A stretch of DNA of 64,000 nucleotides from Azolla caroliniana. Taxonomy: Eukaryota; Plantae; Polypodiophyta. A program made the translations under genes and the position numbers. Shown here piece after piece: positions 1 to 64,000 of the stretch. Under the pieces are notes generated by a model that was not told the origin of the DNA, made no database searches, and worked only from the letters and a program-made list of their open reading frames with translations. The stretch is from positions 8,494,001 through 8,558,000 of the forward strand of contig JBHGNT010000001.1 in the NCBI GenBank assembly GCA_043228905.1, written 5' to 3'. Numbering within the stretch: position 1 is the first letter of the stretch; each line of letters begins with the position of its first letter.

Positions 1-1212
1 ACATAAGCTTGAACCATATCCCTAATCGTTTGATTAGCTCATTCATTTTATCCTTAATATTGAGTATGATTAGATGAACTCACACTCAGTTTAAAGAATG
101 GATGAACAAACAAGTCCCTCCAAAAATCACAACACATTGAGAAGTTAGCAGAAGAGATGAACTAACAATGGTGCCCATGGTAAATGGAAAAAGGAAAGAG
201 AAACATGGCATGTCATTTTTGGAAGTAATGCAAACTATAGATCTAAAGTGTGTGATGGAGGAGAGGGTTCTTGATAGTCATGTGGAGTCCAAGTTATACG
301 AAGTCTCATGGGTTACAAAACGGAAGTGTCGTGATGCCATCATCGTCTTGATCGTCCTCATGAAAAGGAAGAGGCATTTGACCAAAGTAGTGTCATCATA
401 ACTAAAAGGTTTGAAGCCCACAAAAGTTTATGTTGACAACCATTATATGAGGGCACATTTAGTATTGTACAAAAGGTATTATGGTCTAACATATTTGTTA
501 TGTACACATAACATAGGTGAGGGTAGGTCACTAATATATACATAAGTGAAGGGTATGTTCACTAATGTTAAAAAGGGGACTAATGTGATTGGATAGAAGG
601 AATGATAGGTACATCCACTATCATGATTTGGACAACCAATGAATGGAGAGCCTTTTAGAAAGACACATCTATTCAAGGGGCCTAGGAAAAGGTATAAATA
701 TGAGGCTTATCTACCCTCATTAGGACATTACGTCGGAAGGTTGTTGTCTTAGGCACCAGAGGTGGGGGCTAGACTTTCGTCTCGACGATCATGTTATCTT
801 TTCCAAGGTATTAAACATCCTAATATCTGGCGGTATGGGACGTCGGTGGTAGGTTGACTATGTCTAGATCATAGCTCGGGGGTGGTCGGGTGGAACGGGT
901 TCTTCAATCCAATCTATTTTCCTTCTTTTTAGTTTATTTTGGTCTATTGGTTAGTAATAGACTCTCTTAACAGTGGCATCAGAGCATTTAACAACAATTT
1001 TTTTTTGTTGTTTTGAAGTTTTTTGCGTGTGAGCGATGGGGATCTAACAAGGCTCATCATGGTCTTCTCAAGATCAAAACAACATTCTAAACCCCGTATT
1101 TTTGTTTCTCTATCTCTCTCCTTTTCTATGATGCGTTATTCAGTTGGTCGCATGGCAATTGTATTACATTTTCTTTTCTTTTTTTTCTTCTTTCTTCTTT
1201 CTACGATGATAC

Positions 1213-1650
1213 GAGCGTGTTTGCACTAATCACACACACTCAACTCATGGCCCTTTTACATATTGCGATGTATCTCCCACTCTTCCCTCTCTTGAGCCAC
1301 CTCTTACGCTAATAATTATTCTTGTGCATCGGGATGAGCGTGTTTGCCCTAATCGCACACGCTCACCTCATGGTCCTTTTGCATATGATGTTGAGTATGT
1401 CATTCTTCCCTTTATTGAGCCATCACTTGGCCGATTCTATGGGATGTTGTGGCCTTGATGAGGTGTATGTCGCCTACCTATGCCACTCTACTCCACATTG
1501 AACCATCACTTGGCTAATTCTATGGGACGTTGTGGCCTTGACAAGGTATATGTCGCTTACCTATGCCACTCTACTCTCTATTGAGGCATCACTTGGCCGA
1601 TTCTATGCCAGGATGTGGTGGTCTTGAGGAGGTGCATGTCGACTACCCTA
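1213..1650. repeat. Tandem repeats in retroelement leader: 2 x ~123 bp, then ~3 x 83 bp
   Basis: GAGCGTGTTTGC.CTAATC at 1213 and 1336; GA.CCATCACTTGGC..ATTCTATG at 1417, 1500 and 1583. Confidence 0.8.
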
Positions 1651-2549
1651 GGGTTTCTTACCTTAGGGCATGCTTAATGTTTCATACACCTAATTGATTA
1701 TTATTCTAATTATTTTCTAATTACACAAGTTATCTTCCCACTTTCTTAAGATTTTCTTGTGATTGTCATCTACCCACACACACTTCACTTTTTTTTTACC
1801 CTTATTTTTCATGTTTAAAGTATTAATGTGCGTTTACCTATTATGTAATGCTTCCATGTAAACTATTTTTTCGTATTGAGTGGGCATCATGCCGCTGTTT
1901 TAGACCATTTTTTCCAACGGGTCATCTAGGTTTAACTCATATTATCGAGCCTTAGGCCTCGAGTAAAACCACACAGTTCCCCTATTGACGTTTTACTCAT
2001 AGGTTTGAGTACTACATCTTTGCGCACAACAACACCACGGCTTGTATCAACTTGTGGCTTATGTCACAATTGTGTGCAAATTACAACCACCATATTGGGA
2101 TGTATATGTGCATACCTCGCACCATCCATTTATTTGTGACATTTTTTTTAGTAAGTAGCACATGGGTTTTTTAACCCTTGTTTTTTTTGTCTCTTCTCAA
2201 CTCTTATGGGTAGTGCCTTATTTTATCATTTTTGTCATAACATTTATTTGTTACTCACAAGACTAGAATATTACTTGCGAGTGCACTTGTTTTTCATGCA
2301 ATACAATTTCTCGACCATATCAATACATGATGGGTTGGCATTTTAATATATTAAGGATAACTAGGAAATTACATTGATGCTAGAACCATGGTTGAGCCTC
2401 GGAGAGCCACCGTGATTATTCAAGATAGAGATTTGAGAAAGACATCTTTGTTTTGTTTTTCCCCATGGTTTTTAAAACACCATAGTGTTACCATAGTTAT
2501 CAGATCTCAAATCACATCTCGAAGTTCTATTAGGCCAACTAATTTCAGC

Positions 2550-2705
2550 TTCTCAACCGATTTCGGAGTCGGATTCCCAACCAATTTTGGTCTGCCGACA
2601 CATTTCGACTCCTCAACCGATTTCGGTTAGCCGGCACATTTCGGCTCCTCACCCGATTTCGGCCAGCTGACACATTTCGGCTTCTCAACCGATTTCGGCC
2701 AACCG
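2550..2705. repeat. ~36-bp tandem repeat, about 4 copies
   Basis: CACATTTCG.CT.CTCA.CCGATTTCGG recurs with 36-nt period. Confidence 0.8.
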
Positions 2706-2764
2706 ACTCCCCCGAAAAGGAGGGACTATCTACATAACAATGAGTCAGGTGGCCGAGCTGCTGC

Positions 2765-4219
2765 TTGGTGGCGAGGCTAAGGACTGCAAAGAACTTACCC
2801 ACAACTTGGGAAGGTTTTGTCGATGTTTTCAAGAAACATTTCTTGCAGCCACCTTCTCAAACCGAACAAGCGCAAAACTTGCTCACGTTGTCGAGCAAGC
2901 CATTTACCTCTCTCGAAGATTATGTGCATCCTACTCGAACCCAGATCCAAAAATCGGGACTTACGGGTGAGAAATGGTTTGTCGCTTGTTTTTTGAATGG
3001 TATTCCTAATGGGGATTACCATTGGATTGTCCATGATAAGGACCTCACAACTTTCGAGGATGTCGTCAACCTTGTACTTCGGAACCATAAGACTTCCAAG
3101 AAAGACCACAATAAACCTGAGTTCGCCAAAACTCCGAATCTCAAGTTCATTGGGAAACGTAAGCAATCCAGTGACACTCTTGACTTCGACTCAAAGAAAC
3201 GGAACCTCTTCTGTGCATAATGCATGAAGCGGGGCCACACAAATGATACATGTCGTCGTCTTGAGAGGAAGTCAATGAACACCCCTCCTCAAGACAAATC
3301 AACGAGTCACATAGGCGAGTCTTTTGATGTTATTGAAGTTCATACCAACTACTTAAGTTTATGTGAATGCACTTTTCCTTCGCATTTACTTGTACCTAAT
3401 GATTTACTCCGAGCAACCGGGTATATCAATGGAACACAAGCACATTTCTTGTTTGTTTCTGGTAGTTCTCACAATTTTCTTAATGATCACTTGGTGCAGC
3501 AAATGCAAATCCACATAAACAGAAGTGATCATATCTATCAAGTTCACATGGCAAATGGAGGCGTTCAATACATTAGTGACATTGTTTGTTAACTGCCAAT
3601 TCAAATAGATACCTATTTGGAGAAGCTTGACTTCCATGTTATGAAACTACAACTCGCAGATATCATTTTAGGATACCCTTGGTTTTTTAATAAAAACCCT
3701 TCTTTCACATTTGAACTTAATAATTGTAAACATTTTATTCAATGTTCCAAACTTCTTCTCATTCCCTTGTGTCTTCTAAATCTTTAAGCGAGTATTCTGG
3801 TTCATCTATTTATTTGTGTGTAATTGATCTCGTGCTTCAATTTTATTATTTTAATATTGATGGCACACAATTACCACATTATGAACAACAATTACTCGAC
3901 TCTATTTTATCTGATGATTTTCAAGATGTGTTTCCTAACGAATTGCTGCTTACTTTATGAACAAAACGTAATGTGGACCATCAGATTGAACTCATCCTCG
4001 GTGCTGCTCCTGTGAGCATTCCACCTTACCGACGTAGTCGATTAGAAGAGGATGAGATCGCTAAACAACTTAAGGAATACTTGAGTATGGGCCACATTAG
4101 GTACAGTAAATCACTTTGGGGTGCGCCAGTTCTATTAGTTAAGAAGAAGGAAGGTTCATGGTGAATGTGTAGCAATTATCGCCGTTTCAATAAAATAACA
4201 ATGAAAAATGCATATCCGT
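2765..4219 (+). pseudogene. gag-pol remnant of the first gypsy element
   Basis: ORF fragments 2765-3220, 3224-3592 and 3973-4164 carry gag, protease and RT motifs, separated by stops and frameshifts. Confidence 0.8.
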
Positions 4220-4441
4220 TATTGCAGTAATTCGCTTGTGCGGGTTGAAATGGGGCGGGACCACTGGGGTCTCAGACCAAGGAGGTGGTGAGAGAGGGAG
4301 GTTTGTTTGCATCAGATTCCAAATAGCTTTGTCGAATCTGCTTCCGGACAGCTTCACCCGATCGGTGTCTTTGCCGGGAAGATCTGGTCCGGACCCCTCT
4401 CCGGAAGTCAGACGGTGAGCAGACGACTCAGAGACGTATGA

Positions 4442-5073
4442 TGTTCCGGCCAGTAGCCAGGTGGCAGCAACAAGCTCATGGACTCACCCACTCAGATACT
4501 CGCACACAACAGGCATAGAACAGGGATAGGATCACAAGCTCGGGACGTGACGAACACACCACAACAGACCGGAGGGTCGACGACAAGGCTGACTAGTTGG
4601 GCCGACTGGACAGTCAACACTGGAGTCGTCTAATCAAATCGACTAGTCGATTAGTCGGCCAAATAACTATAATTATTGTTATGATAGGAATGACAATAGC
4701 AATGGCTACATTTGTAAATAGCCCATACAGTGTGTTAGTATAAATACACTTAGGACAAACATAGAGTGTGAATAACAGAATTGTGTGTGATCCTCTGTTG
4801 GTGTTAGCGACAGAGAAGTGAGAGTGTGAAAGAAAGAGTGAGTGAGAGCGGATCCATAGCCAAGTGAGATTTGATGCCAAGAGCCCTGTGTGGCTGATAC
4901 ACTATGAGTGGAGAGTGTTTGTATTCTTATCTCATCTTGTATTCTCTTGTGTATAGTGGAATCTCTGTTCCCGTGGTTTTTTCCGTTTAGGGTTTCCACG
5001 TAAAACATTGTGCGGTTGTATATTTTGTCTACTGTGTGGTTTACTATTTCCGCAAAACTTGTGTATTTCAACA
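4442..5073 (+). mobile_element. Probable solo LTR of a Tork-like Copia
   Basis: Shares TGTAAATAGCCC..AGTATAAAT and GTGGTTTTTCC..TAGGGTTTCCACGT with the LTRs of Copia I and J; ends TTCAACA. Start uncertain and TSD poor (TATGA/TATCT). Confidence 0.5.
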
Positions 5074-6549
5074 TATCTTTTTGTGGATCAACGATTCGAT
5101 TCCGAACATCCAGACCAGGGGCTCTCGTGAAACTCCGACACCGGCTTTGATTGGTCCTCTTCTTGTGTCACTACTTAGAGTGGAGTGCCGTTTTGCTTCT
5201 TCGGGTGCCGCCATATTTTACTGTTCTTTAGGACGAACCAGTACGCCTTCCTCTGGATCCAGCTTGCCTTGTCCCTTGTCCATGACCTGTCCGATGCCAA
5301 TGTGCTTAGAAACCTTCCTATCGAAAGCCACTCCCCGTCGAATTTGTTCAGGGCCAAATTGCTTCGTTTGTTTGCCGACTCGAAGAAGTCCTCGCTAACT
5401 TCCTCTCCTTTCGATACCATGCCGTCTTCGTTTTCGTATCATGCCCTTGATAGCATATCGGCCATGGCGTTGTCTTTCCCGGAGATGTGTCATATCTCCG
5501 GATTAAGAGACTTTATGTATGTGATCCACTTGAGCATTGCTAGGTCCGGCGTTGCGCCTCCGGAAACCATACCGAGAATCAATAAACAGACCATCTCGAT
5601 AATTACCTGTATCCCAATTAAGTAATATTTGTTAGACTTCACCGCCGAAATGATACCCCAGAGCTCCCTCTTCACTTGGACATATCCTTGTTGTTGCTCA
5701 CTTAGCACCTTCGCACCGAATCAGATGGGGAACTGTGTGCCGGCCTCGTCTTCCTAGTTGACCACCCATCTGATTCTGGTCGGACTCGTGTTGATCATCA
5801 GGTAAGTCATAGTCTCTTGTACACCACTTTCCGGAGAGTTCGTGCCGCCGTCAACATCTCTTGTAGTCTCCGAATCACCTCTGAGTGCTCTTCGCTCCAT
5901 TCAAATATCCAACATTTCTTTAGCAAGCCATAAAGCGGCTCGACAATATGCGCGTAATGTGGGATCCATATGTGGTAGAAGGCACATGCTCCAAGGAATC
6001 TGTTAAGAGATCAAGCTCAACTTAGTTTAGTTAGTTAGTCAACCATGTAACTTCGTAGTTACCTAGATAGAATCTAGTTAGAAGTGTTGATTATAACGCC
6101 TTAAATAGGACCTTGTACTTAAGTGAGATATTCTAGATCCGCCACTCCCAAGTACATTTAATATAAGACTTACACCCACCCTTGTACCTATATTCTCCTC
6201 ACACATGTGCACCCTTGCACATGAGATCTATATATACCACATTGTGTGTATTTTTGTTTTTGATGATGCTAATTTAATATAGAGTTAATCATCCCCCATC
6301 TTGTGTTGTTCATAAGTGTATCTTCCTCTCTCTCTTCCGCTCACACAAATATCACATAATCTTCTCTGCTTAACTTAATCACATAATTAGGTACTAATTA
6401 ACCCTTTCTTAGTTACCTAATTCTTAACATGGTATCAGAGTGTGTGGTCTAGAAAATCCACTAAGCCCACCCGACTCTATGATTGTGTGTTCGAGACGCC
6501 GACGACAAAATCTGGCTATCGGCTACCGTAGTGCAGCTATGTAGCACGT

Positions 6550-7139
6550 TGTCGTAGTGTACTTTGTACACTACGTAAAATATGTGTGGAGTACCCGATT
6601 GACTAAGTATAAAGAAATAGGAGAAAATACTACAATAATTATGTTACATGCATAGGGCAAGATTTAAACCCTATACCTCCATGTTAACGATTTTAAGCCT
6701 TACCATTGTACTAGCATATTATGAGTTTTAAAATTATACTAAACTTTATCCCATCTAAATATTCTAGATAAGCATGATAGAAAAAGTTATTCATGCATAC
6801 ACACTCGAGTTAAATGAAAAGATGTGAAAGAAAGCTAATCATGCACATGCAGTGTGCATGAAAGTTGTTGATTTTTTTATAAAGGGTTGATTAATATATT
6901 ATATTCGTGGGATTCACGAATTTGCCATCTATTTCTCTCTTGCAATTTAAATTCATATTCTTTCCTAAACATTAATTAATACACTATACTCGTAGGATTC
7001 ATGAGTTTCATATCTTTCTTCCTTATAATCTATTCATATTCATAACTAAACTTGTCTCAAATTCTTTCTCCTCCTAGTCCAAAAACCCCAGCGGTTCCCA
7101 CCCGACTCACGAAACGATTCGGCGCCGAAAGGCACGACA
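6550..7139 (+). mobile_element. AT-rich solo LTR related to family A at its termini
   Basis: TGTCGT...ACGACA ends and 4-bp TSD ACGT/ACGT. Absent from the equivalent position in copy E. Its 3' end resembles the family A U5 (CTAGTCCAAAAACCCC..GGTTCCCACC). Confidence 0.8.
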
Positions 7140-7216
7140 ACGTGTACGTGACCAAAGGAAGAAAAGATAAAAGGGAAGACATTATAACAAAATGAACATA
7201 CAAATGGGTAACTCGC

Positions 7217-7853
7217 TGTCGTGAAGAAAACCGGCCATAGGCGGAATCAGAGAGAAAGTGCGTAAACCGACCCTTACACGGATGGACGCGTGACTTGATA
7301 TTTTGCACACGAACCGGTGGATGTAAATACTAAGCGCGCACATTTATTAGGGGGGGGATTGTGCGTATCCCGGTCAGAGGGACAGGGAATAAAAGGAAGA
7401 GAAAAAGGGGAAAACGGGTATCGTGCGCGAGGACGAAGAAAAAGGCGTTGGTGCAGAATGGAAGGCGGAGCTCTCTCCCTTCGACTCGAATCGCCGCTCT
7501 CTGCGGGTGTCGGGGGGTCGCTACCTCTGCTTGATGGACAGCCCGTGTGCTTCCAGCAGAGTCGTTCCCTCCCCCCCCCCCCCCCCCCCCCTTTTTGTTT
7601 CTTTGAGTCGTGTGACTGTCGTCGGTGTGCGTGAGTAGGGCCCCCGTGCCGGGTCCGTCGCCGCTTTGTTGGTTGTAATTGTCGGAGTTTTTAATCTCTG
7701 TCATTATAATTAAGTGTTACGTTCTATATCTCTCTTTCTCGCTTCTACGTGTCGGTGAATCTCTCTCTCTCTGTCTCTCTATCTCTCGCTCCTCGGTCCA
7801 AGACCCCCTGTGGTCCCGCCCCTTTCTACACGTATGTGCGTAACAACGCGACA
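7217..7853 (+). mobile_element. Solo LTR, family A
   Basis: TGTCGTGAAGAAAACC...AACAACGCGACA, TSD TCGC/TCAC. Confidence 0.88.
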
Positions 7854-7857
7854 TCAC

Positions 7858-9806
7858 TCCCTTCAATCAATTCTATTGGTCGACGAGAATCACGTCTGAA
7901 CCAAGACCAAGATGTTGGAAGGACAAATGTTGTTCTCAAATTCGAATGGTGGCTAAGGACGAGGTCGAAGCGGTAGAAGAGGTCGATTCGACCCATCTCA
8001 CGAAGGGAACTCAAACCTTCGACATCAAGACGACGGAAGCCATCAAGGAACCTTCGGAAGAAGGGGGAGCTTCCATGCCGAACAAGGTCGGCAAACAAGG
8101 CCCACAACTTGCAAGTATTGTGGCAAAATTGGCCACCGCAAAGAGGAGTGTCGTAAAAAGAGAAGTGAGTTGGCTTCGACAAGCCGACAACTCACAAACT
8201 ATGCCACCAATGCCGAATATGACGACTACAGTGGACTATTCGTAATGAGGCATAGAGCGAATTTTATGACGATCTCTGAATCCACAAGCATCTCCAACTC
8301 CGAAGACGTGTGGTTCGTCGATTCCAGCGCCTCACATCATATGACGTCACACCAACAATGGTTTCCTGACTTACGAACACCGTACTGACCGGGCTTCATA
8401 GAGACGGGAGATGACACCACACATCCCATTTGGCACATCGGCAATGTCCCATTTGAAAAAGAAGGCGAACAAACTTGCATCAAGAATGTCTTCCATGTGC
8501 CCACAATAACGAAGAATTCGGTCTCAGTCGGCCAAATCATGGAGCAAGGCATGCAATTCCGCTTCAACAATGAAGGTTGTTTCATCGAGAAAGATGGCCG
8601 AGTCATAGCCAATTACACTCAGATGTATGGGGAGACGATCGGCGGATGCCGATACTACGTCACCTTCATCGACGACTACTCCCCCTACATGTGGATCTTT
8701 CTGATGTTGAAGAAGAGCGAAGTGCTCTCCCACTTCCAAAAGCTCAAGGGTCAAGTTGAAAAAGAAACCGATTGGCACATTCGATGCCTACGATCGGATA
8801 GAGGCAAGGAGTACTTCTCCAGCGAATTCACTTCCTACCTCCAAGGTGAAGGCATCCGGAGAGAATTCTCGTTCCGACACACACCCCAACAAAATGGAGT
8901 AGCCGAAAGGAAGAATTGGCAAATACTCGAGGTAGCACACGCCATGATGCATGAGAAGCACATGCCGAACTGGCGGAAGTGGCATCCACGGCCGTCTATC
9001 TCATGAATCGATGCACCAGTAATGGAGTGCATGAGCTAACTCCATACGAGCCCCTCGTCGGAAGGAAGCCGATCCTGTTGCACCTCAAGGTGTTTGGAAG
9101 CATTGCAAATGTGTGCATTCCGAACGAACAACGACAGAAGCCTGACACAAAGTTGGAGAAATGTATCCTCGTAGGATACTCGTCCGAGAAAAAGGCATAC
9201 AATTTCGTTAACCCTTCGACCCGAGCGGTTCGAGTAAGTCGAGACGTCGTTTTCGATGAATCTGCATCCTGGTACGCACTAGAGACAACTTCGACTCTGA
9301 CTCCACTCGACCCAAAATCCGCTGAAATAGAGATAGAAGCGAAAGATCGACTCACGCCCATGTTCGAAGGAAGTCGGATGACGACAAGGCTTAGTGGGCC
9401 ACAAGAGCCCCCAAGAGACCGAAGCACATCGCAACCAAGTACGACCTTGGACAGAGGCAAAGGTAAGATGCCCGAATACGAAGTCGACCATCACGATGTC
9501 AGTGATTCGGATGTGTCAACTCCCTCACTAGACATTGAGTTTGGTGTACCCATCATGCGGACACCCAGAGTAAAGAAGGCGCTCACATCGGCGAGCGAAA
9601 AACTTCAACGCTCTTCTAAAGAGAAGAATTCGGTCACTCGGCTCGGCTACAAGTACATGGCCAATCATTATGCCTTTGCGATGAAGGTAGTGGCCAAACA
9701 AGAGCTTGAGAGCTCTACAAAAGTGGCTCGTGACCCACGATGGGTGAAAGCAGTCGACCCAAGCCTCCGTCAAGGGCTTGAGGGAGAGGAACTGAAATTG
9801 CCATGA
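7858..9806 (+). pseudogene. Copia gag-PR-INT remnant in element F
   Basis: ORF fragments 8170-8388, 8497-9006 and 8979-9806, with internal deletions relative to copy E. Confidence 0.85.
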
Positions 9807-11483
9807 GAATACCGATGCCGAAAGCCGCATAGAAGTTGACATCGAAAGCCGGACAACGCCGAAAGAAAAATAAGATGTCAGACGCCTCACACTTGAGCTT
9901 GACGGGGCGTGTTGAGAGATCAAGCTCAACTTAGTTTAGTTAGTTAGTCAACCATGTAACTTTGTAGTTACGTAGATAGAATCTAGTTAGAAGTGTTGAC
10001 CATAACGCCTTAAATAGGACCTTGTACTTAAGTGAGATATTCTAAATCCCACTCCCAAGTACATTTAATATAGGACTTATACCCTTGTACCTATATTCTC
10101 CTCACACATGTGCACCCTTGCACATGAGATCTACATATACCTCATTGTGGGCATTTTTGTATTTGATGATGCTATTTTAATCTAGACTTAATCATCCCCC
10201 ATCTTGTGTTGTTCATAAGTGTATCTTCCTCTCTCTCTTCCGGTCACACACATATCACATAATCTTCCGTGCTTAACTTAATCACATAATTAGGTACTAA
10301 TTAACCCTTACTTAATTACCCAATTCTTAACAGAATCGTCGGGCTTCCATGACCGATTTGCATTCTTCCTTCATCATTGAGATGGCTTCTACCTTCGCCG
10401 GAGACGGTTTCCGGCCATATGGTCCGCATAGCGGTCCGACCACCAGGATTTCTGATTGTTCGAACGCCGACTTCACCCTGGAGAAGGTAAGCCGAGTGCC
10501 CTCAAGCCTCTATAGTATCTTCTTGCAATCAGAGATGTGGTCCGTGACGAATGTCCGACATTTGTCTGACCCGACCGATTCATCCTTCGGATCGACGCTT
10601 CCTTCGGCTAACCTCTCATTGTCCGGCTCCGACGAGAGTCGCTTCCTCTTCAGAAAGTCAACCATAGTAGCATGTAACTCTTCCTTTACTATCCCTAGCA
10701 CCTCTCTCAGGCTGAGTTCCACCCGATTGTTGAGGATCCATTCCTCCAAGACCTTTCGCAGGTCCGTTGCTCTCTCTATCTCCGAGCTCAGTCGGAAGCT
10801 CGGAAACATAGTCTTTTCTTGTGGGCCGGTGGGCATGCGTCATTTTGCTTCGGGTCACTCCGGATCTCGTACCGATTCGAAGGTGCGGCCCCTCTGGCCT
10901 TCCTGACCCTCTTGTCTTCAACCAGAACCTCATAGTTCTGGCACACAGCTTCCACGAAGCCGGTTTTCTCCTCCACCGGATCGCTCCACCTGGTGACCTC
11001 TCAGACCCGCATCTCCGCACGGTCCGCCTCTTCCTTCTTTAGCTTCTTCCCGGAGAAGCCTTCTAGTATAAACGGCCAAAACCCGAAAAAAGTACACAAC
11101 CGGAAGAATGATATCAATGATTAGGTTGATGAAGAATTATTTGAATCCATTGAAAGGTGCTCTTGGCTAAACCTTAGGTGCTATATGTGAAGTAAAACAT
11201 TCCCAAATTTAATTTTACTATTCTAGGGAAAGGATAATATTTCCGGCCACCCTTTTCGAGCATGTATGCAAGTAAGAAAGGAATTTGCCTTCAAGGAATG
11301 TATTGAGGGGAATTCTACATACAAAAATAACTACTTGCATGAAGGATAAAATACAATATAAAATTTACTCATCATGAGATTCAAAAAATCTATATTACTT
11401 TAATAAATAAAAATAATAATTTTACCTTTGGTAAAGGAGGCAATACATATATCTGATGCTATTGAATAATTGTTAAATGACAA

Positions 11484-11506
11484 ACACACACACACACACA
11501 CACACA
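11484..11506. repeat. (CA)n microsatellite
   Basis: CA dinucleotide run. Confidence 0.9.
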
Positions 11507-12414
11507 CTCTCTCTAGCAGCAAAAGCAAGTTGGTAGATTACCAACACAAGGCCTTTGAATTCAAGGCTTAACTTTCACACCATTATATTACACCAACTGA
11601 ATATAAGGGTTGGATGCATGACCTTCTAGTCTCTCTTATGCTATAATATTATTGTTATCTTACTTGAATGTCGTAAGTAGAAGGAGAGCTTGTTCTCATT
11701 TTTTAAGAGTGGAAGAGATATAAGTTGAACATGAACTTTAGAGAGGGTGGGGGACTAAAAGTTGTGACAATAGACACAAAGAGATTACTACAAACCAAAG
11801 TGAGGCAGGGCGAGAGTGTCCCAACAGCACTAACGTGTCACAATCGTGTAGGTTTGGGATTTTTTTCAATGGTACACCCAAAAGCAAATCTAAGCTTCTT
11901 TCATGAAACAAGAGACACAAAGAGGGGGGGGAGGGGGTGCAAACGAGATGGCCAAAATTGAAAGACTAACTTGAAGGTAGAGCCTACAAAGATAGAGATG
12001 AAAGAACATCATTGTTTAGACTTTGGGGAATAATACTATATTTTGTTTGGAGGAATTAGCTTGCAAATCGATGCCCCTTTAATATCTTGAAAAGCTCTAC
12101 AGGAGAAAATCGTTTCGCATTGAGAATTATATTGTTTAGGATAACATGGGGTGACCGATGTATGGGGAAATGAGGTTCTAAAGGTAAAAGAAGGTTCACT
12201 TTAATGTGTGGGGTTGACAAGGAAAAGCTTTAATATGCAAATAATCCAAATTAGATCACATGAAATTTCTCAAGATTAAAATTTAAAACCATGCACGCCT
12301 TCGAAGCTTACCTTTACTCCATGATTGTATCATGACATAATTAAATATCATTTCACTTACAAAAAAGTAAACACCCCATGCTAGGATAACAAATCAAGGC
12401 TCTATTGTGTGCCC

Positions 12415-12422
12415 TATTTAAA
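12415..12422 (+). promoter_or_regulatory. Putative TATA box of the dirigent-like gene
   Basis: TATTTAAA about 100 nt upstream of the ATG, followed by a CT-rich leader. Confidence 0.5.
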
Positions 12423-12514
12423 GCTCACAAATGCCATGCAAAGCTCATCCATCTCTCTCTATATATCTCTTTCTCTAGTAAACATCATTAGTAGAGTTTA
12501 TATTAATATTAACA

Positions 12515-13057
12515 ATGGCCACTAGATATAACTCAACTACATTGGTAGTAGTGATGATGCTTCTAATGGCCATGTCCACCGTTGCAAGGAAGAGTGTCGT
12601 ACTCAAATATTACACACAACAACAATTCGGTGTGAATGAATTCAGTAGTGTGCCGGCAGCCATTCCCCCAGTGAATGGCACATCCACTGGTGTCGGCCTT
12701 GAGGTGGTCTATAACTACACGGTGACAAGGACAGGTGACCCTACGTCCCAAGTGTTGGGCACCGTCCGTGGCACGTCCGTCGCCGCGTCCAACACTGCCC
12801 AAGCCACATTCTTTGTTGTCAACACCGTGGTGCATTACGCCGACCCCAAGAAAGGAGGCCTCAATGGTACCTTCACCACACAAGGGGAGGCTAACTTTCG
12901 CGCCGGGACTTTTGAGCTAGCTGTGACGGGCGGGACTGGGGACTTCCGGGGTGTCTTTGGCTACACCGTTGTCAGCAGCTTCAAATTCGTTCCAGCCACG
13001 ACCAACTCTACAGCTAAAGTCACTAACTTTTACCGAACCGACCTTTGGTGGGCATAA
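12515..13057 (+). CDS. DIR: Dirigent-like secreted protein (180 aa, intronless)
   Basis: Hydrophobic N-terminal signal-like segment; C-terminal dirigent motif ELAVTGGTGDFRGVFGY; several N-x-S/T sequons; GC-rich ORF in AT-rich flanks; ACAATGG start context. Confidence 0.85.
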   Translation: MATRYNSTTLVVVMMLLMAMSTVARKSVVLKYYTQQQFGVNEFSSVPAAIPPVNGTSTGVGLEVVYNYTVTRTGDPTSQVLGTVRGTSVAASNTAQATFFVVNTVVHYADPKKGGLNGTFTTQGEANFRAGTFELAVTGGTGDFRGVFGYTVVSSFKFVPATTNSTAKVTNFYRTDLWWA

Positions 13058-15281
13058 CATCCTTGTTAAATCCTATGTTTGTGTTGTTGACCTACTTCTA
13101 GAAAGGGTGTATTTCTTTTTTATTATTTTTCAATAATGGAACTTAAATTTTTGTGGATGCTTCAAAACTATGCATTAACCATCAATACTTATCTTTTCCA
13201 TTGGAACGATGAGAATCTTCCATTACACATTGTTTTCATTGTACATACAACAAGACGATTGATCATGTTCCATAATCAACGATGTCATTCTTAAGCGTGA
13301 TTGTTTAAGATTACATTAGCAATGTCCCACCATGCGATCCTAGAGCTTTCTTGCAAACCTCATGTACATTTTTGTTTTTGATCCAAGATGAGAAATTGGA
13401 TAATATATGTCCCACCAAATAGCTCTAATAAGTATATTATGAGAGCCATCAAACTCTTGGGTATTGTTAAGAGTTTAGAAATTATATATAGCTAAAATAA
13501 GTGAGAAGGAAGCCCATTCAAGTTCTAATCCACACTAATATGCAATAGGGGCATGCTTTGTATAACCCTTAGTCCCTTTACATCAATAAGAGTGGGTGGG
13601 AGCTAGTCCATTTACATAAAATATTGCTACATATGATAAGAGAAGTTACATTCTTAAAACAAAGGAAGTGTTTATTAATGCACATTGTATGTGCTGCACC
13701 AAGCTTATATTTACACTCGATGTGGACAATTTCATGGAACTTTGTTATTAAGTATGAAAAAGGGAGCGGGGAGAGGTTCCATGAGGGTCTTGTACAAGGG
13801 AAGAAGATCTGTCAAGTTCACCAGGTTGAGCTTTGTGTAGTTCTTTTGAAGGTTGGAGTAGATCCAAGTTTACTAATGGGTTTGGATGTAAGCTTCCTTA
13901 TTAGGCTTGGTTGCCTTCGTTAGCTTCATATTGAAAGTTTCATTATTACAGTTTTTATATAGGCTCAATTGGCTCTATGTGTAGGTAGCCATATGTAGCC
14001 TTATTTAAAAATATTCTTTGTTGATGTGAAAGTTGTGACACGATGGGTGCTCTGTGGGAAGTGTGCTTATTATAATGTGGTCTCTCAAAATGATGAAGGC
14101 ACTTAAAACTCACAACATAATTTCAACTTGATCACTCACATAACTCAAGATCACTCAATCCAAATTAGTCCAAACTAGAAAAGGAACAAATAGTGGAAGG
14201 ACACCATAAAACCCACAATTAAAAATAAGCTTTTGATTAAGAAGAGCTATGTAGTAGCTTTTGTATCATCTGTTTGATTAGATGTACTAGCTTTTGTATC
14301 TTACAAAAAGAAGTGAGATGAAATGTCTCCTTCTGTTTTTCCTATGTAGGACTTTTCAAGTAATATACTAAGGTGCATCTTCCTTCCAAAAAAAGAAGAA
14401 GAAGAGCTAGGTGGAACAAATGAATCCAATGAGGTTGAAGGAAAAGGATCATGTACACATTGATGATCCTTTGTAGCCTATAAACCCCTTGTATTGAGAG
14501 ATGATCTCCTTTAGGCATCAAAAACTATTCTTCCTCATCAAAGTAAGTTCCCCTACCCAAAATCCGCTAATTCAAGAAGAACAAGAACAAAGAAAACAAA
14601 ACGATCACTCTCTAACCCCAAATCAAACAAACGCACACAAAAATGTCCCCCGAAAAGTTTGCCTTGGGCACCTAGAAATATAATATATCTAAATGATATT
14701 TCAATCCAAAGTAGTGATGATTGCACCTTTTTGGGTACAATAATATATTGCACAAGCTTGTATGAAAAAAAAGGCATAACGAGTAGACCTTAAAAACAAA
14801 GCATGCTGCCAAAAAACAAAGATGTGCTTGCAAGTCAAATCACAATAAAGGGTTTAAAAAGAACCTTTCCACTGCATTAAGGTGATAATATTTGATTGCA
14901 CATAATCAAGATATTGGTGTTGGCTACATTTCAAGTGCAACCATCAGAGCATTGCATTTCACCAACATTGGATACATAGTAAAAGGATGAAGCGTTCAAA
15001 TCAAAATCTTTCCTGTCATTGTCATCTTTGGTAGGTAAAGGTAGTGGAGATTAGGCTGTTTTTGGTGAGCAAATATTACATGTCAAATTAATGATAAACA
15101 ATATAATAAAATATTAGGGGAAAAAGGATTAAGTGTGCTTAACCTCATCAACCATTCCCAATCAAAGGACATGAGACAAACAAAGTATCATCATAATTGT
15201 CCCATGCCATGAATATTACCTTATGTTAGACCTTGGTAGTTGTATAATGAATCTAAAGAAAGGAGCTTACCTTACTTGTAG

Positions 15282-15742
15282 TGTTACGGGCATGACCATA
15301 TAATATCCCGTGGTGAGAATTTACCGTAGTATTCTATACACGTGGATAAGTGTGAGGGTTAAACGAGAGTGTAAAGAAGGGGATGATTACTTTTAATCCT
15401 CGGGATTGAGACAACCCATTAGGCCAAGTGTGAACTTGCCTGGGGGCCTTGGGTATCGCTATAAATAACAGGCCTAGCTACCCTCATTTCATCATCTTTT
15501 GACTACGTTGAGACTCTATTCTTGTGGTGGGTCAACTCTTGTAGCGAGCGCGCCAGCACCAAGTACGACTTGACGCCACGACAGTGGTATGGGACGCCGA
15601 TCGAGGCTTGAGTCCGTCTCGATCCCTTCACTTGGGGGTGGCCGGGTGGATCGACACCCTTCTTTCTCTCTCTCCTTTCTATCTATCTATTTATCATTCT
15701 TTTATCCTTATCATATGCTTACATTAGGGCATATCTCTAATA
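15282..15742 (+). mobile_element. Solo LTR related to the LTR at 496-972
   Basis: TGTTAC...CTAATA ends, TSD TGTAG/CGTAG. Shares TATAAATA..CTACCCTCATT, GGTATGGGACG and GGGGGTGG.CGGGTGGA with the first LTR. Confidence 0.8.
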
Positions 15743-16449
15743 CGTAGAGTTTCAACATCTCCAACTATCATAATGAAGGGGGCAGTTGGTCCACTTCATA
15801 TAAACCAACATCATAGTTTCACAAGCCAACGCATGTTCCTATGTGTCATAAGTCCTTAAGGGTTTGTTCTAGTTGCTAGAATAACTAGTTTCCAAACTGT
15901 CATACCATTAAACCATTAAAATTAGCTCTAGAACTAGTCCTTAAGATTGTTATGCCTATAACTATGATCCCTTCCACATCCTTGACAAGTGGCCTCTCTA
16001 TGAAATCACACCATGAGGTCCTAGTTTTGTCGATCTTCAAATGTGGATGGTTTGTTTTTCATGGGGTTGTTGCATGGTCTTACCTTTGCCTCACGACATC
16101 CCTAACTGTAATAAAATTATGTTTATTCAAACATTGACTTACCATATGGGGACCTTAAGAACTGAGACACTTCAAATTTGGTTTCTAACGAGGCTCTCAC
16201 ACCCATAGCATGCATTCATCACATTGATCCCTGCAAAGTATGTAGACATGGTAAACATTGTTTTCTATCTCAATGTGGCGTGACAACACTCTTTCATGTT
16301 GTCTTTCTTCATATTTGTCCTCTATTTCTTCTTTAGAACCTTAATATCCATGGATACACTAAAGACTACCAAGAGAGAAAGAGAGACCATGATGCATGGT
16401 CAGTCCCAAGGTTGTTAGGTACGTTAGATACAGTATGGATACCATAAGT

Positions 16450-19400
16450 TGTTGTGAAGAAAACTGGCCCTAAGAGTAATCAAGGAGTTGAAGGCGTGAA
16501 CCCGACCTTTCTCGAGTTGGCCTGAATTGATTCATTGTATATAACTAGGAATAGGACGGCTGGTGTAAATATACAAGGTATAAGATATCTATTAAATAGG
16601 AAATCGATGCATATCTCTGTCCGAAGGGACAAAGAATAAAGTTGAGGTGTTTTGATGTGACAGCCTCCTCGGCAACCTATAAAAGGGGAGGAAGAAGAAG
16701 AAGAGGTGCTCGAGGTACAGGCTGGATGTCGGACCCACACCGGCAACGAAGTTTGATGAGCCTTCATCGGTGCGAAGGGAGGAGACCCGGGATTGGATTG
16801 AAACTGGCCCAACATCGATTAGAGCGGTCAAGGGCCCATCAGGGGGAGCGGCTCTTGAGGAGCTGACACAAATGGTGCGCGACCTGCAGATCGTGCAGGG
16901 CCGGAGAGACAGTGGAGAGCAGCCACGCGACTGAAGGCCACTGGACGGACACCGGTGTATGTGGTGCGATGCGGTCGGGCATAGCCGGCGAGATTGCGTG
17001 GAGTTTGCCGAAGCCCTCAGGGGTAATGTTGTGTACCTAGTGATACTCAGAGAGCCGTGGAGAAAAATTTCAGGTGTGGCGGGATGAAGCGGCTAATGGA
17101 AGAAGCGGAGGCGCGCCATGCGGAGGAGGTCCATTATTCGGCATTGGCCGGAATCCGGGTGGGAGGTGACGAAGACTGGAAAACAAAGGACTCTGGCTTC
17201 TGGCCCTCGGTGCTAGAAGGCCTCTCCGGCCCACGATTGAAGAAGGAGGAAGTGAGCCGCGCAGAGCAGCGGTTCCGGGAGGTTATTGGATGGGACGATC
17301 CGGTTGAGGAGAAGACCGGTCTCGTGGAACCCGCGTGCTAGAACTACGAGGTTCTGGTAGAAGACAAGCGCGCGGGAAAGGCCGGAGGTACCGGGCCCTC
17401 ACAACGATACGAGACCCAGTTCAGGCAAAAGCAAAATGATGCCGGTAACCTCGGCGCACCGGACAAAACGAAGCGGGCCGGTTACCAGTTGAGCACGGAG
17501 ATCGAGAGGTCAATGAACTTGCAGAAGTTCCTCGAAGAACGGATCCTCGACCACAAGGTCGAGTTGTCACTGAGGGAGGTTCTCGGGATCACCCAGAAGG
17601 AGTTCCACGATTCCATCGTGGACTTGGTGAAGCGGAAATGGCTCTTGACGGAGCAGGAACCAGAGAAGCCGGTGGAGGTGCGAACCACGCACCTGGAGGA
17701 CATGGCTCTAGAAGACGAGTTGGCAGAAAGCCACTATTTGAGGTCGCACTGGGCCAGGGCCACTACGGAGATCCCTGTTCGGATCGGGGACGTTCAAGAG
17801 CCTGTGGTGGCATTGATAGACCACGGCTCGGAGATCAACATGATGTCCATGGACTTCTATAGAAAGGGGAAGTGGCCGATCAACACCAAGCATGGCTGGA
17901 AAATACGCGCGGCAACCCGCACTACGGAGGAGCTGCACGGGGCGTGCCTGAATGTACGCGTCAAGATCGGCGACGTCGAGATCGATCAACACTTTTTCGT
18001 GCAGGAGACGTCCTCGCACCCGGTGATACTTGTTAGGAAACAGGTCCCTCTGGATGGGAAGTGAGAAGAACAGTGTTGATGAGCAACTCGGCTGAGGCCG
18101 ATAGGCCGAGGCCGAATCTGGATGTGGAGTACCCGACAACGGAAGACCCGGTGAGAACCGGATATGGAGTACTCGACAAGGAAGACCCGGTGAGAACCGG
18201 ATGTTCCAGGCCCGGTGAGAACCTCTCATCGGATGGAAGGGACATATATGTAAATATGTTCTAGAGAGCCCACTAGGGCTATATTTGTAAATAGCCCGAA
18301 AGTCATATTAGTATAAATATGACCTAGGGAAAACTTAATAGTTAATGATGTAGAGTTGGTTGTGCTATTATCGTTGTGGCGATAATTTAGAGCGGAACTA
18401 CGTACAGAGGAGAGAGAGAGAAGAAGAGGTTGTTGCCTTTGTTGTAACTGCCTGGTGGTGAAGTGAGGGAGCAAGAGGTCGTTGCCTCTGTGCCCCATTG
18501 TTGTAATCTTGATATAGTGATATTTTGCAGTCTGAGGGCTGCCGTGGTTTTTCCTAGATTTGGGTTTTCCACGTTAACATCCAGTGCACTCTCTTCTTTA
18601 CTGTTTCGTGTGTAGATACATCTCACCACATCCATGTTTTCTGTGCTTGATCCGACGTCTCGGTTGTGGCCGAGCATAGCTTAGGAAACCGTATTCCTTT
18701 CAAACTGGTATCAGAGCGAAACAACACAGAAAAATGGACGATTTGTTGGGAGGCATGTTCAAGCTCACCGGCTTCAACTATTCAGTGTGGAAGTCGAAGA
18801 TGATGGACATGCTCGTGGTTAAAGATCTTTGGTTGCCGGTTCAGTTCGGGGACAAGAGATCGGACAAAATTGATGCCATGATATGGGAGGTGATGCACAT
18901 GAAGACAACAGTGTACATACAGTGCTTCATCGACATGAGTCTATACAACAACTTCAATGAAGAGAGTAAGGCTCATGAGCTATGGGAGAAGATGGACATT
19001 ATGTTTCAGAACAAAAATGTTGTTAATCAGGTTTCGGTATTTTGGAAGCTAGTAAGACTCCTGTACCAAGATGGCTCCAGCATGGCGGAGCACATGAATG
19101 CCTTCCAGGGGCTGATACACCAGGCAACATCATTAGAAGTACCTCTCGCCGATGAGGTACTAGCACTACTCCTGCTCGGCTCCCTCCCAGATAGCTAGGA
19201 GACATTGGTCGTCACTTTGGGCAACGCTAGGCCGGAAGGGAAGCAATTATCCCTAGCAAGAGTGAAGTCAAGCTTTCTAGATGAGGAGGCCGGGGATGTG
19301 TACCGGTTCGTAACGACGTGCGAAAGCTGTCAGCTACACTCCACAGTCTGACATCGAGATGAACTACACCCGACCTGCCCGCTAACCGTCCATTTCAAGT

Positions 19401-19510
19401 GGATGGTAGACTTAGTAATGATGCCAATGAGGGCAGGGCAGATGCGGTACTTGGTGCTTGCGCGAGAGGATTTGACGAACCAGGTGGAGGGCCGCGCACT
19501 ACGCACAAGT
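16450..19510 (+). mobile_element. Deleted family A gypsy copy (element K): partial LTR, gag-protease remnant, integrase fragment
   Basis: TGTTGTGAAGAAAA start. Gag/PR at about 16830-18030 (ALIDHGSEINMMS) closely matches element A; integrase fragment at 19293-19510. Confidence 0.85.
18031..19292 (+). mobile_element. Truncated Tork-like Copia J: 5' LTR, PBS and gag
   Basis: LTR 18031-18702, PBS TGGTATCAGAGCG 18706-18718, gag ORF 18734-19198 homologous to the gag of Copia I; joined by a deletion to family A integrase. Confidence 0.85.
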
Positions 19511-21503
19511 ATAATTGTAAGTATGAGTCGATACGTATGTGCACACGTTGTCACGTAATTACACGTACGTGTAAGGAACGAAGGCGTGACCATAGGGGTC
19601 CTGGACCGAGGAATGTGAGAAAAGGGGAAAAGTGCAACAAAGAACGTGTGTCGGGCAAGCGTTGGATGCGGACAAGCACAAAGCTCGACCGGCTTGGTCG
19701 AGATCAGATCGATGCAAGAGACAATTATAAGAGAAAGAAACCCTCAATCGATTAAGAATGGATTACAACCAGCTCGTCGGTAACTGAGCCACTACTCGCT
19801 CGACAACACACACACATCAGAGACGAGATACAACGTGGAGCCTCTGTCGGGAGCACCCAAGCTTCCCACACGAATAGAGGCGTCCGGCAAAAGAACTCCT
19901 GCAGAGATCACCGATACAAAACAAATGTTCGGTCCCTAGTCCGAGAGCACTCCGTTCTCCCCAAAAACGTGATCCTCTCTTAGCCCTCTCTCCCGACCTT
20001 TATAGGTCCTTGAGGGAGGAGCCATCACATCATGTAATTACATCATCTTTATTCTCTGTCACTTCAGACAAAGATTGGTTACGATTTGTTAATCTATTTA
20101 ATGTATCTATGTTTATCCACATCACGCCGACCTATTCTTAGACGATGTACAAATAATGTTGAGAGATCAAGCTCAATTTAGTTTAGTTAGTTAGTCAACC
20201 ATGTAACTTCATAGTTACCTAGATAGAATCTAGTTAAAAGTGTTGACTATAATGACTTAAATAGGACCTTGTACTTAAGTGAGATATTCTAGATCCTCCA
20301 CTCCTAAGTACATTTAATATAGGACTTACACATTAGTACCTATATTCTACTCACACATGTGCACCTTTGCACATGAGATGTATATATACCTCATTGTGGG
20401 TATTTTTGTATTCAATGATGATAATGCTAATATAATATACACTCTGGTTTACTCATCCCCCATCTTGTGTTGTTCATAAGTGTATCTCTCCTCTCTCTCT
20501 TCCTCTCACACACACACACACATATCACATAATCTTCCGTGCTTAACTTAATCACATAATTAGGTACTAATTAACCCTTGCTTAATTATTTACCTAATTG
20601 TTAACATGGTATCAGAGCGTTGTCGAGTTATTACGCAAGTGCGTGTGGAAACGAGGCGGGACCGCGGGGGTCTCGAACCAAAGAGCAAGCGAGGGAGGAG
20701 AAAGAGAGAGAACAGGCTACGCAGAACCGGGGATACACAGGGACACGGCCCTTCAACACGGAGAACGCGAACAGACACCGACTCAGACAGACGCGGATGA
20801 CTAAATATGTATATTAACAAATGGCTAACACGACCACAACCCTCGATGGGGCACAGGTTGGTTACAACCGAATAGGCCGGCGAGCAGATGCCGATGCCTG
20901 TTCGCTTCGACGCACAAACAGGGGAAACGGGGAAACGGGGGTTTGCAGGTCGGAGGTGCTGCCGGAAGCACTCGGGCGTTCCTCGAAACAGCGCGAGCCT
21001 CCTCGGAACCCTGCACAGAAAGCTATGGAGCTCAAGAAGGAAGGAAACAGAGAGAGAGAAGCGTCCAGAAACGGTCCGACAACACTTCGTCCTCTCCGCC
21101 CGCGATCCCTGCAACAGCTCTTTCCTCCTCTTTTTATAGCCCAACGAGCAGGCCGTCATGTCAGCTTTATTCCTTGTCCCTTTTGGACAGGGATCCGCTC
21201 CGTCCTTCACGCGTCCGCGTAGATACGCCGCCGACTCGTACAGTTCCTTCGCTCGCGCGCGCGACCGAAAAGACTGTTCGCGCGGTCTTTGTCTCCACTT
21301 GTGTTAGGGCCCGTTCCTGCCGATTATCCTCCTAATTCGCTTCTATGTACAACTTGGAGCTTGCGCGCGTGAAGAACCGGTTCCCACGCCTAGGTGCGCC
21401 GATTCCGCCTATGGACGGTTTTCTTCACGACATCCGCCCCCACCTAACCGCGCATCCTCCGGTATGCGCCAAGAGAGTTGGGACGGAGAAAACCGGCCCG
21501 TCT

Positions 21504-24500
21504 TCATTCCTCGTTTTCGGATCGTTCGTCACTGCTGACTAGGAGAGCCGGGTCCGGCTCGTCATCATGTCGCTTCTTGAACGCTTTGATCCGCTTCCCT
21601 GCAACCGGTATCGCCACTCTCGTGCCGTCAAGTTCCGCCAGGTGATATGTCCCGTTGTCATTGGCGCTCCGTACCACGTAAGGCCCGAACCACCTTCGTG
21701 CGAACTTCCGTGTGGCTCGGTGCTGGTTGTCGAGGCTGCTGTCGTAGACGAGCACCCAGTCACCTTCTTCGATTTTCTTCGGTCGGAGCCGGTGCGTTCG
21801 GTCGAACCTGGCTTTGTTCTTTGTCCTCGCCACCCGGAGCTTCTCCGCAGCCAGTTCCACGTCCTCCGGCCTCCGCCCGAGTTGTCGTATACGCGCGGCC
21901 AACAACTCCTCCCGGCTCATCTCGTCCCTCCAGTCGACCGTTGCCCACGAGGAGATCGTCCGTTCCATCGGCATGATCGGCTTCTGGCCGAACATGAGCT
22001 CCGTCGGCATGTACCCGGTTACCGAACTGTGCGTGGTCCGGTCTGCCCACAAAGCATAAGGTAGCAGCCGCGGCCAGTCACCGACTCGGCCTCCGCATGC
22101 CCGGACCAACGCCTTGACGATCGGTCCGTGTCCGCGCTCCACCTTTCCATTCGCCTCCGGATTGTACGCAGTGGTGAGCGAGAGCTTGACTCCCAGCCGG
22201 TCGAACAGCTCCGCAGCTTCTTCGGCGTCCAACTCCCCTCGGTCAGCCACGATCTTCCCGACGCACCCGTACCGGCATATCACGTCCTCGATTAGGAACC
22301 GGCATACGGCCGCGGTCGTTTTGTTCGGAAGGGCCCGGCCTTCCACCTGGTTCGTCAGATCCTCCCGCGCTAGGACCAGGTACCGCATCTGTCCTACTCC
22401 CATTGGCATCGTTACCAGATCTACCATCCATTTGAAATGGATGGCCGGAGGGTACGTAGGGTGAAGCTCGTCTCGATGTCGGACTATGGAGTGCATCTGG
22501 CAGCTCTCGCAAGTTGTCACGAACCGATGCACGTCCTGGTACTGCCCCGACCACCAATACTTCCCCTTCAGTTTCTCAAACGTAGCCCATGTCCCACGGT
22601 GTCCAGCCCAAGGGCTGTCGTGGTAGGCCGTCAGCAGCTCCTCCTGTTCTTCCTTCATCGCCACCACCCGGAGCGGAGCGCCGTCCCTCTTCTTCGGGTG
22701 CTTCCATAGATAGCCATCCCGGAGAAAGAACCGGTACGCTTTCTTCCGGATCCGGTTGGCCTCGTCCTTCGTCCATGACGCATCGGGCGTCATTGTCTTC
22801 AAAAACCCACCGATCTGCAGCCACTCCCCGTCGTACTTGCTCGCGTCGAAGTCGTTAAGCGCCGGAGTGCTTGTCCCGTCGGTTGTTACATACGCAGTCT
22901 CGAAGAAGTCCACGCCGACCTCTTCGTCCTCCGAAACCATGCCGCCCTCGTCATCGAATCTCGCCCTTGAAAGCATGTCGGCCATGGCGTTGTCTTTCCT
23001 GGAAATGTGTCGTACTACCGGGTCTAGGGACTTGATGTACGCTATCCACCTGAGCATTGCCAGGTCCGGCGTCGCGCATCCGGAAACCATGCCGAGAATC
23101 GGCATGCAATCCGTCTCTATGATTACCTCTGTCCCGATCAGATAGTCCTTGTCGGCCTTCACCGCCGAAACGATACCCCAGAGTTCGCGTTTAACCTGGG
23201 CGTATCCTCGCTGCCGTTCGCTGAGGACCTTCGCGCCGAATCGGATCGGAAACCGATTGCCGTCCTCGTCTTCTTGGTTGACGACCCACCCGATTCCGGT
23301 CGGACTCGTGTCAACCGTTATGTACACTGGGGTGCCCTTCCCGTAGACGGCCTTTCGGAGCGCCGGTGCTGCCGAAAGAGCCTCCTTCAGCTTCCGGACC
23401 GACTCCGTGTGCTTGTCTAGCCATTCGAATCGTCGCCCTTTCCTCAATAACCCGTATAGCGGCTCCGCAATGTGGGCGTAATGCGGGATCCATATGTGGT
23501 AGAATGCGCATGCCCCCAGGAATCTTCGTACTTCCGTGACCGAGCTGCAGTCGGGCTTCATCGCGGAGATGGCTTCTACCTTTGCCGGAGACGGTTTCCG
23601 GCCATATGGCCCACATAAGTGTCCGACCACCATGATTTCCAACTGCCCGAAGGCTGATTTCTCCCCCGAGAAGGTGAGCCTCGCATCCTCTAGCCTTTGC
23701 AGCACCTTCTCGCAGTCGTCGATGTGCGTCATCACGAATCGCCGGCATCCGTCCGGCCCGATCGTCTCGTCCTTCTCTTCTACCGGGCATCCCTTGATCG
23801 GGATGTCGTCTAGAAACGGCATGGTGATGTCCGGGATGCAGTCCCTCAGCACCTTGTTCATTGCATTCACCATGTGGGCCACCGAGTTGGTCCCTCCTTG
23901 CGGCAGCGTACACATCCGCACTAGGCCGAGGGGAGTTCGCATCGTCGTAATGTCTCTGCTCTCCACGGCTAGCTGGAACTGGTCGTACCCTGAGTATAGA
24001 TCACCGACCGAGTAAATCGACCTTCCGGCGAAGGCCTCCGCGAACTCGTCTATGGTCGGTCCGATCCCTGCGTTCCGAATGGTCACTCTATTGACCGGCT
24101 GCAGGTCCTGAATGAAGCGCAATGATCCGTTTTTCTTTGGTACGGTAAACCAGCGGTTTGAATACGGGGCGCTCGACGGCTCGAGAATGCCCATATCAAC
24201 TTTCTGCTTCAACAGCTCCATCAACTTCGGGATGTGAGCTCTCGGAACCGAAATTGGCTTGAGATTCCATGGTACATGCGGTACCGTGAATATCACCATC
24301 GGCTCTACGATCGTCGGGTCCACGCACCCGATTTCCTCCGGCGAGAATGCGAAGGCTTTCCCGTGCCTTCCGAGCATTCTCCGGAACCGGTCTTCCTCCG
24401 CCGGCAGTAGGAACCCGCCCCCACCGATCTTCAGCTCGCGGAGCGTCTCGTCGGTGAAGGTGTGTCCTATGCAGGCCCGATCTCGTAAGCTGGGGTCCGA

Positions 24501-24968
24501 TGCAACCCCTTTAATCCGGGATTCACTGCCCTCCGGTAAGGGCGCCGCAACTGGCCTCACCTTCCGGTCCACCGTCTTGTACTTGGTGCTCACTCGGGCC
24601 GTCCGTTCCGACTCGAGCCCTCGACCGAAGTCCGCGATGACTTCATACATTTCTTCGGAACATACCGGTATCGTCCGGTCTTCGTTAAGGTCTTCTTCGA
24701 CTACCTTCCCCAGCATTCCCAAGGTGTCGTCGAAGGAGACCGCCTCCACGGCGCCACTGATTTCTTCGTCAGGGCCGAGAACTCCGCACGCTCGAAGTCT
24801 CCCCTCCGTCTTTGTTTTCTCTCGGCCGGCGATGCCGACCATCGTACATGCTCCGCTGCCGGAGAAGCAAAATTTCCTACCTATTGTACACGGTTTTATC
24901 GTACAGATGTGGGGTCTTCCCGGAGCATCCGGACTGTCGCGGCCCCACGCCTTGGCAGTCCTTTCTAA
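21504..24968 (-). CDS. pol: Pol (RT-RNase H-integrase) of element A, probably entered by -1 frameshift
   Basis: RT FIQDLQPVN...PFLDD; RNase H VDTSPTGIG...TDC...ADMLSR; integrase HHCC, D,D-E and GPY motifs. The frame stays open from the first ATG (24842) up to the gag stop. Confidence 0.95.
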   Translation of the reverse strand, partial: LERTAKAWGRDSPDAPGRPHICTIKPCTIGRKFCFSGSGACTMVGIAGREKTKTEGRLRACGVLGPDEEISGAVEAVSFDDTLGMLGKVVEEDLNEDRTIPVCSEEMYEVIADFGRGLESERTARVSTKYKTVDRKVRPVAAPLPEGSESRIKGVASDPSLRDRACIGHTFTDETLRELKIGGGGFLLPAEEDRFRRMLGRHGKAFAFSPEEIGCVDPTIVEPMVIFTVPHVPWNLKPISVPRAHIPKLMELLKQKVDMGILEPSSAPYSNRWFTVPKKNGSLRFIQDLQPVNRVTIRNAGIGPTIDEFAEAFAGRSIYSVGDLYSGYDQFQLAVESRDITTMRTPLGLVRMCTLPQGGTNSVAHMVNAMNKVLRDCIPDITMPFLDDIPIKGCPVEEKDETIGPDGCRRFVMTHIDDCEKVLQRLEDARLTFSGEKSAFGQLEIMVVGHLCGPYGRKPSPAKVEAISAMKPDCSSVTEVRRFLGACAFYHIWIPHYAHIAEPLYGLLRKGRRFEWLDKHTESVRKLKEALSAAPALRKAVYGKGTPVYITVDTSPTGIGWVVNQEDEDGNRFPIRFGAKVLSERQRGYAQVKRELWGIVSAVKADKDYLIGTEVIIETDCMPILGMVSGCATPDLAMLRWIAYIKSLDPVVRHISRKDNAMADMLSRARFDDEGGMVSEDEEVGVDFFETAYVTTDGTSTPALNDFDASKYDGEWLQIGGFLKTMTPDASWTKDEANRIRKKAYRFFLRDGYLWKHPKKRDGAPLRVVAMKEEQEELLTAYHDSPWAGHRGTWATFEKLKGKYWWSGQYQDVHRFVTTCESCQMHSIVRHRDELHPTYPPAIHFKWMVDLVTMPMGVGQMRYLVLAREDLTNQVEGRALPNKTTAAVCRFLIEDVICRYGCVGKIVADRGELDAEEAAELFDRLGVKLSLTTAYNPEANGKVERGHGPIVKALVRACGGRVGDWPRLLPYALWADRTTHSSVTGYMPTELMFGQKPIMPMERTISSWATVDWRDEMSREELLAARIRQLGRRPEDVELAAEKLRVARTKNKARFDRTHRLRPKKIEEGDWVLVYDSSLDNQHRATRKFARRWFGPYVVRSANDNGTYHLAELDGTRVAIPVAGKRIKAFKKRHDDEPDPALLVSSDERSENEE

Positions 24969-27091
24969 AAATCCTCTCGGTTTTCGGAACCGAGGGAGTC
25001 GCGGTTACGTTCGTGGTTCGGCCGTACCGTCAGAAACTGGACCGAATGGCGCCCGTCTTGGCTTTTGACCCTCGCGTAGGCCGAACCATTGTCCAGCACC
25101 TTGGTCTCCATCCGCGCCGCCGTGATGTACGGCTCTCCCAGTATGACCGGATGCGAAGACGTCTCCTGCACGAAGAAGTGCTGGTCAATCTCGACGTCGC
25201 CGATCTTGACTCGCACATTCGGACAGGCCCCGTGCAGTTCCTCGGTGGCGCGCGTTGCTGCCCTTATTTTCCACCCGTGCTTGGTGTTGATCGGCCATTT
25301 GCCCTTCTTATAGAAGTCCATGGACATCAAATTGATCTCCGATCCGTGGTCCACCAAAGCTATCACCGGTTCCTGGACATCGCCGATCTTTACCGGGGTT
25401 TCCGTGGTCGCTCGGGCCCAGTGTGGTCTCGAATAGTGGCTTTCCGCCCACTCGTCTCCCAGCGCCATGTCGTCTAGGTGCGTCGTCCGCACTTCCACCG
25501 GTCTTTCCGGTTCTGTCTCCGTCGACAGCCTCTTCCGTTTCACTAAGTCCACGATGGAGTCATGGAACTCCTTCTTGGCGATTCCCAGCACCTCTCGTAA
25601 CGACAGCTCCACCTTGCTGTCGAGGATCCGTTCCTCCAGGACCTTTCGTAAGTCCGTGGTTCTTTCTATCTCCGTTCCCAGACGGTACCCGCCCTTCTGG
25701 GGTTTATCTTGCGTACCGGCCCCGCCGGCTTCGTCCCGTCGTGGCCCGGACCGGGTCTCGTATCGTTGTGAGGGCCCGGTCGTCCCGGGTTTCCCCACCC
25801 GCTTCTCTTCTACCAGAGCCTCGTAGTTCCGGCAAGCGGCTTCCACGAAGCCCGTCTTTTCCTCGACCGGGTCGCTCCACCCGGTCATCTCCCGTACCCG
25901 TTTCTCCGCACGGTCCGATTCCTCCCTTTTAAGCCCTGCACCGGCAAGGCCTTCTAGCATCGTCGGCCAGAATCCGGCTTTGCTTTCCTTTCGGGCCTCG
26001 CCGCCCCCGACTCGAATGCCGGCCGACGCCGAGTAGTGGACGGTTTCCGCGTGTCGGGCCGCCGCCTCTTCCATCAACCTTTTCATACCACCTCGCCCGT
26101 CGTTTCGGCTCAGGGCCCTTCGGGTGTCGCTGGCATGCACCCGTCCTTCCCACAGGTACACCACCCTGTTCCTCAGCGCCTCCGCGAAGTCGCCGCAGTC
26201 CTTCCGAATGTGGCCGACTTCATCGCACCACATGCACCTGTTTCCTGCCGCCGGCCGTCGGTCACGAGCCGGTTCGCCTCCTTCCCTTCGGGCCTGCGCG
26301 ATTTGGAGGTCCTTTATCGCCTTCGTCAATTCCTCCAGCGCCGCTCCTCCGGTTGAGCCTCTGACTACGCCGGTCGAAGCCGAACCAGTTTCCAACCACT
26401 CTCGGGTCTCTTCCTTTCGCACCTGTGGCGCTGGTTCGAGCTTCCTTGCTGCGACCGAGCCCGACCCGGTTGCCCCGTTATCCGCCCATTCTCGGCGTTT
26501 GTCGAAACGGCCACAGACCTTCCTGATAGCCGCCCAGTCGGTAGTGAGCCCGTCTTCGGTTTCCAGCAAGAGGCCCACTTGCTCCCGATCCCGCTCGTCG
26601 ACCGACTTGACAAATAGCAAGACCCGGCTCGTGTCCAGGATGGTTCGGTCGAGCGCCGAAAGGCGCGCAAAGTTTTCCTCGAACTCCCGGAGGAGTGCCG
26701 ACGCGTTTCTTCCCTTCCCCGGGGATTCCACCCATTCCATGAACCTTCGCTTCGAAAGCCAGAGCGCGTCGTCCAGCCCGTATTTCTCTAGGAGCCGACC
26801 TTCGAACTCTTCCCAGGTACGGCTCTCCGCCCGCACCTCGAGCACCTCCGCATGGATGCTCGGCATCGCCACTCGGGGAAACCCGGCAAGACGCCTTTCT
26901 TCCGGAATGTCCCGCATCAGCATTTCTGCACCGTAGGACGCCAGATACTTCGTGGCATCCCTCCCATCGAACCGGCCGAGCGTGCCGACGACCGCCTCAA
27001 TAGCTCTGTCGAGGGCACCGGTGCCCTCGCGCGCGTTTACAATCCGATCCACGGCCGAAGCCATGGCCTCTGCAAGATCCGACCCCCTCAT
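24965..27091 (-). CDS. gag: Gag-protease of element A
   Basis: CCHC knuckle CMWCDEVGHIRKDC; protease ALVDHGSEINLMS; first ATG at 27091 (the ORF-track start is a GTG inside the PBS). Confidence 0.93.
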   Translation of the reverse strand: MRGSDLAEAMASAVDRIVNAREGTGALDRAIEAVVGTLGRFDGRDATKYLASYGAEMLMRDIPEERRLAGFPRVAMPSIHAEVLEVRAESRTWEEFEGRLLEKYGLDDALWLSKRRFMEWVESPGKGRNASALLREFEENFARLSALDRTILDTSRVLLFVKSVDERDREQVGLLLETEDGLTTDWAAIRKVCGRFDKRREWADNGATGSGSVAARKLEPAPQVRKEETREWLETGSASTGVVRGSTGGAALEELTKAIKDLQIAQARREGGEPARDRRPAAGNRCMWCDEVGHIRKDCGDFAEALRNRVVYLWEGRVHASDTRRALSRNDGRGGMKRLMEEAAARHAETVHYSASAGIRVGGGEARKESKAGFWPTMLEGLAGAGLKREESDRAEKRVREMTGWSDPVEEKTGFVEAACRNYEALVEEKRVGKPGTTGPSQRYETRSGPRRDEAGGAGTQDKPQKGGYRLGTEIERTTDLRKVLEERILDSKVELSLREVLGIAKKEFHDSIVDLVKRKRLSTETEPERPVEVRTTHLDDMALGDEWAESHYSRPHWARATTETPVKIGDVQEPVIALVDHGSEINLMSMDFYKKGKWPINTKHGWKIRAATRATEELHGACPNVRVKIGDVEIDQHFFVQETSSHPVILGEPYITAARMETKVLDNGSAYARVKSQDGRHSVQFLTVRPNHERNRDSLGSENREDF

Positions 27092-27113
27092 CTTCTGCTC
27101 TTCTGCCGCCTCC

Positions 27114-27131
27114 TTCACGTCGGGTTCACCA
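27114..27131 (-). promoter_or_regulatory. Primer binding site complementary to tRNA-Trp
   Basis: TGGTGAACCCGACGTGAA matches the 3' end of plant tRNA-Trp (...TTCACGTCGGGTTCACCA, from memory). Same PBS at 34714-34731 and about 43008-43025. Confidence 0.85.
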
Positions 27132-28998
27132 AAGATGTCGAGTTATTACGCAAGTGCGTGTGGAAACGAGGCGGGACCGCGGGGGTCTCGAACCAAAGAG
27201 CAAGCGAGGGAGGAGAAAGAGAGAGAACAGGCTACGCAGAACCGGGGATACACAGGGACACGGCCCTTCAACACGGAGAACGCGAACAGACACCGACTCA
27301 GACAGACGCGGATGACTAAATATGTATATTAACAAATGGCTAACACGACTACAACCCTCGATGGGGCACAGGTTGGTTACAACCGAACAGGCCGGCGAGC
27401 AGATGCCGATGCCTGTTCGCTTCGACGCACAAACAGGGGAAACGGGGAAACGAGGGTTTGCAGGTCGGAGGTGCTGCCGGAAGCACTCGGGCGTTCCTCG
27501 AAACAGCGCGAGCCTCCTCGGAACCCTGCACAGAAAGCTATGGAGCTCAAGAAGGAAGGAAACAGAGAGAGAGAAGCGTCCAGAAACGGTCCGACAGCAC
27601 TTCGTCCTCTCCGCCCGCGATCCCTGCAACAGCTCTTTCCTCCTCTTTTTATAGCCCAACGAGCAGGCCGTCATGTCAGCTTTATTCCTTGTCCCTTTTG
27701 GACAGGGATCCGCTCCGTCCTTCACGCGTCCGCGTAGATACGCCGCCGACTCGTACAGTTCCTTCGCTCGCGCGCGCGACCGAAAAGACTGTTCGCGCGG
27801 TCTTTGTCTCCACTTGTGTTAGGGCCCGTTCCTGCCGATTATCCTCCTAATTCGCTTCTATGTACAACTTGGAGCTTGCGCGCGTGAAGAACCGGTTCCC
27901 ACGCCTAGGTGCGCCGATTCCGCCTATGGACGGTTTTCTTCACGACAGCGTGTGGTTTAGCACATCCACTAAGCCCACCCAACTCTTCGTAATTGTGTGT
28001 TCAAAACGCCGATGACAAATTCCGGCCATTTGCTACCGTAGTGCTGCTACGTAGCACGTACACGTGATCGAAGGAAGAAAAACAAAAGAAGAGAAGACAC
28101 AATCAACATGAACACACAAATGGGTAGCTCGCTCCCTAGCGAAAAGCTAGACTGGAGCAATTATTCATCTTGAGAGTTCAAGATGACCCAATACCTCGTC
28201 AGCCAAGGGTATTGGAGCTATATCAAGGGCGCTCAAGAAAATCGACCCAACCCAAAAGACGCCGACTACTCAACATGAGAGCAAGCGGCTAGTCGAGTCA
28301 TGTATTGCTTGGCAACATGTGTCCACGACCACATGCTTAGCCACATTCAAGATGCCAAGACACCTAAAGAAGCATGGGCGAACTTAAAGAAAATGTTCGT
28401 CGCCAACACGACCGCCCAAAAGCTTCAACTCCGACAAGAGTTGAATAACATTCGACAAAAAGACATATCCGTGTCGGACTACACCGCCAAGATCAAGAGA
28501 ATTTGCGACTCACTTGGCTCCATCAACATAAACGTCAACGAAGAAGAGAGGGTTCAAGTATGCTTGGGCGGCCTCGCACAACGATTCAATCCATTATGGA
28601 CGGCAATCTTGGCAAGAGAAAACCCTCCTTCATTCTTCGACTTCCAATCAATGCTATTGGTCGAAGAGAACCACGTCCGAACCAAAAGCAAAATGTCGGA
28701 AGGACAAATGTTCTTCTCAAGCTCGGATGGTGGCCGAGGACGAGGTCACGACAGAGGAGGTCTCGGCGGTAGAACAAGCCAATTCGGCCCATCACACGAA
28801 GGGAACACAAAACTTCACGGAAGCCATCAAGGAACCCTCGGAAGAAGGGGGAGCTTCCACGCCGAACATGGTCGGCAAATGAGGCCAGCAACTTGCAACT
28901 ATTGCGGCAAAATCGGCCACCGTGAGGAGGAATCCCGAAAAAGAAGAAGCGAGTTGCCTTCTACAAGTTGACAACACGTGAATTACGTTGTCAACTCT

Positions 28999-29385
28999 TG
29001 TAAAGAATCAAGAGATAGATTCTTGTGAAGCGGAATAGGTGTGAACTGTGTGTGTGTATGAGAGAGAGAGAGAGAGTGAGAGAGAGTGAAACACAGAGAA
29101 TACGCAAGGTAAAAGTATATTGACAAAGGAGGAAGACTCAACATTATACAAGGTGGGAGGAGGGTGCTTTATGTAGTCACCCTCTCTCTTCATTACCTAC
29201 AAGCCTCATGGAGCATGGGGAATGTGAAAGCTCATAAGTTATGTGTCATAGAATATGATTCTATGACTTATACTAAATGTTAGAATACAAAGTGGTGACA
29301 TAATGGTGACTCTTGACCGTTGGAGTGTCTCTTCACTCTCAAGGTGAGTTCACACACTAGACCAAGTTGAGCTTGATTCTCAACA
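28999..29385 (-). mobile_element. Solo LTR of a Copia related to E and F, inverted
   Basis: TSD ACTCT/ACTCT; the minus strand starts TGTTGAGAATCAAGCTCAAC, like the E and F LTRs. Confidence 0.88.
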
Positions 29386-30156
29386 ACTCTGAATACGATG
29401 ATTACGGTGGACTATTCGTACTGAGGCATAGAGCGAACTCTATGTCAGCCTCCAACTCCGCAAGCACCTCCAACTCGGAACACATGTCGTTCGTCGACTC
29501 CGGCGCCTCACATCACATGACATCTCACGAAGAGTGGTTTCGTGATTTACGAACGCTGGATCGACCCGGCATCATAGAGATGAGAGACGACACCACGCAC
29601 CCCATTCGGCACATCGGCAATGTCCCATTCGGGAAAGAAGGCGAGCAAACTTGCATCAAGAGTGTCTTGCACGTGCCCACAATAACGAAGAATTTGGTCT
29701 CGGTCGACCAAATCGTGGAGCAAGGAATGGAAGTTCGCTTCAACAAAGAAGGATGCTTCATCGAGAAAGATGGCCGACCCATAGCGAAGGGGCGGAGAGA
29801 TGGCCGAATGTTCATCCTTGATTCGAACGAGGTGAAATCGACAATGTACGCCAAAGGTCTCAAAACCGAGACAAGCATCGAGTTGTGGCACAAGAGACTC
29901 AGTCACATAAACCTCCAACAGCTACGAGCAATGCAAACCAAGGGAGTCGTCATCGGACTTCCGACATTCGAGTCTATCGAGTATGAGAAGTGTGTCAACT
30001 CGGCAAACAACATCGACTCCCATTCCCGAAGGAGAGCTCCGCAAGCAAAGGCCTCCTCGACGTCTTACACTCGAATGTATGGGGACCGGCTGAAACGCCG
30101 ACGATCGGCGGATGCCGATACTACGTAATCTTTATCGACGACTACTCACGCTACGC

Positions 30157-30844
30157 TGTCGTGAAGATTTTCGTCCACAAGCGGAAACCCGAGGAACGAG
30201 AGCCAAAGAGCGATGTGCAACGTTGCACACGTACATAATGTATTTGTAATAATAATAAAGGTATAAAGGTGATGTGGTTGTACGCACATCCATGCGAGAG
30301 AGAGAGAGAGAGGTACTATGCGGTACATAGGTACCTAGTTGTTTGTGAGGAGGTGGGAGTTAAGGGGCCATCAATCTCACCCTCCCCCAAATCAAGGCAA
30401 ATATCCCCTTTGAATGAAAGGGGATATTTTAGTCTCACTTTTGTGAACGGTCTTCCCTCCTTGTGCTATAAAAGGAGAGAGAAGGCACCATTGTGGGGGT
30501 TGCCTATTTTGAGTGTGCGAGGTATACCACATAGGTCGAGCGTTAGGGTTCGGTTAGGGTTTTCTTCTTGGGTTTTCCTTTAGGGTTTTCTTATAGTCGT
30601 TTGGTGCGGCCATGGCGGCCACCATTGTAAAGCGTTTATGTTTTCTTAATCGAACTTCTTGTTGAGTATCTTGTCTTCATCTTCTTCTATCATAATGTCA
30701 TATTCGTTCTCTTCTCCTCTTGAGCTATGAGCTAATCTTCCATTCGTTGTCTTAACCTTTCTCCTCTTCTCCCTAGTCCAAGATCCCCGTGGTCCCGCCC
30801 CTTCCACACGCACGCGCGTAACAACGCGACATCTTTGGTGAACC
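30157..30844 (+). mobile_element. Family A LTR plus partial Trp PBS; remainder deleted
   Basis: TGTCGTGAAGA...AACGCGACA (30157-30831), then TCTTTGGTGAACC. About 30 bp of host integrase is missing and there is no right-hand TSD. Confidence 0.85.
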
Positions 30845-33524
30845 TACCCGATGAAGTGTTCTCCCACTTCCAAAAGCTCAAGGGCCAAGTTGAAAAAGAA
30901 ACCGGTCGGCACATTTGATGCCTACAGCCGGATGGAGGCAAGGAGTACTTCTCTGATGAATTCACCTCGTACCTCCAAAGTGAAGGCATTCGAAGAGAAT
31001 CCTTATGCCGACACACACTCCAACAAAATGGTCCAGTCACTGAAAGGAAGAATCGGCAAATACTCGAGGTAGCACGCGCCATGATGCATGAGAAGCACAT
31101 GCTGAACTTCTATTGGGCCGAAGCGGCATCCACGGCCGTCTATCTCATGAATTGATGCACCACCAATGGAGTCCATGAGCTAACTCCATACGAGCTCCTC
31201 GTCGGAAGAAAGCAAATCCTGTCGCACCTCAAGGTGTTCGGAAGCATTGCGAATGTACGCATCCCGAATGAACAACGATAGATGCCCGACGCGAAGTTGG
31301 AGGAATGTATCCTCATAGGATACTCGTCCGAGAAGAAAGCATACAAGTGCAACAACCCTTCTACCCGAGCGGTTCATGGCAAAGTGTAGTGGGCCACAAG
31401 AGCCCCCACGCGACCCAAGCACATCATGGCCAAGTACGAACTTGGACAAAGGCAAAGGTAAGATGCCCGAATATGAAGTTGACCACCCCGATGACAATGA
31501 TTCGGATGGATCGGCTCCCTCACTAGACAGTGAGTTTTGTGTACCTATCATGCGGACATCCGGAGTAAAGAAGGCGCTCACATCGGCGAGCGAAAAACTT
31601 CGATGCTCATCTAGAGCTAAGAACGTCGTCACTCAGCACAACTACATACAATGAGTACATGGCCCATCATTACGCCTTCGCGATGAAGGTAGTGGCCGAA
31701 CAAGACCTCAAGAGCTCCACCGAAGCGGCTCGTAACCCACGATGGGTGGAACTAGTCGACCTTCACCCACACACTACAAGCCTTCGTCACCGGCTTGAGG
31801 GGGAGGAACCGAGATTGCCACGACGAAGAAAGCCGAAGGCTGAACGGAAGCACACGAAGCCGACGAAAGCCAAAGCGGATGTCGGACGCCTCACACTCGA
31901 GCTTGAGGGGGCGTGTTGCAAGATCAAGCTCAACTTAGTTTAGTTAGTTAGTTAACCATGTAACTTCGTAGTTACCTAGATAGAATCTAGTTAAAAGTGT
32001 TGACTATAATGACTTAAATAGGACCTTGTACTTAAGTGGGATATTCTAGATCCTCCACTCCTAAGTACATTTAATATAGGACTTACACATTAGTACCTAT
32101 ATTCTACTCACACATGTGCACCTTTGCACATGAGATGTATATATACCTCATTGTGGGTATTTTTGTATTCAATGATGATAATGCTAATATAATATACACT
32201 CTGGTTTACTCATCCCCCATCTTGTGTTGTTCATAAGTGTATCTCTCCTCTCTCTCTTCCTCTCACACACATACACACACATATCACATAATCTTCCGCG
32301 CTTAACTTAATCACATAATTAGGTACTAATTAACCCTTGCTTAATTATTACCTAATTCTTAACAAATAATTTACAACTGTGAGCATCCGTGTATGTTGTG
32401 GTTCACGCGCTCAGGTCTTCATTTCCACTCGTAGCTGGTTTCCCTCACGACTTCCACCCCCACTAAACCGCACATCCACCAGTATGTGCCGAGAGGGAGA
32501 GAGAGTTATCCAGGGAAACCGGCCTGCCCTCAACCATTGCTCTCCGATTTGTCGCGCTCCCCGTCCTCGTCCGTTCTGCCTAGATCGTTGCTTTCTTCCG
32601 CACACCCCGGATACAGCTCTTCCTCGTGCCATTTCTTGAATGCCTTGATCCGCTTTCCCGCAACCGATACTGCTAGCCGCGTCCCGTCAAGCTCCATTGG
32701 TCACCACGTAAGGCCCGAACCACCTCCTCGAGAACTTACGTGTTACCTTGTGTTGATTGTTGAGGCTGCTATCGTAAACCAAAACCCAGTCGCCTTCCTC
32801 GATCTTCTTCGGTCTCATCTGGTGTGTCCGGTCGAACTAGTCTTTGTTCTTCTCCCTTGCCGCATAGAACTTAGCCTTTGCCAATTCCACGTCCTCTGGC
32901 CTCCGCTCAAGCTATCGAATCCGCGCCATCAACAACTCTTCTCAGCTCATCTCATGCGCTCCATCAGCATGATCGGCTTCTGCCAATACATCAACTCTGC
33001 CGACATGAACCTGGTCACCAAACTGTGTGTAGTTCGGTTCGCTCACAACGCGTAAGGTAGGAGCCACGACCAATTCCCGACTTGGCCTTCGCACACCTGT
33101 ACTAACGCCTTTATGATCGGTCCATGTCCGCACTCTATTTTCTCGTTCGCTTCCGGATTGTATGCCGTAGTGAGGGAGAGTTTTACCCCTAACCGGCCGA
33201 ACAACTCTTTGGCCTCTTGCGCATCCAGCTCTCCCCAATCAGCCACGATCTTCCCTACACAGCCGTACCGGCAGATCACCTCCTCGATCAGGAACCGGCA
33301 CACGGGCGCAGTCGTCTTATTTTGCAGAGCACGACCCTCCACCTGGTTCGTCACGTCTTCTCGCGCAAGCACCAGATACCGCATCTGCCCTATCCCCATT
33401 TGTTAGGAACAGTACTAAGACAGAGAAGTACTGTAAAGAATAGTACTAAGACAGAAGGAATTAGTACTAAAAGATGAGGATTAGTACTAAGGGAGGTGTA
33501 GAACTGTCGAGAGAAGGAAAAAGT

Positions 33525-33528
<4 letters not shown>

Positions 33529-33569
<41 letters not shown>
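33529..33569. repeat. (GA)n microsatellite expanded inside an LTR
   Basis: About 20 GA units, against about 6 in the partner LTR near 55010. Confidence 0.9.
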
Positions 33570-33574
<5 letters not shown>

Positions 33575-34746
33575 TGATAACAAAAGATATATATTATTTT
33601 AAGAGAATATACAATAGTAGTAGGAGGCTTAAGACTGACGTTGAACTGATTTGGTTCGAAATAATGCCTTGTGCCTCCTTTTATAGTGTTCTCAGGAGTA
33701 CTCCTGAAGTTTCTAGAATGTTCCAGAGAAATCTGGAATATACATCAGTTTTCTATGGTAAAATTTAAATGAAAATAATATCCTCCGTATTACAACATAT
33801 AGTCTAATGGTTAAGAGCTCGACCCATGTAACATACGGTCATGGGTTCGAGTCTTGTCATATCATGATATTATCCCCCTTTTAAAACGACGAGTGTCACG
33901 AGTCGTTTTGGATTGAGGACCTGGTGTCGTGGAGAATTTCGGCCAGAGGCGGAAACCGGGAAACATTGGCTACATCGACGGGGTGCAACATGTGTGCTCA
34001 CCTGTGTACATTTAGTGTGAATAACGAGGGCACCTTTATGGCACCGAAGAGTAGTCAAGTCGGGACAGACGATCCCATGTAAGTTGGGATTTATCCCACA
34101 TTGTAACGAATCCCTCTCCTTGTTCTATAAAAGGAAGGGAGCGCCCTTTGTGAAAGGGGTTGCCCATTTTGCGTTAGAGGGTATACCGTTAGATTTAGGG
34201 TTAGTTACATTTCTTCTTCTTCTTCTTCTTCTTCTTCTTCTCCCCCTTCGTGTTCGCTTAGGGTTTGCTTCAGCTCCTCTCCTGCGCAAGACCCCGCTCG
34301 GCGCGATGAGCCCATGAGCTCCCCGACCGGCGGCTTGGCGGCTGACGACTATTGTAACCTACCTTGGTCCGGCTCGAAGCCGGGAATGTATTCTTCCTCT
34401 TATATATATACATTTGCGTCTGTCTGTGTATATTCGCGTCTCTGTTGGTGTCGGGTGCTTCCCCTTTCCTGCGTTTCCTATACATAAGGGCGTGAGTTGG
34501 GTCAGCCTGTGTGTGTGTGTGTGCGTGCGTGTGTGCGTGAGTCGGTGTTAAGCGCGCGCTCCCTCTCTTTCTCTCTCTCTTCGGTTGCCTCCGGTGTGCT
34601 TCTAGGATGCCCTGGAAACAGTGAAGTACGACTTCCTACGCTCCGTCACTCTCTAGTCCAAGACCCCGGGGTCCCGCCTTTCTCCACGCACACGCATAAC
34701 AACGCGACATCTTTGGTGAACCCGACGTGAAAGGCGGCAAGGGAGG

Positions 34747-35685
34747 ATGGAGTCGGAAGACGACGACCTCGCGGTGATGGTGGCCGGAGTGGTGTTGGAG
34801 TCGGCACAAGTGGTGATGAGGCGAGAAGCAGCACAACAAGCGGTTGAGCGAGTGGTCGAAAGAGTCGGTCGTTTCAACGGGGACAAAGTCCCATCTTACT
34901 TGGAAGCCTACAATGCGGAAATGGAGGAGGGTGGTGTAGACGAGTCATTGAGGTTGGAGTTCTTCTGTCGGGTTGTAGCTGTTCGGATGCATGCGGAAGT
35001 AAAGGAGCTCCGTGAGGCTCATAGTTCGTGGGAGGCCTTCGAAGAGGCGCTCCTGAAGGCATACGGAGGACGGCGGAAGAGCCGGGGACGACACGACTTC
35101 GACCAATGGGTAGCATCGGCAAAGACCCATCGGGGCGCGACCAAGGCGTTCCGAGAGTTCGAGCGACGGCTTGCTCGGATCCCAGAGCGGGAACAAGGTT
35201 TGGTGGGGGCGGACAAGGTCCTATTGTTCGTCAGGTTGATCGACCGAGCGGAACGGGAGGCCATCGGGATTGAGCTCGAAGACGATGACGGGGTGAATGG
35301 GCTTACGGAGGACTGGTCGAAGGTCGGAAGGGTGTGCCAACGGCTAGACGATGAGCGAGCCGAGAAGGCTAAGAGGAAGGCGCGCGACGGCATGCCATCA
35401 CAGCGGGAAGAGGCCGAACGGCAAAGAGAGCCAGCAAGGGTCGGCGTTGGGGCCAGGATTGCGGAGGCGTACGCAGCTCTCGAGGCGATGCTCGAGGAAG
35501 AGGAAAGATCAAGGCCGCAAGCCGAGACTGAGGAGACGGACTTGCCCCACTCGACGGCGGAAGATCGGTACGACGGTACCACGGGAGAGGGCGCGAAACA
35601 AAACACCCTCTCGACTTGTGGAGATAGAACAGCCAAGGACGAGGTCGAGATACAGATCGCGGAACCGGATAGTTGGGACCAATAG
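34747..35685 (+). CDS. gag: Gag-like ORF of element B (capsid-like region, no zinc knuckle); frame continues to 36207 past one stop
   Basis: VGRFNGDKVPSYLEAYNAEM...KVLLFVR...GLTEDWSKVGRVC aligns with the Gag of element A. Confidence 0.75.
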   Translation: MESEDDDLAVMVAGVVLESAQVVMRREAAQQAVERVVERVGRFNGDKVPSYLEAYNAEMEEGGVDESLRLEFFCRVVAVRMHAEVKELREAHSSWEAFEEALLKAYGGRRKSRGRHDFDQWVASAKTHRGATKAFREFERRLARIPEREQGLVGADKVLLFVRLIDRAEREAIGIELEDDDGVNGLTEDWSKVGRVCQRLDDERAEKAKRKARDGMPSQREEAERQREPARVGVGARIAEAYAALEAMLEEEERSRPQAETEETDLPHSTAEDRYDGTTGEGAKQNTLSTCGDRTAKDEVEIQIAEPDSWDQ

Positions 35686-37732
35686 TTTCGGGCGTGTCAG
35701 CCCGAAACCCCAGAAATCGGAGAAGCAAGCCCAGGCGGGGCTTGCGCGATCGGTAAAAAGACGACCACCGACCACGAAGAGTCGGTGGCTACGGACAAGG
35801 GCGTAAAACGGACGGGCGATTCTTTGTGTCTTCCCACACTTGCTCCCGAGACGATGGCAGTCGGGCCCGAGTGCCCACGTGAGTCCCAACCGGAGGAAGG
35901 CGGCGGCGAAGGACCAAGAATCACCGGCGAGACAATACGGGGAAGGAACGGACGAAAGCCCACGGACCCAATTCCGGAGAACTCGGCGTTCGGGCCCGTA
36001 TGCCCATGTAAGACCGAGGAGATGGATGGCGGTACCGAGGAGTCCTGGCACGATGCCAACGAAGATGGATGGGGAGAAAGACCGACCAGGCGAAGGTCGG
36101 GAATTGAAAAGGAAGGTGATCAAAGGTTCGGAACGAGTCTGGCAAGATTGGCATCGGAGTCGAAACTCCGGACATTGGAGAATCAAGCTCAGGCGGGGCT
36201 TGATTGATCACAGAGCAGATGCTATCCACCGACACCACTAAAAGGGGCGGTGGCCCGGACGAGTTGCAAAAAGACGTTGCGAAATCGGTTACGCCACATC
36301 TTATCCGGAGACTTCGGCAGTTCGGCCGACGTGGCAACATGAGACCGAAAGAGATGGAGGATGGAGGCAAGTACGCGAGAAGGAGAGAAGCGACGAGTTC
36401 GGGAGAAGTACAAGGGATGAAGAGGAGAACGAAGTCCGGTCCTACAGGATCCCCACACCAGTCCGGAGGCCCCGGCAGTTCGGCCAACGTGGCAACGTGA
36501 GACCTAGGGAGAAGGCTGGTAGCGACAGGAGAACGGGACCCGACAATACGGAGAAGGACGGACGGACCCGGACGAGAACCGGGCGGAGTGGACTCCCGGA
36601 TGACCATTCCGGGAGGGAGGAAAAGAGCCGGCCTACGGAGAGGCTGAGGAGACGGTACGTCGGTACCACGGGAGAGGGTGCGGGGTAAACCGCCCTCTCG
36701 GCGTGCGGAAAAGGACGACCCGGGAGAGGGTCAGGAGGACAAATCGGAGGCCCAAGGAGGATCCTTCACACCGGTTCTAAAGACTTCGGCAGTCGGCAAC
36801 GCGGTGTCGTGAAGATTTCCGGCTATAGTGTGAAACCGGGGTGGAAGGGGCAAGTCGGTGGTGTGCAACATGTGCACATGTATACTAGGATATGGTGTAT
36901 AGAAAGAGAGGGGAAATTTTTGTCCCACATTGTAAGGTCCCTCCCTCCTTGGGCTATAAAAGGAGGGGAGGGGTCACTTATGAAGGGGTTGCCTATTTTG
37001 AGGGAGAGAGGCATACCACTTAGGTTGAGGGTTTCCTATTCGGTTTTAGGGTTTCGGTTAGGGTTTTCTTCTTGGGTTTTCCTTTAGGGTTTTCTTATAG
37101 TCGTTTGGTGCGGCCATGGCGGCCACCATTGTTGTAACCATTCGTTGTTTTAATATAACTTGTTGAACATCTTGCCTCCGCCGATCTCTCCTTCTATGTC
37201 GTGGTCTTATTCTTTCCTCTTCTCCTCTTGAGCTAAGCCTCCATATCGTGTCCTCTTCTTTCTCCTCCACTCCATAGTCCGAGACCCCGGTGTCAGGAAT
37301 AGTACTAAAATAGAGATGGAATTAGTACTAAGAACAGCAGTACTATTAGTACTAAGAGGACGGGACTGCGTAAGATTCCCGAGAGAGAAAGTGAGAAGAG
37401 GAGAGAGAGAGAGATAGCGAGAATGAGAGAGATGATGACAGCAGCTATATATTATGTGAAAAGATAAGTACAAGCGGCTAAGAGGCTTAAGACTGGCGTT
37501 GAACCAATTTGGTTCAAAACAATGCCTTGTGCCTCCTTTTATAGTGTTTTTAGGAATAATCTTGAAGCTTCTAGAATGTTCCAGAGAGATCTGGAATATA
37601 CATCAATTTTCTATGATAAAGTATAAATGAAAATAATATCCTACAAAATACAATTCCTAATCTAATGGTAAGAGCTCGACCCATGTAGCATAAAGTCATG
37701 GGTTCGAGTCTTGCCATGACACTATCTCCCCC

Positions 37733-40700
37733 TTAAAGACGACGAGTGGAACGAGTCGGCGCTAACTGCGGACCGGGTTTGTCCGGATACTTTCGGTGGA
37801 AATCAGCAAGAAGATCTTGTGCATTGGCAACATTCTCGACGGGTTCCCAAGTATGTTCGCTCGGACTATAACCGAGCCAATCGACCAAGTAATAAAGTTT
37901 GTTGCGAACAAGTTTGGAATCGAGGATGGTAGCAACTTCATACTCCGGGCCATCGTCCAACTCCAGCGGGGGCGGCGGTGGTGTCACACGATCGGGAATG
38001 GTGTTTGCTTTATAAGGTTCAAGAAGAGAACAATGGAAAACCGGATGTATCTGAAGCTGCGGAGGGAGATCCAGGCGGAAGGTGACATCATTAATCTTCC
38101 CCGTAATACGGAAAGGACCGAGTCGTCGATAATCCAACTTGTCGCACGGTCGAGTAGTCTTGATGTGACGACGTAAGAGCCATACTCGATCTCCGATGGC
38201 AAAAGAGGAGGGAATCCGATGACGATCCGCATAAGTCTTCTGTGTGTGTTGAGCATGACGAAGGTGAGTAGAGAGATCCATCTGGATCTTGCGTAGCCTC
38301 TCCAAATGGTCCTCGGCACGAGGGTTGGTAGGTAGCTCCGGAGTGTCGATCACCGACCAGCGAGGATGGAAACCGGTATAAGCGAGAAATGGGGAGACCC
38401 GAGTCGAGGAGTGAATAGCATTATTATACGCAAACTCCGCAAAGTGGAGAATCTCGGCCCAATCGTCCTGTTGATAACTCAGGAAACACCGGAGATATTG
38501 CTCCAACGTTTGATTTGTTCGTTCCGCCTGTCCGTCAGTTTGAGGATGGTAGCCGGAGGAGAGGTTGCAGGAGACCTTGAGCATCCTGAAGAGATGCTGC
38601 CAAAATTTGGAGACAAATTGCGGGCCTCGGTCACTGATAATACTGTCTGGTAGGCCATGATGCCGAAATACCTCACGCATAACAAGAGCGGCGGTTTCCT
38701 CGCTAGTGATGGCTTTAGTACATGGCACAAAATGTGCCATCTTCGTATATCGATCGACGACGGTTAGGATAGCATCGAACCCCTTCGAGACCGGCAGATC
38801 TGTAATAAAATCAAGACAAATAGACTGCCATGGCTTACTTGGAATTGGTAAAGGTTCCAACAAGCCATATGGATGGTGTCGTGGCATCTTTGCTCGGCAG
38901 CAAGCATCACAGGTCCGAACATAGTCGTCGACAAAACGGCGCATGTGGGGCCACCAAAAAGATCGCTGCACTAACTCCAACGTCTTGGTACTACCGAAAT
39001 GTCCCGCCGTATGGGTGTCGTGACAATGTTGGACGATTTGAAGGCGACCGGAGCAATCGGGGACATATACGCGCTTTTTAAAGAATAACAAACCATCATG
39101 ATATTCGAATTGTCGGTAGTCAATACCTGGTTGTTGAGACTGAGAACTGGATGCCCGAGAAGTATCAATGTGCGCCAGGATGTCTTGAGCAAAACTATCC
39201 GTCTTCAAGGTTGCACGTATGTCATCGGTAATCCGTGAATCCATCGGGGTGTGAAAAATCCGCGTCGTGTGCAATCGTGTTGGTCCCAAGATTACTTGCT
39301 TTTGATTATCAAATGTTGCGTCACCAGGACGAGGTGCAAGATATGAACGCCGTGATAGTGCATCTGCTTTTCCTTGCTGCTTCCCCGGTCGATATGTGAT
39401 TTCGAAGTTGAAACGCGTGAGGAATTGCGCCCACCGAGCTTGCCGTCGATTTAGTACGCGAGCGTTCTGAAAATAAGCAAGATTTTTATGATCGCTAAGG
39501 ACAATGACCTGATGTGGAGAGCCCTCTAAGAAATGCCGCCATTGTACAAATGAATCCACGATGGCTAATAACTCCTTGTCATGTATTTCGTAGTTGATTT
39601 CTGCGACATTGAATTTGCGCGAATGGAAAGCCACCGGATGCAACTCTTCTTTATCGCCTTGTTGAGAAAGAATGCTACCGAGGGCGAAATCTGATGCGTC
39701 GGCCTCCATGATGAATGGTTTGCTTGTATCCACATGAGCTAGAATCGGTGCTGATGTAAAGGCTTTCTTAAGATGCCGAAAAGCCATATCTGCTTCGATG
39801 GACCAAAGAAATGCTTGGCCCTTCTTCGTAAGTTGTGTGAGAGGTAAAATAATCTTCGAGTAATCCTGTATAAACTTACGGTAGAAGTTAGCAAAGCCTA
39901 GAAAACATTGTACATCTCGTACCGATCGTGGAATTTGCCACTCTAGTACAGTTTGGATTTTAGCTGGATCCATGGCGATGCCCTTTGAGGAGATGACGTA
40001 GCCTAGAAATTCCACTTGCTTGCAGTCAAAGCTACATTTCTCTAGCTTGGCATAAAGACCATTCTCGCGGAGTCGCTTTAGTACTAATAGTACATGAGAA
40101 TCGTGCTCTTCCTGGGTCTTCGAATAAATCAACAGATCATCCAGATAAATGATCAAACAAATATCCAAGAGGTCTCTGAATATATCATTTGCCATGTGTT
40201 GGAAGACTGCGGGTGCATTGGTTAGGCCAAACGGCATAACAGTATACTCGAAATGCCCATACCGCGTGCGAAAAGCGGTCTTCCACTCATCTCCCGGTCG
40301 GATCCGCACGAGATTATACGCTCCTCGTAGGTCGATTTTAGTAAAAAACTTGGCACCATTAACTCGCTCTAAAAGACTTGATATAAGAGGAAGTGCATAC
40401 CTATTCCGGATGGTGACTTTATTCAATCCGCGGTAATCAACGACAAGACGAAGTGAGCCATCTTTCTTCTTGACAAAGAAGATGGGTGCACCGGCCGGAG
40501 ATTTCGAATGACGGATGAACCCGCTTGCCAAGTTCTCCTCTATGTAGGCTCGAAGGACTTCTAACTCGGTGGGTGACAAGTTGTAAATTGGTCCCCATGG
40601 TGGCTCGGTTCCTGGTTGTAAATCGATGGGACAGTCATAGGGACGGTGATGAGGAAGGGTACCGGCTTTTACCTTGTCAAATACATCGGCATAAGGATGA

Positions 40701-41305
40701 TATTTTGCCGGAAGTTGTATTGAGGAGTCCTTCTTAATAGTGCTAGAAGGATGTACTGATATGGCAAATAGGAACATTGCCTCCTTGGGTCCTTCTTCGC
40801 GTAGTTGATGGAGTGAAATGGTCGAAACTCGGTGAGTTGATTCTTGGGGTGGCCGATATCGGACTTCTCTTGTTCTCCAATCTATGGCTGGATTATGTAA
40901 TTCAAGCCAAGGTAATCCTAGGACAATGGGATGCTCTGGACTACTAATTATATTAAATGATATTATACACACAAAACTACCTAGGACAACTTGAATGGGT
41001 TCTGATTCTTCTACAATATTCCCGGAAGCAATGGGACGACCATCAATGACCACTACAGATGCGGGACAAGGAAGTTTTCTTAAGGATATCTGAGAAGCTT
41101 GGGCAAAATTTCGATCCATGAAACAGGAATTAGCTCCGGAATCTAAAAGTGCTAGGACGGGTACTGGGGGAGTATTTTTAGTACTAACAATGACTTGGGC
41201 TAGGAACACATTGCTAACTTGCTTGGAAGGAATGGAACCACTAATGGGCTGTACAGATCTAGGGCTGCTGTCCAACCAAATGGCTCCTATTTTGGCTGGA
41301 CTCAA
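37733..41305 (-). CDS. pol: Pol (PR-RT-RNase H-integrase-chromodomain) of element D
   Basis: ALLDSGA; YLDD; EADASDFALG; HHCC; GPF; chromodomain EYEVATILDSKLVRNKLYYLVDWLGYSPSEHTWEP. Confidence 0.97.
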   Translation of the reverse strand: MSPAKIGAIWLDSSPRSVQPISGSIPSKQVSNVFLAQVIVSTKNTPPVPVLALLDSGANSCFMDRNFAQASQISLRKLPCPASVVVIDGRPIASGNIVEESEPIQVVLGSFVCIISFNIISSPEHPIVLGLPWLELHNPAIDWRTREVRYRPPQESTHRVSTISLHQLREEGPKEAMFLFAISVHPSSTIKKDSSIQLPAKYHPYADVFDKVKAGTLPHHRPYDCPIDLQPGTEPPWGPIYNLSPTELEVLRAYIEENLASGFIRHSKSPAGAPIFFVKKKDGSLRLVVDYRGLNKVTIRNRYALPLISSLLERVNGAKFFTKIDLRGAYNLVRIRPGDEWKTAFRTRYGHFEYTVMPFGLTNAPAVFQHMANDIFRDLLDICLIIYLDDLLIYSKTQEEHDSHVLLVLKRLRENGLYAKLEKCSFDCKQVEFLGYVISSKGIAMDPAKIQTVLEWQIPRSVRDVQCFLGFANFYRKFIQDYSKIILPLTQLTKKGQAFLWSIEADMAFRHLKKAFTSAPILAHVDTSKPFIMEADASDFALGSILSQQGDKEELHPVAFHSRKFNVAEINYEIHDKELLAIVDSFVQWRHFLEGSPHQVIVLSDHKNLAYFQNARVLNRRQARWAQFLTRFNFEITYRPGKQQGKADALSRRSYLAPRPGDATFDNQKQVILGPTRLHTTRIFHTPMDSRITDDIRATLKTDSFAQDILAHIDTSRASSSQSQQPGIDYRQFEYHDGLLFFKKRVYVPDCSGRLQIVQHCHDTHTAGHFGSTKTLELVQRSFWWPHMRRFVDDYVRTCDACCRAKMPRHHPYGLLEPLPIPSKPWQSICLDFITDLPVSKGFDAILTVVDRYTKMAHFVPCTKAITSEETAALVMREVFRHHGLPDSIISDRGPQFVSKFWQHLFRMLKVSCNLSSGYHPQTDGQAERTNQTLEQYLRCFLSYQQDDWAEILHFAEFAYNNAIHSSTRVSPFLAYTGFHPRWSVIDTPELPTNPRAEDHLERLRKIQMDLSTHLRHAQHTQKTYADRHRIPSSFAIGDRVWLLRRHIKTTRPCDKLDYRRLGPFRITGKINDVTFRLDLPPQLQIHPVFHCSLLEPYKANTIPDRVTPPPPPLELDDGPEYEVATILDSKLVRNKLYYLVDWLGYSPSEHTWEPVENVANAQDLLADFHRKYPDKPGPQLAPTRSTRRL

Positions 41306-42459
41306 TCGTTTAACTCTTCATCTAATTGACTAAGGATTTCAAATTTATTTGAGATACTTGGGCTATTGGTACTATGAATACTATCTGACACTCTATTAGT
41401 ACTATTAATACTATCAGACACTCCAAAGGGAAGAATTGACTCGGGTTTAGTACAGGCGACGATTTGATTTACCTGTCTTCTTGGCCTATGGGGACAATTG
41501 ATGGCGATATGTCCTGGTCCACCGCAATAAAGACATAATCGATTGGCACGTCGTCGTTGCTTTTCTTCTTCCGATAACGGGCCGCGTCGACGCATGGTAT
41601 CGATCTCCATCGGTGTCGAAGTATTTGCTTGAGGTGTGTCTCGTGCAAACGGTTTAGCCGCGACTGCGGCGTAAGTGGGCTCTGGCCTAGAGCGTGGTAT
41701 CTGTAATTGACGTTCTGAACGCCGTTCAAAAAGGCGGTTGTCACATCGAACTGCTCGACTGATTGCCTCCGTAAGAGACTTTGGTTCTTCGGGGAAAGTT
41801 AGAAGTAGATCTTTGACATCGTTTCGCAAGCCATAGCGAAACTGCTCCATTAGTGCTTGATCATCCCAGGGTATATCTGAAGCAAGTAGGCGGAAATCCG
41901 CCGCGTAGGCAGAGGCTGGACGATCGCCTTGACGCAATCGCCGAATCTTGTTGATCGCCGTCCTGATGCTGTCGGTGTCTCCAAAGCAGGCTTTAAACTC
42001 ACCAATAAAATCTTCAAAGTTATTAAGTAAGGGTGATTGTTTTTCTAGAAGCGGAGCAAACCATGCCAAGGCTGAGCCGCTAAGTAGCGTGCCTACTAGG
42101 CCGACTCGAGATGCATCAGTGGGATATCGGGAAGGATGCATCTGGATGACTAAGCATACCTGATTAAGGAATCCCCGGAATTGCGAACGCGTTCCATCAA
42201 ATTTCACAGGAAGTCCAATCTTGGGCTCTTTATGAAATCCTTGGGGACTGGATCCTTGTTGTTGCAACGCTGCTTCGAGTTGTTGTACCCGTAACGCTAA
42301 CTCCCCATGTTGTTGTTGCGTTTGTTGTTTTTCTAGAGCGATTTGTTGCAGATCCCCTATCAGCCGTTGGTTTTCTTGTTCCAGGGCAACAAACTTTTCT
42401 TTTAGGCACTGTAGCTCGGAGAAAACGGATTGGTATTCTTGGGCGCTAACAGTAGCCAT
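41302..42459 (-). CDS. gag: Gag of element D
   Basis: Coiled-coil-like N-terminus; capsid-like KFDGTRSQFRGFLNQ...LRQG; CCHC knuckle CLYCGGPGHIAINC. Confidence 0.96.
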   Translation of the reverse strand: MATVSAQEYQSVFSELQCLKEKFVALEQENQRLIGDLQQIALEKQQTQQQHGELALRVQQLEAALQQQGSSPQGFHKEPKIGLPVKFDGTRSQFRGFLNQVCLVIQMHPSRYPTDASRVGLVGTLLSGSALAWFAPLLEKQSPLLNNFEDFIGEFKACFGDTDSIRTAINKIRRLRQGDRPASAYAADFRLLASDIPWDDQALMEQFRYGLRNDVKDLLLTFPEEPKSLTEAISRAVRCDNRLFERRSERQLQIPRSRPEPTYAAVAAKPFARDTPQANTSTPMEIDTMRRRGPLSEEEKQRRRANRLCLYCGGPGHIAINCPHRPRRQVNQIVACTKPESILPFGVSDSINSTNRVSDSIHSTNSPSISNKFEILSQLDEELND

Positions 42460-42513
42460 AGTATAAGGAAAAGGGTAGGAGGATGAGGGAGAGTGACAAG
42501 TAGGCTAGAGGAA

Positions 42514-42525
42514 AAATTGGTTCAA
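42514..42525 (-). promoter_or_regulatory. Self-priming PBS of element D
   Basis: TTGAACCAATTT 2 nt after the LTR, complementary to AAATTGGTTCAA (42736-42747), which starts 33 nt after the first base of TATAAAA in the LTR. Confidence 0.85.
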
Positions 42526-43041
42526 ACTGTCAGGAATAGTACTAAAACAGAGATGGAATTAGTACTAAGAACAGCAGTACTAGTAGTACTAAGAGGACGG
42601 GACTGCGTAAGATTCCCGAGAGAGAAAGTGAGAAGAGGAGAGAGAGAGAGATAGCGAGAATGAGAGAGATGATGACAGCAGCTATATATTATGTGAAAAG
42701 ATAAGTACAAGCGGCTAAGAGGCTTAAGACTGGCGTTGAACCAATTTGGTTCAAAACAATGCCTTGTGCCTCCTTTTATAGTGTTTTTAGGAATAATCTT
42801 GAAGCTTCTAGAATGTTCCAGAGAGATCTGGAATATACATCAATTTTCTATGATAAAGTATAAATGAAAATAATATCCTACAAAATACAATTCCTAATCT
42901 AATGGTAAGAGCTCGACCCATGTAGCATAAAGTCATGGGTTCGAGTCTTGCCATGACACCCGGTGGTCCCACCCTTCTACACGTAAGCGCGCAACAACGC
43001 GACATCTTTGGTGAACCCGACGTGAAGGGCGGCAAGGGAGC

Positions 43042-46000
43042 ATGGAGATGGAAGAAGACTTGAACTTCGAGGAGATGATGGCAAAAATCGTGATGGAAGC
43101 CGGACAGAAGATGGCGAAGCGAGATGCGGCTCAACAAGCCGTCGAAAGGGTGGTCGATTGAGTCGGCCGATTCAAGGGGGACGATGTCCCGAGGTTCTTG
43201 GAAGCGTACGATGCCGAGATGGCGAAAGGGGGCGTGGACGAGGAGATGCGGCTAGAGTATTTTCCTCGAGTGGCGGCCGCATCGGTGCACAAGGAGGTCA
43301 AGGAGCTACGAGAAGCTCACGAGTCGTGGGTGTCCTTGAAGGTAGCCCTATTGGAAGCATGCGGATACGTGAAACCGGAGTGGGTATGCCGGCAACCCGA
43401 TGGGGAGCGGTCGGGAACAACGTGGCCCGCGAGCGGCAGAGAAGAGAGAGCAGCGAGTGAGTACGCACTACCGCCGGAAGAGAGCTCAATGCAAAACGGT
43501 TCGGAGAAGCTCGACCTAGAAGCGCTAATACGAGAGGCATGCGAGCTTGTGAAGGCGAAAATCAGAGCCGAAGAAGGGCTTGTTATGGAGACGGGCCGGA
43601 GGTGATCGGAGGATGCGGAGGAAGAAGCCTCCCTAGACGTAGAAGACGGGGCCTATACGGAGGCCGGGAGAGCGTACTACGGCGAGATAAGAGAGGGTGC
43701 GGAGCAAGCGACCCTCTTGCCTTGCGGTGAAGGGACGGCCATGGAGGCCGGTAACTACGGATTCGGGACATGGCGGCCCGAAACATCAAGTGAGGAGCGG
43801 ACAAGCGGCGGTGCTGCGACCTTACACACACCGGTCCTAGAGACTCCGGCATCCGGCCCAAGAGCCGATGTGAGACCTAGAGTGACGGACGGTGGCGGCG
43901 GCAAGGCGGGCAACCGAGACAACGGCATGGGAGAGATGGTGGCAAGCGTAATCGAGGTTTGCGGAATCGGAGATGGGGTAGCCGCGGACAACGACGACTG
44001 GACGAAAGCGGTTACTGACACGAGTGGCGGTGCCGGCTCCTTACCCACACCGGTCCTAGAGGCTCCGGCGGCCGGCCCGAGTGCCGGTGTGAGACCTAGA
44101 GCGACGGGCGGTGGTGGCGGCAAGGCGGCCTACCACGGCGACGAAGAGAACGAGGAAGAGATAGCCACGGACCACGGCGTCCGAACGAAGGTGGCTACGA
44201 ACATGGCATCGGCGAGTAACGGTATCGGGACTTTTCCCACACCTATTCAAGAGACTTCGGCAGTCGGCCCTGAGAGCCCACGTGAGACCGGAGAGACGGA
44301 AGGTGGCGGCGGCAAAGCGGACGATCGAAACGACAACGAGGAAGGTCATAGCGGACAGAGGCAAGACCTCTCGACACCGAGACCGGAGACTACGACGGTT
44401 GCGCTCGAATGCCAACATAAGACCGGAGAGAAGGGCGGTGGCCGTGAGGAGGTGTGGCCCGGAGCGAACACGTACGAAGATGAGGACGCCAGGCCCGGAA
44501 CGGGCATATACGAGAGGACCGACGGAGAGGTCGGGAGCGGCAAAGAGGAGACAGTCGAGAACCGACCCGACCGGAAGATGGACCGGTCGATAATCCGACA
44601 TGACCGGAAGACGACGCGGAAGAACATTGGAGCGGGGTCTGGTCAACCGGGCCTGAACCGAAGAAGAGCTGGCAAGGTCGGATTTGTTCGGAGAAACATC
44701 TACCAGCCGGTTACAATTACGGAAGGGAGCCGACCTAACCGGAACTCGATCGGCCGAGACCGATCCGGGCGAAGGCTAAGTTGGCACGGTTGGAGGTCGA
44801 GGCGAACGGGCCACAACACCCGGTGGGAGCCGGTGAGCGCGAGAAGGAAGCTAACCGGGCACGGTGATTACAGCTTGGCAGAAGACCGAGAGCGAGAGGA
44901 GCCCTCCACATCTATCCTTGAGACTTCGGCGGTTGCGGATCAACATAAGACCGGAGATACGACGGGTGGCGGCGAGGAGTCGGAGACCGGAACTGACGAG
45001 GCCACTAGAACGGGTACCCGGTGCGTGAAGACGGATGAGCACGGACAAGACGGCAAGCCGGAGTTGAAAGGGGCTACGGCAAGAAAGGACGAAGAAACCG
45101 ACGCGGAGGTCGGGTCTATGACGGATGAGGCGCGTAATACGAAGTATGCACTACGGCGTAAAACGGAGCATGCACTACGGCCAGTGAAGGACCAAGAAGT
45201 AAGCATGCACCCGGAAGAGCGGCAACGAGTGACCGACAACGGTGGACCGGTCGAGCCTTTGAGAGACAAGCACGCGGCGAGAGACGAAGCCGTAAGGTGC
45301 CGAGATCGGCGGATGGGTGGCGAGAGCGAAGGATGGTGCACGGAGAACAACGGGTTACGCACCGGGAAGAGAAAACGCAGCAGCTTCCCGGAGGACATAC
45401 AAGGCCAAGCGGGCCAAGAGGGCGCAAGCCGAGGCGAGGCGGTAACGAGAGCCTCGAGGGACACCGACACGGAGGTCGGGAGGACGGTACGCTCTACGGT
45501 GAGAGAGCACGACGGTCAAAGGAGAGGCAAGGAACGCGGAATGGGGTCGCCTAAGGGCCAAAGAATGAGCGCATATTCGGGGGACAACATCAACGCATGA
45601 GAAGAGCCCATGGAAGGCAAGCACGGAGCAGGAAGAGTCGACACGCCGAGGAGTTCGGCATGCGGAGACGATAAAACCAAAGGAGGAACATACGCGGCAC
45701 GAAAAAGGCGGAATCCGGAGTACGATCGGAGAGTTCAAGAGCGCACCCGGAGGACATACGAGCCTTTGCGAGGAATGCGCGCGGCGAGAGATGGAGCGGT
45801 GAGGTGCCGGTATCGGCGGATGATCGACGAGCGTGAAAGGCTATGTCTTGAGAACCGGAGGAGGTGCGTGGAGAGAAACGGGCTACGCGCCGGGAAGAGG
45901 AAGCACGGCTTCCCGGAAGGCATGCGAGGCCAAGCGGGCCAAGAGGGCGAGAGTCGGGATGAAGCGGTAACGGGAGTCGCGAAGGACATTGACATGGTGG

Positions 46001-46383
46001 TCGGGATGACGGTACGCTCTACGGCAAGAGAGCACGACGAGCAAGGGAGAAGCAAGGAGCGCGTAATGGGGTCACGTAAGGACCGAAGAACGAGCACGCA
46101 TTCGATGGACGACAACGACGCACGGAAAGTGCCTACGGAAGCCGAGTGCAGAACGAAGGGAGTCGGTACGAGGTGTTCGGGGCGAGGAGAAGGTCGAGCC
46201 GGAGGTGGAACACACGCGATACGCGAGGAGCGGCACCCGACGAGCAATCGAAGTAATCGGGGGTCTAACCGGAGGACATGCGCGGTGAGCGAAGGAAGGG
46301 AGACCGGATCGGCAACGGTGTTCGGGATGGCCGGTCGAAGAAGAAGGTGCATGCGCCGGACATGGCGGATCGGATGGAGCTGA
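43042..46383 (+). pseudogene. Single long reading frame in element C: truncated Gag fused to a low-complexity repeat tail; three in-frame TGA stops
   Basis: ORFs starting at 43198, 43717 and 45610 are all in frame with ATG 43042; stops at 43159, 43603 and 45598. Confidence 0.65.
45180..46140. repeat. Diverged direct duplication, period about 507 bp
   Basis: GAGCCTTTG.GAG..A.GC.CGCGGCGAGAGA at about 45253 and 45760; GGCCAAGCGGGCCAAGAGGGCG present in both units. Confidence 0.8.
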
Positions 46384-49300
46384 CGGTTCGGGGAAACGCG
46401 GTGGACGTGGTGAATCGGATGGAGTCGGCGGGTCGGGGCCGGCAAGACGGATCGGCGCCAGCAAGGGACCGGCAAGGCGGTTGGGTGTTGGTAAGGCGAA
46501 AGACCCGGTTGATCACCATCGCCGAAATCTCTCACCCTTTTCCTTTCTTGGCACATACCGGTGGATGTGCGGTTTGGTGGGGGTGGATGTCGTGAAGATT
46601 TCCGGCTATAGTGTGAAACCGGGGTGGAAGGGGCAAGTCGGTGGTGTGCAACATGTGCACATGTATACTAGGATATGGTGTATAGAAAGAGAGGGGAAAT
46701 TTTTGTCCCACATTGTAAGGTCCCTCCCTCCTTGGGCTATAAAAGGAGGGGAGGGGTCACTTATGAAGGGGTTGCCTATTTTGAGGGAGAGAGGCATACC
46801 ACTTAGGTCGAGGGTTTCCTATTCGGTTTTAGGGTTTTGGTTAGGGTTTTCTTCTTGGGTTTTCCTTTAGGGTTTTCTTATAGTCGTTTGGTGCGGCCAT
46901 GGCGGCCACCATTGTTGTAACCATTCGTTGTTTTAATATAACTTGTTGAACATCTTGCCTCCGCCGATCTCTCCTTCTATGTCGTGGTCTTATTCTTTCC
47001 TCTTCTCCTCTTGAGCTAAGCCTCCATATCGTGTCCTCTTCTTTCTCCTCCACTCCATAGTCCGAGACCCCGGTGGTCCCGCCCCTTCTACATGTAAGCG
47101 CGCAACAACGCGATAACGGTTGACGTAAGACCAAGATATTGACGGTGGCGGCGAGGTGACGAAGGTAAAAAGGGCTACGGATGGGCGGTCTACGGAGATC
47201 CTCACACCGATCCGGCGGTCGGCCCGAGAGCCGGCGTGAGTCCTATAGGGAAGATCGGTGGCGGCAGGAGAACGTGATTGGACAGCAAGAGGCGACGAAC
47301 GGCAAGGAGGTATCAGGCTGGCGAGGCGGCCACGAACCAAATCGGACCTTCCGGCAAGGTCAGTGGGCGTAAGGAAGTCCGGTCCTACGGGATCCCCACA
47401 CTTAACCAGAGACTCCGGCAGTTCGGCCAACGTGGCAACATGAGACCGAGAGAGAAGGTTGGTGGCGGTGGGAAACGGGACCTGACTACGCGGAAGACAC
47501 GAGGAGAGTCAGGGAAGAACTCAAACAAAAGACACCTGAATTTCGGCAAGCATAGAAACGGAGTCTGGTCCTATGGGACCCTCACACCGATCCGGAGACT
47601 CCGGCAGTTCGGCCAATGTGGCAACATGAGACCTAGGGAGAAGGACGGTGGCGGCAGGGAACGAGACCCGACGACACGAGGTAGCGGATAGGGAGCCGGT
47701 AAAACGGGCGGACGAAGTGTGAAACCCTCACCGGCCGGTTACGGTTTCAGAAGGAGCCGGTAGGGGCAAACACAGGGAGGTGTGTCAGGCCGGAAAGGCA
47801 CACCTGGGACGGAACAAGAGTCTCGCAAGTGGCCATCGCGGGCCGGATCAAAGCGTGACTGCGGGACGGTGTTCGGCGCGGGCGGAAGACGGCACAAGGG
47901 AGGTGTCGGGAACGAGGTGACATAGTGGACTGCACAGGGTCAGAGTCAGGGGATGACAAGAGAGGCCGGAGGAGGATCCTCCACACTCGCTTCGTAGATC
48001 TCGGGAGCTCCGTCGAAGTAGCGAAGACTGACACGGCAAGCCCGGGGTGACAAGCTGGTGGGGGCGAGGGGACAACGACAAGCGGAAGACTCGGGACCTG
48101 TTGCAACAGCACGAAGACGGGAAGGGCTAAGCAGGCTACTACGGGGTGTTCCTCGGATGCGAAGGACACTAGTATGCGGGTGAGCGGCGATGCACGATCT
48201 GGCCGGAAAAGGGGGGCCGACAAGGCGTGCAATGAACCGGAGTACGGCACAGGCAGTGCCAAACAACGGACGAAGGTATGTGGCACACGAAGGTGCCGGA
48301 GCGGGAAGGCGAGCGCGGAGACAGTTTGCGCGGTTTGGAGGTAGCGCGAAGAAGGCCAGAAAGGGATCCTCCACACCATTCTGGAGACCATGGCGGTTCG
48401 AGCCAACGCGGCAATGTAAGACCATGGAGAAGGAAGGTGGCGGCGAGAGGACGAGGGCAACGTGAAACAACATGGGACGGCAATCAGGACGACGCGAATG
48501 ATCAACGGAGGCCAAGCGGGCCACTATGGGCATTCCCCAAGCGGAGGACATCGGGCATACGGCGGGGAGCGGGGCGTTCATACGACCGAACAAGGGCCAA
48601 CGGAAGTACGCGTAGGACCCATCGACGGGTCGAACGAGCCTACGGGGAGGTAAGTGCGAAGGAAGAACCGAAGCCGACAGATCAAACCGGCAGCGACCTG
48701 GGATGCGGATTACGGAAGACCGGTTTCTCACCGGCCGAAATCTCTCACCCTTCACCGGATTTGGCACGTACCGGTGGACGTGCGGTTAGGTGGGGGCGGA
48801 TGTCGTGGAGAATTTCGGCCAGAGGTGGAAACCGGGAAACATTGGCTACATCGGCGGGGTGCAGCATGTGCGCTCACCCGTGTACATTTAGTGTGAATAA
48901 CGAGGGCGCCTTTATGGCGCCGAAGAGTAGTCAAGTCGGGACAGACAATCCCATGTAACTCAGGATTTATCCCACATTGTAACGCATCCCTCTCCTTGTT
49001 CTATAAAAGGAAGGGAGCGCCCTTTGTGAAAGGGGTTGCCCATTTTGCGTTAGCGGGTATACCGTTAGATTTAGGGTTAGTTACATTTCTTCTTCTTGTT
49101 GTTCTTCTTCTTCTTCTCCCCCTTCGTGTTCGCTTAGGGTTTGCTTCAACTCCTCTCCTGCGCAAGACCCCGCTCGGCGCGACGAGCCCGTGAGGTCCCC
49201 GACCGGCGGCTTGGCAGTTGACGACTATTGTAACCTACCTTGGTCCGGCTCGAAGCCGGGAATGTATTCTTCCTCTTATATATATACATTTGCGTCTGTC

Positions 49301-51321
49301 TGTGTATATTCGTGTCTCTGTTGGTGTCGGGTGCTTCCCCTTTCCTGCGTTTCCTGTACATAAGGGCGTGAGTCGGGTCAGCCTGTGTGTGTGTGTGTGT
49401 GTGTGCGTGTGTGTGTGCATGCATGTGTGTGCGTGAGTCGATGTTAAGCGCGCGCTCCCTCTCTTTCTCTCTCTCTTCGGTTGCCTCCGGTGTGCTTCTG
49501 GGATGCCCCGGAAACGGTGAAGTACGACTTCCTACGCTCCGTCACTCTCTAGTCCAAGACCCCCGGGGTCCCGCCTTTCTCCACGCACGCGCGTAACAAC
49601 GCGACACCGGTTTGTTTGGATATTGACGATGGAAGTCTTCAAGAAGAGCACGAGCATTGGTCACATTCTATATTGGTTCCCAAGTATGCTCGCTGGGACT
49701 ATATCCTAGCTAATCGACTAAATAGTAAAGCTTGTTGCGAACAATCTTGGAATTCAGGATGGCGGCAACCTCGTACTTAGGTCCATCTTCAAGTTTGATC
49801 AGGGGTGGAGGTTGTTTAATACGACCTGGGATGGTGCTGTCTTGATAGGATTCGAGGAGGGAACTATGAAACAATCGATGTATCTGAAGTTGTGGAGGTA
49901 GATCGACACGAAAAGTGACATCATTAATTTTTCCGATAATACGGAAAGGACGTAATAGTCGATAATCCAACTTCTCGCATGGGCGAGTAGTCTTGATGTG
50001 TCGTGGTAGTAGCCACACCCAATCTCCAATGTTAAAATTGGATGGAAGCCGATGATGATCTGCGTAAACCTTGTGTGTTTGTTGAGCTTGTTGTAGGTGA
50101 GTAGATAAATCCGATTGTATCTTCCGTAACCACTCCAAACGATCCTCTACGCAAGGATTTGTGGGTAACTTTGGGGTTTCAAATACACACCACCGGGGGT
50201 GACAGCCCATATAAGAATAAAATGGTGTAACCTTTGTCGATGAGTGGACAGAGTTATTATATGCAAATTCGGCGAACTGGAGAATATCCGCCCAGTTACC
50301 TTGATGATAGATTAGAAAGCACCGAAGATACTGCTCTAGCGTTTGATTTGTGCGTTCTGTTTGGCCGTCTGTTTGTAGGTGGTAGCCGGAGGAGAGGTTA
50401 CACGTGACCTTGAGCATTTTAAAGAGGTGCTTCCAGAATTTCGAGACGAACTGGGATCCACGGTCGTTGATGATACTATCGGGAAGGCCATCATGCCGAC
50501 ATACTTCACGCATGACAGTTTTGGTAGTTTTCTCACTGGAGACTTCCTTAGTACATGGCAGGAAATGGGCCATCTTCGTATATCGATCTACTACTGTTAA
50601 GATCGCATCGAATCCCATAGAGACCTGAAGATCTGTGATGAAATCTACAGCAATGGATTGCCACGGCTTGCTTGGAATTGGTAATGATTCTAATAAACCA
50701 TATGGACGATGCCTTGGCATTTTTGCTTTGCAACATGTATCACAAGTCCAAACAAATTTTTTGACAAATTGTCGCATATGGGACCACCAGAATGATCGTT
50801 TTAGTACTACCAAAATTTCCTGGTTGTATATGTGTCATGACAGTTTTGGACTACTCAAAGGCGACAAGAACCATTAGGAACATACAAGAGTTTCTTAAAG
50901 AATAGTAATCCATCATGACATTCGAATTGTCGATAGACCGTACCAGGTTGTTGCGACTGTGAACAAGATGCTCGAGAGGGACCAATTTGTGCTAGAATGG
51001 CTTGGACGAAAGCATCTGTCTTCAAGTCCTCACGTATGGTATCGATAACGTGGGAATCCAAGGGCATACTGAAGACCTGTGTTGCTTGCAATCATACTGG
51101 TCCCAGGATTACTTGCTTTTGGTTATCAAAAGTTGGCTTGCCATGATGTGGTGCTAGATACAAGCATCGTGATAATGCATCTGCCTTCCCTTGTTGCTTC
51201 CTTGGACAATATGTAATTTTGAAGTCCAAACGAGTGAGGAATTGGGCCCACCGAGCTTGATGTCAATTTAACACACAAGCATTCTGAAAGTAGGCAAGGT
51301 TTATGTGATCACTCAATATGG

Positions 51322-52134
51322 TGTCATGAAGAATTCTGGCCAGAGGCGGAAATCGGGAAATATTGGCTATATCGGCGGGGTGCAGCATGTGCGCTCACCC
51401 TTGTACATTTAGTGTGAATAACGAGGGCGCCTTTATGGCGCCGAAGAGTAGTCTAGTCGGGACAGAGAATCCCATGTAAGTCGGGATTTATCCCACATTG
51501 TAACGCAACTCCCTCCTTGTTCTATAAAAGGAAGGGAGCGCTTCTTGTGAAGGGTTGCCCATTTTGTATTGGCAGGGTATACCGTTAGACGAAGAGACGT
51601 TCTCTCTTCCTCTTTCTCTCTTTCCTTTCTTGCTCTCCTCTGCTTCTTCTTCGTCGTTCTGCGCGTCGGGCACTGGCGTCTAGCGTTTCGGTTTTTTGCC
51701 TTGTACTTTATGCAAGCCCCGCTCGGCGCGACAAGCCCAAGAGCTCCCCGATCGGCGGCTTGGCAGTAGACAACAGTTGTATCCTATGCGACCTAGGCCC
51801 GGCTCGAAGTCGGTGTTGAATCTCGTTGTCTTGTAAATACATATACATTTGGTTGTGCATATTCGAGTCTCTGTTGGTGTGCATGTGTGTGTCTTTGTGT
51901 TTCTTTCTCGTTTCTGTACATAAGGCGTGAGCTGGGTCGGCGTACTGTGTGCGTGTGTGCGAGAGTCAATGTTGTGTGCTTGCTCTCTCTCTCTCTCCCT
52001 CCCTTTGGTTGCTTCCGGTGTGCTTCTGGGATTCCCCGGAAACGGTGAAGCACGACTTCCTATGCGTCGTTACTCCCTAGTCCAAGACCCCCGTGGTCCC
52101 GCCTTTCTCCACGCACGCGCGAAACTTTCCGACA
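51322..52134 (+). mobile_element. Solo LTR of the B subfamily, inserted in the RNase H region of G
   Basis: TGTCATGAAGA...TCCGACA, TSD ATGG/ACGG; U3 highly similar to the B LTRs. Confidence 0.9.
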
Positions 52135-55100
52135 ACGGTGACTTGATGAGAAGATCCCTCTAGAAAATTCCTCCATTGTGTAAAAGAGTCCACTATTGCT
52201 AATAGCTCCTTATCATGAATTTCATAGTTGATTTTGGTGGCGTCAAACTTGCGTGAGTGGAAAGCCACAGGATGGAGCTTTTCATCATCGCCTTGTTGTG
52301 ACAGAATGCTACCCAATGCGAAATCTGACGCATCTGCTTCTATGATGAATGGTTTTTCCAGATCAACATGAGCCGGAATAGGAGCTGATGTAAATGCCTT
52401 CTTAAGATTCTCAAAAGCCATGTCCGCTTCTTCAGACCAAACGAACGATTGTCCCTTCCTGGTGAGCTATGTGAGAGGCAAAACAAGCTTTGAGTAATCC
52501 TGTATAAACTTGCGGTAGAAATTAGCAAAGCCTAAAAAGCCTTGCACATCTCGCAACAAACGCGGAGACTGCCACTCTACCACCGTTTTGACCTTAGTTG
52601 GATCCATGGAGATGCCTTCCGAGGAAATGACATAGCCCAAAAATTCTACCTGGTTGCACTCGAAACTACATTTTTCCAGCTTTGCATAAAGACCATGTTC
52701 TCGAAGTCGTTTTAGTACTAATTGTACATGAGAATCATGCTCTTCTTGGGTCTTCGAATAAACCAGTAGATCATCCAAATAGATGATCAAATAAACATCC
52801 AAGAGATCTCGGAATATATCATTTGCCATGTGCTAGAAGACTGTTGGTGCAGTAGTGAGGCCGAATGGCATGACCGTATACTCGAAGTGCCCATATTTGG
52901 TGCGAAATGTAGTCTTCCATTCATCTCCTGGTCAAATCCGTATGAGGTTATATGCTCCTCGTAAGTCGATCTTTGTGAAGAACCTTGCACCATTGATCCG
53001 TTCTAAAAGACTTCAAATAAGGGGAAGTGCGTACCTATTCCTGATGGTGACCTTATTCAAGCCACGATAATCTACAATGAGACAAAGTGATCCATCCTTT
53101 TTCTTGACGAAGAAAATGGGTGCGCCGGTTGGAGATTTCGAATGTCGAATGAAACCATTTGCCAAATTCTCCTCTATATAGGCTCGTAGGACTTCTAGCT
53201 CGGTTGGTGACAAATTGTAGATTGATCCCCACGGTGGCTCTTTTCCCAGTTGTAAATTGATGGGACAATCATACGGTCGATGGTGAGGAAGAGTATTGGC
53301 TTGTACTTTATCAAACACATCGGCATAATGAAGATAATTCTCTGGAAGTTGAATGTTGGACTCCTCTTTAGTGGTGTTGGAGGGTTTTACTAATACTGCG
53401 AAGAGAAACATTTCTTCCTTACATCCTTCCTCACACAACTGATGTAGCGAAATGGTTGCAACCTTATGAGTAGATCCTCAGGTTTGTCAATACCGGATTT
53501 CCCTTGTTCTCCAATCTATGTCTGGGTTATGTTGAGACATGTACTAGAGAGGTACTTTTAGTACTAACTATTACTTGGGATAAGAACACATTGCTAACTT
53601 GCTTAGAGGGAATGTAACCACTAATGGGTTGCACAGATCTAGGGTTGTCCAACCAAACGGCTCCTATTTTGGCTGGACATCAAATTTGTTCGATAGATTT
53701 GGGCTATTAGTACTATTAGGACTATCAGATATTCCTATTGAAATAGACTCGGATTTAGTACAATTAGAACTAGCAACTATTTGGTTCACCTGTCTTCTAG
53801 GCCTATGGTAACAGTTCATTGCAATATGCCCTGGTCCACCGCAATAAAGACATAGTTGATATGCTCGGCGTCGCTGCTTTTCTTCTTCCGATAGTGGTCC
53901 GCAACGACGTGTAGTGTCAATTTTCATCGAAGCTGGAGTATTCACTAGAGAGAGACATTATATTACTCCCTTGGAAAAGGTTTTGCTACCACTGAGGCGT
54001 AGGTGGGCTCTGATCTTGCCCTTGGCTTCTAGAACTGACGTTCCGAACGTCGTTCGAAAAGACGGTTGTCGCATTCACCACGCGACTAATTGCTTTTGTC
54101 AATGACTTTGGTTCTTTGGGGAAGGTCAAGAGTAAATCCTTGACATCGTTACGTACACCATAACGAAATTGCTCCATAAGTGCTTGGTCATCCCAGGGGA
54201 TATCAGAGGCGAGTAGGCGGAAATTTGCAGCGTATGCGGAGGCTGGACGATCACCTTGACGTAATTGTCGGATTTTGTTGATTGTTGTGCTTATGCTATC
54301 AGTATCTCCAAAACAGGCTTTAAATTCACTTAAAAACTCTTCAAAATTGTTTAGTATAGGAGATTCATTTTCTAACAACGGAGCGAAGCATGCCAAAGTT
54401 GAGCCAGTTAACAACGTGCCTACCCACTCGTGATGCATCGGTGGGATATCGGGAAGGATGCATTTGAATGACTAATCGTACCTGATTAAGGAATCCTCTA
54501 AACTGTGATCACTTTCCATCGAATTTCATGAGAAGGCCGATCTTGGGTTCTTTATAAACCCCTTGCGTACTGGATCCTTGTTGCTGCATCGCGATTATGG
54601 TCGCTTCGAGTTGTTGCACGCGTAACGCTAGTTCCCCATCTTGTTGTTGCGTCTACTATTTCTCTAAGGAGATTTGTTGAAGCTCCCCCAACAGTCGTTG
54701 ATTTTCTTGTTCCAATGCAAGAAACTTCTCTTTCAAGCATTGCAACTCCAAAAAAACGGATTGATATACTTGAGCGCTAACAGTGGCCATAGTATGAGAG
54801 AAAGAGGAATAAGAGATTAGTATGAAGGGAGGGAGAAGTAAGAAGATAAAGGAAGAGAAGGAAGGAGACAAAATTGGTTCAAACTGTCAGGAACAGTACT
54901 AAGAGAGAGAAGTATTGTCAGGAATAGTACTAAGACAGAAAGAATTAGTACTAAAAGATGAGGATTAGTACTAAGGGATATGTAGAACTCTCGAGAGAAG
55001 GAAAGAGTGAGAGAGAGAGAGAATGATGATAACAAAAGATATATATTATGTTAAGAGAATATACAATAGTAGCTAGGAGGCTTAAGACTGGCGTTTAACC

Positions 55101-55704
55101 GATTTGGTTTGAAATAATGCCTTGTGCCTCCTTTTATAGTGTTCTCAAGAGTATTCCTAAATTTTCTAGAATGTTCCAGAGAAATCTAGAATATACATCA
55201 ATTTTCTATAGTAAAATTTAAATGAAAATAATATTTTTCAATTACAACATATGGTCTAATGGTCAAGAGCTCGACCTATGTAACATAAGGTCATGGGTTC
55301 GAGTCTTGCCATATCGTAAATACAAAATGTTAATAGTAACTTTTCTAATATTCACCAACATGTAACCAATGAAGTTTTTCAGGGACAGGGGGAGACGATA
55401 AATGTGGACACACCTGCACCACTTGGCCTCTTCCTTGATGAAGCAAAAAACCAACGAAGAACTAAACGCCCTCAGATGCCGAGTTTCAAAGCAACTCAGC
55501 GTGGTTTAGACGCAATTAAGAAAATAAAAGAATGTGAGCTACATCACCTAGAAGCCATGGTTATGGTACGTTCTACATTGGGACCACGGGTTACACCCAC
55601 ATCGAAACCCTTTGACCTCTCACTTCTTTTCGAGAGACTTAGATGGAAATGAAATTAGGCCTAGTACAAAGTCATTTCCTTTACAGAATATCTTACACCA
55701 TAGC

Positions 55705-58700
55705 ACATTTCCCACTGATGCATCACGACTGGGACTAGTAGGCACGCTACTTAGCGGCACATCTTGGCATGGTTCGCCCCTTTGTTAGAAAAAGGCTCTC
55801 CATTGTTAAATAACTTTTAAGAGTTTATTAGCAAGTTTAAACCATGTTTTGGAGATACTGATAGCGTTAGGATGGCAATAAACAAAATCTGAAGACTGCA
55901 TCAAAGTGATCGGACGGCCTCAACTTATGTCGCGGATTTCCGTCTTCTCACCACCGATATTCCTTGGGATGACCAAGCATTGATGGAGCAATTTCACTAT
56001 GGCCTACGTAATGATATCAAGGATTTACTCTTGACTTTCCCTAAAGAACCAAAGTCGCTCACAAAAGTAATCAGTCGAATGGTACGATGCAATAACCGCC
56101 TTTTCGAACGACGTTCGGAACGTCAATTCCAGATGCCAAGGACAAGATCAGAGCCCACCTATGCCTCAGTTGTAGCAAAACCTTTTCCAAGAGAGTCATA
56201 TAATGCGTCTCTAGGAAATATTCCAACTCCGATGGAAATCGTCACCACACGACATCGCGGACCATTATAGGAAGAGGAAAAGCAATGACGTCGAGCAAAT
56301 CAACTATGTCTTTATTGTGGTGGACCGAGGCATATTGAAGTGAATTGTGCTCATAGGCCAAGAAGACAGGTAAATCAAATAGTCGCTAGTACTAATAGTA
56401 CTAAACTTGAGTCTATTTCATTAGGAGTGTCAGATAGTCCTAATAGCCCAAGCCTATCAAACAAATTCAAAGTCCTTCGTCAATTAGAAGAAGAGTTAAA
56501 CGACTAAGTCCATCCAAAATAGGAGCCATTTGGTTGGACAGTCCTAGATCTGTGCAACCCATTAGTGGTTTTAACCTCTCAAAGCAAGTTAGCAATATCT
56601 TCCTAGCTCAAGTAACAATTAATACTAAAAGTAATCCTCCAGTACATGTCTTAGCACTCCTAGATTCTGGAGCCAATTCTTGCTTCATGGATAAGAATTT
56701 TGCCCAAGCTGATCAGATATAGCTAAGAAAACTCCCTTGCCCAGCTTCTGTAGTAGTCATTGATGGTCGCCCCATTGCTTCCGGAAATATCGTAGAAGAG
56801 TCAAAGCCGATTAATGTTGTCCTAAATAATTTGGCATGTTTAGTATCATTTAATATAATTAGTATTCCAGCGCATCCAATTGTTTTAGGGTTACCATGGT
56901 TCAAATTACACAATCCAGACGTAGATTGGAGAACAAGAGAAATCGGGTATCGACAACCTCAAGGATCTACCCATAAGATTTCAACGATTTCACTACATCA
57001 ATTGCATGAAGAAGGACGCAAGGAAGCAATGTTTGTATTTGCAGTATCAGTGAAACCTTCCAACACCACTAAGGAGTCAACAATTCAACTTCCAAAGAAG
57101 TATCATCATTACGCCGACGTTTTTGATAAGGTAAAAGCTAGTACTCTTCCTCATCATCGATCGTCTGATTGTTCCATTGACTTACAACCCAGAAAAGAGC
57201 CACTGAGGGAACCGATCTACAACTTGTCACCACTTGAGCTTGAAGTTCTTCGAGCCTACATAGAGGAAAACTTGGGAAACGGGTTCATTCGACATTCAAA
57301 ATCTCCTGTCGGCTCGGCGCACCTATTTTCTTTGTCAAGAAAAAAGATGGATCACTTCGTCTAGTCTTGGATTACCATGGCTTGAATAAGGTCACAATCA
57401 GGAATAGGTATGCACTGCCCTTGATCTCGAATCTTTTAGAAATAATTAATGGCGCAAGTTTTTTACAAAAATCGACTTACGAGGAGCATATAACCTCGTA
57501 CGGATTCGACTGGGAGACAAATGGAAGACAGCTTTCCGCACCCGATATGGGAACTTTGAGCATACGGTTATGCTAGTCGGCCTCACCAATGCGCTAGCGG
57601 TTTTCCAGCACATGGAAAATGATATATTCTAAGATCTTTTGGAGATATGTTTGATCATCTACTTGGATGATCTGGTAGTTTATTCAAAAACACAAGAGGA
57701 GCATGATTCTTATGTACTATTAGTACTAAGACGACTATGAGAACATGGTCTTTATGCAAAGCTAGAAAAGTGTAGCTTTCACTGTAATCAGGAGGAATTT
57801 CTAGGCTATGTCATCTCATCGGAAGGCATCTCTATGGATCCACCTAAAGTCCAAACTGTGTTGGAGTGGCAGACTTCACGTTCATTGTAATGTGCAATGC
57901 TTTTTAGGATTTGCAAACGTCTATCGCAAGTTTATACAAGACTACTCAAAGCTTATTTTGCCGCTCACACAACTTACAAAGAAGGGGCAATTGTTTGTTT
58001 GGACTAAGGAAGCGAACACGGTTTTTGAGGGTCTCAACAAAGCATTTACATCAGCTCTTGTTTTAGCTCATGTTGATCCACCAAAACCATTTATCATTGA
58101 ATCAGATGCGTCTGATTTCGCCCTCAGTAGTATTTTGTCAACAAGGTGATGATGAGAAGCTACATCCCTTGGTTTTCCACTCGCGCAAATTTGACACCGC
58201 CGAAATCAACTACGAGATACATGACAAGGAACTCCTCATCAAGTCACTGTATTCAGTTATCACAAGAATCTTGCCTACTTCCAGAATGCTCGCGTATTAA
58301 ATAAACGACAAGCTTAGTGGGCCCAATTCGTCACTCGTTTTGACTTCAAGATTACATATCGTCCGGGCAAGCAACTGGGAAAGGCGGATGCATGATCACG
58401 ATGCTCGTATCTAGCTCCCCGTCCTAGTGATCCGGCCTTCGACAATCAAAAGCAAGTAATCATAGGTGTGGCACGACTTCAAGCAACGTGGGTCTTTGAC
58501 ACTCCATTGGATTCCCGCATTATCGATACCATATGTGAAGATTTGAAGACGGATGTTTTTGCCCAAGCTATTCTAGATCAAATCAAACCTTCTCGGGCAT
58601 CTTGTTCACGATCACAACAACCAAGTATAGATTACCAGCAATTCGAATGTCATAATGGATTACTCTTCTTTAAGAAACTTTTGTATGTTCCCAATGGTTC

Positions 58701-59143
58701 TTGTCGCCTTCAAATAGTACAAAATTGTCATGACACATACATAACTGGATATTTTGGTGTTACTAAAACATTGGATTTAGTACAACGATCATTTTGGTGG
58801 CCTCATATGCGAAGATTTGTCGAAGACTATGTTCGGACATGTGATACATGTTGTCGCGCGAAGATGCAGCAACATCATCCATATGGTTTGTTGGAGCCAT
58901 TACTGATCCCTAGCAAACCATGGCAATCTATTTCTCTCGATTTTATCACAGATCTTCCAGAGTCAAGGGGCTTCAATGCAATCTTAACAGTGGTAGATCA
59001 ATATACTAAGATGGCACATTTCGTGCCCTGTACTAAAGAAGAAACCATTGGAATTGTTATGCGTGAAGTATTTCGGCATAATGGTCTTCCCGACAGTATC
59101 ATCAGTGATTGTGAACCACAATTCATCTCTAAATTTTGGAAAC
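55705..59143 (+). pseudogene. Degenerate Tcn1-like gag-pol copy H, 5'-truncated and interrupted by Copia I
   Basis: Collinear with element D (MEQFHYGLRNDIKDLLL, ALLDSGANSCFM, SLDFITDLP); many stops; no 5' LTR seen. Confidence 0.9.
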
Positions 59144-59765
59144 TGTAAGGAATAGACGCTTCTATTCACCTTCACCGCTCGGCCACAACCGAGTAAGCGC
59201 GAATCAATGGAGCAGAAAATAGGAACCACACGGAGAAACAAAACGCGAGCACACAGGGATTAACGTGGAAAACCCTAGACGGGAAAAACCACGGGAGTAC
59301 AAGACTCCAAACCAACACTATACAGAGAAGTATACAATGGCGAGCTGCAAGGCGACGACCTTGAGCTCGCTGTCCTCGCCACAGGCGGCGGAAATACACA
59401 GAGGCGTCTACCTCTTCCTCTCTCGCGCTCTATCTCTCTCTCTCTCTCTCACGGCTGCTCTCTCTTCACTCCTCTTGAGTGGAAAAACAGAAAAATGAGT
59501 AGCAACAGCAAAACTGTTTGCCCTAAGTCATATTTATACTTATATGACTTTGGGCTATTTACAACTATAGCCTCAGGGGCCCATAGCGAACATATTCACG
59601 GATATGTCCCTGCATCCGGATCGCTCTCCGGGTACATTCGTCATCCGGCACCGAAGCCGGGGTCTTCGTCATCCGGATCCGAAACCGAAACCGGGCTCGT
59701 CGGCATTCATCTCCGACATCCGACCATCCCATCCGAAGGGACCGTAATCCCAACAAACTCCCCCT

Positions 59766-61466
59766 TCACTTCGGCATGGGATGTCTCTCCAATCCGATCC
59801 TCTTCCGGCATGCTTCCAGTTTGTCGGGTGTGAGGACCTTGGTCAGCATATCCGACCCGTTCTCGTCCGTGTGGATCTTTGTCAGCACGAACTCCTTGTC
59901 TTCTATCCTTTCCCGGATCCAGTGATATCTTCGCTGGATGTGCTTCGTCCGGGAGTGATAGGCCGCGTTCTTCGCAAGGTGGATTGCACTCTGACTGTCG
60001 CAGTAGAGTCGGTACTCCTCCTGCCGGATACCGAGCTCTCTAATGAAGTCCTTCATCCATATTATTTCCTTGCTGGCTTCAACAGCCGCCATGTACTCCG
60101 CCTCCGTGGTTGACAACGCAACCGTCTTCTGCAGCCTCGACTGCCACGAAACAGCTCCCCCTGCATACGTCATCACATACCCTGATGTGGACCGGCTGGT
60201 ATCTGCATCAGCCGACATATCCGAATCGGTAAAGCCATCGAGTTCGGGCATTCCGGAGCCGAATCGGAGGCACACGTTTGCCGTGCCCTTCAGGTATCGA
60301 AGTATCCACTTGACCGCGTTCCAGTGCTCTTTGCCGGGATTGCTCATGTACCGACTTACCGCTCCGACTGCATATCCGATGTCCGGTCTCGTACACACCA
60401 TGGCGTACATCAAGCTCCCGACGGCTGAGGCATACGGCACTTTCATCATATCCTCCTTTTCAGCCTTTGTCTTGGGACTTTGCTTGCTGGACAGCTTGCA
60501 GTTTGCCGGGAGGGTCGATCCGACCGGTCTTGCTTCCGACATGTTGAACCGTTTAAGCACCTTTGTCACGTACTTCTCCTGTGACAGCCACAACTGCTTC
60601 TTCTTCCGGTCCCGGATGATGTGCATCCCTAGTATTTGCCTCGCCGGACCCAGGTCCTTCATTGAGAAGGTTCGGTGAAGGGCCTTCTTCAGCATCCGTA
60701 TCTTGACCTGGTCCCGTCCGACGATCAACATGTCGTCCACGTACAGGAGGAGTATTAGAGAGTCTTCTCCTTCAAACTTCTTCACAAACACGCAGTGGTC
60801 GGACTGCGTTTTGAGGTACCCTTCGTCGGTCATGAAGGAGTCGAACTTCCGGTACCATTGCCGGGGAGCCTGCTTCAGTCCGTAAAGGCTCTTCTTCAAC
60901 CGGCATACCAGGTGCTCCTTCCCTTTCTTCTCGAATCCTTCCGGTTGCTGCATGTAGATCTCTTCATCGAGGTCACCGTGAAGGAATGCCGTCTTCACGT
61001 CCATCTGTTCTACCTCGAGGTCCATGCTTGCCGCTATGCTCAGCACCGTCCGGATGGAGGTCATCTTCACTACCGGGGCAAATATCTCGTCGAAGTCGAC
61101 GCCCTTCTTCTGCTGAAACCCCTTCACCACGATCCTGGCTTTGTATCTCGGGGGGTTTCCGGCATCTCCCGGTTTCAGCTTGAACACCCACTTGTTTCGA
61201 AGTGCCCGCTTTCCTTTCGGCAACTCCACAAGTTCATATGTGTGGTTCTCATGCAGGGAATCCATCTCGTCCTGCATGGCACTCAACCACCTGCGGCTCT
61301 GGGTGTCGTGCTTTGCTTCTTCAAAGCTCTCCGGCTCCCCCTCGTCGGTTAGCAGCACGTGCTCTGGTTCCGGAAATCTCCGGGGGGCCCTTCTCTCTCT
61401 TAGAGGATATCTCCGTTCCGGAGCTTCGGTAACCGGTTCCTCCGATTCTTCTTCATCCGAATCCAT
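59766..61466 (-). CDS. pol: RT-RNase H part of the Copia I polyprotein
   Basis: YKARIVVKGF, QMDVKTAFLHG, SLYGLKQAPRQW, YVDDML, TRPDI, STTEAEY, SRTKHI. Confidence 0.92.
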   Translation of the reverse strand: MDSDEEESEEPVTEAPERRYPLRERRAPRRFPEPEHVLLTDEGEPESFEEAKHDTQSRRWLSAMQDEMDSLHENHTYELVELPKGKRALRNKWVFKLKPGDAGNPPRYKARIVVKGFQQKKGVDFDEIFAPVVKMTSIRTVLSIAASMDLEVEQMDVKTAFLHGDLDEEIYMQQPEGFEKKGKEHLVCRLKKSLYGLKQAPRQWYRKFDSFMTDEGYLKTQSDHCVFVKKFEGEDSLILLLYVDDMLIVGRDQVKIRMLKKALHRTFSMKDLGPARQILGMHIIRDRKKKQLWLSQEKYVTKVLKRFNMSEARPVGSTLPANCKLSSKQSPKTKAEKEDMMKVPYASAVGSLMYAMVCTRPDIGYAVGAVSRYMSNPGKEHWNAVKWILRYLKGTANVCLRFGSGMPELDGFTDSDMSADADTSRSTSGYVMTYAGGAVSWQSRLQKTVALSTTEAEYMAAVEASKEIIWMKDFIRELGIRQEEYRLYCDSQSAIHLAKNAAYHSRTKHIQRRYHWIRERIEDKEFVLTKIHTDENGSDMLTKVLTPDKLEACRKRIGLERHPMPK

Positions 61467-63808
61467 TTCGGGATCGGAGCCGGTTCTGTTTCTTCACCGT
61501 CTTCGGCCGGATCCTCGAGTGCTAACCGGTCCCTTGCCGGTCGGGACTGCTCCTCGTAGAGTTGATCCTCACCGGTCGACTTGGAGCTCTTCATCTTCTT
61601 CTCCGACTCCCAGTCGGCGAGTGTCTTGTCCTCCATGAAGATGATGTCTCGACTCCTGAATATCTTCTTGTCGACCGGGTCCCATACTCGGTAGCCGAAC
61701 TCGTCGTCGCCGTAACCGAGGAATATGCATGGCCGGGTCTTTGGATCTAGCTTTCCTCTCCGGTCCTTTGCCACGTGCACGTATGCGAGACACCCGAACA
61801 CCTTCAGATGCCGGTAAGATATTTCCCTACCGGTCCACACTCTCTGTGGCGTGTCTCCGTCCAAAGGTACTGAGGGTGATCGGTTTATCACATATGTCGC
61901 CGTCGACATTGCCTCAGCCCAAAACCCCTTGGGTAATTTCGCATGCGCCAGCATACTCCGGACCCTCTCCATTATGGTCCGGTTCATCCTCTCGGCCAGC
62001 CCGTTCAGTTCCGGCGTCTTCGGCACAGTAAACTCGAGCCGGATTCCCTTCGAGCGACAGTACTCCGCGAACTGCCCCCGGTATTCCCCTCCGTTATCCG
62101 CTCGTATCGCTTTCAGCTTCTTGCCGGATTCCCTTTCCACTCTCGCGTGGAGTTCTTTGAAGACGCACAACACTTGGTCCTTTGTCTTCAACGGTGCCGT
62201 CCACAGCTTCCGGCTGTGATCATCAATGAATGTTACGAAGTACTGGGCTCCGCCATGTGACTTCGTTTCTACCTGACACACATCAGTGTGCACCAACTCC
62301 AATGGTGCGCTACGTCTCGTCGGTGGCCTTGAGTGGAAGGAGGTTCGGTTCTGTTTACCGGCCAGGCAATCGGTGCACTTCTCCAGGTGCACATGCTTCA
62401 CTGGAATAAGGTTGTCTTCTGCAAGCCTCTTCATCCCCTTCTCACTCATGTGGCACAGTCTTTTGTGCCACAGCTCACCGGCAGTGTCGGTTGCCACATT
62501 CAGCTCTTCCGGACATAACCGGGCATTCATCAGGTACAGTGTGTTGTCTTTCCGGGCCCGAGCCACTATCAGGCTCCCCTTGCTGAACTTCATTACGCCG
62601 TTCCGGATGCTACCTGTGTAGCCTTCATCGTCTAGCCTCCCGGCCGAAATCAGGTTCAATCGAACCTCCGGAACGTGTCGGACATCCTTCAGCAGCATTT
62701 TGCATCCGGTCGGGGTTGTCAACCACACGTCTCCGATGCCGGCAATCCGGCACGTACCTTCATTTCCCATCCGAACACAGCCATGCTCACCGGCTGTGTA
62801 GGATGAGAAGTATCTTCTCTCCGGGGTCAGGTGGAACGATGCTCCGGAATCGACCACCCAGGTCGTCTCATCGCCGGCAATGTTTACTTCACTTTCTTCG
62901 GTGATGAGCATGATTTCTTCCTCACTTGCCGCGAGTGCCGTTGTTCCTTTCCGGTCCTGCCCTCGCCGATCCGAACCTCTCCGGTCCGTGGCTCCCCGGT
63001 ATGCACCGTTTCTCTCCGGTGACTTCTTCGAATCGGTGTCGTCGGCTCCGTTGTCTTTTCGGTAATGCCGACAATTCTTTCGGAAGTGCCCCGGCTTCCC
63101 ACAGTGGAAGCATGTGGGCCTTCCTCTTGACTGCGACCGGGTCCCCGACTTCTCCCGTCTTTGCGGACTCCGGTTCCATTGTCTTCCCCAATCCGATTCG
63201 GTAAGCAGCGCCTTCGAGTCGGAGGCCGGTTCTTTATCTCTCCGACGCGCTTCTTCGTTCAAAATACTTGTCTTTACCGTTTGTAAGGACAAGTTATCTT
63301 CTGTGCAGGAGGTGCTGAGAGTCACCACCAAGTTCTCCCAACTTTCCGGCAATGTACACATCAGGATGATGGCTTGCATTGCATCCTCCAACGGGAACTT
63401 GATCGCCGCAAGCTGATTCACGAATCCCATGAACGTGCTTACGTGTTCCACCATACTCTCGCCGTCCCGGTACTTGAGATTCACTATCTTCCTCATCAGG
63501 GAGGTCCGATTCAACGCATTCTTCCTCTCGTAGAGGCCCGACAGCTTCTTCCACATCTCATATGCGTTGGTGTCGTTTGCCACATGTTGTAGGACGCTCA
63601 CGTCGACGTATTGCCGAATGGTTGCAACGGCTTTCCAGTTCAGAAGCCTCCATTCCGACTCAAGTACCCCTTTCGGTATTTCCGACCTGTCAATCGGTTC
63701 GTACAGGTCCCGAACAATCAGAAGATCTTCCATCTTGATCTTCCAGTCGGCGTAGTTCTGCGCAGTCAGCACCATCATCCCCGGCTGCCCGTTGCCGCCG
63801 CCTTCCAT
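61400..63808 (-). CDS. gag: Gag-PR-integrase part of the Copia I polyprotein (frameshifted near 61474)
   Basis: CFHCGKPGHFRKNC, WVVDSGASFH, LWHKRLCHMS, FIDDHSR, RADNGGEY, NGLAERMN. Confidence 0.92.
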   Translation of the reverse strand: MEGGGNGQPGMMVLTAQNYADWKIKMEDLLIVRDLYEPIDRSEIPKGVLESEWRLLNWKAVATIRQYVDVSVLQHVANDTNAYEMWKKLSGLYERKNALNRTSLMRKIVNLKYRDGESMVEHVSTFMGFVNQLAAIKFPLEDAMQAIILMCTLPESWENLVVTLSTSCTEDNLSLQTVKTSILNEEARRRDKEPASDSKALLTESDWGRQWNRSPQRREKSGTRSQSRGRPTCFHCGKPGHFRKNCRHYRKDNGADDTDSKKSPERNGAYRGATDRRGSDRRGQDRKGTTALAASEEEIMLITEESEVNIAGDETTWVVDSGASFHLTPERRYFSSYTAGEHGCVRMGNEGTCRIAGIGDVWLTTPTGCKMLLKDVRHVPEVRLNLISAGRLDDEGYTGSIRNGVMKFSKGSLIVARARKDNTLYLMNARLCPEELNVATDTAGELWHKRLCHMSEKGMKRLAEDNLIPVKHVHLEKCTDCLAGKQNRTSFHSRPPTRRSAPLELVHTDVCQVETKSHGGAQYFVTFIDDHSRKLWTAPLKTKDQVLCVFKELHARVERESGKKLKAIRADNGGEYRGQFAEYCRSKGIRLEFTVPKTPELNGLAERMNRTIMERVRSMLAHAKLPKGFWAEAMSTATYVINRSPSVPLDGDTPQRVWTGREISYRHLKVFGCLAYVHVAKDRRGKLDPKTRPCIFLGYGDDEFGYRVWDPVDKKIFRSRDIIFMEDKTLADWESEKKMKSSKSTGEDQLYEEQSRPARDRLALEDPAEDGEETEPAPIPKWIRMKKNRRNRLPKLRNGDIL

Positions 63809-64000
63809 TTTCTGCAGCAGTTCGCTCTGATACCAGTTTGTAAGGAATAGACGCTTCTATTCACCTTCACCGCTCGGCCACAACCGAGTAAGCGCGAATC
63901 AATGGAGCAGAAAATAGGAACCACACGGAGAAACAAAACGCGAGCACACAGGGATTAACGTGGAAAACCCTAGACGGGAAAAACCACGGGAGTACAAGAC

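What the first reader, a model, noticed from the sequence alone, without database searches (positions are those of the whole stretch)
4216..52138. Family A gypsy elements insert at 4-bp targets centred on CpG
Seen: target tetramers are CCGT (4216), ACGT/ACGT (6546), TCGC/TCAC (7213), ACGT (19545), GCGT/GCGT (20617), ACGC (30153), CTGG/CCGG (33921), GCGG/ACGG (36801) and ATGG/ACGG (51318). Nine of ten junctions are NCGN; the exception is AAGT at 16446. Six have both TSD copies, and some lie in CpG-poor hosts. Three of the four TSD mismatches are CG>TG or CG>CA at that central CpG, as expected if it is methylated. Known: most plant LTR elements make 5-bp TSDs with weak preference, while some insect gypsy elements make sequence-specific 4-bp TSDs. 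Inference: this integrase recognises CpG or methyl-CpG, a chromodomain-free way of landing in other transposons that would explain the nesting.
Basis: partly seen in the sequence, partly recalled or inferred. Interest (0 to 1): 0.85.

Follow-up and report, generated by a model that had tools for sequence, protein, structure and literature searches.

The report
Phygy-type retrotransposons inserting at CG sites
These plant jumping genes almost always land on a four-base site with CG in the middle, a real but already published habit of the moss 'Phygy' lineage to which they likely belong; the integrase likely reads the CG sequence or shape itself, and whether it prefers methylated CG is untested.

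Summary
All ten tetramers are at the stated places and 9 of 10 are NCGN (P about 2e-12 against local CG background). It repeats outside the window: 15 of 18 junctions in related contigs, and a raw-read flank consensus starting ACGT. It is not new: Neumann et al. 2019 list Phygy (186 Physcomitrella elements) with a 4-bp NCGN TSD and a tRNA-Trp primer site. The intact copy here (20621-27947) has a primer site recalled as Trp-type and no chromodomain or archaeal RNase H. No tree with Phygy references was possible. The methylation inference is unsupported. TSD mismatches postdate insertion, and CpGs decay heavily inside sister LTRs too (16 of 65). Copia and chromovirus elements nest here without a CG rule. 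Best reading: a 4-bp-stagger integrase has narrowed the known flexible-YR preference of foamy-virus-type intasomes to CG (consensus VCGB). Two conserved candidate loops are a shortened DRGEL loop and a C-terminal QH loop. A methyl-CpG preference remains open and is testable with this intact integrase.

The parts
20621..27947 (-). Intact autonomous Phygy-type element, 7,327 bp, inserted directly behind the primer-binding site of a copia element
   Evidence: LTRs 99.5% identical; TSD GCGT/GCGT; empty paralog at 6388-6492
27136..27947 (-). 5' LTR, 812 bp, TGTCG...CGACA
20621..21432 (-). 3' LTR, 812 bp
27113..27135 (-). Primer-binding site TGGTGAACCCGACGTGA after a 4-nt spacer; complementary to the 3' end of plant tRNA-Trp (tRNA identity recalled, not from a call)
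   Evidence: a TGGTGAACCC core follows 18 LTR ends in the window and loci
21433..21445 (-). Polypurine tract
24965..27142 (-). ORF1 gag (DUF4100 hit) plus predicted protease (VDHGSE motif seen in the translation)
21504..25004 (-). ORF2 RT-RNase H-integrase, overlapping ORF1 in the -1 frame; no chromodomain, MBD or archaeal RNase H hit
21549..22760 (-). Integrase: HHCC, DDE core with shortened DRGEL loop, SH3-like C-terminal domain with conserved QH...KF..RW.GP
4216..4219 (.). Target CCGT, one-sided; old minus-strand copy inserted in a chromovirus RT remnant
6546..7143 (+). Solo LTR of a divergent family (6550-7139) with TSD ACGT/ACGT
7213..7857 (+). Solo LTR 7217-7853 with TSD TCGC/TCAC
16446..16449 (.). 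Target AAGT, the exception; one-sided, before a decayed plus-strand copy starting at 16450
19545..19548 (.). Target ACGT, one-sided; 3' end of a minus-strand copy sitting at the integrase region of the 16450 copy
30153..30845 (+). Target ACGC, 5' LTR 30157-30831 and truncated PBS, inside a copia integrase gene
33921..49610 (+). Non-autonomous gag-only element 33925-49606 with TSD CTGG/CCGG
36801..47119 (+). Non-autonomous gag-only element 36805-47115 with TSD GCGG/ACGG, itself carrying a chromovirus at 37291-42958
51318..52138 (+). Solo LTR 51322-52134 with TSD ATGG/ACGG inside a chromovirus pol

Best explanation
These are chromodomain-less Ty3/gypsy elements, likely of the Phygy lineage, whose insertions leave a 4-bp duplication with CG at the centre, likely because the integrase bends its target sharply at the central step and accepts CG there by sequence or shape, with no evidence that methylation is needed. 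Shown: the 4-bp TSD, the central CG, the avoidance of T before and A after the CG (VCGB), the missing chromodomain, a PFV-like integrase fold, and two lineage-conserved loops. Inferred: target capture works as in the foamy virus intasome, where a 4-bp stagger unstacks a central pyrimidine-purine step. The narrowing from YR to CG likely comes from the C-terminal QH loop reaching into the widened major groove, helped by the one-residue-shorter DRGEL loop. The non-autonomous copies likely use the same enzyme in trans. CG-to-TG/CA changes in the TSDs are later decay of methylated DNA.
For: Window 9 of 10. Related contigs 15 of 18 NCGN, plus one NCAN and one NTGN, against mean background 0.032. Raw reads of run X23: 1,338 flank ends with a consensus starting ACGT, and about 1,000-1,200 of about 3,650 reads running on through a GCGT reference flank, with A or C at the first base in 766 of 1,036. 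Published Phygy row: 186 elements, 4 bp (100%) NCGN, tRNA-Trp 81%, no extra domain (PMC6317226 supplement). Outer base on both strands of 24 CG targets: A 25, C 12, G 9, T 2, which matches the PFV TSD consensus VYRB and the T/A avoidance of 4-bp retroviruses (PMC4422553 passages). Best solved matches of the model are PFV intasomes (Foldseek E 1.5e-20; Z 19.2, rmsd 2.8, 166 aligned). DRG[ED]L is one residue shorter than PFV, Ty3 and the window's chromovirus where PFV has Ala188, with E in 71 of 77. The C-terminal loop has Q in 72 of 77, H in 71 of 77 and K in 77 of 77.
Against: No tree with published Phygy sequences could be built (reference FASTA too large). The element is 329 bp shorter than the smallest P. 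patens Phygy. Two of 28 junctions (AAGT, TCCA) fit neither CG nor its decay products. In PFV, Ala188 and Arg329 touch bases at or outside the TSD edges, not the central step, so the role given to the two loops is a hypothesis. The C-terminal loop did not align to PFV Arg329 by sequence and is equated only by its place between strands in the model. Nothing here excludes a methylation preference on top of the sequence preference.
Confidence: 0.72

Rival explanations
1. The integrase senses 5-methyl-CpG during target capture, so it lands in silenced transposons and avoids genes without a chromodomain or MBD.
For: All window sites with an identifiable host lie in other retroelements. In P. patens methylation is confined to transposons (PMC6453930 passages), so such a sensor would be useful. 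Phygy-in-Tcn1 was the commonest among 26 repeated nested pairs, found mostly in P. patens (PMC6911290 passages). Phygy is enriched at centromeres of a liverwort (PMC12885004 passage). The 5-methyl group lies in the major groove, where the C-terminal loop is expected to sit (established knowledge plus inference).
Against: TSD decay is post-insertion and is also seen inside sister LTRs. No MBD or chromodomain hit. Nearly the whole window is nested retroelements and other families nest here too. Six of 17 flanks in related contigs matched nothing in my small TE set, and the contigs were fetched by their integrase, so that test is biased and inconclusive. Drosophila ZAM-group elements use a CGCG target (PMC5408687 passage) in a host that has lost DNA methylation (PMC6673714 opening text).
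Confidence: 0.17
2. The integrase has only a general flexible-YR preference; CG dominates because hosts are CG-rich or because other insertions were lost or missed.
For: Young family A DNA is CG-rich (about 100 CG per kb). Two related-contig targets are NCAN and NTGN.
Against: Many hosts are CG-poor (0.007-0.02 at three window sites; mean 0.032 in loci). TA never appears as a centre in 28 junctions. Junctions were found by LTR-end models that ignore the flank.
Confidence: 0.05
3. A host or element-encoded tethering protein (for example a methyl-DNA reader) brings the intasome to CG-rich chromatin, and the CG rule follows from that.
For: Precedent for tethering by a captured MBD in CopiaMBD (PMC6673714 abstract). 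DUF4100 in ORF1 has no known function.
Against: Tethering biases regions. It does not easily place CG at exactly the centre of a 4-bp stagger in 24 of 28 junctions (inference). No reader domain is found.
Confidence: 0.06

Closest known systems
Phygy clade, non-chromovirus Ty3/gypsy (Neumann et al. 2019, PMC6317226; passages, section 9 and Additional file 5 read)
   Same: 4-bp TSD with NCGN preference, Trp-type PBS, no chromodomain, no aRH, no extra ORF, coding region fills the interior
   Different: Described there as specific to P. patens. Here relatives are 51-68% identical in the liverwort Riccia, the element is slightly shorter, gag-only derivatives follow the same rule, and ORF organisation (listed as not determined) is gag-protease overlapping RT-RH-INT in the -1 frame.
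TatI and Selgy clades (same paper)
   Same: 4-bp TSD; TatI also uses tRNA-Trp
   Different: TatI has an archaeal RNase H, which is not found here. Selgy uses tRNA-Ala and is about 5 kb. Neither is listed with an NCGN preference.
Prototype foamy virus intasome (PMC4422553 and PMC4005685, passages read)
   Same: 4-bp TSD, central YR step, V and B outer bases, closest solved integrase fold
   Different: PFV preference is weak and accepts any YR. Here it is close to strict CG, and the alpha2 loop is one residue shorter.
Drosophila errantiviruses of the gypsy, ZAM and Idefix subgroups (PMC5408687, passages read)
   Same: Sequence-specific 4-bp targets (TATA, CGCG, ATAT)
   Different: CGCG has a central GC, not CG. 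The host is an insect without CpG methylation, and many of these elements carry env.
CopiaMBD (PMC6673714, abstract and opening text read)
   Same: Proposed methyl-CpG-guided integration into transposon-rich DNA
   Different: It uses a captured MBD domain for regional tethering. No such domain is found here, and the rule is at base resolution.

Membership tests
Phygy | Groups with Phygy in RT-RH-INT phylogeny (the formal definition) | not testable with these tools
   Reference FASTA too large to read. My tree only shows a well-supported clade with Riccia and unnamed relatives, far from the window's chromovirus.
Phygy | 4-bp TSD | tested here: met
   6 of 6 two-sided sites
Phygy | NCGN target preference | tested here: met
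   9 of 10 in the window, 15 of 18 in loci
Phygy | tRNA-Trp primer-binding site | tested here: met
   Conserved TGGTGAACCC core behind 18 LTR ends; assignment to tRNA-Trp is recalled, and no tRNA gene lies in the window
Phygy | Ty3/gypsy order RT-RH-INT, no chromodomain, no aRH, no extra ORF | tested here: met
   Pfam scan, ORF list, domain spacing
Phygy | Size 7.7-10.0 kb (descriptive; the paper calls size relatively insignificant for classification) | tested here: inconclusive
   7,327 bp, just under the published range
TatI | Archaeal RNase H in the polyprotein | tested here: not met
   Only RT_RNaseH families hit, one stretch; no second RNase H between RH and integrase
Selgy | tRNA-Ala PBS, about 5 kb | tested here: not met
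   PBS read as Trp-type (recalled); 7.3 kb
Chromovirus | Chromodomain after integrase | tested here: not met
   Absent in 21504-25004, present in the neighbouring chromovirus pol 37733-41317
Methyl-CpG-reading retroelement (CopiaMBD type) | MBD domain | tested here: not met
   No MBD Pfam hit in either ORF
Methyl-CpG-reading retroelement (CopiaMBD type) | Binding or integration preference for methylated DNA | not testable with these tools
   No methylome and no whole genome

The most novel reading that the evidence does not exclude
Phygy-type integrases read 5-methyl-CpG directly at the centre of the bent target, through the conserved C-terminal QH loop. That would make them methylation-sensing integrases that avoid genes with no chromodomain or MBD.
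Probability: 0.15. Interest if true: 0.78.

Novelty: new member of a known kind. Interest (0 to 1): 0.3.

Why it matters
The target rule itself is published: Phygy is the one plant LTR lineage that Neumann et al. reported as sequence-specific. This window adds three things. The rule holds in several families of another non-seed plant, including gag-only derivatives. It refines to VCGB, which fits foamy-virus-type target bending. And a young intact copy with two candidate specificity loops makes the open mechanism testable. If methyl-CpG were preferred, it would be a new gene-avoidance strategy and a natural methylation-guided integrase. If not, it is still a rare near-strict CG-specific retroelement integrase.

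Tried and rejected
No whole genome is held, so no genome-wide TSD logo was made. An LTR-start pattern found 0 matches in viral contigs. Contig runs X2, X4 and X5 gave no listed loose ends at the LTR termini; only raw reads did. The ESM Atlas look-up of homolog P0001 gave generic Ty3/gypsy pol clusters with no useful taxa. Cluster look-ups of 10 homologs gave no Physcomitrium name. Sequence alignment of the C-terminal domain to solved structures gave only chance hits. Classifying junction flanks as TE or non-TE was inconclusive. Candidate junctions dropped before the 15-of-18 count: L048 (terminus not identifiable), L012 position 534 (internal repeat of the LTR end) and L080 (a polypurine-tract junction). 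L056 and L011 were kept although one terminal base is mutated; L011 was found through its likeness to the 6550 LTR. Rejected: that TSD mismatches show methylation at insertion; that CG targeting is needed for nesting; TatI, Selgy and chromovirus membership. Searches for a published mechanism or methylation test for Phygy found none, but the library lacks most subscription papers, and two Neumann supplements could not be read.
Full report
What the window is. The closest named relatives of the family A integrase region are from the liverwort Riccia (about 51-68% identity), with closer unnamed ones at up to 79% and 95% in metagenome contigs.

The observation. All ten tetramers are where stated, and nine are NCGN. 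LTR-end models seeded from polypurine-tract and primer-site junctions, which ignore the flank, recovered nine of the ten sites and no additional outer junction. The tenth, the solo LTR at 6550-7139, belongs to a divergent family that shares only a 3'-end motif. Six sites have both copies, and all six duplications are 4 bp. The three intact non-family-A insertions have 5-bp duplications GAATC, AATAA and CCCGG. Against the CG frequency of each host flank, P(9 or more of 10) is 1.8e-12, and 2.9e-8 using the highest local rate everywhere. Seven sites have an empty paralog in the window, with CG intact in four and TG or CA in three.

Evidence from other DNA. In 80 related metagenome loci I found 18 usable outer junctions: 15 NCGN, one CCAC, one CTGC and one TCCA, against a mean flank CG frequency of 0.032. 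Three candidates were dropped as listed under Tried and rejected. The contigs carry closely numbered assembly accessions and may be one campaign. In raw reads of run X23, 1,338 reads leave the LTR start into flanking DNA with a consensus beginning ACGT. Laid on the GCGT junction, about 1,000-1,200 of about 3,650 reads ran on into the flank, and 766 of 1,036 read A or C at its first base, so they were carried through by matching the following bases. Another 2,151 stopped at the terminus with a polypurine-tract consensus. My rough estimate is that about 70% of target-flank reads fit NCG. This depends on the aligner's clipping and is an inference. Over both strands of the 24 CG targets the base before CG is A 25, C 12, G 9, T 2, so the consensus is VCGB with ACGT commonest.

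It is already known. Neumann et al. 2019 (PMC6317226; passages, section 9 and Additional file 5 read) write that Phygy elements have an insertion preference for the NCGN motif, as the one exception among plant lineages. They tabulate 186 elements, 4 bp (100%) NCGN, tRNA-Trp 81%, 7.7-10.0 kb, no extra domain. PMC6911290 (passages) adds that Phygy mostly makes 4-bp TSDs, that 4-bp TSDs have GC-rich centres, and that Phygy-in-Tcn1 was the commonest among repeated nested pairs in P. patens. The intact element at 20621-27947 meets the TSD, primer-site and domain features and falls just under the size range: LTRs 99.5% identical, a primer site that I recall as complementary to plant tRNA-Trp, RT-RH-INT with no chromodomain or archaeal RNase H. 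The formal test, a tree with Phygy references, could not be run. My own tree shows only a supported clade with Riccia and unnamed relatives, far from the chromovirus.

Methylation. The fourth (GCGG/ACGG) fits CHG decay: the terminal CA plus flanking G became TA plus A, and the host paralog keeps GCGG. CWG methylation by PpCMT is documented in moss (PMC6453930 passages). Both TSD copies are made at insertion, so a difference between them is younger than the insertion. CpG decay is also strong inside sister LTRs: 16 of 65 CpG sites against 14 of 655 other sites for 33925/48801, 2 of 17 against 0 of 452 for 36805/46588, and 0 of 79 for the youngest element, whose TSD is intact. The locus became methylated; its state at insertion is unknown. 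Nesting is general here, since copia and chromovirus elements sit inside family A copies. Of 17 flanks in related contigs, 10 lie in or near recognisable retroelement sequence, one has such sequence further off and 6 match nothing in my small library, with a selection bias towards retroelements.

Likely mechanism. The integrase model (pLDDT 84.4, pTM 0.58) matches foamy virus intasomes best. PFV makes a 4-bp duplication, bends the target sharply, unstacks a central YR step and has the TSD consensus VYRB, and 4-bp retroviruses disfavour T first and A last (PMC4422553 passages). VCGB is a narrowing of that pattern. PFV base contacts come from Ala188 in helix alpha2 and Arg329 in the C-terminal beta1-beta2 loop (PMC4005685 passages). 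In family A the stretch after the second catalytic Asp is DRG[ED]L[DN], one residue shorter than in PFV, Ty3 and the window's chromovirus, with Glu in 71 of 77 aligned proteins. The loop after the WVLV strand of the C-terminal domain carries Gln (72 of 77), His (71 of 77) and Lys (77 of 77). I infer that these loops set the CG rule. This is untested: the PFV residues touch the TSD edges rather than its centre, and the C-terminal loop could not be aligned to Arg329 by sequence. Because the 5-methyl group lies in the major groove, a methyl preference is physically possible, and I give it about 15%.

Verdict. The feature is real and strongly non-random, and it belongs to a new member of a lineage for which the rule is published. 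My searches found no published mechanism or methylation test for Phygy, so the remaining interest is that an intact young copy makes that question testable. Interest 0.3.

Noticed in passing
window 24965-24974 (- strand); loci L001, L005, L006, L008, L009, L012-L018, L037: GGATTTT lies directly before the ORF1 stop in 14 of 18 hits (one miss is a broken window copy), followed by predicted stems. It likely is a -1 ribosomal frameshift site placed between protease and RT rather than between gag and protease; that GGAUUUU is a known slippery site is recalled. Phygy ORF organisation is listed as not determined.
   Followed up: partly
window 33925-49606 and 36805-47115: Two nested non-autonomous elements keep the LTR ends, PBS, PPT and a gag-like ORF (about 37-40% to family A gag), then long repetitive GC-rich open frames with no Pfam hit (43606-45600) and no pol.
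   Followed up: partly
window 6550-7139; L011:177-433: An AT-rich solo LTR with an internal inverted repeat (6887-7051) belongs to a divergent family; its relative in L011 is also followed by ACGT.
   Followed up: partly
window 55707-59139 against 33401-55315: Two chromovirus copies lie in opposite orientation with their gag ends facing across 55316-55706; the right LTR at 54885-55315 lacks a clean terminus and matching TSD.
   Followed up: no
window 59144-64000: A young copia with long open frames (59766-63856, - strand) and the first 162 bases of its two LTRs 100% identical runs off the window end.
   Followed up: no
run X23 laid on window 20521-21532: A few reads join one LTR terminus to another, in one case across a single ACGT, suggesting insertions directly beside other copies or tandem structures; the library is Hi-C, so chimeras are possible.
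   Followed up: no
window 21001-28000: Family A interiors are CG-rich (94-114 CG per kb, observed/expected 1.1-1.3) while old regions have 7-30 per kb, so a CG-specific integrase would favour its own young copies by target density alone.
   Followed up: no

What the first reader, a model, noticed from the sequence alone, without database searches (positions are those of the whole stretch)
21450..21496. Covarying hairpin with a CCGG loop immediately upstream of the PPT in four family A members
Seen on the element strand: A GCGCAT-ACCGGAGG-ATGCGC (21450-21469); B GCACGT-ACCGGTGG-ACGTGC (48764-48783); C GCACAT-ACCGGTGG-ATGTGC (46551-46570); L GCACAT-ACTGGTGG-ATGTGC (32470-32489). Two stem positions change in fully compensatory pairs. 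All four also keep a CCGGTT about 20-45 nt upstream that could pair with loop ACCGG. B and C share almost nothing else 3' of gag with A. Inference: a selected RNA element, either a pseudoknot or a palindromic kissing loop (ACCGGT) for dimerisation or co-packaging, or a structure positioning RNase H at the PPT.
Basis: partly seen in the sequence, partly recalled or inferred. Interest (0 to 1): 0.78.

Follow-up and report, generated by a model that had tools for sequence, protein, structure and literature searches.

The report
Conserved hairpin framing retrotransposon plus-strand primer
A 20-base hairpin with paired stem mutations sits at a fixed distance before the second-strand primer site across a family of retrotransposons whose closest named relatives are from a liverwort, and together with a predicted second helix just behind that site it likely helps the element process its primer; the proposed 'kissing loop' and pseudoknot are not supported.

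Summary
The four hairpins are at the stated coordinates in a Phygy-like Ty3/gypsy family. In 68 rows (4 window copies plus 64 relatives picked by integrase protein only) the 6-bp stem is paired in 404 of 408 cells. It lies 17-18 nt from the LTR edge. Pair 3 switches A-U/G-C on 3-4 independent branches (own tree-aware test, E=0.013); the other pairs are not individually significant. In the four window copies the upstream CCGGTT is predicted to pair with the start of U3, across the PPT, in a helix that shows transversion swaps among relatives. In the other half of the family the U3 start is predicted to fold locally instead. Best reading (0.5): a cis element that brackets the PPT and likely helps plus-strand priming, working like the Sirevirus/copia PPT-flanking inverted repeat but with an extra sequence-conserved inner hairpin. 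Main rival (0.25): a Gag-binding or packaging loop. Function is untested. New variant of a known kind.

The parts
20621..27947 (-). Element A: full-length Phygy-like Ty3/gypsy element, 7,327 bp, 812-bp LTRs (808 of 812 identical), 4-bp TSD of NCGN type
27115..27131 (-). PBS of A, 4 nt after the 5' LTR; the tRNA-Trp assignment is recalled; its complement is the CCA-ending small RNA annotated miR894
24965..27142 (-). gag-protease ORF of A (725 codons stop to stop; DUF4100; one CCHC knuckle read from the sequence)
21504..25004 (-). pol ORF of A (RT, RNase H, integrase; no chromodomain); stop 34 nt before the hairpin
21488..21500 (-). A: 5' arm of the predicted outer helix (contains CCGGTT at 21491-21496)
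21450..21469 (-). A: inner conserved hairpin (6-bp stem, 8-nt loop that can close further C-G pairs)
21433..21449 (-). A: 17-nt G-rich PPT segment between the stem and the 3' LTR
21409..21424 (-). A: start of U3, 3' arm of the predicted outer helix
48720..48835 (+). Non-autonomous element B: outer 5' arm 48720-48748, hairpin 48764-48783, PPT 48784-48800, U3 arm 48805-48835 (27 predicted outer pairs)
46504..46623 (+). Non-autonomous element C: outer 5' arm 46504-46531, hairpin 46551-46570, PPT 46571-46587, U3 arm 46594-46623; LTRs 99.6% identical over 488 bp
32430..32530 (-). Truncated copy L: outer 5' arm around 32510-32527, hairpin 32470-32489, PPT 32453-32469, U3 arm below 32452

Best explanation
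The hairpin is a conserved, base-paired cis element lying 17-18 nt before the 3' LTR in this retrotransposon family, and together with a predicted second helix starting just inside U3 it likely brackets the PPT to help define the plus-strand primer. Shown: sequence conservation, fixed spacing, covariation of stem pair 3, and retention in elements that lost pol. Predicted: in the clade of A, B, C and L the U3 start pairs with an arm 50-85 nt upstream, enclosing hairpin and PPT; in the other clade the U3 start folds locally. Inferred and untested: reverse transcriptase would pause at the hairpin base just after copying the PPT, placing RNase H over the PPT's 3' part (about 13 bp behind the polymerase site in Ty3). 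The high primary-sequence conservation suggests that a protein (RT or the Gag knuckle) also reads the hairpin. Whether RNA or minus-strand DNA carries the structure is open.
For: Stem paired in 404 of 408 cells over 68 rows and 266 of 270 over 45 non-redundant rows. Pair 3 is 19 G-C, 48 A-U, 1 mismatch, 0 G-U. It is the top-ranked column pair in my R-scape-like test (E=0.013), with A-U to G-C double changes on 3-4 branches (chance 5e-4 to 5e-6). The anchored 3' arm lies 17 nt (31 rows) or 18 nt (41 rows) from the LTR, while the distance from the integrase anchor ranges from 50 to 329 nt. The hairpin is kept whether non-coding or inside the pol read-through, in all three frames. Outer helix: upstream:U3 duplex beats shuffles (p<=0.05) in 17 of 28 rows of the 17-nt class and 3 of 35 of the 18-nt class; a local U3 hairpin does so in 1 of 28 and 18 of 35. 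Own-partner pairing beats swapped partners (p=1.5e-5 over 10 groups; rank 4 of 720 over 6 merged groups). On a sequence-only alignment 9 of 11 outer pairs show double changes, including U-A/A-U swaps; the whole structure is 85.5% paired against 32-53% when slid. A held-out copy (L018:10500-10640) shows another compensatory version. B and C kept this island while losing pol. Precedent: PMC2829016 and PMC4439019 propose PPT-flanking structure for primer formation; Ty3 spacing about 13 bp per PMC5371799.
Against: No functional or probing data. Only pair 3 passes the tree-aware test; pairs 2, 4 and 5 rest on 1-2 events (E 10-30). No outer-helix pair passes on its own (best E about 6-19, two independent branches for the swaps). 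The L006/L013/L015/L071 subgroup shows neither second helix clearly. RNAalifold recovered only 5 outer pairs on A2, pairing the rest with the PPT, and no U3 hairpin on A3. Whole-region folding z-scores are weak, -1.43 to +1.58. RNAfold often pairs the PPT with upstream pyrimidines rather than leaving it open, although that pairing is not above composition (6 of 28, 3 of 35). L048, L049 and L060 carry a different hairpin and L057 a degenerate one. PMC3616985 argues that RNA structure per se is unlikely to modulate PPT priming. The PBS spacer varies from 1 to 7 nt, so the exact cut site, and hence the 13-nt fit, is unknown. 77 of 80 loci come from one series of assemblies.
Confidence: 0.5

Rival explanations
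1. The hairpin is a Gag/nucleocapsid-binding (packaging or chaperone-loading) signal. Its loop can be read as a C-G-closed GGAG/GGUG tetraloop with exposed guanines, and the fixed spacing simply follows from abutting the PPT.
For: C48:G53 closure is a standard pair in 68 of 68 rows, G-x-G in 63 of 68; loops are GGAG 31, GGUG 24, AGAG 7. Gag carries a CCHC knuckle in A; the motif occurs 40 times in the loci, nearly all of this family's type. HIV-1 NC binds the GGAG (psi) and GGUG (SD) tetraloops per PMC3247676. The stem's primary sequence is more conserved than integrase codon positions 1+2 (0.835 vs 0.772). It is kept in non-autonomous B and C.
Against: A triloop closed by two C-G pairs fits 65 of 68 rows and is what RNAfold prefers. 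In HIV, changing the GGAG loop did not significantly affect packaging per PMC7599994. A packaging signal does not need the fixed spacing or the second helix at the U3 start. The HIV loops lie in the 5' leader (recalled).
Confidence: 0.25
2. The element acts in another RNA step (nuclear export, stability, translation control or strand transfer), or the helices act only in minus-strand or plus-strand DNA.
For: Strand asymmetry is inconsistent: outer helix 13 G-U vs 37 A-C, U3 hairpin 29 vs 13. No G-U intermediates at pairs 3 and 5. The core also folds as DNA (mean -5.9 kcal/mol plus strand, -4.9 minus strand).
Against: Export or stability signals do not explain a spacing fixed to 1 nt. Family transcripts through this region exist only at low level in the related RNA runs, which neither helps nor excludes this.
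Confidence: 0.15
3. One reading: the loop palindrome drives kissing-loop dimerisation, or the loop pairs with the upstream CCGGT as a pseudoknot.
For: All four window copies have an upstream CCGGTT. Loop-loop duplex energies of -9.7 kcal/mol are possible for B and C.
Against: ACCGGT is in 19 of 68 loops, and the commonest loop is non-palindromic. Upstream CCGGT is in 13 of 72 rows. Own-loop complement upstream is in 8 of 68, 0 of 37 in the other class. The upstream motif is predicted to be taken by U3 with probability 0.68-1.00, in much stronger duplexes (-17 to -25) than with the loop (-7 to -12).
Confidence: 0.05
4. No selection on pairing: double changes come from CpG decay on both arms or from template-switch homogenisation of an inverted repeat, and conservation is a by-product of the adjacent PPT.
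For: All core double changes are transitions. The pair-2 changes in L005 and L016 are at CpG, in copies that also show CpG decay at the LTR edge. The absence of G-U intermediates fits arm-to-arm copying.
Against: The repeated pair-3 change and the pair-5 change run A-U to G-C, opposite to methyl-C decay. Stem columns carry 0-6 parsimony steps against 16-21 in columns 6-15 nt upstream. Outer-helix swaps are transversions across about 70 nt. Homogenisation could generate double changes but not the conservation.
Confidence: 0.05

Closest known systems
[quoted passage not shown] 2010, PMC2829016; passages read)
   Same: An arm upstream of the PPT is complementary to the start of U3, so the predicted helix encloses the PPT/LTR junction; the same proposed role in PPT primer formation.
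   Different: Here the host element is Ty3/gypsy. The left arm does not border the PPT: a 20-nt sequence-conserved hairpin plus about 10-19 nt lie between. In about half the family the U3 arm folds locally instead. The support here includes compensatory changes.
HIV-1/SIV PPT and cPPT consensus structures (PMC4439019 section read; PMC3616985 passages)
   Same: Conserved helices next to the RNase H cleavage site, with RT pausing proposed as the link.
   Different: In lentiviruses the G-rich 3' PPT is itself in the conserved helix and the model rests on SHAPE data. Here PPT pairing is not above composition and there are no probing data.
Phygy lineage of non-chromovirus Ty3/gypsy elements (Neumann et al. 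2019, PMC6317226; passages and one supplement row read)
   Same: 4-bp NCGN TSD, no extra domain, polyprotein fills the internal region, bryophyte relatives.
   Different: A is 7,327 bp, below the listed 7,656-9,968 range. No PPT-adjacent structure is mentioned in the passages or the row I saw.
HIV-1 psi (GGAG) and SD (GGUG) tetraloop hairpins bound by NC (PMC3247676, PMC7599994; passages)
   Same: The loop can be drawn as a C-G-closed GGAG or GGUG with conserved G-x-G; Gag has a CCHC knuckle.
   Different: Located at the 3' end against the PPT. A triloop reading fits almost as well. Gag has a single knuckle. Binding is untested.

Membership tests
Phygy (Ty3/gypsy non-chromovirus) | 4-bp TSD with NCGN motif | tested here: met
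   A has an identical NCGN 4-mer on both sides; B and C each have one flank of NCGN type and one differing by a single base (definition)
Phygy (Ty3/gypsy non-chromovirus) | No chromodomain, no extra RNase H, polyprotein spans nearly the whole internal region | tested here: met
   Pfam shows RT, one RNase H region and integrase only; ORFs cover 21504-27142
Phygy (Ty3/gypsy non-chromovirus) | PBS mostly tRNA-Trp | tested here: inconclusive
   The same PBS (up to 2 mismatches) occurs at 41 sites in the loci; its complement is a CCA-ending plant small RNA; the Trp identity is recalled, not from a call
Phygy (Ty3/gypsy non-chromovirus) | Size 7,656-9,968 bp | tested here: inconclusive
   A is 7,327 bp, slightly below the listed range
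Phygy (Ty3/gypsy non-chromovirus) | Monophyly with reference Phygy RT/RH/INT domains | not tested
   No reference Phygy sequences were fetched; the closest named relatives are Riccia sorocarpa proteins, up to 64% identical
Sirevirus/copia PPT-flanking inverted repeat | Upstream arm complementary to the start of the 3' LTR | tested here: met
   For A's clade only: 17 of 28 rows, swap test, pair counts; 3 of 35 in the other class
Sirevirus/copia PPT-flanking inverted repeat | Left arm borders the PPT directly | tested here: not met
   The arm ends about 10-19 nt before the 20-nt inner hairpin
Sirevirus/copia PPT-flanking inverted repeat | Host element is Ty1/copia | tested here: not met
   RT-RH-IN order, Ty3/gypsy type
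Kissing-loop dimerisation signal (DIS/PAL type) | Conserved self-complementary loop | tested here: not met
   19 of 68 rows; 12 of 45 non-redundant rows
H-type pseudoknot | Conserved partner complementary to the loop | tested here: not met
   8 of 68 rows; the partner is predicted to pair with U3 instead
NC-bound GGAG/GGUG tetraloop hairpin | C-G-closed tetraloop with G-x-G | tested here: inconclusive
   68 of 68 and 63 of 68, but a triloop reading fits 65 of 68
NC-bound GGAG/GGUG tetraloop hairpin | Specific binding by the Gag zinc knuckle | not testable with these tools
   needs a binding assay
Any Rfam family | Covariance-model match | tested here: not met
   0 matches at E<=1 for window 21300-21700

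The most novel reading that the evidence does not exclude
This family carries a ruler element: a sequence-specific hairpin that stops reverse transcriptase one enzyme length past the PPT/LTR junction so that RNase H defines the plus-strand primer, backed by a second helix at the U3 start that evolution has rebuilt in two ways (long-range in one clade, local in the other). It would be a covariation-supported, easily mutated case of structure-guided PPT selection in a Ty3/gypsy element, and would suggest that PPT-bracketing structures are shared by copia, gypsy and lentiviral elements.
Probability: 0.25. Interest if true: 0.7.

Novelty: new variant of a known kind. Interest (0 to 1): 0.45.

Why it matters
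How reverse transcriptases pick the PPT as the plus-strand primer is not settled. Structure around the PPT has been proposed for copia elements and HIV, and PMC3601003 says a systematic search in other LTR elements is warranted. This family offers a small element with natural compensatory variants and two alternative architectures, so the idea becomes directly testable by stem, loop and spacing mutants. In practice the hairpin-PPT motif also marks the 3' ends of autonomous and non-autonomous members: a model built from one subclade found all four window copies and no other window site. It is not a new kind of system, and the function is inferred.

Tried and rejected
No whole genome is held for this window, so there is no genome-wide copy census. 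Viral-contig scans gave nothing. Rfam gave 0 matches. ARAGORN found no tRNA in the window, so the PBS tRNA was not confirmed. Earlier scan findings: three look-ups returned nothing. No RNA holder was listed by the run index. Pairing of the PPT with the upstream pyrimidine tract, suggested by RNAfold, is not above composition in most rows (6 of 28, 3 of 35), so it is not claimed. The G-U versus A-C strand test was inconsistent. A match between the PBS spacer and a fixed PPT cut site was rejected because the spacer is 1-7 nt. My early note of 'no indels' was wrong: two spacing classes, 17 and 18 nt, exist. A protein-coding constraint was rejected: the hairpin is non-coding in most rows and in all three frames in others. 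A dimeric double-stranded DNA binding site was rejected: mixed half-sites are nearly absent (1 of 68 at pair 3). Rows dropped: 12 of 80 loci lacked a usable PPT/LTR junction (L002, L009, L017, L023, L055, L063, L064, L066, L067, L073, L075, L080). Of these, L009 holds a decayed hairpin and L063 a hairpin with one mismatch. 4 further rows (L048, L049, L057, L060) were set aside as divergent before the core counts. Only the best 80 of 208 confirmed loci were returned, so relatives below about 62% integrase identity are unseen. Literature searches. None listed a paper whose title or abstract start describes this hairpin; (all six terms required) returned 0. The library lacks most subscription journals. 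Unseen supplements of PMC2829016 (not opened) and the per-element file of PMC6317226 (not among the hits I read) may bear on the comparison.

Full report
Observation. The four 20-nt hairpins are at the coordinates given and lie directly 5' of a 17-nt G-rich PPT segment on the element strand. A degenerate pattern gives exactly these four matches in the window and none in 100 shuffles. CCGGTT lies 21-40 nt upstream of the stem in all four. 3' of gag, B and C share only 40-45 nt (hairpin plus PPT) with A.

Context. A (20621-27947, minus strand) is an intact Ty3/gypsy element with 812-bp LTRs differing at 4 sites, a gag-protease ORF with DUF4100 and one CCHC knuckle, and a pol ORF without chromodomain. 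B and C are non-autonomous derivatives with long LTR pairs (C 99.6% identical over 488 bp), and L is a truncated pol end. The closest named proteins are from Riccia sorocarpa, so a bryophyte host is inferred. The 4-bp NCGN TSD and simple organisation match the Phygy lineage as tabulated in PMC6317226. Tree placement against reference Phygy was not tested, and the tRNA-Trp label of the PBS is recalled.

A larger, unbiased set. 80 loci were fetched by integrase protein alone, the best 80 of 208 confirmed; 77 of the 80 come from one series of assemblies. 68 reach the PPT/LTR junction. With the four window copies that makes 72 rows; four divergent rows (L048, L049, L057, L060) were set aside, leaving 68. 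The six stem pairs are standard pairs in 404 of 408 cells. Pair 3 is G-C in 19, A-U in 48, a mismatch in 1 and G-U in none; pairs 2, 4 and 5 show double changes in 2, 1 and 3 rows. After collapsing to 45 non-redundant rows the count is 266 of 270. Between the two main subclades the stem is 0.835 identical, against 0.35 at integrase third positions, 0.772 at first and second positions and 0.24 just upstream. The anchored 3' arm lies 17 nt (31 rows) or 18 nt (41 rows) from the LTR, whereas the distance from the integrase anchor runs from 50 to 329 nt. The hairpin is non-coding in most rows and inside the pol read-through, in all three frames, in others.

Tree-aware test. On an integrase DNA tree I ran my own R-scape-like test (APC-corrected G test with a tree-shuffled null; not R-scape itself). 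Pair 3 ranks first among all pairs of the 59 columns tested, E=0.013 (0.043 on the core columns alone), with A-U to G-C double changes on four branches, two of which may be one event. The chance of such co-placement is 5e-4 to 5e-6. The direction is opposite to CpG decay. Pairs 2, 4 and 5 rest on one or two events and are not significant (E 10-30). The pair-2 changes could be CpG decay.

The commonest loop is non-palindromic. ACCGGT occurs in 19 of 68 loops, and upstream CCGGT in 13 of 72 rows. The complement of a row's own loop 5-mer is upstream in 8 of 68 rows and in none of the 37 rows of the 18-nt class. What is conserved in the loop is CC...GG around a variable centre. It can be read as a triloop closed by two C-G pairs (65 of 68) or as a C-G-closed GGAG/GGUG tetraloop (68 of 68).

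What the upstream motif pairs with. In all four window copies the CCGGT is predicted to pair with the start of U3, across the PPT (probability 0.68-1.00; 27 outer pairs in B). Among 63 distinct rows with enough LTR sequence, the upstream:U3 duplex beats 200 shuffles at p<=0.05 in 17 of 28 rows of the 17-nt class and 3 of 35 of the 18-nt class. A local hairpin at the U3 start does so in 1 of 28 and 18 of 35. Own partners beat swapped partners (p=1.5e-5 for 10 groups; rank 4 of 720 for 6 merged groups). On a sequence-only alignment of 29 rows, 9 of 11 outer pairs show double changes, including U-A/A-U swaps; outer cells are 75.8% paired, and the whole structure 85.5% against 32-53% when slid. 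The register of these outer pairs was chosen from copy A, which favours the unslid version. A copy not used in these tests (L018:10500-10640) carries another compensatory version. Limits: no outer pair is significant alone (best E about 6-19; the swaps map to two branches). The L006 subgroup shows neither form. RNAalifold recovers only five outer pairs on A2 and no U3 hairpin on A3, where registers shift (58.5% paired in one fixed register). Whole-region z-scores are weak. PPT pairing with upstream pyrimidines is not above composition.

Reads. Laid contigs of related runs cover the hairpin, PPT and LTR edge deeply, and cover drops sharply just upstream of the stem (depth here is not copy number). 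In polyA RNA of a related species label, 31 reads were laid in X21 (up to 29 with first mate on +, which would be the element's sense strand in the usual stranded protocol) and 10 in X22 (5 and 5). In X21 the two sides of pair 5 vary in 5 and 5 reads, and those of pair 3 in 19 of 25 and 12 of 19; the table is not phased. So family RNA through this region exists at low level; it says nothing about folding.

Mechanism. Shown: conservation, spacing, covariation of pair 3, and retention in elements mobilised without their own pol. Predicted: two helices bracketing the PPT. Inferred: a role in plus-strand priming (0.5). RT would meet the stem base right after copying the PPT. With the roughly 13-bp spacing reported for Ty3 RT (PMC5371799, passages), RNase H would sit 4-5 nt before the LTR edge. 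The true cut site is unknown, and the PBS spacer varies from 1 to 7 nt. PMC4439019 proposes pausing as a first step for HIV (section read); PMC3616985 doubts that RNA structure matters there (passages). The RNA-versus-DNA test was inconsistent. The main rival is a Gag/NC-binding loop (0.25): the tetraloop reading matches the HIV psi and SD loops (passages). Other RNA or DNA roles get 0.15, kissing loop or pseudoknot 0.05, neutral origin 0.05.

Comparison and novelty. The outer helix works like the PPT-flanking inverted repeat of Sireviruses and classic copia elements (PMC2829016, passages; restated in PMC3601003, passages). It is not a member of that class: the arm does not border the PPT and the element is gypsy. 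The inner sequence-conserved hairpin and the switch between long-range and local U3 helices were not found in the searches run (of most listed papers I saw only the listing) or in Rfam. Verdict: a real, selected cis element; new variant of a known kind; interest 0.45.

Noticed in passing
window 9890-9930 and 31894-31934: A second LTR family (LTRs at 6001, 9910, 20157, 31914; Met-type PBS by recall) has a 10-nt arm directly 5' of its PPT that is complementary to U3 about +11 to +20. This is the classic copia-type PPT-flanking inverted repeat, in the same window.
   Followed up: partly
window 43606-45600: Non-autonomous element C carries a 664-codon open frame of low complexity, partly repeated, with no Pfam hit. 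L018 holds a related C-like element.
   Followed up: no
L048:7898-7982, L049:6195-6279, L060:6690-6774: This subclade replaces the conserved hairpin by a different one. An upstream 6-mer is complementary to the changed 5' end of the PPT segment, a possible independent rebuild.
   Followed up: partly
window 37725-37760 and 33855-33890: Two chromovirus copies also have a small inverted repeat just upstream of their PPT; not tested for conservation.
   Followed up: no
window 24965-25004: gag and pol of A overlap by 40 nt, ending in a run of five T, which suggests a -1 frameshift site.
   Followed up: no
window 7217-7852 and 30157-30831: Two further LTRs of the same family lack the hairpin and PPT upstream. 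The second is followed by a cut-off PBS; both look like solo or 5' LTRs.
   Followed up: partly
window 20606-20625: Element A inserted just behind the PBS of another element, one of several nested insertions in this window.
   Followed up: no
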